From contig CP158635.1 in assembly GCA_050273025.1 (NCBI GenBank), positions 11,160,001 to 11,224,000 of the forward strand: a stretch of DNA of 64,000 bases. The letters run 5' to 3'. Position 1 is the stretch's first letter. Each line of letters starts with the position of its first letter. Below are positions 1 through 64,000 of this stretch, piece by piece. The notes under the pieces are model-generated. The model saw only the letters and a list, made by a program, of their open reading frames with translations. It was not told where the DNA came from and searched no databases. The position numbers were made by a program, and so were the translations under genes. This DNA is from Cenococcum geophilum (lineage: Eukaryota).

Positions 1-199
1 TTGGTTGCCAAGCCAGCTTCTCATTGGTTAAAAACAAAACTGCGCGCGGTAAGTTATGGCAGAATCCACGTAACGAACATTAAAATATTATAAACGTTAA
101 AATATCTTAGTATTGCATATTATAAATATTAATATATAGAATTATAGAGGACTTTACATGCGTCTAATATATCTACTTTGCAGCCTCTTACGGGCTGTA

Positions 200-1750
200 T
201 GGGCAGAGGAGTAGCGATTATAAGCTCTGTAGCTGTATAGAGGCCTGAAGCTTTGCGAGAGCTCCCTTAGGGGGAAGTACACGGAGCTCTCACGGAGCTC
301 TACTAAAGCTCTGCAAAAGCTCTGTACGAAGCTCCGTAAAAGCTCTACCAAAAGCTCTACTAAAGGCTTTGCAGCACCTCTGCCCACCTAGTGTACTGGC
401 TACGCAGTAAATGGAGTACGTAGTGCGTAGGGGGTCTAAGGGATCTCCCCCTTGAAGCTCTGCTTGAAGCCCTATACAAAGCTCTAAAGCTCTTCTAATA
501 CGCAGCACTAATATACTAGGAAGGTTCTGTAATCGGCCGTATAACTACCTATATAATTAATTGCCGTATAATTGTCTCTACGAACAGCTCTATAAACGTC
601 TACACGATCGCCCGTACAAACGCCCATATAATCGATTAATTAAACGTCCATATAATGGCCCATACAATCGTCTCCACAAACGTCTCTTTAATTAATTACC
701 CTTACAAGCGTTTGCACCCTATACGCCTACACATGGCTCTATAAAAGCCCTACACGAAGCTCTACGCAAGGCTCTATATAAAGCTTTATACAAAGGTCTA
801 CAAAAGCTCTACTAAAAGCTCTACTAAAAGCTCTACTAAAAGCTCTACTAAAAGCTCTACTAAAGTCTCTACTAAAGCCTCTGTAAAAGCTCTGCCTACG
901 CAGTGAATAGAGCACGCAGTGCGTAGGGGGGGGGGTCCAAGGGGGTCTCCCCCTTGAGCTGCTCAAAGCTCTACTAACGCAGCACTGATATACTAGGAAG
1001 TCTTACAGTTGTCTCTACAAATGTCTCTATAAACGCCTTTACAATGGCTCTATAATTGCCTATATAATCGTCTGTGTAAATATCTCTACAAACGTTTATA
1101 TAATTAATTAATCGTCTATATAAACGCCCGTATAAACGCCTATACAATCGATTAATTAAACGTATATAATTAATCAATCAAACGTCCATATAATTGCCTA
1201 TACGATTATCTCTATAAACGTCTCTGTAGTTAATCGCCCAAGCGAATGCCTGATGTGGCTCTGTATAAGGCTCTGCATGAAGCTCTACCGAAGCTCTGCA
1301 CGAAGCTCTACCGAAGCTCTGTATAAAGCTCTACTGAAGCTCTACCGAAGCTCTGCAAAAGCTCTATAAAGGCTCTATACGAACCTCCATGCGAAGCTCT
1401 ACCAAACGCTCTACCAAAACCTCTATAAGAGCTTTACCCACGTAGTGAATAGAGCACGCAGTGCGCAGGGGGAGTCTAAGGGGGTCTCCCCCTTGAGCTC
1501 AAAGCTCTACTTAAAGCTCTACTTCGGGCTTAATACGGAGCTCCAGTACTGATATACTAAGAAGGCTCTATAATTGTCTGCACGTCTATATATCTGCACG
1601 TCTACACGTCTACATGTCTGCACGTCTGCACGTCTGCAAGTCTGCACGTCTGCACGTGGCTTTGCACAAGGCTCTGCATAAAGCTCTACACAAGGCTTTA
1701 CCAAAGCTCTGCACAAGGCTCTACTAAAACTTTGCATGAGGCTTTACTAA
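200..1750. repeat. Composite minisatellite: arrays of ~11-12-bp AAAGCTCTACT-like units, 12-bp TATA(A)ACG/ATCG-type units and 8-bp GTCTGCAC units, with three copies of a conserved ~60-bp hairpin block
   Basis: AAAGCTCTACT repeats, perfect at 803-865. GTCTGCAC-type units at 1576-1656. Block ACGCAGTGAATAGAGCACGCAGTGCGTAGGGGG..TCCAAGGGGGTCTCCCCCTTG at ~401-456, ~897-960 and ~1439-1500. The array resumes at 6391-6420 after the Ngaro insertion. Confidence 0.85.
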
Positions 1751-2095
1751 ATGATAGGGTCTATAGGGAGTCACGTGTCCCACAGCGCACGGCTTAAAGT
1801 CTCTACATGAAGAACTTTAAGCAGCAACAACATTATCTAATTGAATTCGAATATGCTAGTTCTCGTCAATTGAAGCTGCTATTGATTTATTCATTTAGAT
1901 CTTATTTAACCGTTAAATCTCCTCCCTTAAAGCCTTGAATTCAGGCCGTTACCGTTGCTCCTCTCCGCCATCCTATATTTATCCCGTCTACTCCTTATAA
2001 CAAATTCTTTTGAAGATGCTCCTGCATACAGTATATGCTTTTATTCGCGTGTTCTTGATAGCGAAGGCTCGCAGACGCGTTGCCCCTCCATTACG

Positions 2096-3019
2096 ATGGC
2101 CCCTACGCCCTCCGCCGCAGCCATAGCTGCAGCTAAAAAGCGCCTATAGGATATTTATGAATAAGAGCTAAAAGACCGTAAGCAGGAGCGCGCTTATAAG
2201 GCGGCTTTAAACCAGGCTACCCTTAAAGTACTTACTACTTCTATAACCTAGGCAAAGTTAGCCACGGAAGAAATACACTAGGCTTAGCTTGCCGCCATTA
2301 AGAAGAACCCTACCATAATTAACGCGGTAGAGACTAACTCCGGTAAGTCTTTTCTCCCTCCTACTATAAAGAGCCTAGACTTGCTTCTTCCTAGGATCCC
2401 AGTCTCCGAAGTTGCCGTAATCTAAAAGGATATATTTATTCCAGAGAACCTTATAAAGCTACGTAATAACCTATTTAGAATTAACTCTAATTGAATAGAG
2501 TTAACGGTAGATAGAAGAGTTATTACCTTTAGTAAGGGCTCTAGAAAGGACTTCTCCTCTATAGGCATTTAGCTTAAGGGTTTTACTAACTATGGTATTA
2601 TTGTCCAAACCCTCTAGGCTATATTAACCCCCTTAGCTATTACAATGGCAAAATTCCACTAAGCCATTATAGGTTTCTCTGCACAGTTTATCTGGAATAG
2701 CGTCCTTAATTTAGCTATGGTTGTCCACTAAAGAGCTATAAGGCTTAGTTAAACTAACCCTACTAACTAGGCTATTTCTATTAAACTATAAGCAGCTAAC
2801 TACAACTTCGCTACCCTGCGCCCGGCCCTATTATCCTCCTATAGTATTTTATTATCTAAACGCCCTTAGGTAGATATATCTACCTTATCCCTATAGGGCT
2901 AGATATGCGGTAATTAGAATATAGGCCGTCCGTGCTTTAAATTGCTATGCTTTTATTAATATCTTTATAAAGCATATAGAGGAAATCACGTTAAGAAAGA
3001 CTGTAAGGAGTCTCCGTAA
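2096..3019 (+). pseudogene. Ngaro gag-like ORF1 (RIP stops)
   Basis: ATG GCC CCT ACG at 2096 is in frame with TAA at 3017-3019. C-terminal Cys/His cluster de-RIPs to ICGNWNxGRPCFKLPCxHxHxCxACxGNHxKKDC (2902-3006). Confidence 0.75.
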
Positions 3020-4720
3020 TAATTTATACCCCCTCTATACCTAAACTTAACGCCAAGATTTAAGGTATTTACCCCAGGGTATCTATTTTATACTTCGCCG
3101 TCGCTATTAAACGCGCTAGCCTAGAGGGATAAGCTACTCCTATACCCTAGAGATCTCGGCCCCTTAATTAAGGGTATCCTAATATATAGCGCACAGATTG
3201 GAGTTACTGCCTTATTACTAGTACGTATATATTTAAATTAACTCCCATCCAATGCCAACCCGGGGGTAATTACTGTAAAAATTGCTACTAATCTGCCTAT
3301 TGGCCGTATCGCTATTTATCCGCCTAAAGCGATTTACTATTCCCCCTTAGGACTCGTACCTAAGCTAAATAGAACCCTCCGCCGTATTTATAATCTTTCT
3401 TCACCTAAGCCTTACCGAGGCCTTTCCGTTAACGCCGCTATTCTAAAGGCCTACTCTACCCTTACTTATAGCACCATAGATAATATTTTAGCACTTATCC
3501 TCCTTGCTAGAAGGGGAGCCGTTATCCTTAAACGCGATCTTAAAGATGCTTTTTAGAATATCCCGGTCACTATTACCAATTAACGCCTACTGGGTTTTAA
3601 GTAGGAGAAGACAGTATACACCAAATGCTGCCTCCCCTTTAGTCTAGCTACTGCGCCTTTCCTTTTTAACCTTTTTGCAGAAGCCCTATATTAGATTTTT
3701 AAACGCCGCCTTTATTTAATCATCGCTTTTTTTACGCTAGTTTATTATCTAGATAACTTTATATTTATCCTACGCCTAGGCACTAGTTATATACCAGTAG
3801 CTTATATATATAACTTTATAATTATACTACTTGGTTTCCCTTCTAACACTACTAAAGACTCCTATAGTATGGTGTTAGATATGCTAGGTTATTAAATTAA
3901 CACTAATACTTTCTTCTTATCTCTTAGCCCTATTAAGTAGATAGCACTATAAGATCTACTCGCCTCCTTTATCCTTAGGCCCTAAGTTTCTTTTAAATAG
4001 TGCTAGCAACTTAGAGGTAGCCTTGCTTGGGCCGTAAAAGTTATCTAATTAGGGTAATCTTACTTAAGATCGCTATAGGACCTTATTATAGCTTTCTCTC
4101 TTATAAATTGCCGTACTTTACCTATTCCGCTAGCGGTAATCTCTAACCTAGCTTGGTGGAGTGAAGCCCTAGCGCTTTAAAATGGGGTTTGTTTCTTTTA
4201 GGAGGATATTACTCGCCCCTAGATCTATCTTTTTACGGATGCCTTATCTAAATATGGTTACGCTAGCTTCTTCTATAGCTGCCTAGGCTACACCTCCGCC
4301 GAGACCCATTCTACTCCTTATAGTTAATGGCGCCTTTATACCTCTACGCTGCTATAAGATAACCTCTTTGCAGTATCTCCTGCCCCTAAGTACCTCCATG
4401 CCCATATTAATGTGCTTAAAGTACTCGCTATTACTAACGCATTTGTGAAATAGAGCCCTGCCTGGTAATATTTATTTGTTTACGTCTATACGGACAATAC
4501 AGTCGCCCTTATAGGCCTGTAAAATACAGTACTTAAAGGCCCTGCCAATTTGCTCCTTTGATAAATCTTAGTCTAGGCCGCCGCATTTAATATCTAGTTA
4601 TAATCTTCCTGGATTTTATCTAAAGATAATATACTAGCTAACGCACTCTCTCGCTTTAACTAGGCTACAGTCAAAAATCTTTATCCTTAGATTAATCTCT
4701 TAGTGCTAACGGCCTATCTT
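3020..4720 (+). pseudogene. Ngaro reverse transcriptase-RNase H (RIP stops)
   Basis: SPLGLVPK (~3341), KRDLKDAF (3530), LPF(G)LATAP (~3632), YLD(D)F (3746), FTDA (4231), HINVL(E) (4403), YTDN (4487), LA(D)ALSR (4634). Bracketed residues are restored from RIP transitions. Confidence 0.85.
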
Positions 4721-5770
4721 TAGGCTCGCTTATTAACCTACTGGGCCCGCCGCCTACTTTCATTACCTAATTAGGCCAATCTTACTTGGTTTCAAGCCTC
4801 TTATAGCACGGCATTAAGCCTAACACCCGTAAGATGTATACCTTAGGTACAAAGTCGTAGGAGTTCTTTTGCGCTATAAGGGCTGTGGCACTATATCTAG
4901 CCTAGTTACCCAATCTTATAGAATGGGTAGTATAGAGGACATATAGCAACAGTTCTCCGTATATAGGTAGGGTAGCTTTAAAGACCTTACGCTTATACCT
5001 TACTGCGATCTACTCTATATATATTAACCGCATTCTCCTAGTTACAGTATTTAAGAATACGTCACTTCGTCGCATACTAGATAGGGTAACTTCTCTTAAC
5101 CCTAACCTAAAAGAAGCCACCCCGAAGTTGCTAATCTTATGTAGCATCCTTACTAAGATCGCGACTAGCAGTAACTTAATCCTAGGGGTAAATACCAACG
5201 CTGCCTTCTACCTCGCATTTGTAGGGTACCTCCGTATGGGCAAAATCTCCTATACTAATAAGCAACGGTCTAAACCGTTATTTACTGCAACTAAAGCTAC
5301 TCGCTTAGACGTACAGTTTAGCCCCTCTAAAAATTACCTTACCTTCCGTCTTAAACGGAGCAAGACTAATAAAGATAAGCAGGGCGTTTAAATTATAGTA
5401 GCCGCCACCTTTGACGCGGTTTGCCCTATAGTAGCACTATAGAGGCTTTTTCTTCTGGACCCCTAAGCTCCCTCCACGCCGCTATTTACCGCATCTAGTG
5501 GTGCGGCGTTCTCCGCCTTATACGCGTAAAGGATGCTTAAATTAAGGCTAAACCTCTATAGTATTCCAGCTGCACAGTATACAGGTTATAGCTTCCGCAG
5601 GGGCGCGGCCTAATACGCCCTAGACTACGGCTTCTCTAACGAAGAGGTCTAACGCCTAGGCCGCTGGACGTTAGATACTTTCCGCCTTTATTGCTTAACC
5701 TCACAGGCCAACGCCTTCCGCCTTTTATAAAGGTTTTAACTAGGTACCCCGCCAGCGTTCTCTTTAACTT
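4720..5770 (+). pseudogene. Ngaro tyrosine recombinase (RIP stops)
   Basis: AFVGYLRMG(E) (5215-5245), KRSKT(D) (5354), TG(H)SFRRGAA (5581-5610), LGRWT(S)DTFRLY (5656-5691). These give the R-K-HxxR-W-Y catalytic set. Boundaries are approximate. Confidence 0.88.
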
Positions 5771-6618
5771 AGCCTCGCGTATAAGGCGATACCTAAAACA
5801 CATCTCTCTACACCCATTTTTCTCTCTATTTGGCTGCGGTCACGCTTCGCTCTCCTTAGACTATAGGCTTATAAATTTAGGGCTATTTTTCCTGCTTTTT
5901 ACAGTAAAAACTGCTTATAAAAGCTGGAAAACAAGCCCGCTATTTATAGGCCCCTAAGCCGTAGCCACCAATTAAAAAATTGACAAAAATGCACGTGTTT
6001 AAAGAGATAGATAATAGGGTCTATAGGGAGTCACGTATCCCACAGCGCACGGCTTAAAGTCTCTACATGAAGAACTTTAAGCAGCAACAATATTATCTAA
6101 TTAAATTCGAATATGCTAGTTCTCATTAATTGAAGCTGCTGTTAATTCACCCGCCCACCCAAGCGTTCGCTTTTTCACCTTATATGTATATATATAGCTC
6201 ATGCCCTACTTCTTATAAGTACGCACTTTCGCTAGTTGGACCATGGGCTTGCAAATTCAGGGCTATTTTTCCTGCTTTTTACAGTAAAAACTACTTACAA
6301 AAGCTGGAAAACAAGCCCGCCATTTACAGGCCCCTGAGCCGCAGCCACCAATCAAAAAATTGACAAAAATGCACGTGTTTGAAGAGATAGAACTCTACAT
6401 AAGGCTCTGCCCAAAGCTTACCCCCGGGTCAAAATTTTCGTTGGGGGGTACCAACGATCCGCATGTTAAAAATATCCTGTGTACAGAGGCTAGATAATCC
6501 ACGCCTTTTAATGGAAGATCTAATCAACGCGATTGGGAGATTGAGCAGAAATATTACGTCAAATATAGTTGAGTTGAGATACTATATATGGCACTAAAAA
6601 TATAGCATCGTTTCTCGA

Positions 6619-7857
6619 CTACGAGATTGACTTGATAAATGGATGCTGCAAAGCCTCTTCAGCAGTCGGTCGCCGAGTCGGATCAATAACCAAGAGATGC
6701 TCGAGAAAGTCAATACATTCCCGCGAGCATACGTCTCGGGGAAGCTGCTCCAATTCCTGTCGTAAAGACTTTAAGGTTACGTAGGGGGTTAGCTGCCCTG
6801 TCTGGGGATGCTGATACTCTGACTCTTCGAGGTCGTGTGCGAGTTCAAATTCGTCCTTATAATTCGGATCCTCGGGTACCTCTATGGGCCCTATAAGTCT
6901 AACTATTTTGGCGAGGCACCAAGCGGTTCTGTGATCTTGAATGATCTTATCTCGGGGACCGAACAAGGTGCGCGACATAAGCCAGTGAACCAGCTACCAG
7001 CGTTAGAAAGCTTCGAGATAGATAAAAATTGAGCCACACTAAACGTACGCTCACTCCTAGAGACCAGATATCAGAGGCATGCCAAACTCCAAGACCTTTC
7101 CACACCTCTGGAGCACGTGTTTCGTGGGTTTGCGCATTAGGATTGTTTTTTGCAACACCTTCCGCAAAGGCTTGTCTTAACTTAGCAAAAGCCCGCCGCA
7201 CTATAGTAATATGCCATGGACTCACCGTTATCTAGGTCGCCAAGTTTGACTGTGGGTGTAGATTGATCTAAGTTCGACACGAATATATTATTCGGGTTTA
7301 CATCTGATTTATTGCGAATGGGTAGTTAGAGGGATAATAAAAGCAAGGCCGTAAAACTTACCTGTATGCACAGCATGGAGTCTCTGAAAGACCACTAAAG
7401 CTTCGAGGACGGACTTTGCCACGACCTGAGGCAGCCTTGGATTCGTTAACTTGCCGTATGGTCGGAGTTGCCATAGGTCGGTATCCATCCACTCTAAAAC
7501 CAGCCTCGTCTTGATGTTAGGGTCGGACGGAAAATTCTGCTCATTTTCTTTCCTGTCAATGATATCCTCGAGCTGTCGGATATAAGGGCATGCTAGAATA
7601 GCAGGCACTTGATGATTCCGTATTTCTCGTTCTCGCAATATATCTTTGGTAACGACTCTAGAGCTTTATAAGTCATATTTCTAATGTGACGCTAGCAAAA
7701 GATCTTACGGCTTGTAAGTAACATCGGAGGACGAAAGTGGGAAACAGTCTAGAGACGGTAAAACCCTCGCTTTGAGCACAAATGGTTCCTTTAGGACCTC
7801 GAGGATTTCATAAGAAGCTTTGCGGCCTTTAAGGACACGATTGATTGAAGACGTCAT
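6619..7857 (-). CDS. Intact 5-exon Ser/Thr protein kinase (CMGC/SRPK-like fungal kinase), 339 aa
   Basis: Exons 7857-7709, 7657-7362, 7303-7226, 7170-7049, 6993-6619 total 1020 nt in one open frame. All introns are GT..AG (51-58 nt). Motifs: LVLEWMD, HTDVNPNN, KLGDLD, RAPEVW, SDIWSLG, RRPTAEEALQHPF. No RIP signature. Confidence 0.88.
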
Positions 7858-9049
7858 TCACGTCAGCTGATCTAAACGACTGGGCTAGGGTACATATGGG
7901 CAAAAAGGGTCGCAGGCAAAAAAGGCCATGTATACGACCGAGGGTATAGCTAAGGAAAATAAAGGGAATTTTAAAGAGATCGTGTAAGCGTCTTAGATAC
8001 CTAGAAGTAAAAATAGAAGTTCGGGGCTAAATGGATTTCCTAGACCTCGTCCGAGGTTTAACCGCGCACTAAACCGTTTTAGCTTAAACCTTTATTAAAA
8101 AGTTCTAGTACGCGCTTTGGATTTTATATCGTATATATACTAAAAGATCTTTAGGTAAGCCTAAGAATTAGTTAAAATTTGGTCCTAGTTACCTAATAGG
8201 GGATATACTACCTTACGTGCTATCCTATTAAATTCGCGACCGACTAACCTCTTTTTTACCCCTTACTGCTTAAATATCTTTTATCTTCTACCTAGTTACT
8301 ACTCTCTATCTACTACCTAAATACCTTCTAATTATATATTTTATACTACTTATAAATAGTATCCGTGGCCTTCGTAGCTGCGCCTTGACCACCCACCCGA
8401 AGGGTGGGTGGTGGATATCCAAATCGCCAGGACACCTCAATCGCCAGAGTTTAAAAGAATTAATTATATAACACCACCACATTAACAATTATAAGTCTTT
8501 CTACTGCTTATACGCTTTATTATATTTATTATATTTATCCCTAGCGTTATTAAAAGTCTTAAGCTCTAGTATTAGTGATTTAGCCTTCTTTTTACGCTTA
8601 TTTGTGAGCTTTTTTTTTAATCTATTTTTCTTTTTTTAGCTAATAAACGGCCTTTAGCTATTATAATTACCCCAAATTTTTATATAACCTTTTCAGTATT
8701 GACTTTTTACTTTTAGCATTACTTAATTTTAATTTTAGTGTTTTTTAATTACTATTTAAAGGGTTTAAAAGCTTAAAATTAGGTATTTGCTTTATAGACA
8801 TATTTTTATATAGCCTTATTTAGGTTTTTATTTTCCTATTTTTACTAATTATATTTAATATACTAAGTTAAGTTACTTATCTACCTAATTATCTTTAATA
8901 TAATAATATTAATAGTCTTTAATATTAAGTTTTTTTTTGTATAGTCTTATATAATAAAAGCAGTTTATTAAATACTTTTTTAGGCTAAGTAGGTAAAGTA
9001 TAGCCTCTATAAACACTACTTTAGTTATTATTTTTGTAAATATATATTT

Positions 9050-10072
9050 ATTATTATTCATTCATTGCTTAATGTCTGATACGGATCCTATGCGGCCCAC
9101 GCAGACTACTCCATACATAGGGGAAACTTATAAATTTATAGGAAGAAAACCCCTGATATATTGGGGGAGGAAAAACCCTATGAGCCACCTCAGTAGGATA
9201 AAAAACCCCGAATTACCATGCCTGTACGTAGCAGCAGCCCTACGGGCCTACAGCTACGTCCTCCTCCTTAGATGTTTTAAACTCCTTAGGAACTACTGCT
9301 TCCTTCTTTAGCTTATCCAAAGCTAGGGTTCACTACGTCCTAGCTAGGCCTTGCTAATTAATTACCGTGTGCTTATAGTTGTGTCCTATATCTTAACCAC
9401 CCCCTATATACTATCTCTTATTAACTATTACCATATACGCCTTGCCTCCCCCCCCCTAAGGCCTATTAAAGGCGTAAGGGGGATTTATCCGTTCTACTAT
9501 CCTAATACTAAAAGCCGAGAGCGGGATGTGTGTATATATATTTAGGTATCTTTTATACCTAGGCCCTAGTTACTAGGCCCTCTCTAAGGGCACTACTCTA
9601 TTAAGAGGAGACAAGGAAAACCATACGGGGTTATCCGGCTACCGGTTTCAGTAGTATTATAGCAGTATAGCGAGTGACCGCATACTCCGCGGGCGATCGC
9701 CTTAGGGGTTAGGAGGGGCCGTATATTTACTTATTTATTTGTTCGTTCGCTCATTTATTAATATAAGGTTATTAATGCCTTTAACTGGGGGTCAGGGGAT
9801 GTTATTAAATACTAAGCATCTATATTAGATCATACAGGTGCCCTAGATAGGAGAATAGTGTAGTAGTCGTTATATTATAGAGGGCCAACAGTAGTGGTTT
9901 TTAAGATCTCACCATCCAAAAAATTTTCACCACCGCCCTTAACGCCTACAACCACCACCAGGTCCTATCCGCACGCTATGCGACGTCTCTGCGTTGGCTC
10001 TAGGTCTAAACTTCGAAGACCCAGGTTCGTAGCCGTTACCACGTATAGGTGCAGAGTCCGGTTTCGACGGCC
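9050..10072 (-). mobile_element. Non-autonomous SINE-like retroposon: HDV-like ribozyme head, non-coding body, LINE-like 3' tail
   Basis: 17-bp TSD TTTGTAAATATATATTT at 9033-9049 and 10073-10089. The 3' ~100 nt (GGAGTAGTCTGCGTGGGCC..GGATCC..TTAAGCAATGAA plus an AAT tail) match the LINE 3' end at 54457-54560. No credible ORF. Confidence 0.85.
9987..10072 (-). ncRNA. HDV-like self-cleaving ribozyme fold (nested double pseudoknot), RIP-mutated at 3 positions
   Basis: Minus strand: P1 GGCCGTC, J1/2 GAAACCGGA, P2 CTCTGC, P3 ACC, L3 TATACGT, P3' GGT, P1' AACGGCT, P1.1' AC, GAAC, P4 CTGGGTCT..AGACCTAG, AG, J4/2 CCAAC, P2' GCAGAG. G1.U wobble, L3 U..CG and catalytic C (9997) followed by xAA are all in the canonical order. 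Confidence 0.85.
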
Positions 10073-11150
10073 TTTGTAAATATATATTTTAGAAGTATAT
10101 AGCCTATTTAGTACTATAAATAAATAGTAGTTTAGTAAAATCTATATAACAGTTAACAGGGATATAATTAATAAATTATTTAAGCATAAAAATGCTAAGG
10201 CGTTACCTAATAATATTTTTTTTAATATTATTTATAATATAATACTTCCTTTTTTATAATTATTAAGTTATCTACTTATTATAGATCAATTTAATTAAGA
10301 CTTTTGTCTAGTAACGCGTTATTTAATGCGACCGTATAAATTATAAATTTTATGCATTACCTTTATAATTAAAAAATATATACTATTATAGATGGCTTAA
10401 GTAAGGCAAGCGACCTAGTTTTCAATTCATAGATAATTACTTATTGTGGTGGTTGTGTAGTAATTAAATATTTAAGAAAGTTGATTAATTCTGGCGATTG
10501 AGGTGTCCTGGCGATTTGGATATCCACCACCTACCCTTCGGGTGGGTAGTCAAGGCGCAGCTACGAAGGCCACGGATATAACTCTTTTACTAACTTTATA
10601 ACATATTATTATAGAGCTCTATATAAGACCTATAACTTTTATAGAGTATAATTCTTTATTTACTCTTTTTTAATATACTACCTTTTTAACTCTATATATA
10701 AGAGAGAAAAAATGGATAGTTTTATTAATAGCCTTTAGCAGACCTTCCGCAGCCTATAAACTAAACTATAGCCGCTACTACCGCCACTACTACTTCCGCC
10801 GCTACTTCTCCCTCTACTTCTCTCCTCCTTATACTGCCTATATTAATCTAGCTATAACTACCTATATTAATTTAGCCGTAACCTACTATAATTAACCCTA
10901 TTATAGGCTAGTTAAATATTAGGCCTATTATTACAGTCCGCCCTATTACGGAGCAGCTAAATCTTAGTTTTATAAACGTTATATATAACTTCTACATAGC
11001 CCTATATTAAATTAATAAATATATTAATATATCGCAGTCTAGTAATCTATAATTTAAAGCCTACTATAAGCGTAGTAATATAAACCTCTTTCTATTCTAG
11101 CTTCCGTTAAAATATCTACGCAAACTTTTAGAGTCCTATAGTACTTTTAC

Positions 11151-14100
11151 TATAACGGGCTTGTATAAATGCCTCTAAACCAAAGCTTGTAGATTGCTAC
11201 TATACAAAGATACTAAGCTAAGGAAAAGAAGAAGAAAAGAAAGGCCGTTAGGGGTTAACACGAATATAAAGGGGTCGCTAAGGCGCTAGTGGTAAGCGAG
11301 CTAATAGCAATTTTCCATGCCGGGCATGGAAAATCCTAATCGGTTGGTAGAAGTTAGTGTCACGGCACTGACCTGACACGTTGTTATGATTCAGTGTTGT
11401 CATGACACGAGCACGGACCTAACCCCTGAGCGACGTGTATATATACCACCTCACCTCCTACATAGATCCTCACACGACATCGTTTGTCAATCATATACAG
11501 TCATTTCGTACATCGTACCTTGACAGTCTGCACGTACTGTAACAGTTAGGGTCGGCAGAATATAGCAGAATTTGGTAGGTAACGCGCCCTAGCGCCGTTA
11601 CATTACCCCCCCCCTCCCGAAAAAGCCTGCCCTTAGGCGTTAATTAAGCTCCTTATCGTTATCTAAATTGTTATATTTATCCACCCCTTCTTTCTAGCAT
11701 TTAATCCAGCTTTTTAATTTATATGATAGTCTGGGTAGATCTAGGTAGGCTAGGTAGAAATTCTGTAGCTTATAAGGCGAGTACTTAAAATTGGATATAG
11801 GATACTATTCTAGGTCTTTATTATGTCCTACCTAGCTTATATAGTATTTTAAGACACTACGGACTTTCTTTGCTACTAGGATTTCTTTAACTTCCTATTT
11901 TTTATCCTCTACAATCTAGATTAGCGGTAGGGGGTCGTTATACTGCCTAGGTAATAGGTTGTCTGCGGCCTTTTATAATCAATCTAGGGAGAAAATAGGG
12001 TGGATCTTTATTAACTCTGGCAGTTTAACCTTAAAAGAATGTCCTACCTTCTCTAAGATTTTATATGGGCCCGCTATCTAGTGGTCTAACTTATAACTTG
12101 GCCTCTAGGTTTTTTAACTCTTTATTAACACCTATACCTTATCTCTTACTTAGAAGTCTACCTTATAATAATATCGGTTTACATTAAACTCTTTTTTCTC
12201 TTACGCCTTCTTTATAATTATTTAAGTAGTCTCTTAGGCTTCGCGTATTCTCTTAGTAAATATCTAGGCCTCTTTATAGCTAAGGCGTTTACGGGCCGTT
12301 ATGGGTTTTATAGGCCTATCCCAATTAAAGAACGTTTGTGGTGTATACCTATAGAGTAGTTTAAATAGTAAGATCCTAATACTATTATGGGGGAGCGTGA
12401 GCTATACGTAGTCTATTATCGGTAGTAATTCTAACTAGTTATCCTAATAGTAGTCTATAAAGGGACGAAGTTGCTAGTTAAGGTATTAGTTTATAATCTT
12501 AGTTTAGCTATTAGTTTAAGAGTGGAATATAGTAGAGAGCTTAATCCTAATCCTAAGGATGCGGTAGAGTTTATTTTAGAAATCCGATATAAACTAGGGA
12601 CTATAGTTAGAGATAATTAATTTAGGGGCGCCGTAGATTTGGTAGATATTGTCGATATAAAGGCGAGCTATATCCTTTATAGTTGTGGTTTTAAAATAAG
12701 AGAGGGAGACGGATTACTTATATAGTCGGTTAATTACTATAAAAGCCGCGTTATAGCCGCGGGCGTCCTTTAGAAACAACTTAAAGTCTATTATAATATA
12801 TTGCTAAGGGCGTTTTAGGACTAGTAGTGGTTATAACTAGCTAGGGGTTTAATCCCTAGGAGTATCTACGCGTTTATAGGCGTAGTAGTTTCTAATAAAT
12901 CGGTCTATATTAGATAGAAGTCCTTACTAGTAGTAATAGGGTGCCAGTAGTTAGTGGGTCTTATCTTAACTGGGGTATACCATAAAGACTTAATAATGGG
13001 CTTTACAAATTAGCTCTATCTATAGGTTATTAATTTTTAGAACTATAAGCCGTTCCTAGTATAAAAGTAGTCCTTCTTTTATTCCTAAATTAGGGTTACC
13101 TTTTATAGCTTAGTTGCGGAGGGCCTTTAGGGAGTCGGTTATACGGCTCGCAGTTAGGATACGGTTAATTAGTCCCACCGGTTCGTCTAAGACTTCTCCT
13201 TTTATAGGCGCTAACTTGTTCCATTCGGAGTATAGCTTCTTAAGGATTTATAGATTGAGCTGTTTGGGACAGAGGAGTGCCTATATCTAATGCTAAGCTT
13301 TTAACTTATCCTAAGGTCCTATATCTTATTCTTTTTAGGTTAGGGTATTAGCCTAGAAGTTCTATTTACTTGGATGGTATATAATCGTAAAGAAGAATTA
13401 GGAGAGTATTTTAGCCTACTGAGCTTATTAACTAGTAAGCTGCTTTATTGTTATAAAATACTCTAGAGCTTTATAATCTGTATATATTTTAATCCAGGAG
13501 TTTATACCTTTAAGCTCTATACGCTATTAGGATAGCGATTAAATAATAGCTAGTATTTCTTTATTATATACTTCGTAGTTATACTTAGCTAGGTCTATTG
13601 TTTTTAAGAAGGTAATAGGGTACTATTCGCCGTCTAGATATAACTATAATAGGATTCCTGCTACAACCCTATTAGAAGCGTCTATCTCTAGCATTAACGT
13701 AAGGTCTAGGTCGTAGTAACGAAGAATTAGAGAGGAGGTAAGCCGATCTTTTAACTCTTTAAAGGCCTCTATATAGTTATTACTAAAAATAAAAGGCGTG
13801 TCTTTCTAGGTAAGTTATACAAGAGGCTTAGCTATAATTCTATAGTTATAGATAAACCGGTAGTAGAAGTTATAAAAGCTAAGAAAGGACTAAATTCCTC
13901 TTACGGTATAAGGGGGTTTCTAATTATAGATTACTTTAACCTTCTTAGGATTAACTTTAATTCTTTTTATAGTAATAATAAACCCAAGGTACTTTATACG
14001 CTTTACCCTAAATTTATATTTCTTAATATTAACTTGTAGGCCTACGTTCTATAGTCTCTTTAAAACCTTTTTAACATAAACCTAGTACTTAAGTTTGTTG

Positions 14101-16555
14101 TCTAAGTATATAAGGATATCGTCTAGGTATACCATATAGAATTCGTCAAGGTAGTTAAATAGGACGTTATTTATATACCTTTAGTACATAGTAGGCCTAT
14201 TTATAAGTCTAAAAGGGAGGACTTTATATTTATAGGACCTATAATAGGTACGGAATATTATTAAGTCTTCTAAAGCAGGGTCTAGTTAAACTCGGTAAAA
14301 GGTTTAACGGATATTAAGTTTAGTAAAGATCTTTGCCCGGCTTAGACGTATAAGGGTCTTATTAATTAAGGGGAGAAGGTACTAATCCTTTTAAGTAAAA
14401 GCGTTTAGCTTTTAATAGTTAATATAAAAACAAAGGCTACTATTAACTTTCTTAACAAATAGGATAGGGGAAGCGAAAGGGGCTTAGCTTAGCTTAATAA
14501 ACCCTTTATTAAGGTTATTAATTAAGTATTACTTTATTGCCTTTAGCTCGTCTATAGATTGCTAGTAGAGGGGACTATAGCTTAGGGAGTTATCGGCCTC
14601 TAATTAAATCTTATAATTGTAGGTTTAGTATAAGGGCAACTTATCTAAAGCCGCCTTTAAGTATATGTCCTTATACTAGGAATAAATAGTAGAGAGAAGG
14701 CGTTTAACTAGCTTATTATTAATTTCTTCTATTAGTCTTTCTTCCTTCTTAATAATTATCTGATTAATTTTATATAAACTAGTTATAAAGACCTTATTGT
14801 TCCTTTGGTATATATTAAAGTGGAACCCTATAGCACTAATTATAGTAATATCTACCGCGGAGGGGTTGCTTAATGGTAGGGGTTTTGGTATATTAGTATG
14901 CTAAACTGTAGGTTCTTTTGGGGGCTTCTAAGGTATTAGTGTTATTATTATTCCTTTTAGTTCTTGTCGTATCTTCCGGAGGTTATCCCTTATGTCCTAT
15001 TAATATATTCTCTTCTATATTAGCTAGATCTACGTAAATTAGATATTCTCTACGTCGCTATCTATCCCACTTTTATAAGTAGAGTCTTTATTAACTGTAG
15101 CGCTTTAGGAAAGTATCTTTATTAGTATAAAAGAGTTCCTTCTAGCCTTGTAATGGGCATTTTCTTAAGCAAAGGCTAGGTTACGGGCCTTGACGTCCTA
15201 CTAGTGAGTAGGATTAGCCTTCGCGGCTAGTATCTTGCGGTTAGTTTGGATTTCTCTAATATAGGAGGGTAATTTCGGTCGATTCTCTGGCTAGACAAGT
15301 TATCTTTATTGTATATTTAGCCAAATATTAAAATAGGATATCTATTTTCGGCCGAAGATTATATTATAAGACCCTAGGTTTAGGATATAAAAGGGGATAC
15401 TAAATTGGCGTTGTCTATTAAGAGAGATATATAGCTTTAAAAAGTGGGTAACCGGCTTACTAGCTTAACCATTATAGCTTCTTACTTAGATGGGCTTCTC
15501 TAGCCTAGTGGCTTTTATATTTAGAAACTTAGTAACGTTATTTATATAGGTAGTATTTATAAAGGTAAAGCTATTTGCTCTAGTGTTAATAAGAGCAGTA
15601 GTATTAACTTTATATCTATTTTAAGATACTATATATAGAATTATAAAGTGTTTCCCACCCATTAGCTAAATTAGATTAATTTCTTTAAGATCGATAGGGT
15701 ACCCTAGGGGGGAGTTTTCCCCTAGGGTTTTTCTTTTCCCAACTCGTCTAACGCGTCTTCTTCCTCTATTTTCTTAATATTACCTATATCCTTTAACTTT
15801 AGGCAAGATAAGGCAAAGTGGCTATTCTTTTTATAGTTATAGTATGTGACCGTAGCAGGGTTAATTGGGGTATTGCGGCGAGTGCTAGTTAAGAATATAG
15901 TACGCGGTAGGTTAGGTAAGGCTCGCGGGTATATAGCTATGGCTGCTTTTAATATAGGGGCCGTAGTCGCTTATCTTCCTACTCTAGCTCCTATAAGTGT
16001 AGTTAGCAGGTTCTAGGGTCGCTTCTACAGATTAAGGTAGGTGTTAATTCGCCTTAGTTTTAAATTTAATAATAGGCAACGAGCTGCGAGTCTTTAGTAG
16101 GTTGTCTGGTCGTTTAAGGTAATAGTAATCTTTTCTTATAGCCGGATTGTTAGCTTATTATATAGGTCCAAACGGTAGTTCTTAAGGGAAACCTGGCCTT
16201 CTCCTGCTAGGTATAAGAATTAAGTTTAAAACTTAGTAAAGGATTAATATAGTTTTATTATTAGGCAATTATACTTACATCTAGCGTCCTATACTTTATT
16301 TAAATTTATATAAATAGTAGCTAGGTGCGATAGCATCTTATTAACAGATATAAATCAGATAGGGGATTTATCCGTAAACTTGGCTTAAAGGTACCGTTAG
16401 GCGTCTCCTATAGTTTAACTAAAGAGGTAGAGCATTTTAGCTTCTTTGGAGAGGAAGTAGTTATAGTTAACTTAGAGTTTTCCTTATACTTAGATCCTTT
16501 AGTTCTTAAAGGTAGGGTCTTAAGAATACTAGGCAGACTTAGGGTTAGAGCACCT
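11151..16555 (-). mobile_element. Chromoviral Ty3/Gypsy retrotransposon family A, 5'-truncated, RIPed
   Basis: 3' LTR 11151-11602 (T[G>A]TAAC...GTTACA). PPT complement at 11603-11620. Chromodomain WEVEEIL..SWVG..EWYP (11780-11900), GPY (12065), YLDDIL (14113-14130), protease LI(D)T(G)A (15578-15597), GGGAAAA frameshift region (~15735), gag CCHC knuckle (15800-15850). No 5' LTR. Confidence 0.9.
11358..11544. mobile_element. Solo LTR (187 bp) inserted in the family A LTR
   Basis: TGTCAC...GTAACA termini; 5-bp TSD GTTAG at 11353-11357 and 11545-11549; CpA/TpG retained. Confidence 0.88.
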
Positions 16556-17163
16556 ATATAAAGGATTACTAATAGGCCTAAAGCGGGTATACTAAGAGTA
16601 AAGTAGCTTAAAGAACTGGAATAAAAAGAGGACCTAGGGGTTCTAACTAGATCTAAAGAATAGTATACTAAAGGTTGTAATAACGTAGTAATAATAAAAT
16701 ATTTTCTTACGGATAGATTATATACGCTTATAAAGCTATACTAAAAGTGGTATAGACAGCAACATAATAATAAGTAGGAAGACTTTTATATATAGCTAAA
16801 TAAAAAAGTTATTTAAGACTAAGCAATTATATAAAGAGACGCATAAGTTATATTAAAGGAGCATTAATTATAACGTTAAAAAATCTAGAAGAAAGATTAG
16901 AGGACTAGAGAAGCGAAAGGTAAATTATAGTACCTATAGATAAAGGACTAGCGTTTAGATTAACTAGATAAATGTTTAAACTTATAAGTAAAGATAAGCT
17001 AAAAGTTAACCTAAAACACCTAGTATATTATATATTGGCATGGATTATATATATAGATAATATATATAATATGTATAAAAATCTAAAGGAAAAGAATTGG
17101 AAGTACCCTATAAGAATATATTAGGCGCTAGATAAGTAATAATATAGAAATACTAAGTATATA
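16556..17163 (+). mobile_element. Gypsy family B copy 2, left fragment (gag extension)
   Basis: Collinear with 22460-23065 of the full element. Continues at 30582 on the other side of the LINE. Confidence 0.85.
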
Positions 17164-19785
17164 ATAATTCATTGCTTAACGTCCGATTTGGATCCCTATT
17201 ACTGCCGTAACAAGCCTACGGATGCGCTAGTATCACAAACTTTTACTCTACTACTGTAGAGTTACTAGGGGGCACCTGCTGCTCGCCCCCTTGCCTTCTA
17301 TTACTATTTCCCTTATAACCCGGAACTAATTTAGCATATTTTAGCTAATAAGCCACTAGGTAACCGCCTTAAGGCCTTTTTATATTAAGAGCAGTGTATT
17401 ATAGTTCTCTATACTAGCTACTAAGAGCATTATTTCTCAATTAGTGCGTAGGGGGCATAGCAGTATTACGTATTTTGGTGTCTATCTTAGCCAGCTATAT
17501 TCGCATTTCGGGCTACCTACTAGGATACCCACCTAGTAAAGCCAGTTTTTTAGTCCTATTATTCCTATTCTTAAGAGTATTGCTATTATATTTTCTACCT
17601 TTATTAGGCCTTCTTAGAGCTCTTAGGTATTTACCCCCTATAGCATTAACCATACTATAGCTTGGATTTGTCTTACCTAAGTTAGCCTCTATACTTTTAA
17701 CTCCTATTCGCCTCTCCAGCGTTAATCTAACCAGTATTATATTACGGTAGATGGTTTCCTAGCGTTCTTACGTATTCTACTTTAGCTCCTTTCTCTATTT
17801 TACTATTATCTTTACTAACCTCTTATATATCTCCCTTCCTCCTCTATATAGGCCTGGGCCCTAAAGCGGCACTATTCTTCTTCTACTTTCTTTACCTATT
17901 TCTCTAATATCTCTTCCCTACTTTAGGGTTATTAGTTTATTCTCCTACAGGGCACCCTAGGGTCCCTCTATAGTTTACTTAGGCGTGTCTTAATATACTT
18001 TATAACATTAGAGTTACGTTTATTTTGCGTCCTTTATATTACAGCGGCTTTAATATATAACTGTAGGGGGGGAATATTAGATTCCTTCTTAAGCAGTGCT
18101 GTAGCCGTTCGCTTATACCCGCCTATAATACTCTAAAGGCAGGCTATTTAGACCTTTTAAAGTAATTTAAGGAGTAATTTAGGGGGGCCCTTCTTAGTTT
18201 CTCTAATGGCCCAAATACTAGATCTATATATTATGGTTAGCCGGACGACTGCTATATATAGTAGGCGTAACCTTTAGAAGTATGGACCCTATGTAGAATT
18301 AATAATCCTAGATAAAGTGATAAACTATACTTGGCCTTTACAGGCCGCTTACGCCATATATACGCTCCACCGGAGCTTACTGTCTACCTATACTCCTAAT
18401 ACCCTTAGGCCCTAAACTGGTTAACCCCTAAAGCCTTAAATGCAAATTATATGCTAGAAATCTATAGATTGGTTGCGTTTTCTTATAAAATAGATTAGCT
18501 GGTATTTCTCTAGTAAGAATTAAACTCTATAACGTTTTGCCTATTCTATATAAGTATTATAGGCTTTCTCTAGTATTCTGCAATTCTTTACGGCTATTGG
18601 CCTATATATAATTAGGTTTATGTTATTAATAAAGCCTATCCCCTAGGTCGCCCCTTTCTTAAAGGAGTTAAGCAGGTTGCTTATAAAGAAAAGGAAGAGT
18701 ATAGGCAAGAGGGGTGATCCTTGTGGTATTCCTATTGCAACTGCAATAGGGGGGCTCTGGTATCCGCTAAAGACCTATAATGTTTCTTTCTGGCCTGTAA
18801 ACCCTTAGACAAATTGTATAATCCATTCTGGGAAGCCCTTTGCCCTAAGGATATGCAGAAGACGCTCGTGGGGTATATTATCGTAGGCACCACTAATATC
18901 TAGGCTAAGCATTAATACTACAAAGTCCTTTCACATCGCCTATGCAGATTTAATAGTGGCAGTAAGTAGCGTAAGTGCTAATAGTATTGAGCGGTTCTTT
19001 CTTACCCCTATTTAGCTTTATAGTAGTAGGGCGTATTCCTCTACCGTATCTGCTATACGTTCCGCTATTACCCTTTCTAAGATCTTACTAAGGGTATTTT
19101 CTAAGGTAATAGGGCGGTAGCTTCCTAGGATTAAGTAATCTGCTTTACCTTCTTTTTATAGGATAACCGTTATTATAGATCTTCTAAGTCGCGGGTAGTA
19201 GCCTATAGCAAAGTATACTCTAGCTACATCTGCAAGCTAAGGTGCTATAAGTAGCCTATAGGTTTTTAGGGCCTTATTTAGAATCCTATCTGGTCCTAGT
19301 GCTATATTATTTAAAAGGCGGCTAATAGTTCTAGCCATTTCCTCTATTGTTATATCGCTGTTGACCCGCAGGCGAGTTACTGGTGTTTCGCCCGTAATAT
19401 TACTAAGGTCTACTGGAGCCGGTTAGGGGAAGAACCTTTTTATAAGGATCTTTGACTTCTTATTGTTGTCGTTTATAGCCTGTAATTCTCCTACTCTTTA
19501 TAGGGGTAGTAGGTATAGGTCTTCTACTAGGCGCCCTGCCTTTTTCTTTACCTATTTTGCTATAGCCTAAAGGCCCTTATTATAGGGGAGGCTTGGGTTA
19601 GAAGTATACTTATTTATAAACCGTCTCCAGTTATTCCTTGCTTCTTTTTTTAGGGTATTTTTTAGCTAGTTTTTTATATCTTTATATTGTCTCTCGTCTT
19701 TAGGGTTATAGCTACTTATATATTTCCTTCTTACTTATTATTAGCTAGTAACTAGAACTGCGCATTATATAAACTATATATATCG

Positions 19786-22700
19786 TGTTACAGACGCTTT
19801 AAGTACAATGTTACGACTACTTAGAGAGGAGTCGGAAGAAGCTAGTTGGTTAATACAAGCACGGTCCAGGATGGAACCCGTGGAACTATATAATAAGGAA
19901 TAGTAGCCAAGGTCACATAAGGTGCTATGAGGGGAACGTAAGGAATAGAGGGAACTCACGTACCTTACGTATAAGACGTATATTACGTACAAGAAGGATT
20001 TTATAGGAGTACGGTTGTGTATTTAAGGACCCTCAGTCCCTACCTAGATAGTTCCTTCCTTATAGTAATTCTCAGAATATAATTAGAGTTAATCTATTAG
20101 GCAACCACTCCACCAGTTATTATTATGTTATTAACTTACTTGTAATACCTATACACCTAGCCTATTAATAAGTCCACCGTAGTCTCTACTATAAGGCTTC
20201 GTTACACAATTACTACTACGGTTACGGTTTTAATAAGTTAAATAATATGCCACCAAAAGCAGCCACTATAATGCCATTAACGGCAGCAACTACGTTAGGA
20301 TTAGGTAATAACACCAGTATGGCAGACACTAACTTATAATAACCTATAATAGTAGGATAGTTATAAACGATAGTTAATTAGTTAATAGGAGATAATGCGG
20401 CACTTAAAAATAGGATTAATGGGATAGGAGTAGTAAAGGTTAAGTTACTATTGATTAAAAAATTCTTAGGAGAAAGATTAAAGCTTAAAGGATTCCTTAC
20501 GCAAATACACTTTAAGGTTACGTAGGAAGGAGTAAAGCTAGCAATAACTATGGATTAAGTAGCATATACAGGATTATTCTTATTAGGAAGAGCACTTAAA
20601 TAGTTTAAGCCTTACCTTATAGAGATATAAGTAAACGGAATAATAATAACGAACTAAGAAGTACGGTTTATGTTTTTAAGCTAGAATAGATTTATAGAGC
20701 GACTTATATAAATATTTAGGGACCCAAAAGCAATAACTATAGCGGAAAGAAAGCTTTAGGACCTAACGTAATAGACTTTAGCAATTAAGTACACGATATA
20801 ATTCTAAACGCTAGCTATATAACTTAAGTAAAATAATAAGGCGCTTATAGCACAGAATAAACAGGGACTTAAGGCTAAAGTCTAAGATGTAATTATTCTA
20901 ATAGAAGATGCGGACACCCTAAGGGAATTAATAGATTAAGTAATTAAAATTAATAATAGGATCTTCCAAAGGGAACAGGCTAAGAGGGGCTAGGATAGAG
21001 TTCTATAGTTATATAAGACGTAGAGCACGCAACGACTAAAGCTAAATTAGAAATTATAGTATAGCGCAGAGCTAATGGACCTAAATGGTACCAAAGAAAC
21101 CTATAAGAGATGGAGTAAGAAACTATAGAAACCTAGAGGTTAAGGATTAAGCGATTATAGGACTAAGGAGTATAGGCTAAACCAAGGATCTTAGCAGTAG
21201 AAGATGTTTAAGCGGACTCTATAACAGAAGCAATAGTTTAAAGAAGGAGCTTATATAAATTACAAAAAATAGGGTTATTTTGCTAGAGACTGTAGAAGTG
21301 GTTAGAGTTATTACGTAGTAAAGGGAACTAGACTAGCAGTATGTGATATATACGTACAGTGAGATAATAGTGTGCTACAAGGAACAAAAGAGTGTTTAAT
21401 TAGAAGTTTTGCGTTTTGTTATAACAATATATGCCGAATTTATAAAAACGCTAAGTACGGTATAAGCTATTAGCCATAAGAGCTAGAGTTAAAAGGACTT
21501 AGAGGAACTAAAGAGTTAGATAAAAAATAAGATTAACTTTACGAGCTGGATTAAAACGTTATAGTAACGTGCGGATAAAGATTAGTAATAGTAATAATGG
21601 AGTTGGAGTACTTATTAATTAATAGTAATAAGGACAGTAAAGGAACTAACTAGGGGTATCTAAACCTTAATAATGTAATAGAAGTAGAGACTGAGACCGC
21701 TATAGAGCAAGGTTTAGTAACGGGTATTATAACACCGTTAGATACGGCATCTATCGCTTTATAAGACGGAAGGAGTAATATTTAAAGACGATTAAGCAAG
21801 CAGACAACTACTAGTGCTAGCTTACCACTTAATAAAGGTAAAAGGCCAAAGGCTTAAGATTTTTAAGACGAGATAAGAGACGACTAAGATTCTTAAGATA
21901 AAATAAGGTATACCTAAGGACCTACAACGGACGAAAACTAATAGAGCAGAGTAGCAGCTTAGTTTAAAGATATATAAATAAGCTTGGGATAAGAATTCCT
22001 AAGGGCATAAGACTTTTAAGACGAGATGAGTAAGATCTAGGACTCTTAAAACGAGATAAGGACACTAGTGAAGCCTAGTTGGATTAAGGCTGGAGCTAAG
22101 CTTAAGTTAAAAGCAAGCTTAGGATTAAAGAATCTAAGGGGTTAAGAATTTGGGGTATAAATTAGAACACCTAAGAGGCAAAGAGCTTCTTTATAGATTA
22201 GAGAATCTGCAGCGCAAATAGCAATTAGACTAGGAGACAGATATATAGACCTAGAGGACTTACTAGGGGAACATAGTGTTTAGCCTAAAGATTGAAAAGT
22301 TAATACTAAAATTAAGAAGTATAAAGACTTTAAGGACCTACTTGTAAGACGCGACGTAAAAGAAACCATAGAGGAATTTAGGGTAAGAATTACCTTATGG
22401 TAAGAACAGAAACTAGACAAAAGATCTAGCATATTGGGACGTATAAAGGACAGAGTACTAGTATAAAGAATTACTAATAGGCCTAGAATAGGCATATTAA
22501 GAGTAAAGTAGCTTACTAAACTAGAACAAGAAGAGGATCTAGGGATTCTTACTAGGTTTAAAGAACGATATACTAAAGGCTATTATAACGCAGTAATAAA
22601 GAGATATTTCCTTACGGATAAGCTATATACACTTAAGCAGCTATACTAAAAGTGGTATAGATAATAACACAATAATAAGTGAGAAGATTTCTATATGTGG

Positions 22701-25700
22701 TTAGACGAAAAAGTTATTTAGGACCACCTAATTATAGAAAAGGCTATAACTTATATTAAGGGGGCCTTAATTATAATATTAAAGGATCTAGAGGAGTAAT
22801 TAGAAAACTAAAGAAGTGAAAGATAAATCTTAGTACCCGCGAATAAAGTTGTAACGCTTAGATTAATATAAGAGAGGTTTAAACTTAAGGACGAAGACGA
22901 GCTAAGAGTTAACCTAAGATATTAAGCATATTATACACTATTATGGATAGTATATATAGATAATGCATATAATATATATAAGACACCAAAGGATAAAAAT
23001 CGGAAGTATCTAATAAGGATGTATTGGATAACGGATAAGGCGAAATATAGAAATGCTAAGTATATATATAGTTAGCACCTAGTGGAAGTTTAAAAATAAG
23101 GGGACTTGATACTTTAACCAGGAAGATTCCTTATAGAAGAATGCCTAGACGGATAACAATGGTAGGAATGTCCAGAGAACACCTATTTATGGTATATTAA
23201 GGATAAAAAACGAACTAAGTATTAGCCTAAGTTAGACCAAGTATAAATAGGATCTAGCAGCTAATAGTTAGGAAAAGTAGAGGCCTATAGGACTAGAGGG
23301 AGCTAGTAGTAGAGCCTTAGACCCTTAAGGGAATTTAAGGATAATACCTAAATTTATGAGTTAAATGGCAAAATTAACAGTTCGAGGTATTAATAGATAG
23401 TGGAGCAATAAGGAACTATATCTTACTAGCAGTAGTAAAAAGAATAGGATTACTATATAGGTAAAAGGAGTGTCCTTACCTATTAGTGATAATTTTAGGA
23501 GATCTAATAGCCTATGGAGGAGGTATTATTAATCTTAAAACAGAACTAGTTTAGCTAACTATTAAAGGAAGATAAATTGAGATGTCCTTTAATATATTAC
23601 TATTAGGGAATAATAAGGCAGTATTAGGAATGCCTTAGTTATAGGAATATAATCTAAAGATTAATTAGGTTATAGGTTAGGTTAATATTAAAGATACTTA
23701 ACGCTGTAAGATGCAATAATAAGCTAAGCTGGTATAGTACTAAGTAGGAGCGACCTATAAAGAGACAGAAAAAGGATTAAGTTATATACTAAAGAGATAC
23801 TATAAGTATGGCAGAAAACTATAATCACCTAAGAGTAAAAAGCTGTTAGAGTATGTAGTATAGGACTATAAAATAGAATTAGAACTAGGAATAAGTCTAA
23901 GGTTTTTTCTAATCTATAAGCTTACTAAAGAAGAAGGTAAAGCATTAAAAGAGTTTATCTAAGAAAACTTATGAAAGGGATATATTAGACCATTATAGTT
24001 ATTAGCGGGTTATCTAGTATTATTTATACTAAAAAAGAATAGCAAACTAAGACTATATATTAACTATAGATAGTTAAACAGCATTACCAGAAAGGATAGG
24101 TATCCTTTACCCTTAATTAGCAAAATCTAAGATAGGATAGGTAATACGCAAATCTTTACAAAAATAGATCTAAGATAGGCATACTATTAGATTAGGATTA
24201 AGAAAAGCAACAAATAAAAGGCAGCCTTTAGGTTAAAGGAAGGACTATATAAACCACTAGTTATACAATTCGGGCTTATAAACGTACTAGCAATGTTCTA
24301 GAAGCGTATTAATAATATATTAGGAGAATATTTAAATGAATTTATTATAGTATACCTTAACAATATTATTATCTACTTAATAAGTAAGGAAGAATATAGA
24401 GAACACGTTAAATGGGTCTTAAAGAGACTATAGGAAGAGTAAATGCTAGTAGCAATTAAGAAATGCGAGTTCTTTACTAGGAAGACCGATTTTATTAGAT
24501 TTATTATTAAACCAGGCCAACTTAGTATAGATTTAAAGAAGATTAAGGCTATAGTAAATTAGCAAGAACTAGAGAATATTATACAGTTAAGATCGTTTCT
24601 AGGGTTTTATAATTACTATAGAAGGTTTATAGCGCAATAGTTAAAAGATATTAAACCATTTATATAACTAACAAAGAAAGAAGAACTATAGGTATGGGGA
24701 GAGAAACAGCGAGAACTCTTTAAAAAAGTTAAAGAATTATTTACTTAGAAGCTAGTTCTTAAGATCTATTAACTAGGACTAGAGACGGTTATAGAAACAA
24801 ATATATTAAACTTTGCACTAGGAGTATATTTTATACAAAGGCATCTAGATAAATGGCATTTAGTAGCATACTATAGTTGGAAGATAACACTACTAGAGTT
24901 AAACTATAACATCTATAACAAGGAGTTATTAGGTATAGTTACAGCACTAAGGGAATAGAGAGCATTCTTATAAGGCACTGAAAAACTATTTATAGTTAAA
25001 ATAGATTATAAGAACCTAATAGGATTCCTAATAATAAAGGAGCTTAACTAAAGATAGGTTAGATGGGCAGAGATGCTTACAGAATACTATTTCAAAATTT
25101 AGTACACTAAGGGTACAGACAACACGCGAGCCAATGCGTTAAGTTAAAAGGCTAAACTATAAAATAACGATAAGCTATTAGGGGCTTTACTATAAAGAGA
25201 TATAGATAGACTGATTAGGTATAATTATCTAAAGATTATAGCAACGTAAGAAAATAAGTTAGAAAAGGTCTATAAGATATTAGAAAGCTTTTAGGTATAA
25301 AGGATTCTAGAAGTATAACTAGAAGACCTATAGTTAAAAATATACAAAAACCAAAAAGTAAAGTATATCCTAAGGAGCATAGCAGAGTAGTTTATAGAGG
25401 AATTCTATAAGGGACTAACTTAAAAACATAATAGAGCAACGGGCTTAGTGTTAAGACTCTAGGAGGAGTATATTATTAATAGAATCTAAAGGATAGCTAA
25501 AAAGGTCACTAAAGAGTGTCTAGATTACTAAAGAAATAAACTAATAAGGCATAAGCTATATGGAGGGCTATAACCTATTAAAATACCAGAGAGACTATAG
25601 GAAGTTATATTATGGGACTTTATTATTAAGTTACTAAAGTTAAGAGACCCTATTACCAGATAGGATTATAATGCGATCCTAGTAATAGTAGATAAGCTTA

Positions 25701-27796
25701 CAAAGTGGGAATACTTTATAGCCTATACGGAAGAAATCTTAGCGGAAGATGTCGCTAGAATCTATATTAAAGAAGTATTTGTAAGATATAGAGTACTAAG
25801 TAAAATTATATTAGATAGAGATCTAAGATTCGTAGCAGTATTTTAGGAAGTATTCTTGGCGGAATAAGGAGTTTAAGCAGTAACTTCTACCGTATATTAT
25901 CTACAGATAGACGGTTAAATGGAAAGATTAAACTAGATACTAGAGCAGTATTTAAGGCACTATATTAATTACGTATAGAATAATTAGGTATCGCTATTAC
26001 TAGTTATATAATTTACATATAATATAACACCATAAGAAGGAATGGGTATGTTACTATTTAAGGCGAATTATGGATATAAGCTAAGAATATTATTATCGCC
26101 ACGATAAGTAAAGAAAACGAGTAGTAAAGCTAAGTAAAGAATGGAGACTTTAATAAATCTTTATATAAACCTTATAGAAACAGCTAAGACAGTATAATAA
26201 AGAATAAAAAAGTATTATAATGCTAAGAGATCTAAGGGACTAGATCTTAAGGAGGGAGATAAAGTATAGCTACTATATAAAAATTTCAAGAGCTGACAAT
26301 TAAGCAAGAAGTTAGACCATGTTAGGTTAGGACCTTTTAAAATTATATAAAGGATTTTACTGGTTATGTTTAAATTAAACCTACTAGCCAAAATAAAGAT
26401 CTACCCTATATAGTACATTGCAATATTAGAGCTAGTATACAGAAATATTAAGCCACTAATCTATAAGGCAGACACGTATAGAGGATAAAAAGAAAATAAA
26501 TAGTAAGTTTTAAAGATCGTTAGTTACGAGGATATAGATAATGAAATATAGTATAAAGTAAAGTGGATAGGCTATAATGAGACTACCTGGGAGCCACTAG
26601 AGAATCTAAAGAACGCTATAGGAAAGGTACAGAAGTATTAGAAGAAAAAAGGTTAGGTAATATTAATAAAGAGAAATCGCTAAAGAACGAGCCGCCTAAG
26701 GGGGACCTAGGAAGAGTAACTGCTGAACTACTTAGAGTTATTTCCTTCTCTATTAAAAGAAAATCCGTTCTTTTATTACCAAGTTCCTATAGACCTTATT
26801 TTATAAGTTTCCACTCCTTAAAATAAACCTTCTTACGCACCTTCTTAAGACGAAGTAGATAGGTAGACGCCGTAATATAAGCATCTAAGGCCTTCTATTC
26901 CGCATTCTAAGAATGCTTAAGCTTAGCAAGGGCCTGCGCTAGGTTACTATTAAGCTTCGTAGTAGCAGATTAAATATAAAACCCTATAATAAATTACTTA
27001 GGGAACTTAAAGACTGTTAAGAGTTATAGGACGCGTATACTTAGCGTTAGAGGTAGAGCGAATATCATAAGACGATTAAACGTTTGCTTTGGTGCACTCT
27101 AAATAAGAGGAGGGTTGCCGAGATAAAGGACTCACTAAGGCGATATATATTAGCCCCTTCTTTAAGTAACAAGAATACAAAGATAGCATTATTTTACTAA
27201 GTGATAATATTACAGTAATAGTGCGAGCGCGACATTGCGCGTATAAAGAAGAAGAAGCTTTAGGTATTATAAGTAACAATATTAACCAAATTAATTAGAC
27301 GGATATTACACCTCTAGTAAATAACTTAGAGATGCTAGGTATCTTTAAGGACGAAGATAGAAAGGAGGGAGATAGTGTTACGGACGCTTTAAGTATAATG
27401 TTATAACTACTTAGAGAGGAGTTAGAAGAAGCTAGTTAGTTAATATAAGTATAGTCTAGGATAGAACCCGTGGAACTATATAATAAGGAATAGTAGCTAA
27501 GGTTATATAAGGTGCTATAAGGGGAACGTAAGGAATGGAGGGAACTTATATACCTTACGTATAAGACGTATATTACGTATAAGAAGGATTTTATAGGAGT
27601 ACGGTTGTGTATTTAAGGACCCTTAGTCCCTACCTAGATAGTTCCTTCTTTGTAGTAATTCTTAGAATACAATTGGAGTTAATCTATTAGGCAACCACTC
27701 CACCAGTTGTTATTACGTTGTTGACTTACTTGCAATACCTATACACCTAGCCCATTGACAAGTCTACCGTAGTCTCTACTACAAGGCTTCGTTATA
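19786..27796 (+). mobile_element. Full-length chromoviral Ty3/Gypsy retrotransposon family B (8011 bp), RIPed
   Basis: 421-bp LTRs at 19786-20206 and 27376-27796. TSD TATCG at 19781-19785 and 27797-27801. PPT 27361-27375. gag ATG 20247 (MPPKA), CCHC ~21251-21293, protease LIDSGA (23391), RT YL(DD) (24353), integrase GPF (26330), chromodomain VKWxGY..TWEP (26560-26600). Confidence 0.96.
26720..27267 (-). pseudogene. Antisense extra gene of Gypsy family B with de-RIPed Cys6 (Zn2Cys6-like) motif and a putative intron
   Basis: ORF-track peptide ..LYSCYLKKGLIYIALVSPLSRQPSSYLECTKANV*SSY. Reading TAT/TAC as RIPed TGT/TGC gives C-x2-C-x6-C-x13-C-x2-C-x8-C. A homologous segment lies at 34200-34800. 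Putative intron ~27039-26984. The 3' end is approximate. Confidence 0.6.
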
Positions 27797-30581
27797 TATC
27801 GCGCGTAGGGGCCCGGTTTTGAGATTAGGTAGTGCTCTTTTAGCCTATTTTTAATTACTGCCTAGATCCTTTCTAGTCTTTGGTTAATTTCCTTAAGGGT
27901 GGCCAATAAGCCTTGCTTGTTTAGTATTGGGTAGATTTCTTCTAGGTCTTAGAGTTGTTATTTAACTGTATTAAGGAAACTGTCTATCTTAAGCTTCCTT
28001 ATTGCGTATCTTTTTCTATTTAGTTACGCTTTAGTATTTAGGTCTAGCTATATCTAGATAGGGATATAGTCTAGGGTAAGTACCTATTCTTCTTTAGGGT
28101 TGCACCTTTTAAGTCTCTAGTATAGGCCTTCGTCCATAAATATAAGGTTAATTGTACTTCTAGCGGTGCCTTGTTGCTATATAATTACTCCTAGGGGGGT
28201 GGCTAGCTTAAGGCCCTAGATATCTATAGCTCTTAGTAGGCACTTTAACTATTAATCTACAGCAACATAGATACCCCCCTACCGCGGGTAGTAGAGGTTT
28301 ATATCTCCTAATAGGATAGACTCTATACCTTTGGTTTCTAGTAAGCTTATTACTAATATAATATTCTCTGTTTATAGGACCCCTTTAACCCTAGAGTTAT
28401 ATATATTAATAATTTATACCGGTCCCCTATATGTTTAGATTATTATAACTATAATATCTAGGTTAACTGCCTACTATAACTATAAGGACAGGCTAACAGC
28501 CTTACTAATTATAAAGCACACGCGTATAGCTGCTTTTGGTTTATATAGGAGCTAGAATCCTTGGGGGCAGTATATTAATTATATAAAGGTATTATAATAC
28601 GGCTCTTATATAGTAAGGATATAGTATTTCTCTAGGTCTAGACTATCTAGTAGGGGCCTTATAAGGCGGTAGTTTGTGTTACCGCAGTTATACTATATAA
28701 TAGATAGGTAGCGGACCCCCAGTAAGGGTCCTTTAACTTTTCTTTATTCCTTACTTCTTCTATTTCCACTTTCTCTAAGATATTTAGAGCTTTTGTCTCT
28801 TATATCTATACCCTAGTTACTACTTATTTTATATAGAGCTTTTTATTCCTATGTCTTATATTCCTGTTAGCGCTTCTATATCTAAATCTGTTATTATTAC
28901 CGGTTCTTCCCCTATTCTTACTAGTCGGCTATATACCCTTTATGGGTCGGCTGCGAATATTATATTTACCGCATTAAGTCTAATTCTTAATTATCCTAGT
29001 CTTAAGCCTGCTGTTGCTGTCTATAGGGGTCTTCCTACGGGGCGTCCTCTCCCTTATGTCCCCTGTGACCCTTATGTCCCTAATTGGTCTAGTGATGTCG
29101 CACGGCGTCGCTTCTGGCCCGTTAAGGCTTAGGATAGCTGGCCTAGCCCTCTAGTATTAAAGGTAGGAAACGCTAGAAAGGCACCTGCGTCCCCCTAGCT
29201 TATCGCCTGTTATTTCTATTTATATAACCTAGTATGCAGTTATTCCCGCAGCTGTTAAGCCCTTATCTTCTGTCTCCTGTATTTAATACAGTCTTCTCTC
29301 TCCTACGCCTTATATGTGCTTCAGTAGCAGTTTACGCATTTTATTTAGTCTTAATTTAAGTAATGTCTCGTATTATGGGGGCCTGTATAGTAGCCGCAGT
29401 ATACCTATACTGCGTATATAGATTGGGTATGTCCCCATTATATATAGTAATAGTATTATTCTAGGCGTAGTCTGTAGTTATAGAGCCTTGTGTTATATAT
29501 AAGGCCATTTATAATTATTCCTTTTTAGATAAGGAGTTTTTGCATTCCTAGTATATATGTGCTGACAATAAGGGAGCCATACGTTCGTCCGGCGTCTCCT
29601 TAGTAAGTCTCCGGCGACCCTTATATCCTCTTATTATTCTTATTATATACTTAGTTTGCATTTTCCTATTAAAGCCATTAGATTTAGGTGATTTTAAGTC
29701 CTGGTATAAGGTGTTCCGTTTATCTTACTATCTTCTATATAATTGCTGTGTTATCTACCTAGCGTCCCTTTTCTACCCTAAGGCTTATAGGAACCGCTAG
29801 GACTTCAACTAGGTAATCCTCGCGGAGTACTTTTATGCCAATACGTTCTCCTAGCCTATCCCCTACCCTTACGGCTCGTTCCTTTGCCTATTGGTCCTTT
29901 AGGGTAACTCTAATATCTCCGCTCTTAAGGTATTGGACTGTAATAGCGTTATAAACCTCTTTGTGTATCTTTATAAGGACTTCTGTTTCTAATTATCCCC
30001 TAAGCCCCTCTACTTATTCTATATTTGGTCGTATTATAATTATATACCCAGTTATTAACTTAAGGGGGGTAGATTCCCTATACTATAAAAGCGCAGCTAC
30101 AGCAGCCCAGGTGCGGTTCGCTGGTAAGGGGGGGTTATACTTATTTTTAATTTTGCTTAGCCGTTAGAGGATTTAATTAAGAGTTTACTAAAGGGGCGCC
30201 TAAGGTTCGCTAGACTAGCGGAGCTATTCTGCTAGCTGCATTAGTTTGTTATAGCTAACGGTTACTTCCTTATAATTCTGGATACTAGACGCGTCTAATA
30301 GGCTTTATATTTTATTAGATGCCTTCTTAATAGAGGTATTTCCGCTTTATGGTGTAGTATTCGCCCGTCTTTATTGTAGAGGGCCATTGCTAGGCGTAGT
30401 TCTAGCGGTCACGCGCGAGTGCGAGCCACCGTTATTTAACGTGTGCCTCCCCTATAATGCATACATCTTAGGGGGATTCTCTAGGTGTTTTTCAGGGTTC
30501 TTTTGGTTAGTTTTAGTCTTTTTGGGCCGGGTGTAGCAAGAGCTCCTTTTTTGGAGATAGATATATAGACCTAGAGGACTT

Positions 30582-33500
30582 AATACTAAGTATATATACG
30601 GCTAGCATCTAGTAGAAGTTTAAGGATTAGAAAATTTAATACTTTAATTAGAAAGATTCCTTATAAAAGAATGCTTAGATAAATAATAATAGTAGGAATA
30701 CCTAAAGAATATATGTCTATAGTATATAAAGGATAAAAAGTAAACTAGGTATTGGCTAAAGAGTAAGCTAAATATATAAGAATTAAGTAGCTAATAGTTA
30801 GGAAAAGTAGAGGCCTATAGGACTAGAGGGAGCTAGTAGTAGACCTTTAGACCCTTAAAGGAATTTAAGGACAGCACTTAAATTTATAAGTTAATTAGTA
30901 AGATTAATAGTTTAAAGTATTAATAGATAGTAGAGTAATGAGGAACTATATTTTACTAGTAATAGTAAAGAAGATAGGGCTACCTTATAGATAGAAGGAG
31001 CACCCTTATTTATTAGTTATAATTTTAGAAGATCTAATAACCTATAGAGGAGGTATTATTAATCTTAAAATAGGACCTATTTAGATAACTATTAAAGGAA
31101 GATAAATTAAAATATCTTTTAATATCCTACTATTAGGGCAGGATAAGGCAGTATTAGGTAGGCCTTAGTTATAGGAATATAATCTAAAGATTAATTGGAT
31201 TATAGGTTAAGTTAATATTAGAGATACTTAATAACGTATGAGGTATATAGCAACTAAGTTAGTATAGTACTAAGTTAAAGCGACGTATAAGGAAACTAAG
31301 AAAGGGTTGTCCTATATACTAAAGAGATACTATAAGTATAGTTAAAAGCTATAGAGCCTAAAAAGTAAAAAGCTATTAAAGTATATAGTATAGGACTATA
31401 AAATAGAATTAGAACCAGAAATAAGTTTAAAGTTCTTTTTAATCTATAAGCTAACTAAAGAAGAGTTAAGAGTACTTAAAGAGTTTATCTAGGAAAACTT
31501 ATAAAAGGGATATATTAAACTATCGCATTTATTAGCAGGATATCTAGTATTATTTGTACTAAAGAAGAATGGAAAGCTTAGGCTATATATTAATTATAAA
31601 TAGTTAAATAGCATTACTAGGAAAGATAGGTATTTTTTACCTTTAATTAGCGAAATCTAGGATTAGATAGGTAATGTGCAAATCTTTATAAAGATAGATT
31701 TAAGATAGGCGTACTATTAGATTAGGATTAAGAAAGGTAATAAATAAAAGGTAGCCTTTAGGTTAAAGAAAGGACTATATAAGCTATTAGTTATATAATT
31801 TAGGCTTATAAACGTACTAGTAATATTCTAAAAGCGGATTAATAATATATTAGGAGAACACCTTAATAAGCTTATTATAGTATATTTTAATATTATTATT
31901 ATCTACTTAATAATTAAGGAAGAATACGGAGAATACGTTAAATAGGTTTTAAAGAGACTATAAAAAGAATAGATATTAGTAGTAATTAAAAAATATAAGT
32001 TCTTTATAAAGAAGATAGATTTTATTAGATTTATTATTAAACTAAGTTATATTAGTATAGACCTAAAGAAGATTAAAGCTATAGTAAGTTAGTAAGAACT
32101 AGAAAATATAATATAGTTAAGGTTATTCTTAGGGGTTTATAACTACTATAGAAGGCTTATAGTATAATAGTTAAAGAATATTAAACCCTTTACTAGACTT
32201 ATAAAGAAAGAGTAACTATAGATTTAGGGAGATAAATAAAAGAAATTATTTAAGGAACTTAAGGAGTTATTTACCTAGGAACTAATCCTTAAAATCTATT
32301 AACTAGAACTAAAAATGGTTGTGGAAATAGATATATTAGACTTTATACTAGGAGTATATTTGCTATAAAAGTACAAGAATATATAGTATTTAATAGCATA
32401 CTATAGTCGGAAGATAATACTACTAGAGTTAAACTATAATATCTACAATAAGGAGTTATTAGGTATAGTTATAGTATTTAAGAAATAGAGAGTATTTTTA
32501 TAAGGTATAAAGAAACTATTTATAGTTAAGATAAATTATAAGAACCTAACGAGGTTCCTAATAATAAAGGAACTTAATAGAAGATAAGTTAGATAGGTAG
32601 AAATGCTTATAGAATACTGTTTTAAATTTTAGTATATTAAGGGCATTAAGAATATAAGAGCTAATGTATTAAGTAGAAAAGCTAAATTATAAAATAATAA
32701 AAAATTATTAGGAGTAATGCTACGCAGAGATAGTAATAGATTAATTAGGTATAATTATTCTAAAATTATAGTAACTTAAGAGTACAAGCTACTAGAAAGC
32801 GATTAGATAAAAAGTATTTAAGAGATATAATTTAAGGATTTAGAAACGGGCTAGTATAAGTGGAGAACAAATATATATATCCTAAGGGGAATAGCGGAGG
32901 AATTTATTAAAGATTTCTATAAGGGAATAATATAGGGATATAACAGAGCTATAGGCTTAGTATTAAGACTTTAAAAGGAGTATATTATTTATAGAATTTA
33001 GGGCTTAGTAAGAAAAGTTATAAAGGAGTATCTAGATTACTAAAGAAATAAGCTAATAAGGTATAAGCCGTATAGAAAACTATAGCCTATTAAAATACCA
33101 GAACGTCTATAAGAGATAATATTATAGGACTTTATTATAAAGTTACTAAAGTTAAAAGATCTTATTACTAGATAGGAATATAATATAATTCTTATAATAG
33201 TAAATAAGTTAACTAAATAGGGCTACTTTATAGCATATATAGAAGAAATCTTAGCGGAAGATATCCCTAAAATCTATATTAAGGAAGTATTTATAAGATA
33301 TAGAGCACTAAATAAGATTATATTAGATAGAGATCTAAGATTTATAGTAATATTTTTAAAGGTATTCTTAGCGGAATAAGAAGTTAAAGTAGTAACTTCT
33401 ACTGTATATTACTTATAGATAGATAGATAGATAGATAGAAAGATTAAATTAGACGCTAGAATAGTATCTAAGATATTATATTAATTATATATAGAATAAT

Positions 33501-34805
33501 TAGGTATTATTACTACTAGTTATATAATTTGCATATAATGCGACACTATAGAAAGGTATAGAGATATTACTATTTTAGGCGAATTACAAATATAAGCCTA
33601 AAATATTATTATTACCGTAATAAGTAAAGAAAATAAGTAGTATAGTAAAATAGAGAATGGAAACTCTAATAAATCTTTATAAGGACCTCTATTTTATAAT
33701 ATAGTTAGTATAAAAAAAGATAAAAAGGTACTATAATATTAAGAGATCTAAGGGACTAGATCTAAAGGAGGGGGATGAAGTATAGCTATTATATAAAAAT
33801 TTTACAAGTTAACAACTAAGTAAGAAGTTAAACTATATTAGACTAGGACCATTTAAAATTATAACTAAGATTTTAGAAGTTACGTATAGACTTAACTTAC
33901 TAGTAAAGATAAAGATCTACCTTATATAGTATATTATAATACTAGAACTAGTATATAAAGACGTAGAGCTATTAGTCTATAAAGAAGATATATATAAAGG
34001 ATAAGAAGAAGATAAATAGTAAGTTTTAAAGATATTAATAACGAAATAGAGTATAAAGTTAAGTGGATAGGCTATAATAAGACTACCTAGAAGCTATTAG
34101 AAAACTTAAAGAACGCTATAAGAAAGGTATAAGAGTATTAGAAGAGAATAGGTTAGGTAATATTAAGAAGGAGCTAAAAATAAAGAAATTAGTTAAGGGT
34201 AATAAATAAGCCAGATTATTTAAGGGATCTACCGCTAGCGTATAAGTTACTTCTACCTCTTTTTAATTAAAATCCTTTTTAACCTTTTTAGCCTTAAGCT
34301 TACGGAGACCTTACTTAGTAAGACGCTACTCCTTAAAGCGCACCTTCTTATAGACCTTTTTAAGATAGACTAAATAAGCGTAAGTAGTCTGTTAAGCTTT
34401 AAATACTTTTTACTCTTTAGTATAAATTTACTCCCTATTATTATAAAGCTTCTATACTTTAGTAAGAGTAATAGTAAGTTTATTCTTAAGGCGGGACGCC
34501 TTAGATTAAACGTAAGACCCTATAATAAATTAGATAAGGAAGTTAAAGACTAATAAGACTAATAAGACGCGTATACTTAGTGTTAAAGATAAATTAAATA
34601 TTATAAAATAATCGCATATTTACTCACGTATACTTAGTATAAAAGAAATATTAGTAACTAGATGGAGCCGCGATTATAATATATACTAACTTTCTTTCCT
34701 TATAACAGGAATAGGACGGTATAACTTTACTCTATTAAAAAAGAAAATAGAGATCTAACTGCCGGTTTTGGAGGGTTCTGTTACTGTTTTTAGAGGTTAT
34801 ATTAC
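30582..34805 (+). mobile_element. Gypsy family B copy 2, right fragment (pol, chromodomain, antisense gene); no 3' LTR
   Basis: Collinear with 23052-27270 of the full element (protease 30918, GPF 33845, chromodomain 34015-34110). More heavily RIPed. Ends without a PPT or LTR. Confidence 0.88.
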
Positions 34806-35103
34806 TAAAACTCCCTACCGCTCTAAGCCTCTTACTTACTAGTCTAACGTTAAGCCTTTTACTTACCGCCCTACGCCTCTTGCTTTTTAATAGGCAGACT
34901 ATAATCCTTCTATACGCCCGGCACTGAAGCTATATATACTCTATGGCTCCTACCTTTAATCCGTTTAATCTAGGCCTAGTTTCTCTTATTCTCTACCCTC
35001 CTATCTCCTTAACCCCGTATTACTCTTTAGACCCTTTTTACCGTTATTACCCTCTAGGTCCTTTCCGCTGTTACTACCTTAAGTTCTCTTCTAGCTTACT
35101 AGA

Positions 35104-37115
35104 ATACGGCGCGCTTAATTATTAAACCGTAGCTTACTATTTAGCGTTATTAATAATAAGTATATAGGTATAGATAGCGACGGTAATAGCTATAGAACAG
35201 AGCCGACCGTCTTTAATAGTAATACCGATAGTAATGCTAATAGTAACGCCGACTATAACACCAATAGTGGCATTAACTGTAACGCTAATAGCATTGCTAG
35301 ATCTAACGATGCTTACGAAGCGCTCGCTTAAGTATAGCTTTATAAGGATTAAGACCATCTGCTAAAATACTACCTTAAATAGTTAGAAGAGTTTAAGGAA
35401 TCTAATTTTACGACGTAGGACTACGCCAATGCCACTATAGCTCTCCTTAACCACATTAAAGAATACTAGTATTAGTAAGTAATAACCTATTTAGTGGCTT
35501 CCTTTTAAGCCTAACTTAGTAGAGAGCTAATAATTTCTAGATACTGCACCTATATAAGGAAAGACCCTAAGAAAACGTACTAAGTCCTTTTACTTTAGCT
35601 CCTTTATAGCTTCTTTAACTAGTTCCTAAACTAAAAATAAGGGAAAGATAGTAGAAAATAGTATAGGATAAAGGTTTTTAGCTCGTTTAGCCTATACTAG
35701 AAGTACTATCGCCTTATATATAAGAGAGCGACCAGTAAGAAAATTGCTAGTAAACTAACCTGCTAGATATATAAGGTGATTATATTTTTAGTTAATCCTT
35801 TAACCTAGTAAGGTAAGGCAAAGCTAAGATATCTTTCTTAGGTACTTTGGAAACTGGTAAAGAAATATAGTTTAAGCGATAAAAAGTAAGAAAAGACTGT
35901 TATAGACGTAGAGGATCTCGCCCTAGTCTTTAAGACTAACTTAGTTATAATAAGGAAGCGATATATAGTTAGATAATATTAGATATAAGTGCATTTCTTA
36001 ATATAACTAGGTCTTTGCACTATAAGCTAACCTAAAGCTCTTCTAAACCTATACTACCGACATATAATAGTTATACTTATTTAGGACCTAAAGGGCGGTC
36101 CCTATAATATCGTGCTTAAGTTTATATTCAAATTTATTAAGGAATATCTTAGTATAAAGAAAGCGTGTGTTATCTCTATCCTATTTCTCTTACCTTATAC
36201 TTATAGAGAACTAGTAATACTTTCCTAATTTTAGAGATTATTTTTAACCCTTTACTTATTTTTAGCCCTTACGTCTTTTTCCTAGGCCTCTTTTTTACTA
36301 ACTAAGCTTTTAGAGCCCCTAACCTAATATCTACGGAGTAGCTTAGTAAGCTATATATTAAGCCTAGGTGTAACTAGTTACTACTACTACTCCGTTTAAA
36401 CCTAGATAATATCCCCGTATTTTAGCAATTAATTAAAGCTTTTTATAGCTATAAGGTCTTACCTAATTAACCTTTATAGTACTTAACTTTTTTGCCGTAG
36501 ATTAAGGATCTTGGCGTAATTATAAGATTTTGGCAGGTTGCGCGCCTATATAGTCTCCGTTATGGCGTAGGTAAGGCATTTAATAAGAATAGTAAGTTCT
36601 ATTATATAGAGCTAGTCCTACTAAGACATTTCTAATATCTTTACTACCTAGGTAATGTGACTAATGCCCTCCGGAACCTGATAATGTAGTACGCTAACGC
36701 TTAAACGTTCTTAAAGCACTACCTTTTATAGCGTATTGACGTAGATATATAAGCAATTGTTTAAGGCTTAGAGCCTTAGGAAAAGTTAATAAAAGCGGCA
36801 TGCTAAATAAGTTAATTAATTAACCTGTGGCGGCTATAGAACCTAATAAAAGAATAATCCTTATCAGTTAATAAGAACCTATATATTTGTTCCTTAATTA
36901 AAGTTTAAAATAAGCTAAAGTATAGCCTTAAGCGTAAAGTTGTAGAAAGTATAGAATACTAAAAGCTTAACTAGGAAATTATAAATGAAAGACAACGTTA
37001 AAGAAATTCGCTATTAGAAAATATTAAGAAGAATTAGGACAATAAATAAGCTGTAATTAATATTAAGCGGCAACTTTCTAGGGTTAAATTTAGCGAGGAT
37101 ATTAAAGCAAAGTAA
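35104..37115 (+). pseudogene. DUF3435 tyrosine recombinase (Starship captain-type), multi-exon, RIP-inactivated
   Basis: Acidic N-terminus, then de-RIPed HPPEYYL..F..SDF...DYA..T (35354-35437), EKTVMDVEDL (35890), ASRPKALL (36020), RDPKGGP..IVLEF.FEFTKEYLG (36080-36150), IPEIIFDPSL.FSPHVF.LGL (36226-36290), RPYSLRYG.GKAF (36543-36582), LRNL.MQHA...TFLKHYL.R....D.QAIVRG.EPQ (36669-36779), AVIDIERQLSG (37048-37083). The C-terminal end is uncertain. Confidence 0.85.
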
Positions 37116-39769
37116 AAGTATAGATTATTGCGAATACTTTATAGCTTGCTATAAGTTAAGCGGATAGAGACTCTGGTAGGAATAGTAAAATATTATTTTG
37201 TTTTGCGATAGGCTAAATAAAGAGAGGCTAGAGTTTTAACCCTTTTACTAGCTTTTATTAGAACTCTTCTTTATATTTTTATTCTTTACTTATAGATTTA
37301 AGATTATAAAGTTAAGGCCACCGTATCTAACCGTTGCCTATATAGCCTTATTGCTTAATATTTCTTTATTACTATCTACCCCTATTTCTTAATCTTTAGT
37401 ACTAAAACTATTTTCTCCTTTATATAATGTCTCTGTATCCCATTCTTAATCCTTATTGCTAAAGTTACTTTCCTAACCAGCTAACGCCTTTATATTGCCG
37501 TCGTTATCTCTAAAGTCGATTTCTCTATCTATAAACGCCTACTTACTAGCTAATAATTTAGAGACGCTGCGCTTATAGGTACTTAGGGTTATAGGATACT
37601 ACTTAAGGAGAAATTATAATTAATGTTATTGGGATATAGAATAAGCCTATGGACCTCTAAGTACCGGCTACTTAGCGCCTTAAGTAAAAGATCTCCCCTA
37701 ACGCAAGGCAGATTAATAGAAGTTAGTTACTACCTATATAAGGCAGAGCGTTTATAAAGGGCTTAGCTAGAATGCTAATTAAACTACCCTATAGGCACTA
37801 ATAGCTCCTTTACTATAGATAGGGGGTTAATATATAAGATTAACTGGCTAGGATAAGTTTACTACTTAGGCTGTGTCTTGCACCAGAAAGGATAGGCGTT
37901 AAAAGTAGATTATATAATGCTATTCCTACTAAGAGAGGCGTTATTAGGGGTTATTGTTAACTTTTAGTTTTAGTTTATAACTTTATACAAACGCTTCTAA
38001 ACCCTACTAAGGCATATAGCGTCCGTTAGGGATTGTTAGCCGTTTAAATTTAGTAATAGCTTAGCTAATAGCTACTCCTAATAATGCCTTACTTATAGAT
38101 CGCTCTAGGCGCCTATAGTCTTAGGCGCAGACGATATATAAGCTAAGAGTAATTATAGTTACTAAATATTGCATTATAAACACTATATAGGGTGGAAAAG
38201 GGCGGCTAGTATACTCTGCCTTTTTATTCTGCCTTCTATCCTAACTCCGCCCTAGGAGAGAAATAGAATATAAACGTTATGCTCCCGGTTCTTATATATT
38301 ATTAAATTAACTTACCTTTAAACCTAACCTCTTAATTATATACCCCTTATAATCTTTATAGGAATACTAGATATTAAATATTATATATATTATCTTAACT
38401 AAGCTTAGATACGTTGCTAATATAACCTATAGGTCCTTAACTAGTGCTTATAAAAACATTACTATATGCTACTGCCCTGAGGGTAATATACCTAATTATT
38501 AACCTACTAGAAACCTTAAATTATCCTAAAATTGCATTAATAATAAAAATACAGCATCTAGTAGCGGGGAGGAGAAATAATTGTAGTTTTTTAACCCTAT
38601 ATAGAAATAGATACCTTATATACCTATTTAAACACCTAATAAAGTTAATCCTTATAAAAATAAAGATAATATAAAGGGCGATATATAAGAGGACACGGTT
38701 TAGGGAGGTGTATAAAAAATATACCTTAATTACTTTAGGGACTTAGAAGGCTACGGCAAAGCTAAAATAGGCTTACCTAAGCTAATAAAGGACTATAGTA
38801 AGGCCAAGATAAACTCGCCTTAACTAGTAGATATAGTTACGGTTTTTAAATACGTTTTGCCGGTAACTTAAGGTATATTTATAAGACCCTTATATTTATT
38901 TAGCAATACTAATAAGTAAGTAGAGAATAGCTTAACTAATCTTATAACGTTTCTTAGAGTTATATCTCCCTTATTTAAAGTATTAACGATTTCCGATGCT
39001 ATAATTTCGCGTAAATAATTAAAGTATCTCGTTTTATAGTTGCCTTCTTATTATATAATAAAGGACTAGAGATATCTCTAAAGCCCTAGTTATAAAGCAT
39101 TTATATCTACGTTTAGCCCTATTATAGTAATATACTAGTATCCTACTTAGGTTTTAGCTGTGGATATACCGCAAGAGAGACTTGTAATATACTATACTAA
39201 GAACCCTTAATTCCTCTATTGTTATGCTAAAATATATAAACCGCTTAAAGATGTTATAATAGAGATAGCTAAGAGGGTATTAGAGGATTCGCTAAAAGAG
39301 CTATTAGGGAGAAGGATATATAAGAGAAAGGCAGTTTATACCGGAGATAGAGGTTCTAAGAAGCCTAAGGAATAATAAATTTCTTATAAGGAAAGACTTT
39401 CGCAATTATATTTATCTCTTTTAGCATTTATTAAGAATTAAGACGTTAATTAGGATTTCTTTAGCTTAGTATTTTGTTTCTATCTAGTTGCTTCTATATT
39501 AAAAATCTCTTATTCTTGTCCGTATATAAATAAACAAATTCTTATATATTAGAATAAAGTTAGAAAGACTCGCTTACAGTATGTTTTAAAAGTCTTTACC
39601 ATTAAGAAATTTACCGCCTTAGCTTACTGCCTTTTAAATTTAGATATCCTCCCATTCTAGGGTTTAAGTTAACTCTAAATTTTATATTAATAGGGTGGGA
39701 ATATTAAGAATAAATATAGGATCTACCCCTTAATATTAGCCTAAGTTTTAACTAAAAACAAGATCTTAT

Positions 39770-39980
39770 TTTAAGAACTAGATCCAATTTTAAAGACTAT
39801 ATTTTAATTTTAAAGACTATATCCCGATTTCAGGTTCTAGCTTAAATTATAATCCTAAAAACTAGATCTAATTCTAGAGACTAGATCCTAATTCCTATTT
39901 TAAATATAGGTAAATTAACTACTATAAAAAAGGGCGCAATTTTAAAAACTAGATCTAGTCCTAGGAACTAGAACCTGTTT
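39770..39980. repeat. Dispersed short repeats (ACTAGATC[C/T]AATT-type)
   Basis: ACTAGATC-type motif recurs at ~39777, 39861, 39880, 39948, 39967. Confidence 0.5.
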
Positions 39981-40094
39981 TTAGAAAGGTTAACTATATT
40001 TAATTTTAATATAGTAGGCAAAAGTAGGCATATAGAATTGAGCCTAGTTTTATATATATATATATATATATATATAGTATTTAGTATATATTAC

Positions 40095-42530
40095 GCCAGG
40101 TTAGTAAACGCCATACTAACTGCGGTAAAAGACTATATATTAAAAAACTTCTCTAATTCTACCGCTGCTATAATTATAGACGCCTTAATTTTTCTTCTTT
40201 ACTAGACACGAAGCGACTTTTTTTTATAGAGGCTAATACTTACTAGTTATATAGAGTAGGGCGCAAGCTAGGCTAAGCTAACGCCACCTAAATCATTTTT
40301 ATATTAATCTCTTATTGGGCACCAATGCCTTAAGTACTTATACGCCTATTAGACTCTATAACTTATTTATATTTCTAAATTCTTTTTGCTTTGTTCTATT
40401 TAAGTATACTATCTACCTCTTTTATACCTCTTTAATCTCTTTATCGCGTAGAAGCTGTATACTTACTATTACCTACACTAGTTCTTCCTTAGCTAATAGA
40501 ATAGGCTACTAAATCTATTGCGTAAAATATAGCCTTAATTTACTTCCTAACTAGTATATTTCTTACTAGAACCTTTTAGGGCCTATTTTTATAACAACTT
40601 TAACGCCCTTACCTATAATCTTTAGGTCACTATTTCCCCCTACTTTAGGTCCTTTTTAATAGCATAAACCTATATAGAGAATATATACTACTCCCGGACA
40701 GAGCTTGGCTTTATTTAAATTTATACTATTTATCTACCGGCAATATATTCCCTCTTAGAGTCGTACCTTTATAAAATTTATTATATCTAAAAAGGTCTAT
40801 TAAAGCTAAACCTAGTTAAATAAACTTTAAGCTAACTTGGGATTTATATATAGGTTGAGGAAGGAGAAAAGCTAGACTATATATTATTCCATATATTTAA
40901 TGCGGTAGATTATAATTAAACAATAATATTTAGAGGCGTATTTATTAGGATCTCTAATTCTAAAGTACCTAAAGGCACTAGACTACTTAAAGATATTATA
41001 TAGGATAAATCGCATCCTGTTTTTACTAGGTGTAGGGTTAAGGTAATAAATAGCTAAGTAAAGATAATACCTAAGTCCGCTAGAGCTTAAATAAGTTATA
41101 CATTAAAACCGCCTCTTAATAACCGACTTAGAGGGTAATAGAGATATCTATATTTTCTTCCTTAGGAATTAGTATAGTTAAATATTCTATTATTAGAAGT
41201 TCTAGTCTTCTTTCCTTTTCCTATTAATTGCTGGTCTAGACTGCCTTAGAAAAAAAGTCGCCTAAAAGGGGGATATAATTAGTAGGCGCGTTTGTAAATA
41301 TATATTAAATTTCTACAGTATATATTGTTAGCACAGCCTTTAATGCAATAAAGGTAAATCCTACTTACGTCTATATATAAGCTTATTAATACGCCTCCGT
41401 TTCCTTAACCGATTTAATACTATAGGTTTTTCCCTATCTTCTATAGCGGCTAGTAGCTATTAGCTTTATACTTAAAAGTTCTCGCTAAAGTAGACCTTGC
41501 CTTTTAGGAACTTATAATATTTTTAGGATTCTTATAACGGCTTTTTAGTTCCTAAACTATTTAGTATATAATATATATTGGATAGCTATACCTAAATATT
41601 TTCTAGGTTAATCCGCTTAACTATAAAGTTAAACGTATCCTTTAATATTAAATTTACCGTCTATACAGTAGGGTTAAAGGCCGCTACCTAAAAAATTATT
41701 CTGTTAGGACTTAGGCTACAAATCCACTTATACCTTTTTTAGGTCGCCTGCTTCCTTATTTAAGTTATATCTAAATTAATAACTAAATCCTTTAGACCGC
41801 TAAAGAAAAGTACTATTTTTTTGTAAATATCCCTTAATTCTTTAAGTTCAAACTAGTAATAGTGTCTTTTTTATTCTCTTATGCCTAATTTAACCGCTAT
41901 TTACCCTCCTTATAAGCTAACTCTATACGTCTTTTTTTAAGTGCTTTAATCTTTACTAGGAGCTTTTCTATAGCCTTAAAAAGCCTTATACCTAAATCCT
42001 TAATTATTTAATAGTTGCTTTTTATAGGATGCATGTAAGAGCGTGGGACACTATTAATAACCTATTTAAGCTTCTTAGTAAGGTCTACAAGTTATAAGAT
42101 AAATTTAGTAGTCGCTATATTAGGGGTTAATCTAAACGTCGTAAACTAGGCTAGGAAAAGGAGTAGTTCTAAATATCTCTTTAAGGACGATTAGGGGCGG
42201 GGGCTATTAAGAATATTATTATCTTGTATATATCTGCAAGCTTTTATTATAGTTAGGTAACTAAGGTAGCTAAAGGGTAATATACCTAAGTTTTATAAGC
42301 CAGGGTGTAATATATCTGTTTACCCCTTCCTTACTATTTAGTGACCCTAAGTTAGGTTAAGACCTTTACTAATCTTTACTACCTATAGCATATAGCGGGA
42401 ACTTCTTTATACGTAAGAATAAAAATATAGAGCGAGTGGCGTCTTTTTATATTTATACGGTCTAGTAATTTGGATTTAGGCTGCCTTTATACGCAACTTT
42501 ATATTTTATATCGTTTACAGCCTAGCTTAA
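40095..42530 (-). pseudogene. One or two RIPed hypothetical-protein relics (cargo)
   Basis: Readable de-RIPed peptide, e.g. RCKWIRGLSPDGIISWAAAFNPTVWTANSMSKDTFDFVVERI (~41735-41610). Family not identified; boundaries are approximate. Confidence 0.35.
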
Positions 42531-43688
42531 GTCTACGTACGCTCTTATTACTTTAATAAAAATTATTATATAGCTTGGCCTTATAGACATGCATATATAA
42601 CCTCCGCTTAGTATTTTACTAACTAATACGTAGATAGACTATTAAAGGCCTCTAAGGACCTCTAAAGACTTTTAAAGCCCTTTAAAGACCTCTAAAGGCT
42701 AGTAACTATAATACATCTGCTAAAGGCAAGCAGTATATAACCTACCCCTTCTATATTATTAATAATTTAACTACTACTCTTAGATACCTATTTTTATAAT
42801 GGTTATATCTAATATGGGCAAAACTTTAATCTATTGGGTTCTAATAGTAGGGGAAACTATCTTTAAGGAAGAGAAAAGAGGAAAGGTCTCCTATATAGGA
42901 TAGAAAGAAGAAAATTTAAGAGAGGTAAAGGTAAGTAATTGCCTATATATTAGGTGAGCAGGTCCCTAATATTTTAAAGATTTATAAAATTATCGCTATT
43001 ATATATATTGTGCCTAATATTCGCCGGCTTATAGTTCCTATACATAATTTATTTAATTAGCTATTTTTAGGCAAACCTAGTTACTATAGTAGCAGAGTAA
43101 TTCTAGCAGAATTTAAGTATAAGGGAGTATTAACGAGGTCTAGAGCCTATTCTGGTAATATAGCGTTTATAAAAGGTAGAAAGGAAGCTTTAGAGCAATT
43201 AAAGATATATATATAGGAGCTTAATAAAGCCACCTGGGCTACCGCGCCTCCTTTTATATTTAGATTTATATACTAGGCTAGGCCAATACTTATAGCAGCT
43301 ATAGTACTTCCGTATAAGTAATAGTATCTTCTATAGTTATAGGCCTATATTCTAATAAATATAACTAGATAACCTAAGGTGCCTACTACCCTCCTAAAAC
43401 CGTAATTACGGATAACTAGTGCGTAAATAGCTTTTATTTCTATATGGGGCATAAGTATATATATTTACTTACTCCTATAATAATAAGGCCTATATAGTAG
43501 GCTATAGTGGGGGCAAATTACTAGTAGATCTGAGAACAGAGAACGGAAGCTATAGGGTATTAGTTTTTGTAGGGAAGAGGAAAACATAGCTATAGGCTTT
43601 TATAGGGGGGCAAAAGCTATATAGGAGTATAAGCTATAAGGGATTAGTTCCTATAGGGTAGTGAAATATATAGGCATTAGCACCTATA

Positions 43689-43990
43689 GGGGATTCGTTA
43701 GAGTAAGGGATTTGTTAGCATAGGGGATTTATTAAAGTAGGGGATTTATTAGAGTAGGGGATTTATTAGTATAGGGGATTTATTAAAGTAGGGGATTTAT
43801 TAGCGTGGGGGATTTATTAGTATAGGGGATTTGTTAAAGTAGGGGACTAAATCCTATAGGGGATTTATTAGAGTAGGGGATTAATTCTTATAGAGCGGTA
43901 AAATATATAGGCAATCGCTCTTATAGGGGATTTGTTTAAGTAGGGGACTTATTTAAGTAGGGGATTAGTTAGAAGATAGGATTAATTCTT
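43689..43990. repeat. 17-bp minisatellite GGGGATTT(A/G)TT(A/G)(A/G)AGTA
   Basis: About 12 adjacent units at 43689-43890 plus degenerate units to ~43990 and upstream from ~43640. Confidence 0.85.
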
Positions 43991-44280
43991 TTATAGCCTC
44001 TATTTAGGCGGTATAAAGTAGCTTCTAATAGGCTAAAGAGTGGATTACGCGCTTTATAAAAAAATAAAGCCTATATAGAATAATAGGGTATAGGGACCTA
44101 ATAATCTAGCGGAAGATTAGGTTATCCACTCTCCTAGGTTTTATTTAGCCTAGGTAACTCGCCCAACGCTATTTTATATGCGTTTTAATTAAGGCTATTA
44201 CCTAGCCTTAGCCGCCTAAATCTCTACAAAACTTTAACTCGTGTAGTAGAAGAATATAAGATAATAAAATGTTATTTTAT

Positions 44281-46660
44281 CTACTTTACTAATACCTCTA
44301 GATCCTTCTATACTTACTAAAGAATCTCTTTTATTTAGGAATAAAGCGCCCTATCTTCCTTCTCCCACTTCCTATTTATTAGGAAAACTACCTTCCGTAC
44401 CTTATTAACCTATAGAACTAGCGGCTAGTAGTAAGGTATAAATACCTTAGCTATATGGTTAAGAAAATACCCTTTTCTATTTACTAGCCCTAATTTTAAC
44501 TTAGCTAACTTAGTGGTATTCTTATAGTTCTAACGCTTAAACTTAGTTGGACCGATATCTTTACCTAGCCTATTATAGTGTATATATATCTAGAAAAGCA
44601 CCTAGAAGAACAACTCTAGATTATGCCTAAAGGAGTATTTCTTGCCTAGAAGCACTTCTATAGCTATAAACGCTCTTATACTAGTCTTACCCTATGCTCC
44701 TAAAGGTCCTTCTCGCTTCTCTTTAATCGCGAAATTAAAATCAATTAAGAATGCCAGCTAAGAAGGATTGTTATCTTCCTCATTTATTATAAGGTTGCCT
44801 ATTAAAATGTTATATTAGATAATGCCAGCCTGCGTATATAAAGACTTATATCCTTTAATGCCACCCTTTAGTATAGTAAGCATTGTAGCTTAAGAGCTTG
44901 CCTTGTAAAGAGGCTTTTTATAGTTATTAGTAATAACGCGTTAGTATACGCAATTCTATATAATAAGGCGCTTAGTTAAAGAGGTTAAATATAGGCGCTT
45001 ACTGGGCGGTAATAGGGCGCTATAGCTAGAAGACCTCTTTCTGCTAGAACTTTTACCTTTTCTTATACTTTTTTATACTTTAGCTAGTTTATGAGGTATT
45101 ATTAAGCCTTCTAGCTTATAGTTTATCGCTTTTATAATATTTAGCCCCTTATAGATATTAAAGATATTATTATCTTATTCACTTACGCGAATAGTCTTAT
45201 AGTAATAGTACCTGGCTACGTTAATTACTCCCTTCTCCAATATCTTATATAGCAGTTTGCCTTCTTTCTTACGCTCTAGGTACTACTATAAGTCTTTAAT
45301 AATAAGGGGTATCTTAGGTATCCCCTTACGGTGTGCTTTCTAGTAAGTAGTTGCTTAACTAGTAATATAGCGTACCCGCTTTATAAGTTTGTTAAGAATA
45401 AGATACTTAGTTTAATTATTACGCACGACCTTAATATATTGCTTACCGTCTAATATTAGAATAGTAGGGTCGAACCTAAGCTGCTCCTTATTTATTTAGA
45501 GAAATCCCAACATTACCAAGGTAAATTATAGTCCGTTTTTATTAATATTAAATAGTAATAATGCGATACCTTCTACCCGGTTATACTCCTATAGCCGCAT
45601 AATAAATCTATAGAGGGTAAAACCTAGGATAAAGTAATAAGTGTCCTAAGCGGCGAAGACTTCTCTTACGTATTTTCCTAAATTAAACTATGCCTATGAG
45701 GCTATATCGGTATTTAGATTACTCTTTAGCTCTCTTAGCATAAGTATATATAACTAATAGTATTAAGAGCTTTTGCTAGCTATTAGATTATTTATAAAAC
45801 CAATATTTAGCTTTTACTTTACTATAGACCCTTATAAGGGCTGCTTAGTGTATATAATAAGCGTTCGTTATATCTTTAGGGCGGACCCGTACTTCTCTAT
45901 AAAGCCTAAAAATGATTTAATTAGGTTATTAAACCACTCTAAGATATTATCTTGCTCTGTACTTCTAGGCTAGTCACGCTAGCCGCCCTTAGCATATAGT
46001 AGATTATCCCCTTCCTTATATTTCTTAAAAACGGCGGCGCTTACCTATTTAAGACCTTTTACTCCCCTAAAAAATGCTTTATATAAGCTAGAAATCCCTA
46101 TATAAAGAGGGCCTAGCTCCTCCTTTAGAATATAATCCACGTATTTCCTATATTTAGACGAGTTAGTAAAGCTGCTTATGTTATATAAATATAGGGTTTG
46201 AACGTAGAATGGTAGCGGTTAGGGAAAAGGCGTGGACTTTATTATAGTAGTATACGCCTTTTCCTAGATAACCTTGTTAGGTTTAATGCGAAGGATTATA
46301 TTTAGAAGAGGTAAGAACTGCTTAATATTAAAGTTATTAGAACTAACCGCTAAATTAAGTCTAAATAGATTAATAAAAAGACTTTTGTTACCGCCGTTAG
46401 ATGGCAATAAATAAGAAGCGGGAAGGCCCTATAGAGCTAGTATTAAATTAAATAAAATATTCTTTAGTTTTATAAGTATTAGATTAAAACTTATAATAGG
46501 TATATTAGTAATTACCTTTATTACCTATTTAGTATAATAAGTTTAAAGAGCTAGAGATATCTAGATCCTAATAAGCTAAGTTAAATAAATTATAAAAGTT
46601 ATTTAGTTCTTCTCTAATAGGTTTTGTTTTAATTATCTCTAATTAGGAGAAATTTGCTAT
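44281..46660 (-). pseudogene. Fungal-type protein kinase (FunK1 / Pkinase_fungal), RIP-inactivated
   Basis: De-RIPed EIIKTKPIGEGL (start), QTP..NTSSFANSSEHRKYVD.ILKEELGPLY (46205-46100), GELKSN (45735-45718), IKDSWQYPER (45300-45270), GII.CDISIGN (44827-44795), FLIDFDFA (44750), GKTGTRAFMAIEVL (44692-44652), HSFRHDLESFFWVL (44637-44596). Confidence 0.85.
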
Positions 46661-49600
46661 TATAAGTAAATACGCTAAGAGCTATATTAGGAGGGCCGAC
46701 GTAATAGGCGGGTAGGTAGATAAGAAGGGGAGATTAAAGAGGCTAGTATATAACGGATGGTATAATAGTAGATAAGTATAGGGAGGTTAAGTATACGTTA
46801 GGCGCGTCTTATAATAAGAAAATAACTAGGGAGAAAAGTATAAGGAAGAAAGTAGGGTATAAGCAAACATAAGGATTAAAGATTAGGTGTAGAAAAGTTA
46901 AGCTAACCTAATATAGCTTAGACTGAGGCTTTATAGGGCTTAGCCTAAATATAGGTAAGTAGTATTTTCTAGTCTATAACTAATTATATTTATTAGTTTT
47001 AGTTTATTCCGCGACGTATAAGGCTTTAATATAATAGGGCTCTTATACAGCGAGGCTAAAGAGGGGCTAGAGAAAGGGTTAACTATAGAGTTGGTTATAT
47101 AAGCGCCTATAAATAATTACGTGGCTAGTCCTAAAACGAGCTAAACCTAATATGCTAAATATAGTTCTATAACCGCCTTTTACGCAACTAGTAGTAAAAG
47201 GCTAAGTTAAATAGGATTACCTTTTTATACTTAAGCACTATATTCTACTTCCTGTAGATATTTTTAAGTGCCTTTATAATTTCCTGTTTTAATACTAGGA
47301 TTAGTAAAAAAAGTATAGTTCTTTTTATATAATTTCCTAATTATATATAGTGTATTCTTAGTATAGCAAAATTTAATAGCTAAGCCCCTAAATAGATTAA
47401 CTAACTAACGCTTAGTACTATAAAAGGCCTAGGCTTAGTAAACGGCGTACACTAGCCTACTTAGTAAGAGCTCTTTTATAATAGCTTGGCCCTAAACTTA
47501 AGCTAAATATATTTATAAATTGTCATTTTATCTAAATTCTCTGCTAAACTCCGCCGTAACTGTTCTATTATAGTATAATGGAATTTAGCTCTAATACGGT
47601 TAGGGTATTTTACTAAAGTATATATCTAACTACTCTTTTAGTATTATAAAGAGGGATAAAGATAACAATCCTAACGCTTATATACTACTCTAGTAGTATT
47701 ATATTATATTCGCCTATTCCCCGGCTAGGATTTCCTTTAAAGTTCCCTTATAGATAGCTTTTATATAAAATTAAACAATCCTATTACGCGACTTACGTTT
47801 ATCCTCTATATACTATCCTTTTATATACCGCCTATTTTAGTTTCTATTTTAGATAATTTTATATTCTACGGCCCTTATTTCTTCCTCCGTAATATTATTT
47901 TATCCTTTAGGGAAATTTTAGAGGCGGCCTAGTAGTAGAGATCTAAGCTTAATCCGGGCTTAGTCCTATTTATAGTTAATCTAAAAGATAGTCTAGATAG
48001 GAGAGAAACCTATCTTAAAGTCTTTAAATTCTTTTTACTATTCTATACTATCTACCGTATATTCTATATTATTAGTAAACTCCCTTTTATTTACTAGGAT
48101 ACGCTATATAGATAGTTAGAAAATATATATATAAAGAAAGATTTTTAGATAATCTTAATATTCTAGTATAGGGACTTCCTCCTTTATTTTAAACCCGCAT
48201 TTAGTATAGAAAGTCTTACTACCTACTATAGAAGAAACGCTAAGTAGAATACTATTAAGAACTAAAATCGCTTTAAACTAGTACGTAAAGGCTTTAGCAT
48301 ACTTACGCCCCTAGTATTTTAGGTATAGTGCTAGCATTTAAAGTATGTAGTAAGGCCCAGATTTATAAAGCTACCTATTATTTAGGTAAAAAGTTTAGAA
48401 TTAATTTTAATATTTAAGGGGGCAAGGTATTATACTTTAACTTAGCTAAATTAGTATATTTTGTATAGAGTAATATAGCTTCTTTACTCTTGTCTCGCTT
48501 TAGGTTTAGGACTTCCTCTTATAGCTTATTAATATCTACGTCAGTATTAATAAAGCCCTATAATCGCCGTAATACTTAGTAATATTTACTTTCTAGCTAG
48601 AACTACCCGCTCTAATTAAAACCTTTTAGTAGGGATAAGATCGCAATACTAATAATTATAGACTTAGTATTCTCTATAGGCGGATATATACTTTTAAGTG
48701 CGTTATAAACCATCTTATATATATTATTTTTAAAAGCATTATCTATAATAAGTATAATTCTATTTAGATTTTCAATTTCTTATCTAAAAAGGTTTTTAAA
48801 GCTTATTAGTATATCTCCTAGAAATTTGGCATAGTATAGTCTCTAATATTACTATATAGGGGAGGAAAAGTATACAGCAGTAGTAATAAGTGCCATTAAT
48901 TTTGCCTTAGAGACCTTCGCCTTATAAAAACGCCCTAAAATAGGCGCTTTAAATATTACTAATTAGCTTTCTCTCTATATAGGGAGAACGTGACTTAAAA
49001 AAAAGCGGTGGGAGAAATAGTTTTAAAAAGTATATAAAGATTAAAAGGACTCTAGAGATTGCTATAAAGTAAAGAAAGGGTAAATATACTTAGTGTAGGC
49101 TAATAAGGTTTAACTCCTATAGACTAATTACTAGATTATACTAGGAATTGTAGCGTAGGGGTTAGAGCTAAGTATCCTTTTATATTAGTCTATAGTTATA
49201 TAATTTCCAATTATATAAAAGAAAGGGAGTATTATTTATAAGATAGGTTTGCTAGTTGCTATTATAAGGGCATAAAATAAATATATCTTAACGTATATAT
49301 AGGGCGAAAATTAATAAACTTAGGTGGTTAGGGTAGATAAGGGGCTATACACTCAGTCCTAGAAGTAAGGACTCTAATAGTATACATTCCTATAACGCAT
49401 CTCCTTTATTATCTCCTATCTTAGCCGCGTATTAAGTAGTATATATATACTATAAATTCTAAAATAGCTCTAATATTAGAATCCATATATTGCCTATACT
49501 TCACCTAAATGGAAAATTATTATTATTACCTTATAAAATGTGCGACTATATTTAAATAACGCTTAAATACGGCTATTTTATTAATAGAGTAAAAACGTAG

Positions 49601-51759
49601 TATCTAAAATACTAAGAGACCTATAAACTATATCCTTTTAATATTATAAAAATATAAGTATAGAGACCTTCTAATCTAATCTAGGGTTATTGCTTACGGC
49701 GTAATTTAGAGATAACTACCTAGATAGAAACTGCCGTAAGCTTTTTAAAGCAGCTAAAAAGATTAGGCGATTGGCTTATTAAAACGCATAGTAGACTATT
49801 AATTAAAATTACAGATAGAGTAGAGGATATAATTTAGCTAAAAGGTATTATAAGGAAACTATTTAAACTAGCCAGACATTTTTATATTAGGGTATATTTT
49901 ATAAGTCTAAACCTTTAAAATTTTACCTTTTATATTAACTCCTTTTGCAATCCCTTAGCAATCTTTTAGTAATCCTATTATAGCCCTATAATAACCTTAT
50001 AAGACTTTTATAGAACTTCTATAGGACTTCTTTAGCACTTCTATAGGACTTCTATAGGACTTCTATATAAATCCCCTAGCGATCTTATAGTAATCCCTAG
50101 GACCTCTATCTCTAAAATCCACTTATTATTTTAGAGGACAGACGTTAGCACCTAATTAAGGTTATTTTCCCTCTAAACCTAACCTTTCTTATTTTTAAAC
50201 TAAGAGTTTAATACCTACTAGACCTCTAGTTACCCCCAGTTTAATTAAGGCACCAATTTTATAGCCCCTACTTTATAACTAGCACGCTCCTCTAGATTTT
50301 ACTATTAGTATTTTACAGTATACAAGAATTTAAATACTTCCCTAAGGATATTATTTTAGCTTAAGCTTAAGCTTAAGTCTTTTTTAATCTTAGCTTAAAG
50401 TAGTTAAATCTAGTAAGCGTTACCTAGAGGGTTAACGAAATAAGCTTATATATATTTAAGCCAGATATATTAGATGTTAATAGTTAGTTATTAAAGTCGA
50501 TATATAATAATATTTATTAATCTTACTAAGTAAAGCATTACGTGTACTAGAGGCTTTAGATTATAGCTATACCCTACTAAACCTACCCTACGCGGCTTAA
50601 AATTTTAAGTAGTAAAACGGTAACCTTAAACTAATGGTAGAACGACTAAGTAATAAGTATATAGATATTAAAGTCGTTAAACATAGCGGGTAAGGGCTCT
50701 CTATAAAAAAGATCTTAGTAAGGCTTTATAAGCTTTTATAAAAGACGGGTTTTTTATTCTTAAAAGAGCTATAAGTATTAATCCCCCTTTAGCGGAGTTA
50801 TTAGAGTTATTAAGCTTTATTAAAAGGGAGATTATCTTAAATAAGGTAAGCTATTTTTAAAGTTTATAAGCGAGACTAATATCCCTTTAGGCTACTAAAA
50901 TAATACTTTTCTTGGCTTAAGATAATAGCTTTTATATTACCGCCTGCCTTTTATCTAAACCTACTCTAACCTACAAAGAGTTAGGGCGCGATTATAAATA
51001 GGAAAAAATGGCTTCTGCTAAAGATCTTATAGGGGCTATATACTATTATTTAGGAGGAGATTAAAATATTATATAGATATTCTAGGTTAATGCATATTCT
51101 TATAGGGTAGCTACTAGGAAAATAGTAAATATTAAGGCTAATAGAGGTAATATATATGTACTCTTAAACCCTATAAATATTTTCACATTTACTAAACTTC
51201 CTCTAGCTTTATTTGCTATTACTAGCTATTATAATTAAGACCTTTCCTTAAGAATAAACTACCTTCCCTAGTATACGTAATTGTGGTTTTATATATATAG
51301 ACTAGGTATCCTAGGCGCGAAGTACTAAATAATTAAACTAGTAATAAGATTCTAGAGCAGTTTAGAAATAATTGCTCTAAAAGTAGTAAATATATAGTTT
51401 AAAAGCGGTAACTATATTAAATGGTATATAAAAGGAATAAAGATTATTACTTATAGCTAGCTATAGATTCTCCTATATATCCCTCTACTAAAGTATTAAA
51501 TATTACTTTAAGCCTAGACGAGAACTAATAGCGTATAATTAAAAGTGGATTTAGTTTAAAAGGGGGGCAATTTAGTAAGCTTAGGAGGCGGTTTTATAAG
51601 TTATACTAATACGCTTTAGTTAGTGCTAGGCTATAGCGGGGATTTTAAAAGGCTTACGCTAGGCCTATAATATTTAAGTCTAGATTAAAGAGTAATATAT
51701 TCATTATACTAAGACCCTTTAGGGAGAATAACTGCTATATTAACTTTAATAGAAGGTTA

Positions 51760-52330
51760 AAGGGTGTTATATTAAACGTATTCTAATAAAATAACTATAC
51801 TTCTGCTAGAGAATTAGAGGGTGCCATATTTAACGGGTTTAAATCATCTTAGGAGAATAGCGGCTGCATTAGTTCTAGTAAATTGTTAAAGGGCGTAGCA
51901 TTAAATATATTTTAGCAAAATAACTATACTTGCCCTATTGTATTTAAAGTATTCTAGTTATCCTATAGGGGCGGCTACTATATTAGCTCTTGTAGATTAT
52001 TAATAGGAGTAGCATTAAACGTATTTTAATAAAATAACTATACTTACTCTACTAAAGAATTAGTGGCTACTATACTTAACGAGCTTAAATTACCCTAGGA
52101 GGATAGCGGCTGTATTAGCTCCGGTAAATTATTAAAGGGTATAGCATTAAATGTGTCCTAATTGCGATTAAAGGGCGTAGCATTAAACATGTTTTAATTA
52201 GGTAGCTACACTAGTTCCGTTAAAGAACTTAAGGGTGCTATACTTAATATATACCCGAATAGCTTTTTATATAGCTATAATACTAATTCCTTAAACTCTA
52301 TTTAAGAACTAGAGGGCGTTGCCTTAAATT
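51760..52330 (+). repeat. Degenerate internal repeats (GGGCGTAGCATTAAA motif; ~250-bp duplication) in a RIPed cargo gene relic
   Basis: AGGG(C/T)GT(A/T)GCATTAAA-like motif at ~51761, 51890, 52005, 52137, 52172, 52314. Segment 51775-51905 is repeated at 52015-52150. Confidence 0.6.
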
Positions 52331-52750
52331 TATAAATATTTATATACTAGGTAAAACTTAACAGTCTTTAGAACTCTTATTTATATATATAGCAGTATTT
52401 ATCTAGTTAACTCTTTTCTTTATAGAACTTCCTTATATATTTCTAGATATTATACAACTTACTAAAACAGTAGGTGCAAAATAGATACGGAAATTTCTTT
52501 AAAGGCTTTCTCCCCTTTTTAAGAGATAATATACAATCCGTAGCTTATACGTTATTCTTAGTCTAATAATACCTAACATTCCGCTTACTTTGGTAAGGTT
52601 TAAAGATTATAAAGTAACCGCGTTTTTATATTAGAGGTATTATAACGTATAGGGTTATACTAGATTCCTAAGTTTTAGTAAATAGAGATTAGATAGGTTC
52701 TATTACTTATAATTCCTACACTTTTAAATATATGTTTTATATAGTATAGG

Positions 52751-54578
52751 CCAAGGGTTTATAGGCCAGAAAGAAACATTACTAGTCTTCAGCGGATACC
52801 AGAGCCCCCCTATCGCAGTTGCAACAGAAATACCACAAGGATCACCCCTCTCGCCTATACTCTTCCTTTTCTTTATAAGCAACCTGCTTAACTCCTTTAA
52901 GGAAGGGGCGACCTAGGGAATAGGCTTTATTAACAATATAAACCTAATCACATACGGGCCAACAGCCGTAGAGAATTGTAGAACACTAGAGAAAGCCTAT
53001 AACACTTATATAGAATGGGCAAAACGTTATAGAGTCTAATTCTCACCAGAGAAATACCAGCTAATCTATTTCATAAGAAAACGCAACTAATCTGCAGATC
53101 TCTAGCATATAATTTGCATCTAAGGCTTTAGGGGTTAACCAGTTTAGGGCCTAAGGGTATTAAAAGTATAGGTAAATAGTAAGCTCTAGTAGAGCGCATA
53201 TACGGCGCAAGCGGCCCATAAAGGCCAAGCATAGTTTATCGCTTTATCCAGGATTATTAATTCTATATAGGGTCCATACTTCTAGAGGTCACGCCTATTA
53301 TATATAGCAGTTATCCGGCCAACCATAACATATAGATCTAGTATTTAGGCCATTAGAGAAACTAAGAAGGGCCCCCCTAAATCACTCCTTAAACCACTTT
53401 AAAAGGTCCAAACAGCCTACCTCCGGAGTATCACAGGCGGGTATAAGCGAACGGCCACAGCACTGCTTAAGAAGGAATCCAATATTCCCCCCCTATAATT
53501 ACATATTAAAGCCGCTATAATATAAAGGACGTAAAATAAACGCAACTCTAATATTATAAAGTATATTAAGACACGCCTAAGTAAACTATAGAGGGACCTT
53601 AAGGTGCCCCATAAGAGAACAAACCAACAACCCCAAAGTAGGGAAGAGATATTAGAGAAACAGGTAAAGAAAGTAGAAGAAGAATAATGCCGCTTTAGGG
53701 CCTAGGCCCATATAGAGGAGGAAGGGAGACGTATAAGAGGTCAGCAAAGACAACAGCAAGACAGAGAAAAGAGCCAAAGTAGAATACGCAAGAACGCCAG
53801 GAAACCATCTACCGTAATATAATACTAGTTAGACTAACGCTAGAGAGGTAAATAGGAGTTAAAGGTATAGAGGCTAACTTAGGCAAGACAAACCTAAGCT
53901 ATAGTATAGTTAACGCCATAGGGGGTAAATACCTAAGGGCTCTAAGAAGGCCTAACAAAGGCAGAAAATATAATAGTAATACTCTTAAGAACAGGAATAA
54001 TAGGACTAAAAGACTAGCTTTACTAGGTAGGTGTCCTAGTAGGTAGCCCAAAATATAAATGTAGCTAGCTAAAACAGACACTAAAACACGTAATACTACT
54101 ATACCCCCTACACACTAATTAAGAAATAATGCTCTTAGCAGCTGGCATAGAGAACTATAATACACTACTCTTAACACAAAAAGGCCTCAAGGCGGTTACC
54201 TAGTAGCTTATTAGCCAAAATATGCTAAATCAGTTCCGGGTTATAAGGGAAATAGTAATAAAAGGCAAGGGGGCAAGCAGCAGGTGCCCCCTAGTAACTC
54301 TACAGTAGTAGAGTAAAAGTTTATAATACTAGCGCGTCCGTAGGCTTATTACGGCAGCAGTAGTTCCCAAGAAGGTTAAATAGTAAGGTAGTAGAGTACC
54401 ACAGGCGACTTATAGGCGCTAAGTAGGCGAGTCCTAAAAGGCGGGGAGATGGATTACGGGGTTTTCTTATTTTTCTTAAATAGAGTTTTCTCCCCATATG
54501 TAAATAAGGAGTAGTCCGCGTGGGCCTAATAGGGATCCAAATCGGACGTTAAGCAATGAATTATTATTATTATTATTA
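52751..54578 (+). mobile_element. 5'-truncated copy of the Tad1-like LINE
   Basis: Reverse-complement match to 17164-18808. IPQGSP at 52830. (ATT)n tail 54560-54580. TSD TTATATAGTATAGG at 52737-52750 and 54579-54592. Confidence 0.93.
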
Positions 54579-54892
54579 TTATATAGTATAGGAGAGATAT
54601 CTATAGTTCCTGCTATATAGGGGACTAAAGGCTTTAAACTATCCCTACTATAGTTAATAATAGATACTCGTTATTTATATAGGAGGCTACTAGGTACTAT
54701 AGGGAATTAGCGCAGATCTCTAAGGTTATAGACTTTATTAAGCTTCGTTACTAAGTAAAGAGGCTGCCTATAATTAGGAGGAATTATAATACTAAAGGAG
54801 TTATTATACGGATACTAAGGAAGGTAAAACTAGGGCTTATTATTAGCGAGACTATAAAATAGGGAAAGATTAGAAGGAATAAGAGCGAGAAT

Positions 54893-55150
54893 TGTAAGGG
54901 TTATTTTGGCCCTTACTCGGCTGCATCGCCTAGGGGCTCTTAGGGGTCGCCAAGGCTAGCCTTCGGCTAGCCCTTGGCACCTCCTTATAAGCACCTCAGG
55001 CTTGCAGCCCTTCCCTCCTCATCGGTTCGTCTCTGTACTCAGGCTATTGCCTACCCTCATTACCATATCGTCCTCTTCCATCGACTCCCTATGTGACTCA
55101 TGCTCGGCTTGCCTGCTCCCTACCGTACACCCTGGCAATACTGCCTTACA
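54893..55150. mobile_element. Solo LTR (258 bp)
   Basis: TGTAAGG...CCTTACA inverted termini; 5-bp TSD AGAAT at 54888-54892 and 55151-55155; GC-rich and little RIP. Confidence 0.9.
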
Positions 55151-58100
55151 AGAATCTAGATAATATGCGTTATATTAGCATATTATATATAGGCTATAGG
55201 GGCTAAGCTTATTAAATAGGGAATTATAAGCTGCTAGGGCGAGAGTACTAGAAATAAAAAGCGTGCTAAGTAAGCCTATACCTTAGTAAAAGAGGTACTT
55301 AGAGATATTAAGGCTAAGAAGGCGTATATAAAAGAAGGCGGAATTACAAATATAGCTATTAAGACTAATCTTAAGATCCTAGCTATTTTCGCTATCTTTT
55401 TTTAGCTTAAGGAGGCTAGTTTCCTAAGGCGCTATAAAAGTTCTAAAAGAGTTCTATATAAGTTATATAGAAGTCCTAAAGGAGTTACAGAGAAGTCCTA
55501 AAAGATTCCTAAAGGATTGCTAAGAGATTACTATTAAGGGGCACAATATTCTATAAAGGTGGTTAGAGGGAATTAGGCTATAACTTAGCCTTATAGCCGC
55601 CCTATTACCCTACTACCCTATTATACTATTACCTTATTACCTTATTGCCTTATTACCCTTTTTTACTTTAGTTAATCTCTTTATTAGTAAAACACTTCTA
55701 CTTTTTAAAACAATATATAAACTTCCTATTATAGCATTTATTGGCGCTAAGTTTATTTATTTACTTGTTTTTAGTTAAGTAGTGCTTTTATAGCTTTATT
55801 TACTAACTACCTTATAGTATTTTCTCCGCTTTTAAATAATTTTTTACTTTCTTTCTCTCTAAACTATTTTTAGAGTCTCCCTTTATTACTAGCTTAAAAA
55901 CATCTCTCTTACTTCGGCTAAGTTATTATATATATTATTAGAGCTGTCCTAGTATACTAGACTAGCTATTAAGGTTTATATATATAGCCTCTTAAAGTAA
56001 ATTGCTAACTAAAAATTAGGCTTTATTCTTGTGGAGATTCTATATAAATATTTTAAAAACTATTTTTAATAAGGATTTCCTAGTCGTTACTAGTATTACT
56101 ATACTTACCTTTCTACTCCTAATTTCCGGCTTCGTACTAGTATTCTTTCTATAATACTGGATAATAGGGCGTTTATTAGCTTTTTTAGATGGTCTCTTAG
56201 TAAATATATTATTAGGTGTAACTCTTACTGCTTTTACCTGGATAGTAAGAAAATATAAAAGGTTAAAAGTGTTATAGCTCTTATGCGCTATGGTTATTCT
56301 TATACTATATTCTGGCATTTACTTTATATTTATTAATATATATCTATTTCTTTTAGTAAGCTACTATAGTAACGCTTTAGTGACCTCCACTAATATAAAT
56401 AGGGACACTTTCTTATAAAATATATTATAAACGTTGCCGTTATTTTACTATAAGCTTGGTCGCTTTATATTAAATATTAATAGTATAACGTAATATCTTA
56501 AGATATACCTATTAGCCCTAGTGACTTAGAGAAAGCTATACGGAGATATTTAAACCCTAAATACCCTAACTAACCTATTAGCCTTAATAACTTAGAGGAA
56601 GCCATAATATTAAACCCTAAATCCTCCTATATTAAAACTAATCGTAGGAGAAATAGGTTAGTTTTTAGTTATCTTAGTTACTTCTTAGGCTAATACTAGC
56701 TTAGTAGTTTTAAAATTTATATTAGCTATTCTATTAATATAACCTATAAAGTGCAAAGAGAAGGCAAGACCTTTTTATCTAAGAATTTTAAAGCTATAGA
56801 CAATCCCCCGCTAAATAAGGGCCTTTAATTTAAGGTATATAGCCTATAGTAGGATTACATCTTTCTACCTAAGAAGGTTAAAGCTATAGATAACTTCCTA
56901 CTAGATAAGGTTTTCTTTAGAGATAATTGCTATATACTTTAGTTATACCTTAAACGTATATATCTTAAGTAAGAGTAGGGAAACTTTATATCCTAGATGC
57001 TAAAGCTTAGTGACTTAAGAGGGGAGGCTATAAAAAAGCTAAGGCTGTAAGAGGTATATATAAGGAACTATTAAGTTATTTAGAAGGAATTTTCTTCCTA
57101 GGTAGTAGCTATATATAGACTTTATTAAAGCTCAAAGCCTCTTACTGCCTTTAAACTTCCTTAGAAAACTCGGCTAAGGTATAGCTTCTCTTTTAAAGGC
57201 ACGTAGTATTATCTAAAATTGCCTTATATAGCTAACATTAAGATATACTCTATTAAAGCCACTAAACGCGTCTCTAGCTTTATACCTTATTATATAAAAC
57301 CAAACTATAGTTTTTATTTATTTTTAGGAGGGAAGGCCTTATATAGAGTCTCTTATTATTATATAAAACTTTTATACTAGAAGTATACTAAATTTTTAAG
57401 GGCTAGGAGCGGGGATATGCTAGCGCTCTATAACTTGGCTAATTACTTCTAGTTATATAATAAAGCCTTAATAAGTAATGGTTTAAATATCTATAGGTTT
57501 TATTATAGATAGGTAACTAGGGTAATTAGGGGAATATATACCTAAGCACGAGCTAAAGTATAGCGCATTTACTTTACCCCTCTTAAATAGTTAGACTTTT
57601 ATATTTTAAAGTCTAAGCTATAATCTATAGGGTAAACTACTAATTTAAAAAAGCCCTAAATACTACCTACTCTCTTACTTATTAATCTAAAATATGCTAG
57701 CTTTTATATATTAACTAATACCGGAACTAAGCCCCTATATATAGCCCCGTACTTTTAAGCCTATTACTTAGCTTAGAGTTAGGAGAATATTAGTATAATT
57801 TAGCACTTTAGGGCTTACTAGCTTAGCTACTAGAACGCCTTTATATCTATAGTAGCGTACTAATAGATTTTTTAATAGGTAATTAGTATTCTGTTCTTAC
57901 TTTATAGGTTAATTAATACCTCCAATTTTAGGCTTATATATACTTTTACTACCTCTAAATAATTAGGGTTAAACTATATTATAGTTAGCCCTCTACTAAC
58001 CTTTGCTACGTATAACTATATATCCGCATTAAGTTGCTAACGCCGCCTTTTAATATATTTAGTATACTAGGTTTAGACCTATATATACCCTTATTATTCT

Positions 58101-60739
58101 AGTAAGATATTAGCTATATATAGTATAATTAACCTTTAACTAGTCTTTAATATATATATAGTATAGCATATACTATTATTTTATCGGCTAATATATTAAT
58201 AGACTACTAAGTTTAGACCTCTAGAGCTAACATTCTTATTACTTACTATATTATATCTTCCTAGGGAGGTTCCCAATCCTAAGGATATTCTTATAGCCGC
58301 TTTTATAACTCTTAAAGCCGCCCCTATAGCAATAAGATTTTAAGTCCTTACTACTAACTTTAATAAAAGCGTTTATACAACTAATAGTAATTACTCTGTG
58401 CTCATTTATATTGTAATACCTCTTAATAACTACACTATATTAAGTTTAGAGATTCTTTATAATACGATTTATAAAAAAGGTATTAAGTACATAGTTAGTA
58501 TATATAATATTTCCGGTAAAGCCTATAAGAAGCTTTTTAATAAACTTATAGTTTTACGCTACTATCTAAGTATATATCCTTTAATAATATAATTTTCTGG
58601 ACTAATTATAATATAAAGTAAGGGGCAAAAACTAAAAAAGAAGCTTTTAAATAAGCACTTAAGGAATATATAGTAGAGTAATAGAATAAAGGATAGATTA
58701 TATAGATAGCTGAAAAGCTTAAGCTATAGGGGTAGGTAAGCCAGCTTACTTACTACTAAATTAAGGGTGCTATATATTAGAGGCTACAGAAATACTACTA
58801 TCTAATTATATAAAGGAATATTTTATAGGTACATAGGAATAATTAGAAAATTTTATATAGACTATTAAGGAATATAGAGTCCTATAAAACATTTTTGTTA
58901 TTATATTTTTAAGATAAGGTTTAAAATAAATAAGACTTAATATAGCTTAGATGGAGGACCTAGGGTTAGTATATCTGCTATAAAGACTAATCTTATCTAA
59001 AAATAGCGTCTAAAATCTAGGGTAAATAATAGATTAGTTAGCTAGATACTAGGATTTTTCTACCCCTTTAAAGCCCTTTATTACTTTAATACTTATAAAC
59101 CTTATTATAGTGCTACCTCCTAGCTATAGCTATAAGAATCTTATTAGCTAGGGAATTTCAGGTATTATATATTACGATAAACTTTAAAATAAGGTTATTA
59201 AAGCTCTAAATAATACGAATTCTTAACGCTTTATTAAAGTTAAAAAGAAGATTTATAAGAGACTTAGTTAATATAATAGACTCTTATAATACTATAGCAG
59301 CAAACTTTTCTAAAAGGATAACTATATAGTAATATATTTAGAACGCGCTCTAAATAGCTAGCTCTATAGGTTTCTTTAGGATAAAAGTAATAACGTTAAT
59401 TAACTTTTATAAATGCGTTAGATTTTATAGCTTATAGATATTCTTAAATATATTTACTCTAGATATATTATATATAGTAATATTTTATACTATAATATTC
59501 TCTTAAATATTCTCTTAAATATAAAGCTAATTAACTTTACTAGTTTATTAATTAATAGGTCTCCTCTTTTTACTTTATACTTTATTTAAGCCTAAGCTCT
59601 ATATTTAAGTACGCCTTAAAAGGACAAAATTTTTGCCTTTAGATTAGCTTATTATTATATCTTAATATATTATATTGCCTTTTATAAGCTTTCTAATAAC
59701 AATATAGAAGATTATTATAAATAAGGAATATTTCCTAAATTAAAGTCCCTAGGGGCCTTTAGAGTTATTATTAAAGGCTATTAAAACAGTAAATATAACT
59801 ATATAGATAACGTTATTAAAGAAATAGATAAGTAAGGTAGGTTTATAAAACTAGGAATTTTAACTATCTAAACTTATTTACAGATTTACGGAATCTATCC
59901 TTAGTAACGGCGCCATAGTATTTCCTCTATACTCTTAAGGCTTTCCTTTTAATATTTATAAAATCTTATCTTTAGCTTAAAAATCTAAAGGCTACTCTAT
60001 CTAGATTTATACTTTACCTATTTCTTAGGCATTATTAGCATTAATAAAGGTAAATTTTATACTTTATAAGTTTATTAGTCTTACTATCTTTATATATAGT
60101 GTAATATACTAACTATCCTTTATTTAAAATATACTAAATAATTTCCGGTTATTAGCAAGCTCCTAAACTGTGCCGTACTTTATATTATAGGTATTAGGTT
60201 AAAATACATTTACCTACCTTATATAATAGCGCTAGGGTAAAGGATAATGTAATTTATCTTTAAGGAATATCTTAGTCTCTTCTAATACTTTTTATATTTA
60301 ATAGTAATTTTAGTAGATTAGCACATCTTAAGTATAAAAAAGTTTATAATTTAACAAATTCTTTTAAGTATATTAATAGTAAAAGAGGATTTATAATATA
60401 AATAAATAGGTACTATAATGCCTAGTAATATAATAAGTCTTATAACTTATAAGGCTCTGTTTTAATTAGATATATATAACATAGATAAGTTAATAGCAAA
60501 ATTTAGATAAAAACGGCTGTATATAGTAACACCGCCTTAAGAAAATGCACTTAAATAATTAGACTACTAAATATAAACCCCAGCTTCCTATTTTTATAAA
60601 ACTAACCAAAATATAAAAATACGCCTAAGCTACTAGCCCCGTCTCTTCTATATAGTAACTCTGCCCTTTATCCCTATAACTTTAAAAAAAGAGTATACCT
60701 GCAATAATCTAGCTTTAGCTTATTAAACGCGTCTTTAAT

Positions 60740-60875
60740 AAAACTTAAAGGTATCTTTAAAATTTAAAAGCCCGCTTTTATAAACCTAGGTAGGCTTCTA
60801 AGCCACCTTATATTTATGCCCTAACTTAGTTATTCTTTCCCCTAGAATATTATCAATCTCTTATTTATTATCTAA
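60740..60875 (-). pseudogene. Chromo-like domain relic within a larger RIPed gene (~60.5-62.2 kb)
   Basis: Reads DNK*EIDNILGERITKLGHKYKVA*KPT*VYKSGL. De-RIPed this is DDEWEIDDILGERITKSGHEYEVAWKPTWVHESGL. No integrase lies upstream. Confidence 0.6.
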
Positions 60876-62283
60876 GCTTATTTTATTAATTTTATCTTTT
60901 TTAGTCTAGGTACGGCGCTTTATAGTAGGCTCTAGGTTTAAAATATTGCTTTAGTTATTAGTAACACTATTACTATTACCGTCCTCCTTATTATAAATAT
61001 AACTGCTAGCCTTATTATATAGTAGTTTAATACTATAGAGAAGGGTAGGCTCTTAAAGTAAAGGGCTAGCGGGCTATAAAGTAAATACTGCTTGCTAGTT
61101 AACTTATAGGTATTAAAAGTTAAGGTTAAGAATAGGAGGGATAAGGGGACTAGAAGATAAGTCTTCGCAGTAAATAGGTAGCCTTTATTACTTCTAGGGA
61201 CGTAGATTATTACTACCTTTACCGCCCTTACCACCTCTACTACTCTCTTTAGTAGGGTTATTAGAATTAGAATTAGTAATATCCTATTTAAGCTTCTGCT
61301 TCCTTAGTATAAAGGATAATTTACCTCCTATATTCCCTTTTTTATAATTACCCTCCTCCCTAATAAGCAGATTGTCTATATATTATAGTTATTAGGTTAT
61401 AGTAACAATATTTTTAATATTTATAACTTACTAATATTATCCGTATTATTAACTATTAAGTTTTAGTTAGTTACTATATAGGTCTCTAAGTTCTATATAG
61501 CCTAGGGGATAGTTATAATATTAATTCCCCTAGCTAGGCTATCTATTTTATTAACGCCTTTTACTATAGGTTTAAGATAGTTATATATAGATACGCTAAA
61601 GAGATCTTCTAGTTCCTTTAAAGAAGGTAACTCCTTATCCTTATTATTCTTATTACTGCGGTTATTTCCGCTACCTAATAATTATTAAGTAAGGACGTTA
61701 TATAGGGGGGAAGTATATACCTAACCTATAAGGTGCTAGTTAATCGCTAACTTTATTAGCTTTATTACTAGTATTACTAACTCCGCCGCCTTTAACTTTA
61801 GGTTTTAAGTCTAGGTTAGCTATATTATCTTTAATAAATATTAGATTTACTACTAACTATTAGATATATTTATAGTTATTAAAAATAAAAAAAGGGGATA
61901 ATTACTAAATTACCTTAATTACTTCCTCTAATGTCTTAGCTGTTACTTATATTTTTATAAATATCTTTATATTTATTAAAAGCCTTAGGATTTACGGGTG
62001 CCTTATTAGGTGGAATATTTAAAAAAGGTAATATAGAATAACTTACCTAAGTATAACTAGGCTAAATATTTTATAGAATTATCTCTTAAAGGGAAGTAAG
62101 ATACTCTCTCCTTTTTTATCCTCTTTTTAAGTATATTACTTATATTTACCCTAGAAGCTATAATTATATAATACTAAGAAGCATTTAGTTTTTTAGAAAG
62201 TATAGTATAGAAATTAATATTATTAAGTAAAATTTATAAATTAAAATAAAGGGGTTAAGAAAATGCCACTATTACTACCGCTA

Positions 62284-64000
62284 TGTCATAGGACGGGGCA
62301 GTGGCTACAAGACGTATGTATTCGAGGAGTCTACAAGACGTTACGCGATCGATCGTAAGGGTCGAGGGCGTAAGGAGGTGATATACCTACGCGTAGCTGA
62401 CATAAGCTATACGTAAGGTATACGCGAGAGCACGGGGCTCTCCTATAGAGGCCCCTACGGTGGGGTTCCGTAACACTACCCCCCCTCCTATAGAGGCGGA
62501 GCTCCGGCGACGCTGTGGTTACTATATATATATAGAAGGGATACTTAGGGTATAGAAAAGAAGAAAGGGGGGTATTACTAAAGGCTTAAAACAACGTTAT
62601 GTGATAAGGCTTGGCATCTAAAAATCCGACTAATTAGACAACTTTAACCGCCGGTTGAAGTTCCTAGATATCTTAACGATATTCCGGTTACGTAATCGCA
62701 CTTTACCGCAATCTAACGGCAATCTAATGGTAATTTGCCCTTACGTGGCAATGTATAACGGTTTAACTCTATAAGGGCTCCTATAGAGGATTAGGTATAA
62801 AATCTCTGCTTAGGCCTAGTTTCTATGGGTTCGTGTAGTAAAAGTCGCTAATTAGATCCTTTGCATTTTTAAAGTCTTCCTATAGTTGCCATTCTGGCTA
62901 ATCTATATTAAATCCTATATATATAGCTCTATAGTAGAGCCGTCGTCCTCTACCTTTGCTAAAGTATTTAGAGTTAATAATTCGTTCAACAGTCCACTCC
63001 TTGTGGTTCTCGTCTTCGTTCTCGTCTTGGATTAGTACTGGTAGGGGTTTAAGCTATATCTGCCCCGGTAAGGGGTTAGGCTAGTAAAGGTGTAGTAGCT
63101 ATAGGTGAAATATAGGCTATATCCCGCGGGTGGCTAGGGCAGGCGGGAGCTCTAGCTCGTATACGGCTCCCCTATTAATAACTCGTTTAATTAGGTAGGG
63201 GCCGAGGTTCTTATAATTAAGTGACTTTATAGGCCTCTGCGTAGAGATATTGCGTATATTTAGCTATACCTAGTTACCAATACGCATCTCCGGTGGTGGC
63301 GTTCTATAATAGTTAGCAAAGTAGGCCTGCTTTGCTTAAGCCCAGGCCATTTCTCCCTTGTAGTAGTTAAGTAGATTTTTTATACGGTCTATATACTGGT
63401 TAGTAAGTAGCATCTTAAGGCGTTTTCCATATGGCAGTTTCTTATTAATAGGTTCTAGTGGTTCTATGCCGGATTGGGGGTAATATCCCTTGTTTGCGAA
63501 GAACGGGGTAAGTCCTATAGTAGTTAAGATATAGTTATTTGCTGCGAATTCACCTAGTAGGAGGTAATCCACCCAGTTATCTTAACTATAGGCGACTACC
63601 TATCATAGGTACGCTTTTATGCTAGTATTAGCGTTTTCCAGTTGCCCAGTAGTTTTGTGGTAGAAGGATGTAGACATCTTAACAGAGATGCTAAGGCGTT
63701 AGCAGATTTGTCTCTATATATTAGAGCCAAACTATATACCTTAGTCGGACGTAATTAAGTTAGGTAACCCATATAATCGGTAGATTTTATAGAGGAAGGC
63801 GTTAGTGACGTCGCTAACGGCTACGCCTTTAGTTAGGACGTAGTGGCGCTCTTTTATAAGTCGGCATATTATTATAAGGATGTTCTTATAGGTATAGCTA
63901 TGTCGCTTATAGGGTGGTAGGTTAATAACGAAATCTATAGCGATATCTGCCCATCGTCGTATAGGTACTGGTAGAGGGTATAGTAGTCCTTAGTACTTTG
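62284..64000 (-). mobile_element. Chromoviral Ty3/Gypsy family C, 3' end (runs off the window)
   Basis: 192-bp LTR 62284-62475 (TGTCA...TAACA). PPT complement at 62476-62488. Chromodomain EWTVERIINS (63000-62971), KNLGPY (63212-63195), integrase core (IDFV ~63820, TSD.G ~63745, TSFYH..TGQLE ~63670-63636). Confidence 0.9.

What the first reader, a model, noticed from the sequence alone, without database searches (positions are those of the whole stretch)
9050..10072. Ribozyme-headed SINE-like retroposon: HDV-like self-cleaving RNA at the exact 5' end, LINE-like 3' tail
Seen in sequence: a 1023-bp non-coding insert is bounded by a 17-bp TSD. Its first base next to the TSD (10072, minus strand) is G1 of a complete HDV-like fold: P1 GGCCGTC/AACGGCT with a G1.U wobble, P2 CTCTGC/GCAGAG, P3 ACC/GGT, 7-nt L3 TATACGT, P1.1, P4 CTGGGTCT/AGACCTAG and J4/2 C-C-A-A. 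The three imperfect pairs (P1 position 7, P1.1, one in P4) all become Watson-Crick if a single RIP-type TpG>TpA or CpA>TpA change is reversed. The restored P1.1 is GT/AC instead of the usual CC/GG, which is a covariation. The last ~100 nt are a diverged match to the 3' UTR of the Tad1-like LINE at 54457-54560, yet I see no ribozyme at that LINE's own 5' end (30552). Established: HDV-like ribozymes define the 5' ends of R2, L1Tc and other non-LTR elements and of R2-derived SIDEs, and SINEs hijack LINE RT through shared 3' tails. Inference: this is a Pol III-independent fungal non-autonomous retroposon that cuts itself out of read-through transcripts and is mobilised by Tad1-like RT.
Basis: partly seen in the sequence, partly recalled or inferred. 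Interest (0 to 1): 0.93.

Follow-up and report, generated by a model that had tools for sequence, protein, structure and literature searches.

The report
Ribozyme-headed fungal SINE-like retroposon
A 1-kb non-coding jumping element in a fungal genome starts exactly at a hepatitis-delta-type self-cutting RNA fold and ends in a tail borrowed from a LINE, which suggests what such ribozymes do in fungi.

Summary
The insert is 9050-10072 on the minus strand, with a 17-bp target-site duplication (TSD). It is one RIP-damaged copy of a very abundant family of about 1 kb. A scan of metagenome contigs gave 121 heads, and 113 of 120 start with G at the predicted G1, with unrelated upstream DNA. Of 48 full-length copies (981-1057 nt), 39 have an exact 10-16-bp TSD that ends right before G1. 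The HDV-like double pseudoknot is not chance: a strict descriptor gave 0 hits in 4.86 Mb of shuffled sequence. Two diverged sister ribozymes, B and C, keep all 18 core pairs through 5 to 10 double compensatory changes with none broken. The last 70-150 nt match the 3' end of an endonuclease-plus-reverse-transcriptase LINE. That LINE's own sharply defined 5' end has no such fold in 8 of 8 copies. RNA reads are sense-strand and abundant, and none lie in the flanks. Self-cleavage itself is untested. Verdict: a new fungal member of the known ribozyme-terminated retroposons.

The parts
10073..10089 (.). Target-site duplication, copy next to the element's 5' end
   Evidence: the same 17 bases as at 9033-9049.
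9033..9049 (.). Target-site duplication, copy next to the element's 3' end
   Evidence: In the family, 39 of 48 full-length copies have exact TSDs of 10-16 bp.
9050..10072 (-). Whole non-autonomous retroposon, 1023 nt, family A, a RIP-mutated copy
   Evidence: aligns end to end with 48-55 full-length relatives. DNA word depth is 1.4e3-1.7e5 inside versus 59-206 in the flanks. No credible ORF.
9987..10072 (-). HDV-like ribozyme fold, nt 1-86
   Evidence: Descriptor hits. Model R1 scores 123 bits here. 96.2% of cells are paired, versus 30-45% when the partners are slid. Covariation with families B and C.
10066..10072 (-). P1 5' strand; G1 (10072) is the predicted first base after the cut
   Evidence: 95 of 120 heads carry this 7-mer.
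10031..10037 (-). P1 3' strand (nt 36-42). The A at nt 36 (10037) is a RIP change; the family has G.
   Evidence: at 10037 T>C in 1266 of 1280 RNA reads (first mate on +), and in X1 word depth 59,940 of 61,833. C-G in 86 of 100 heads.
10051..10056 (-). P2 5' strand (nt 17-22)
   Evidence: Three of the six P2 pairs are changed on both sides in family C.
9987..9992 (-). P2 3' strand (nt 81-86)
10038..10050 (-). P3 (nt 23-25 with 33-35) enclosing the 7-nt L3 (nt 26-32)
   Evidence: In family C two of the three P3 pairs are changed on both sides. U at L3 position 1 and A-C-G at positions 4-6 are invariant in A, B and C.
10029..10030 (-). 3' half of P1.1 (nt 43-44), pairing with nt 27-28 (10045-10046)
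   Evidence: at 10046 T>C in 1219 of 1222 RNA reads, so nt 27 is G in the family. G27-C44 in 71 of 100 heads. Families B and C have C-C pairing with G-G instead.
10000..10024 (-). P4 hairpin (nt 49-73)
   Evidence: length variants of 14-29 nt keep the hairpin in their un-RIPed forms; nt 52/70 is GC 46, AU 25, GU 23, other 6.
9993..9999 (-). J4/2, with the candidate catalytic C76 at 9997
   Evidence: The C-[C/A]-A-A motif is kept in A, B and C.
9050..9119 (-). LINE-type 3' tail (nt 954-1023) ending in a short AAT/AATG repeat
   Evidence: 85-91% identical to the last 70 nt of LINE copies; alignable for about 150 nt, with a stem that covaries between element and LINE.
52753..54570 (+). 3' fragment of the partner LINE, followed by an (ATT)n run
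   Evidence: An RVT_1 fragment lies at about 52806-53070.
17202..30546 (-). Second partner-LINE copy with its true 5' end at 30546, split by an ~8-kb insert (27801 to 19766)
   Evidence: No HDV-like fold at its 5' end.

Best explanation
This is a dead, RIP-mutated copy of a high-copy, ~1-kb, non-coding non-LTR retroposon of a filamentous ascomycete.

Its RNA begins with an HDV-class double-pseudoknot ribozyme. I infer that the ribozyme cuts immediately 5' of G1, which would trim any upstream transcript and give every RNA the same 5' end.

Its last ~70-150 nt copy the 3' UTR end of an EN+RT LINE, including a stem-loop and a short simple repeat. I infer that the LINE's reverse transcriptase recognises this tail in trans and inserts the RNA by target-primed reverse transcription at AT-rich sites, making TSDs of 10-17 bp.

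The head is not inherited from that LINE. The element is therefore built like a SINE (head + body + LINE tail), with a ribozyme in place of a Pol III gene.

Shown here: the family, its exact ends, the TSDs, the fold with covariation, the shared tail, and sense-strand RNA.
Inferred: catalysis, the source of transcription, and which LINE mobilises the element.
For: - Exact 5' ends.
- Uniform length: 55 full-length HSPs of 140; 48 copies of 981-1057 nt.
- The fold is beyond chance: the strict descriptor gave 65 family hits plus 1 other in 810,281 nt x 2 strands, and 0 in 4.86 Mb of null. The core-only descriptor also gave 0 in the null.
- Covariation over 18 core pairs: A-B 5 double changes, A-C 10, B-C 9, none broken.
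- P4 length variants keep the hairpin.
- Rfam's drz-agam-1 model aligns end to end from G1 in the same register, though only at 16.4 bits, E 8.4.
- The tail is shared with the LINE and its stem covaries.
- An intact relative of the LINE's ORF2 exists: P0001, 71% identity, 1026 aa, EN+RT.
- RNA: first mates lie on + at up to 5251x versus 53x on -, with no reads in either flank.
- No sign of Pol III: no tRNA, no small-RNA family, and T5+ runs in 48 of 48 copies, the first T4+ run at median nt 150.
- Fungal HDV ribozymes do self-cleave in vitro (PMC5640933, section 7 read).
Against: - No cleavage assay has been done.
- No Rfam HDV-type model reaches its gathering score.
- RNA molecule ends pile up at 10060 (594 of depth 1143), 12 nt inside G1. 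No pile-up at 10072 is listed.
- The partner LINE gets an equally sharp 5' end without any ribozyme, so a transcription start could also define G1.
- Families B and C are each a single sequence.
- Within family A the core hardly varies, partly because my search pattern fixed nt 24-48.
- This window's own copy has mismatches in P1 and P1.1 and is probably inactive.
Confidence: 0.77

Rival explanations
1. The exact 5' end is set by transcription initiation at G1 from an internal promoter. On this view the conserved pseudoknot is a structural RNA module (stability, RT or protein binding, IRES-like) and not an active ribozyme. Alternatively both hold, as for Pr77/L1TcRz in Trypanosoma.
For: - The partner LINE has a sharp 5' end in 8 of 8 copies without any HDV-like fold.
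- RNA ends pile up at nt 13, not nt 1.
- A dual promoter-plus-ribozyme head is documented for L1Tc/NARTc (PMC3383444 abstract in the listing; PMC3185411 passages).
Against: - The nucleotides that define the catalytic core stay fixed while the helices covary: G1 on a G.U or G-C pair, U and A-C-G in L3, C-N-A-A in J4/2. That pattern fits selection for the ribozyme fold, P1.1 included.
- Fungal HDV variants cleave in vitro (PMC5640933).
Confidence: 0.15
2. The element is an internally deleted derivative (SIDE/NARTc type) of an unsampled autonomous LINE that carries the same ribozyme head. The head would then be inherited, not separately acquired.
For: - This is the known route for R2 SIDEs (PMC3414825, listing and abstract start) and for NARTc, RIME and SIDER.
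- RNA reads show relatives that share the first ~190 nt and then diverge (loose ends at 9881 and 9885).
- Only about 0.8 Mb of this fungus's DNA could be examined.
Against: - No head in the sample is followed by LINE-body sequence. 55 of 140 HSPs are end-to-end 1-kb copies, and most other heads are cut by a contig or locus end.
- The LINE that shares the tail starts differently in 8 of 8 copies.
- The body has no LINE similarity beyond the last ~150 nt.
- The diverging RNA reads are compatible with other 1-kb subfamilies.
Confidence: 0.1
3. The fold is a chance or reader-fitted pattern in an ordinary 5'-truncated LINE fragment.
For: - Rfam gives no significant hit.
- The MFE fold of the first 88 nt is unremarkable, z = -1.6.
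Against: - 0 strict hits in 4.86 Mb of null.
- Covariation in all core helices.
- Uniform full-length copies that start at G1.
Confidence: 0.01

Closest known systems
NARTc / RIME / SIDER non-autonomous retroposons of trypanosomatids with the Pr77/L1TcRz HDV-like ribozyme (PMC3185411, PMC4035085; passages read)
   Same: A non-coding non-LTR retroposon whose first ~80 nt form an HDV-like ribozyme with the cut at +1. It is flanked by TSDs and mobilised by a LINE.
   Different: In those elements the head is shared with the autonomous L1Tc/ingi partner; NARTc shares its first 77 nt with L1Tc. Here the tail-sharing LINE has a different 5' end with no HDV-like fold. The host is a fungus that shows RIP-type mutation.
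R2 SIDEs of Drosophila (PMC3414825; search listing and abstract start only)
   Same: A 5' HDV-like ribozyme that makes the precise 5' end, plus 3' sequences used by the LINE protein for target-primed reverse transcription.
   Different: SIDEs are internal deletions of R2 and insert site-specifically in 28S rDNA. This family is dispersed in AT-rich DNA with variable TSDs, and its body is unrelated to the LINE.
Fungal HDV ribozyme variants of Li & Breaker 2017 (PMC5640933; abstract, section 7 and Table S1 read)
   Same: HDV-class ribozymes in Pezizomycotina genomes, present in many copies with 'widely variable gene associations'. Self-cleavage was shown for two of them.
   Different: Their variant has an extra nucleotide between P2 and P3 and an E-loop in P4. 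Families A, B and C have no extra nucleotide, and I saw no E-loop. That paper never uses the word retrotransposon (0 occurrences). Its Stockholm alignments could not be read, so overlap with A, B or C is unknown.
Classical SINEs (tRNA, 7SL or 5S head + body + LINE tail); features recalled as textbook knowledge
   Same: Tripartite build, non-coding, a LINE-derived 3' tail, and trans-mobilisation.
   Different: No Pol III gene-derived head. Internal T5+ runs in 48 of 48 copies. About 1 kb long. The head is a ribozyme.
drz-agam-1 (Rfam RF01787), an Anopheles HDV-like ribozyme
   Same: The Rfam model aligns over its whole length (1-82) to the head of L087 from G1 to the end of P2. The same P3, a 7-nt L3 and the same helix register result.
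   Different: Only 16.4 bits against a gathering score of 37, E 8.4. This is a likeness in fold, not a family hit.

Membership tests
HDV-like self-cleaving ribozyme class | Nested double pseudoknot: P1 (7 bp), P2, P3 (3 bp), P1.1 and P4 in the canonical order | tested here: met
   96.2% of cells are paired versus 30-45% when partners are slid. Double compensatory changes with none broken: 5 (A-B), 10 (A-C), 9 (B-C).
HDV-like self-cleaving ribozyme class | Cleavage-site G1 on a G.U or G-C pair at the base of P1, lying at the 5' end of the functional RNA | tested here: met
   G at nt 1 in 113 of 120 heads. The pair is G.U in families A and C and G-C in B. TSDs abut G1 in 39 of 48 copies.
HDV-like self-cleaving ribozyme class | Catalytic C in J4/2 followed by A-A, and a 7-nt L3 with U at position 1 and G at position 6. 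Their roles are recalled from the HDV literature, not taken from a call. | tested here: met
   C-[C/A]-A-A and the L3 pattern U-N-N-A-C-G-N are invariant in A, B and C. C76 and C77 are nearly invariant in 100 heads.
HDV-like self-cleaving ribozyme class | Self-cleavage activity giving a 5'-OH product | not testable with these tools
RNA-seq only shows a coverage edge within 12 nt of G1.
HDV-like self-cleaving ribozyme class | A match to a curated Rfam HDV-type model at its gathering score | tested here: not met
   No hit on the window copy. On 6 un-RIPed heads the best was drz-agam-1 at 16.4 bits versus a gathering score of 37. These models do not encode pseudoknots and are lineage-specific.
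Fungal HDV variant of Li & Breaker 2017 | An extra nucleotide between P2 and P3 | tested here: not met
   P2 runs directly into P3 in A, B and C.
Fungal HDV variant of Li & Breaker 2017 | P4 partly replaced by an E-loop | tested here: inconclusive
   P4 folds as a plain hairpin in family A. Their figure and alignments were not readable.
SINE in the strict sense | A head derived from a Pol III gene with an internal promoter | tested here: not met
   No tRNA, 5S or 7SL match. T5+ runs in 48 of 48 copies.
SINE in the strict sense | Non-coding, a LINE-derived 3' tail, and TSDs | tested here: met
   longest stop-free frames of at most 169 aa lack an ATG and are not conserved between copies; tail; TSDs.
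SIDE / NARTc-type internal-deletion derivative | Both the 5' and the 3' ends shared with the autonomous partner | tested here: not met
   The 3' end is shared. The 5' end is not: the LINE starts differently in 8 of 8 copies.
Tad1 clade (partner LINE) | Phylogenetic placement of the RT with Tad1 reference elements | not tested
   Only RVT_1 and EN+RT relatives without RNase H among the closest hits. No named Tad1 reference was on hand.

The most novel reading that the evidence does not exclude
Canonical HDV-type ribozymes in filamentous fungi, so far reported with 'widely variable gene associations' and no assigned role, may be the 5' modules of a class of SINE-like retroposons. On this reading several covarying head lineages (A, B, C) each carry a ribozyme head acquired independently of the LINE they parasitise. 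They would rely on any passing transcription plus self-cleavage instead of a Pol III promoter. The ribozyme would then be a portable 'make-your-own-5'-end' cassette, functionally replacing the tRNA head of classical SINEs.
Probability: 0.45. Interest if true: 0.75.

Novelty: new member of a known kind. Interest (0 to 1): 0.6.

Why it matters
Ribozyme-terminated retroposons are documented in insects (R2 and its SIDEs), trypanosomatids (L1Tc, NARTc, SIDER) and other metazoans. Self-cleaving HDV variants are documented in 26 fungal species, but without a biological role.

This locus joins the two lines of work. It is a very abundant, transcribed fungal family in which the ribozyme sits exactly at the insertion boundary and a LINE tail sits at the other end. 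That makes a concrete hypothesis testable: fungal HDV ribozymes define retroposon 5' ends.

It also offers three natural, covarying ribozyme sequences for biochemistry, including an unusual G-U/A-C form of P1.1. And it shows a non-autonomous element whose ribozyme head its LINE partner does not share.

In the held paper library I found no report of this combination in fungi. Webb 2009, Webb & Luptak 2011 and Ruminski 2011 were not held, so a prior mention there cannot be excluded.

Tried and rejected
- **Whole genome.** Not held, so copy analysis rests on coded public runs and metagenome contigs.
- **Earlier findings of the scan.** Nothing by sequence, place or words.
- **Rfam.** No significant hit on the window copy, on 6 heads, or on the LINE 5' end. 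The snoRNA-like hits at 9881-9944 (E 2.3 and 8.8) are chance.
- **MFE folding** of nt 1-88 cannot represent pseudoknots, and its z of -1.6 is uninformative.
- **MAFFT alignment A2** misaligned family B's P1 strand. I therefore parsed helices by position in a script and did not run the count of structure pairs on A2.
- **Widening the search.** A generalised core pattern found 0 matches in viral contigs.
- **False positives.** The relaxed-descriptor hits at window 23348(-) and in L051, and the core-descriptor hit in L045(-), are AT-rich and run into neighbouring repeats. I treat them as false positives.
- **Coding capacity** is rejected. The longest stop-free frames (at most 169 aa) lack an ATG, run from nt 1-3 through the ribozyme, and differ in frame between copies.
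- **Literature search** was badly specified and returned unrelated papers.
- **Supplements.** Those of PMC5640933 that hold the alignments are in a format that cannot be read. A motif search of the 3 readable files found nothing.
Full report
**1. The observation**

Read on the minus strand, the window has 17 identical bases at 10089-10073 and 9049-9033, bracketing a 1023-nt insert at 10072-9050.
- P1: 1-7 with 36-42, with G1.U42 and C7 opposite A36.
- P2: 17-22 with 81-86.
- P3: 23-25 with 33-35.
- L3: 7 nt.
- P1.1: 27-28 with 43-44, with A27 opposite C44.
- P4: 49-56 with 66-73, with one G.U pair.
- J4/2: C-C-A-A, with C76 at 9997.

The window is AT-rich, RIP-type repeat DNA with only 3 stop-free frames of at least 120 aa in 64 kb. 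The insert is richer in G+C than its flanks: 0.42 against 0.29-0.31.

**2. It is a member of a very abundant family with exact ends**

No genome is held for this window, so I used public runs and metagenome contigs.

*Reads and contigs of four coded runs, laid on 8900-10250:*
- In the best DNA holder (X1), summed word depth is 1,352-171,882 in the bins inside the element and 59-206 in the flank bins.
- 3,696 contigs were laid.
- Eight contigs break off 'behind' 10072 into flanks that do not agree with each other.
- These depths are not copy numbers, but they show a highly repeated family whose edges coincide with the insert.

*A 25-nt degenerate pattern from nt 24-48, scanned over metagenome contigs:*
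- It found 121 matches in 120 loci.
- Anchored on the pattern, 113 of 120 heads have G at nt 1, and 95 of 120 start with the same 7-mer.
- Five more look shifted by one base only because of an extra A in J1/2.
- Information content is 0.04, 0.04 and 0.28 bits at -3 to -1 and 1.64 bits at +1.
- A weak AT-rich target motif lies at -15 to -10 (0.6-0.85 bits).

*Length and ends:*
- Of 140 BLAST segments, 55 are end-to-end copies. Most of the 71 head-only segments are cut by contig or locus ends.
- 48 full-length copies measure 981-1057 nt.
- 39 of these 48 have an exact TSD of 10-16 bp (mode 14-15) that ends at the base before G1. Nine have none by my exact-match rule.
- Four copies that merely happened to lie in the flanks, and so were not selected by my pattern, all start at nt 1-2.

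The element is therefore not a randomly 5'-truncated LINE.

**3.

The window copy differs from the majority of reads and contigs mainly by A where they have G (51-66 places) and T where they have C (39-54 places).
- At 10037 (nt 36), 1266 of 1280 RNA reads carry the base that restores C7-G36.
- At 10046 (nt 27), 1219 of 1222 carry the base that restores G27-C44 in P1.1.
- Among 100 distinct heads these pairs are C-G in 86 and G-C in 71.
- Nt 71 is C in the un-RIPed P4 variants.

The window copy is thus a damaged one, probably inactive.

**4. Is the fold more than chance?**

*Published models and energy folding:*
- Rfam finds no ribozyme in the window copy.
- On six un-RIPed heads it gives only drz-agam-1 at 16.4 bits (gathering score 37, E 8.4).
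- An MFE fold cannot show pseudoknots.

*My own descriptor.* I required P1 7/7 with G1 on U or C, P3 of 3 bp, L3 of 7 nt with U at position 1 and G at position 6, two Watson-Crick pairs in P1.1, P2 of at least 5 bp preceded by C-N-R-A-N, and P4 of at least 4 bp.
- On 810,281 nt x 2 strands (window plus loci) it hit 65 family heads and one other site.
- On 4,861,686 Markov-shuffled positions it hit none.
- Relaxed to what the damaged window copy meets, it found the window copy and scored 12 null hits, about 2.5e-6 per position.
- A core-only version without P4 also had 0 null hits.

**5. Covariation**

Inside family A the core hardly varies. This is partly by construction, because my pattern fixed nt 24-48.
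- On 100 heads, 96.2% of cells pair, against 30-45% when the 3' partners are slid.
- Double changes are concentrated in P4: nt 52/70 is GC 46, AU 25, GU 23, other 6.
- P4 occurs in length variants of 14 to 29 nt that keep the same closing pairs and fold as hairpins in their un-RIPed forms.

The decisive evidence came from two diverged relatives.
- **Family B** is the one 'other' strict hit, at L072:980. It heads an element of about 1015 nt that ends in (AAT)n, with a tail 80% like the window's.
- **Family C** came from a covariance model of family A (P1+P3+P4). Searched over 779,557 nt, the model recovered all A copies (window copy 123 bits) and B (49.8 bits, E 1e-10). It also gave a weak full-length hit at L051:8-122 minus strand (16.7 bits, E 0.1). 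The core-only descriptor found that site independently.

Across the 18 core pairs (P1 7, P2 6, P3 3, P1.1 2):

| Comparison | Changed on both sides, still paired | Changed on one side | Broken |
|---|---|---|---|
| A vs B | 5 | 1 | 0 |
| A vs C | 10 | 0 | 0 |
| B vs C | 9 | 1 | 0 |

- Every helix is touched, including both pseudoknot helices. P1.1 is G-U with A-C in family A and C-C with G-G in B and C.
- Some positions stay fixed: G1, U and A-C-G in L3, and C-[C/A]-A-A in J4/2.
- From what I recall of the HDV literature, those are the positions that build the active site. This assignment rests on recall, not on a call.
- B and C are single sequences, and C is cut by its contig end after 122 nt.

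**6. The 3' end and the partner LINE**

*Shared tail:*
- The last 65-70 nt of the element match the ends of LINE copies at 82-91% identity, including window 54505-54569 and a weaker match at 17167-17195.
- A MAFFT alignment shows recognisable similarity over about 150 nt. A stem carries a U-A pair in the element where most LINE copies carry C-G.
- Both end in short simple repeats.

*The LINE itself:*
- It is about 5.5 kb.
- All copies seen are RIP-broken, with no frame of at least 120 aa in 8 regions.
- Read with stops as X it has RVT_1 (E 2e-14).
- Its RT region finds an intact 1026-aa EN+RT protein at 71% identity (P0001). The closest relatives lack an RNase H domain.
- I did not test the 'Tad1' label.

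*The LINE's 5' end:*
- It is sharply defined in 8 of 8 copies, including window 30546 on the minus strand, and it differs from the element's head.
- Neither descriptor, nor model R1, nor Rfam finds a ribozyme there.

**7. Expression and polymerase**

*RNA-seq.* In a stranded RNA-seq run of the same species label (X24; 12% of the run was read), first mates lie on the + strand at 13.6-5251x and on the - strand at 2-115x.
- In most stranded libraries this means minus-strand RNA, which is the element's sense.
- There are no reads in any flank bin.
- Reads come from many copies, so this is family expression, not proof for this locus.
- Molecule ends pile up at 10060 (594 of depth 1143), 12 nt inside G1, next to the polymorphic nt 12. 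No comparable pile-up at 10072 and no large set of loose ends there is among the rows shown, and 636 rows were hidden.
- I cannot tell whether this reflects library chemistry, alignment, or a real end. It stays unexplained.

*Against Pol III:*
- No tRNA and no small-RNA family.
- T5+ runs in 48 of 48 copies, with the first T4+ run at median nt 150.
- That such runs terminate Pol III is textbook knowledge.

**8. Mechanism**

*Shown:* a non-coding, ~1-kb, TSD-flanked family with exact 5' ends at G1 of a covarying HDV-type fold, a LINE-type 3' tail, and abundant sense RNA.

*Inferred:*
- The ribozyme cleaves 5' of G1 and trims whatever transcript reads into the element.
- The LINE's RT recognises the shared tail stem and simple repeat, and inserts the RNA by target-primed reverse transcription.

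I put the combined model at 0.75-0.8.

*Rivals:*
- A transcription start at G1, with the fold serving another role or both roles as in L1Tc Pr77: 0.15.
- Descent from an unsampled ribozyme-headed LINE: 0.1.
- Chance: about 0.01.

**9. Comparison with what is known**

- Passages of PMC3185411 show that NARTc shares the first 77 nt, the ribozyme, with L1Tc and cleaves at +1.
- PMC4035085 extends this to SIDER and RIME.
- PMC3414825 (listing and abstract start) describes R2 SIDEs.
[quoted passage not shown] It also says hundreds of intergenic HDV-like copies lie between conserved downstream and varying upstream sequences.
- Li & Breaker 2017 (PMC5640933; abstract, section 7 and Table S1) report 230 HDV variants in 26 fungal species and 11 earlier canonical fungal examples. 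They showed cleavage for two, noted 'widely variable gene associations', and never mention retrotransposons.

Families A, B and C lack that variant's extra nucleotide between P2 and P3. Whether they are among the published examples I could not check, because the alignments are unreadable.

Searches combining the ribozyme with Tad1/non-LTR, fungus, or fungal genomes plus retrotransposon found no report of this arrangement. Three key papers were not held.

**10. Verdict**

This is a new fungal member of the known ribozyme-terminated retroposons. Its notable twist is that the head is not shared with its LINE partner. Interest: 0.6.

Noticed in passing
window 10060 (minus-strand nt 13): RNA-seq molecule ends pile up here (594 of depth 1143), 12 nt inside the predicted cleavage product's first base and next to the polymorphic nt 12. 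No matching loose-end row is among those shown.
   Followed up: partly
window 17202-30546 (-): A partner-LINE copy with an intact 5' end at 30546. It is interrupted between 27801 and 19766 by about 8 kb of other DNA.
   Followed up: partly
window ~31560-32620 (+) and ~35900-36600 (+): Stop-riddled RVT_1 / RT_RNaseH (gypsy-type LTR element) and a strong DUF3435 match (E 7e-51). These are other RIP-degraded mobile elements.
   Followed up: no
window 23348 (-) and L051 (minus strand, position 277 counted on the reverse complement): An AT-rich repeat present in both places meets the relaxed HDV descriptor. It is probably a false positive: the null gives 12 such hits per 4.86 Mb.
   Followed up: no
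L025:3285-3473 (-) and the DNA downstream of it: A family-A head of about 188 nt followed by unique, non-repeated sequence instead of the usual body. This is a truncated or rearranged copy.
   Followed up: partly
L022:411-510 (-) and L022:5695-5794 (+): Two diverged heads face outward at the two ends of one 6.2-kb contig from another metagenome. One reads C-C-G-G-C in J4/2 where family A reads C-C-A-A-C, and both have a longer P4.
   Followed up: no
positions -15 to -10 upstream of G1 in 120 loci: A weak AT-rich target motif (0.6-0.85 bits per position). Most exact TSDs begin with TA, which hints at the endonuclease's nick-site preference.
   Followed up: partly
LINE 5' ends (e.g. window 30546 minus strand) versus element nt 14-25: The first ~17 nt of the LINE loosely resemble the element's J1/2-P2-P3 stretch (same start and end letters, with a few extra bases). 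This may be chance.
   Followed up: no
window 10073-10250, run X6 record 24: A 505-nt contig of another strain's run covers the 5' flank up to 10073 and has 92 more letters that do not lie on the element. This may be an empty site, so the insertion could be polymorphic.
   Followed up: no
window 9881-9944 (-): Weak C/D-box snoRNA-like Rfam matches (18 and 15 bits, E 2.3 and 8.8) in the part of the element with the highest RNA depth. I treat them as chance.
   Followed up: no

Follow-up and report, generated by a model that had tools for sequence, protein, structure and literature searches.

Starships are giant, cargo-mobilising transposons of the Pezizomycotina that are moved by DUF3435 tyrosine-recombinase captains, and sections of the source that describes them expect a low copy number and place the captain within 7 kb of the 5′ boundary, usually within 2 kb, pointing into the element (PMC11162782). 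Portions of the same source present Cryptons as related, conventionally sized tyrosine-recombinase DNA transposons (PMC11162782), and RIP-degraded, "derelict" Starships also appear in parts of the literature (PMC11162782; 10.1101/2025.11.25.690456). We examined a 64-kb window, the whole stretch of DNA analysed here, in which the original prediction had placed a multi-copy giant mobile element at 34,806–62,283. Results indicate that positions 34,726–62,284 are probably a single copy of a giant, Starship-like transposon that RIP has inactivated and left derelict, a reading favoured because of an exact left end, shared downstream DNA, matches of internal modules, and recurrence of the distal part in another copy.

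Like Starships, the locus has a DUF3435 captain as its first gene, directed inward from ~0.4 kb within the 5′ boundary; its unit exceeds 11 to 12 kb in other copies, and that of the window probably reaches ~27.6 kb; a conserved captain is followed by variable DNA, with smaller transposable elements (TEs) nested inside; and the setting is AT-rich and TE-rich, with inactivation by RIP. Unlike Starships, a single captain lineage numbers tens of copies per genome, several copies do not agree on a 3′ terminus and no direct repeat is established, and there are no recognisable cargo or usual companion genes besides a FunK1 kinase. The kind of element is already known, and the number of copies in this family is unusually high. 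With Cryptons, the family has in common a tyrosine recombinase as the only recognisable mobility gene, no terminal inverted repeats (TIRs), a high copy number, and a 3.05-kb shared module of Crypton size. Unlike Cryptons, which are little more than a recombinase gene and carry no cargo, these copies share far more than 3.05 kb, with many kilobases of captain-linked DNA behind the recombinase module, and the recombinase matches the full DUF3435 profile and has DUF3435 proteins of 600 to 740 aa as its best relatives.

The captain relic and the 5′ terminus

The captain relic was located on the plus strand at 35,167–37,109 by Pfam (PF11917) and by tblastn with its best homologue, P0001 (734 aa), in which the DUF3435 domain spans aa 197–604 and covers the full profile (1–418). 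With stops read as X, DUF3435 was detected in one frame at an E value of 3.6e-9 (profile 1–106, approximately nt 35,908–36,235) and in the next frame at 1.1e-50 and 173 bits, in two stretches (profile 86–211 and onward, approximately nt 36,213–37,000). By tblastn, aa 9–322 of P0001 aligned to 35,167–36,318 and aa 280–560 to 36,207–37,109. The relic is RIP-mutated, carries one frame change near 36,210–36,318, and is without its last ~175 codons; a possible ATG is found at 34,944. These profile searches, which had been proposed as a check, bear out the claim that a DUF3435 relic heads the block, and several of the motifs that had suggested it are found in the translation, with YSLRYG and FLKHY intact and RDPxGGP, FTKxYLG, PEIIFDPSL, and MQHA in RIP-mutated form. 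The locus therefore encodes a DUF3435-type captain, though one that is dead and C-terminally deleted, and by tblastn this is the sole DUF3435 relic of the window. PF11917 was present in 20 of 20 captain homologues, and the closest relatives come from Dothideomycetes and other Pezizomycotina. Eleven Starship families are described in the reference captain phylogeny.

The family was sampled as 80 loci, out of 104 captain relatives, on metagenome contigs with 10-kb flanks; 32 and 30 of these loci derive from two datasets, and the loci reach only ~12.4 kb from their left ends, with 483 kb of flank downstream of captains and 393 kb upstream. The captain gene runs to aa ~730 in 68 of these 80 other copies, and L032 and L026 are among those whose captain is least mutated. 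Conserved sequence begins at 34,726–34,728 (TACTCYATT...), placing the true left end 80 bases to the left of the predicted limit of 34,806, and the 5′ terminus (34,726–34,767, plus strand) contains a 7-bp hairpin whose arms, at 34,730–34,736 and 34,746–34,752, enclose a 9-nt loop. Similarity begins between 34,719 and 34,737 in 47 loci, with a mode of 34,726. Of 903 locus pairs compared at this terminus, 901 had unrelated upstream flanks and 2 had similar ones, and the DNA downstream, next to the break at 37,110 in the window, was alike in 1,653 of 1,711 pairs. The captain starts ~0.2 to 0.45 kb inside the terminus on the plus strand (P0001 aa 9 falls 0.44 kb inside), and the same geometry is seen in other loci; it is thus the first gene, near the 5′ boundary and pointing inward. 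When the 40-nt 5′ terminus was searched for in the 80 loci, 52 forward and 0 inverted copies were recovered, and no inverted copy was present in the window or in these loci including 10 kb downstream.

A captain module of 3.05 kb, with the recombinase as its only gene, is common to all 80 copies, and the DNA behind it falls into few classes, each found in ~10 to 38 loci. Collinearity was assessed for 300 pairs drawn from the 25 loci whose flanks extend 1 kb or more upstream and 11 kb or more downstream. Among these pairs, 148 were collinear to at least 3.5 kb, 52 to 5 kb, 21 to 7 kb, and 12 to at least 11 kb, and upstream similarity was absent in 10 of the last 12. Four loci (L014, L021, L031, and L077) are 90 to 93% identical across at least 12.3 kb. 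Copies with unrelated upstream flanks therefore share units of at least 11 to 12.3 kb, near which the examined loci stop. On the right, shared DNA stops raggedly from copy to copy, at 5.8 to 7.7 kb. Position 13,170 of L001 was considered as a 3′ terminus and rejected, because it marks an insertion point confined to the L001 group.

Internal structure of the window copy

At 37,110 the window copy contains a deletion junction, where ~3.5 kb of the long form is absent (relative positions 2,390–5,928 of L029). L028 and L029 are mutually homologous in the 60 nt before this junction, where the window has captain sequence, and alignments to L028, L029, and L011 all begin at relative position 2,385. 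These alignments show that the stop in similarity at 37,110 represents a deletion specific to this copy, one that removed the captain C terminus. The idea that the element is a small repeat of 2.4 kb was discarded, since loci are alike beyond the break in the window and the break is a deletion.

Module S (37,110–39,996, plus strand) forms the collinear continuation of the element. It is 84% identical to L028 at relative 8.26–10.43 kb, with 70 to 72% identity on to 11.94 kb, and 80% identical to L029 at relative 5.93–8.63 kb, with 72% on to 8.89 kb. Along its length it matches 4 to 12 loci downstream of captains (one more inverted) and 0 to 1 upstream. No Pfam family was found in module S, even in the less mutated homologue of L028.

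The adjoining 7.2 kb (39,997–47,183, minus strand) lie in the orientation opposite to that of other copies. This inverted block comprises a segment U that matches no other locus (39,997–42,436), a module T that matches 11 loci (42,437–43,323), a tandem-repeat patch (43,637–43,997), and the FunK1 module (43,813–47,183), which matches up to 9 loci per 500-bp bin. All T and FunK1 module matches are downstream of captains, with 0 upstream, and opposite in orientation to the window, except that 44,280–44,498 matches four loci of the L001 group in the window's own orientation. In L029 and in the L028 group, the FunK1 module comes immediately after module S, starting from the base equivalent to 47,183 in the window, and L001 has FunK1 fragments followed by T. 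In total, S, T, and FunK1 were found downstream of captains in 12, 11, and 9 loci, respectively, versus 0 to 1 upstream (483 versus 393 kb of flank). Window positions 37,110–47,183 are therefore made up of modules otherwise located only downstream of captains, strictly so for T and FunK1 and with 0 to 1 upstream matches for S; unlike these modules, generic TEs match both the upstream and the downstream flanks of captains. Taken together, the alignments indicate that the window copy derives from a long form that underwent a 3.5-kb deletion and a 7.2-kb inversion.

Within the FunK1 module, the predicted FunK1 kinase relic was recovered at 44,586–45,771 on the minus strand (Pkinase_fungal, PF17667, E value of 2.2e-67), in a single, RIP-mutated frame. 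It resembles its family in that it covers nearly the whole profile (18–386 of 387) and differs in that the gene here is dead, repeated, and carried along behind a captain. Twenty-two homologues were found at an E value of 1e-5 or better, the best of them 55 to 59% identical, and full-length relatives measure ~580 to 670 aa. In other copies FunK1 lies on the strand of the captain, and in L027 it directly follows the captain module. The literature searched contained no paper mentioning both "Starship" and "FunK1."

Pfam searches of window positions 34,000–62,500 and of the module S homologue of L028 gave no recognisable cargo gene besides FunK1. A chromo-like protein had also been predicted; this was not substantiated, as no Chromo family was detected at an E value of 0.01 in six frames of 34,000–62,500. 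The usual Starship companion families are DUF3723, patatin, ferric reductase, and NACHT, and none of these reached an E value of 0.01 in the same six frames. The description of the block as a captain with dead cargo thus holds for FunK1, the one cargo gene identified; with a 3.5-kb deletion and a 7.2-kb inversion, its layout is not simply a captain followed by cargo.

The distal part and alternative explanations

The middle of the block (47,184–58,412, GC 0.25 to 0.37) is a candidate part of the element. Its segments at 47.5–52.5 kb and 55.5–57.5 kb had no match in the 80 loci, which reach ~12.4 kb from their left ends. A retroelement fragment is nested in it at 52,753–54,589 (plus strand), with a subthreshold RVT_1 match at approximately 52,806–53,070 (25.8 bits versus a cutoff of 29.6) as the only other Pfam hit. 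This fragment is 90% identical, in inverted orientation, to window positions 17,196–18,806 and recurs in both flanks and in both orientations of other loci; it is a general repeat of this genome rather than cargo. The prediction of a RIP-killed, multi-copy giant element holds in part and is supported by the 47 loci that share a left end, by the downstream DNA shared over at least 11 to 12.3 kb, and by a distal match behind the captain of L011.

That match involves the distal 3.9 kb (58,413–62,284, plus strand), a candidate 3′ end with a base-exact junction at its right. The segment is 89% identical to positions 2–3,860 of L029, which shares a contig (Ga0307515_10000754) with L011, such that the distal match lies 27.9 to 31.7 kb behind the L011 captain in the same orientation. 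The gap between L011 and L029 (contig positions 36,187–51,740) is 15,554 bp, and the length expected from the window is 15,852 bp if the nested retroelement is left out or 17,689 bp if it is counted. From the end matches and the gap length only, the unit would measure ~27.6 kb in the window and ~31.7 kb on this one contig. The gap length and the distal recurrence suggest that 47.2–58.4 kb forms one unit with the rest of the element. Support for the distal end comes from a single contig.

Similarity stops at the same base, 62,284, in both copies, and the sequences differ fully beyond it, which makes 62,284 a candidate 3′ end of the element; the predicted limit of 62,283 thus coincides with a base-exact repeat junction. 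An LTR-type repeat lies outside the element (62,283–64,000, plus strand), starting at 62,283/62,284. Five other copies of it start their similarity at 62,283 or 62,296, and L027 contains its first 193 nt twice, at a distance of 6.1 kb. The 3′ boundary is accordingly a base-exact end of similarity in two copies only that falls on the end of an LTR-type repeat, and similarity may instead end at 62,284 because the LTR-type element inserted there. Starship 3′ boundaries carry direct repeats (target-site repeats) and, in some cases, short TIRs. Neither a direct repeat nor a target-site duplication was established at the two ends here, and the sequences compared yielded no empty site and no intact copy. 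A 9-mer shared by the two flanks, ATAGGACGG, is found 6 nt beyond the left end and 3 nt beyond the right one, and it was not accepted as a target duplication because it is adjacent to neither end and the flanks are different repeats.

It could be argued that only the proximal ~12.5 kb (34,726–47,183) are captain-led and that the remainder, to 62,284, consists of unrelated RIP-degraded repeats, with the L011 match owed to the chance position of a dispersed repeat. The window in its entirety is a graveyard of repeats, the two segments of the middle part match 0 of 80 loci, the distal segment matches one locus, and a general retroelement is present, all of which would fit this explanation. Distal parts are, however, not visible in other loci because these extend no further than ~12.4 kb from the left end. 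With 1 match in 876 kb of flanks, the distal segment is rare, and yet this match is rightly oriented, and the gap length agrees to 0.3 kb with the retroelement removed or to 2.1 kb with it in place. We therefore regard a captain-led unit restricted to the proximal part as unlikely.

Segmental duplication or read-through capture (a Helitron-type transduction with a weak 3′ end) might also generate long shared stretches with no defined giant element, and the clean 5′ end, the ragged 3′ extents, and the lack of a detected 3′ repeat or TIR are in line with such a process. Segmental duplications, however, would not start at the same transposon base in 47 loci, and the order of modules recurs in independent copies (S then FunK1 in L029 and the L028 group; FunK1 fragments then T in L001). 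Deletions and nested insertions, each of them documented in these copies, would moreover be expected to leave ragged ends, and this origin is highly improbable. A captain residing in a small, ~3-kb Crypton-like one-gene transposon within a chance TE-rich neighbourhood, which would account for the short common module of 80 copies, the conventional-transposon copy number with no TIR found, and the end of similarity to the window at 37,110/37,123, is hardly credible and appears largely refuted by the alignments, in that the downstream DNA falls into few classes with groups sharing at least 11 to 12.3 kb behind unrelated upstream flanks, the S, T, and FunK1 modules are captain-downstream (0 to 1 upstream), and the stop at 37,110 results from a deletion in the window copy alone.

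RIP, copy number, and history of the family

RIP leaves C-to-T and G-to-A transitions biased to CpA/TpG, a high TpA/ApT ratio, and a depletion of CpA and TpG. In 31 of 32 two-kilobase bins of the window, TpA/ApT was 1.5 to 2.0 and (CpA+TpG)/(ApC+GpT) was 0.2 to 0.6. Between family copies, transitions outnumbered transversions 19,393 to 2,255 (8.6:1), most commonly in CpA/TpG (YA/TR) contexts, and the transition excess was also present in isolate contigs. Both the window and the family thus bear the marks of a RIP-affected repeat. By these indices the captain-led block is affected no less than the neighbouring TEs, in agreement with the earlier claim of equally heavy RIP. No open reading frame of at least 150 aa exists anywhere in the window. 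Stop-codon density was dropped as a detector of coding sequence, as frames did not separate (background 0.093 to 0.098). The whole window is AT-rich and made up of degraded repeats.

Summed contig depth was used as a rough measure of abundance; it is not copy number, as the likeness cutoff was 90% and most contigs are 90 to 95% alike. In isolate X4, depth was ~60 at 40.3–43.0 kb, ~400 over the captain, and 1,600 to 1,950 at 37.0–38.3 kb, an approximately 50-fold difference between segments. Such differences would also fit independent repeat families, which speaks against the reading of a single element. A mosaic of independent repeats was nevertheless not accepted on these grounds; the depth pattern is not decisive because depth is not copy number, contigs are 90 to 95% alike, and cargo variants explain the pattern. 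Over the captain, depth reached 360 to 800 in three isolates, versus 4 to 10 for single contigs. The low copy number expected of Starships was therefore not observed (104 relatives; captain depth), and it is unusual for these elements that one captain lineage reaches tens of copies per genome.

If the region is a derelict Starship-like element, the captain recombinase would have excised and integrated the whole unit, with variable DNA carried behind the 3.05-kb captain module; the form represented here would have included FunK1 on the strand of the captain. The family may then have grown to tens of copies per genome with several cargo variants, whereupon RIP (C to T, mainly at CpA), acting because the element was duplicated, would have destroyed every copy seen. 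The window copy in addition lost 3.5 kb including the captain C terminus, underwent the 7.2-kb internal inversion (39,997–47,183), and gained the retroelement fragment (52,753–54,589). The element is dead and without evident present function.

The prevailing view of Starships is of rare elements that carry useful genes in few copies; since their annotation relies on intact captains and empty sites, they are difficult to detect. We offer tentatively the idea that this Starship lineage may have burst like a high-copy transposon: with an exact, hairpin-bearing 5′ end, it might have reached tens to ~100 copies per genome with at least three cargo variants, one of them with FunK1, and contributed to genome expansion before RIP killed all copies, with isolate X21 nearly lacking the family. 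This family points to a captain lineage that grew to tens of copies with diverse loads before RIP erased every copy seen, leaving behind ~27-kb blocks that are invisible to gene callers. Confirmation in a complete assembly would provide a system for asking what limits Starship copy number, how copies with a common captain module exchange cargo, and what share of the "unclassified" AT-rich DNA of large fungal genomes is dead Starship. X21, which carries the same species label, contains next to none of the family, although low shares in X21 to X24 do not prove absence. X4 contains exact pieces of this locus, and isolate contig pieces measure 117 to 455 nt.

Captain and FunK1 relics in RIP-mutated DNA

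Six frames of 34,000-62,500 were scanned against Pfam with stops read as X and an E-value cutoff of 0.01. DUF3435 was matched on the plus strand in two frames (E 3.6e-9 and E 1.1e-50) and Pkinase_fungal/FunK1 on the minus strand at approximately nucleotides 44,586-45,771 (E 2.2e-67), with a subthreshold RVT_1 match at ~52,806-53,070. The best homologues of the captain relic were DUF3435 proteins of 600 to 740 amino acids from Dothideomycetes and other Pezizomycotina (20 matches). The top one (P0001, 734 amino acids; 44% identity, E 4.5e-65) aligned by tblastn from residues 9 to 560 with 35,167-37,109, shifting frame once, and revealed no second DUF3435 relic within the window. The FunK1 relic had 22 homologues at E ≤1e-5, the best being 55 to 59% identical; seven of the named matches are short fragments from the annotation of Cenococcum geophilum, and other fungi have full-length relatives of ~580 to 670 amino acids. 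The DUF3435 relic, for which a check against PF11917 had been proposed, and the FunK1 relic of the original prediction are therefore real; its chromo-like protein was not recovered, as no chromo domain was detected in the six frames of 34,000-62,500.

The window is AT-rich throughout (GC 0.24 to 0.44 per 2-kb bin) and contains no open reading frame of at least 150 amino acids. In 31 of 32 two-kb bins, TpA/ApT was 1.5 to 2.0 and (CpA+TpG)/(ApC+GpT) was 0.2 to 0.6, the sole bin without extreme RIP indices being 6,001-8,000. A RIP-like composition is missing from just one part of the window, 6,600-7,700 on the minus strand (GC 0.44, composite RIP index −0.04), where open exon-like frames carry the Ser/Thr protein kinase motifs HASDIWSLGV and APEVW and a C-terminal ...RPTAEEALQHPF; they probably represent an intact kinase gene with introns, an island amid repeats.

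A family of captain-led copies with a common 5′ terminus

Metagenome contigs were scanned with the translation of the captain relic, yielding 104 relatives, of which 80 loci were retained together with as much as 10 kb of flanking DNA (32 and 30 from two datasets). Against these copies, the captain module of the window showed a median identity of 84%, with 19,393 transitions versus 2,255 transversions; by context, C/T before A (2,990) led, G/A after T (2,769) came next, and C/T before T was third. This is the pattern of RIP, and it fits the earlier argument that such heavy mutation reflects former duplication. All copies were RIP mutated (in-frame stops: median 36, minimum 18; maximum GC 0.398), and no intact captain was found among the 80 loci.

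Similarity to the window began at 34,719-34,737 (mode 34,726) in 47 loci and ended at 37,110 or 37,123 in nearly all. The conserved sequence opens with TACTCYATT..., and the DNA before it is unrelated between loci, with upstream flanks alike beside the boundary in just 2 of 903 locus pairs. The left end is therefore a genuine transposon terminus, 80 bases to the left of the predicted start. Directly downstream of the window's break, loci resembled each other in 1,653 of 1,711 pairs, so it is the window copy that is truncated. In the other copies, the captain gene lies 0.4 to 2.84 kb from the terminus and is complete when compared with P0001: 68 of 80 extend to residue ~730.

The conserved 5′ terminus contains, at 34,730-34,752, a 7-bp inverted repeat around a 9-nucleotide A-rich loop (consensus arms CTCCATT and AATGGAG), which may be a recognition hairpin for the recombinase. 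The terminus opens with a TTAC-containing motif, which may echo TTAC(N7)A, the target site given for the Hephaestus family in PMC11162782. In some loci (L030, 7,895-8,548; L062, 8,160-8,563), the 5′ end abuts a ~5-kb repeat, also present at window 11,555-16,520, at differing positions within that repeat, which suggests that the element inserts into resident transposable elements without a fixed site. In the window, the terminus is preceded by a very abundant direct repeat, whose two copies (23,052-26,673 and 30,582-34,173, plus 26,967-27,070 and 34,503-34,606) are 79.5% identical, the second stopping just before the terminus.

Size, modules, and candidate right boundary of the unit

A 3.05-kb captain module is common to all copies; beyond it, loci fall into a few classes (~38, ~27 to 30, and ~10 loci each), within which nested subgroups have progressively more in common. 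Twenty-five loci retained ≥1 kb upstream and ≥11 kb downstream. In the 300 pairs that these form, collinearity extended to at least 3.5 kb in 148, 5 kb in 52, 7 kb in 21, and 11 kb in 12, and 10 of these last 12 shared no upstream similarity. Four loci (L014, L021, L031, and L077) were 90 to 93% identical over at least 12.3 kb, as far as the fetched sequence went, and a second group (L001, L002, L007, and L062) behaved in the same way. Because more than 11 kb of common DNA starts from one transposon base at different genomic sites, the unit that was duplicated is a large one headed by its captain.

Flanks totaling 393 kb upstream and 483 kb downstream of captains were compared with the window. 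Window 37.0-40.0 kb matched 4 to 12 loci downstream and 0 to 1 upstream, 42.5-43.5 kb matched 11 and 0, and 44.0-47.5 kb matched up to 9 and 0, respectively; generic repeats (window 16.5-34.5, 52.5-54.5, and 62-64 kb) matched on both sides and in both orientations. These results support modules S (37,110-39,996), T (42,437-43,323), and FunK1 (43,813-47,183) as belonging to the element. No Pfam family was found in the homologue of S in L028.

Aligned from the left end of the element, the window matched long copies over the captain module (34,728-37,110) and then over S, which is collinear with L028 at 8.26-11.94 kb and with L029 at 5.93-8.89 kb, counted from the left end of each copy. In the 60 nucleotides before S, L028 is homologous to L029, whereas the window carries captain sequence there; the window copy therefore has a ~3.5-kb internal deletion relative to L029, in which the last ~175 captain codons were lost. 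The FunK1 module, reverse complemented (window 47,183 to 43,813), comes immediately after S in L029 and the L028 group and immediately after the captain module in L027. Eleven other copies carry T in the orientation opposite to that of the window, and a single inversion of 39,997-47,183 accounts for both the FunK1 and the T orientation. A comparable inversion of 4.2 kb separates L011 from the otherwise collinear L028 (relative 7.3-11.5 kb); together with the 7.2-kb inversion of the window copy, it implies that internal inversions recur in the family.

At the far end, 58,413-62,284 matched one locus only (L029 positions 2-3,860, 89% identity), which lies on the same contig (Ga0307515_10000754) and in the same orientation as L011. 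The match lies on the same strand as the L011 captain, 27.9 to 31.7 kb downstream of its left end, compared with 23.7 to 27.6 kb downstream for the segment in the window. Followed leftward along the window, the L011 locus extends as far as the counterpart of 46,458; were the copies collinear, the gap would contain window 46,457 to 39,997 and 47,184 to 58,411. The predicted gap is 17,689 bp, or 15,852 bp minus a nested retroelement fragment (52,753-54,589, also present at 17,196-18,806), and the actual gap between L011 and L029 is 15,554 bp. Window 47.5-52.5 and 55.5-57.5 kb had no match in the fetched loci. After 62,284, the two sequences diverge wholly: the window continues into an LTR-type repeat, the contig into satellite-like DNA. 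This comparison with one contig supports the predicted right boundary, here placed at 62,284, and the unit would span ~27.6 kb in the window and ~31.7 kb on the contig. Similarity may instead stop there because the LTR-type repeat inserted into a still longer element; five other copies of this repeat also start at the equivalent of 62,283/62,296. L001 position 13,170 was ruled out as a 3′ terminus, being an insertion point specific to the L001 group. Other right ends of common DNA were ragged and the 5′ terminus had no inverted counterpart within reach, so these loci define no family-wide 3′ end.

The LTR-type retroelement at 62,283-64,000 starts exactly at the right junction of the block, and its first ~190 nucleotides occur twice in L027 (1,198-1,380 and 7,332-7,525), 6.1 kb apart, as expected of LTRs. 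Tandem satellite-like repeats at window 296-1,751 resemble L029 4,200-5,100, past the right end on the contig. A GC-rich 9-mer, ATAGGACGG, occurs at 34,705-34,713 and 62,288-62,296, 6 nucleotides outside the left end and 3 outside the right; it adjoins neither end, and the two flanks are different repeats.

Copy number and comparison with Starships

Runs containing 35,000-44,999 comprised two coded organism labels and two root metagenomes. Logan contigs of four runs were matched to 27,000-46,999 at ≥90% likeness; every part drew many diverged contigs in three isolates, and differences from the window were overwhelmingly transitions. With single exact contigs of run X4 (word depth 4 to 7) as a yardstick, summed word depth in X4 was 360 to 410 for the captain, 1,577 to 1,953 at 37.0-38.3 kb, 61 to 72 at 40.3-43.0 kb, and 484 to 1,376 over the FunK1 module (43.7-47.0 kb). 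Depth over the left neighbor (27.0-34.3 kb), 14,500 to 70,500, was far higher than in all other regions compared. Summed depth does not equal copy number and hints only roughly at tens of copies. This unevenness first suggested a mosaic of unrelated repeats, a reading later set aside in favor of a large captain-led unit.

A cargo carrier of at least 12.5 kb, headed by its captain, is a reading in which we have high confidence. The original observation is real, and its central inference of a multicopy giant mobile element was largely right; that all of 34,726-62,284 forms one unit is less sure, although we consider it probable.

In Gluck-Thaler and Vogan 2024 (PMC11162782), Starships are low copy, often lie in AT-rich or transposon-rich places, and have their boundaries evidenced by direct repeats, sometimes TIRs, and empty sites; they are susceptible to RIP, "derelict" or "degraded" being proposed for inactivated copies, and 10,771 captain-type genes were predicted in 2,899 genomes. 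The Tangerine preprint describes nested transposable elements and RIP-degraded copies. The element in the window resembles Starships in having a captain, in where that captain sits and which way it faces, in the co-duplication of large units, in a variable load, and in the transposable elements nested inside. Unlike Starships, its lineage is present at tens of copies per genome, it has no recognizable cargo except FunK1, and it lacks a proven 3′ boundary or empty site. Within the literature searched by full text, no paper contained "Starship" and "FunK1" together. We conclude that this is a derelict Starship-like element of a kind already known, not a new kind; it is unusual in how many copies exist and in the modular variants that follow a single captain module.

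Run X21, which bears the same species label, contained almost none of the captain family. In contigs at least 90% alike, captain-module depth was 360 to 800 in X4, X8, and X18 versus 4.5 to 10 in X21 (~40- to 100-fold), and the 40.3-43.0-kb part was absent from X21. Such a contrast suggests that the family expanded in particular lineages or that the label covers cryptic species.
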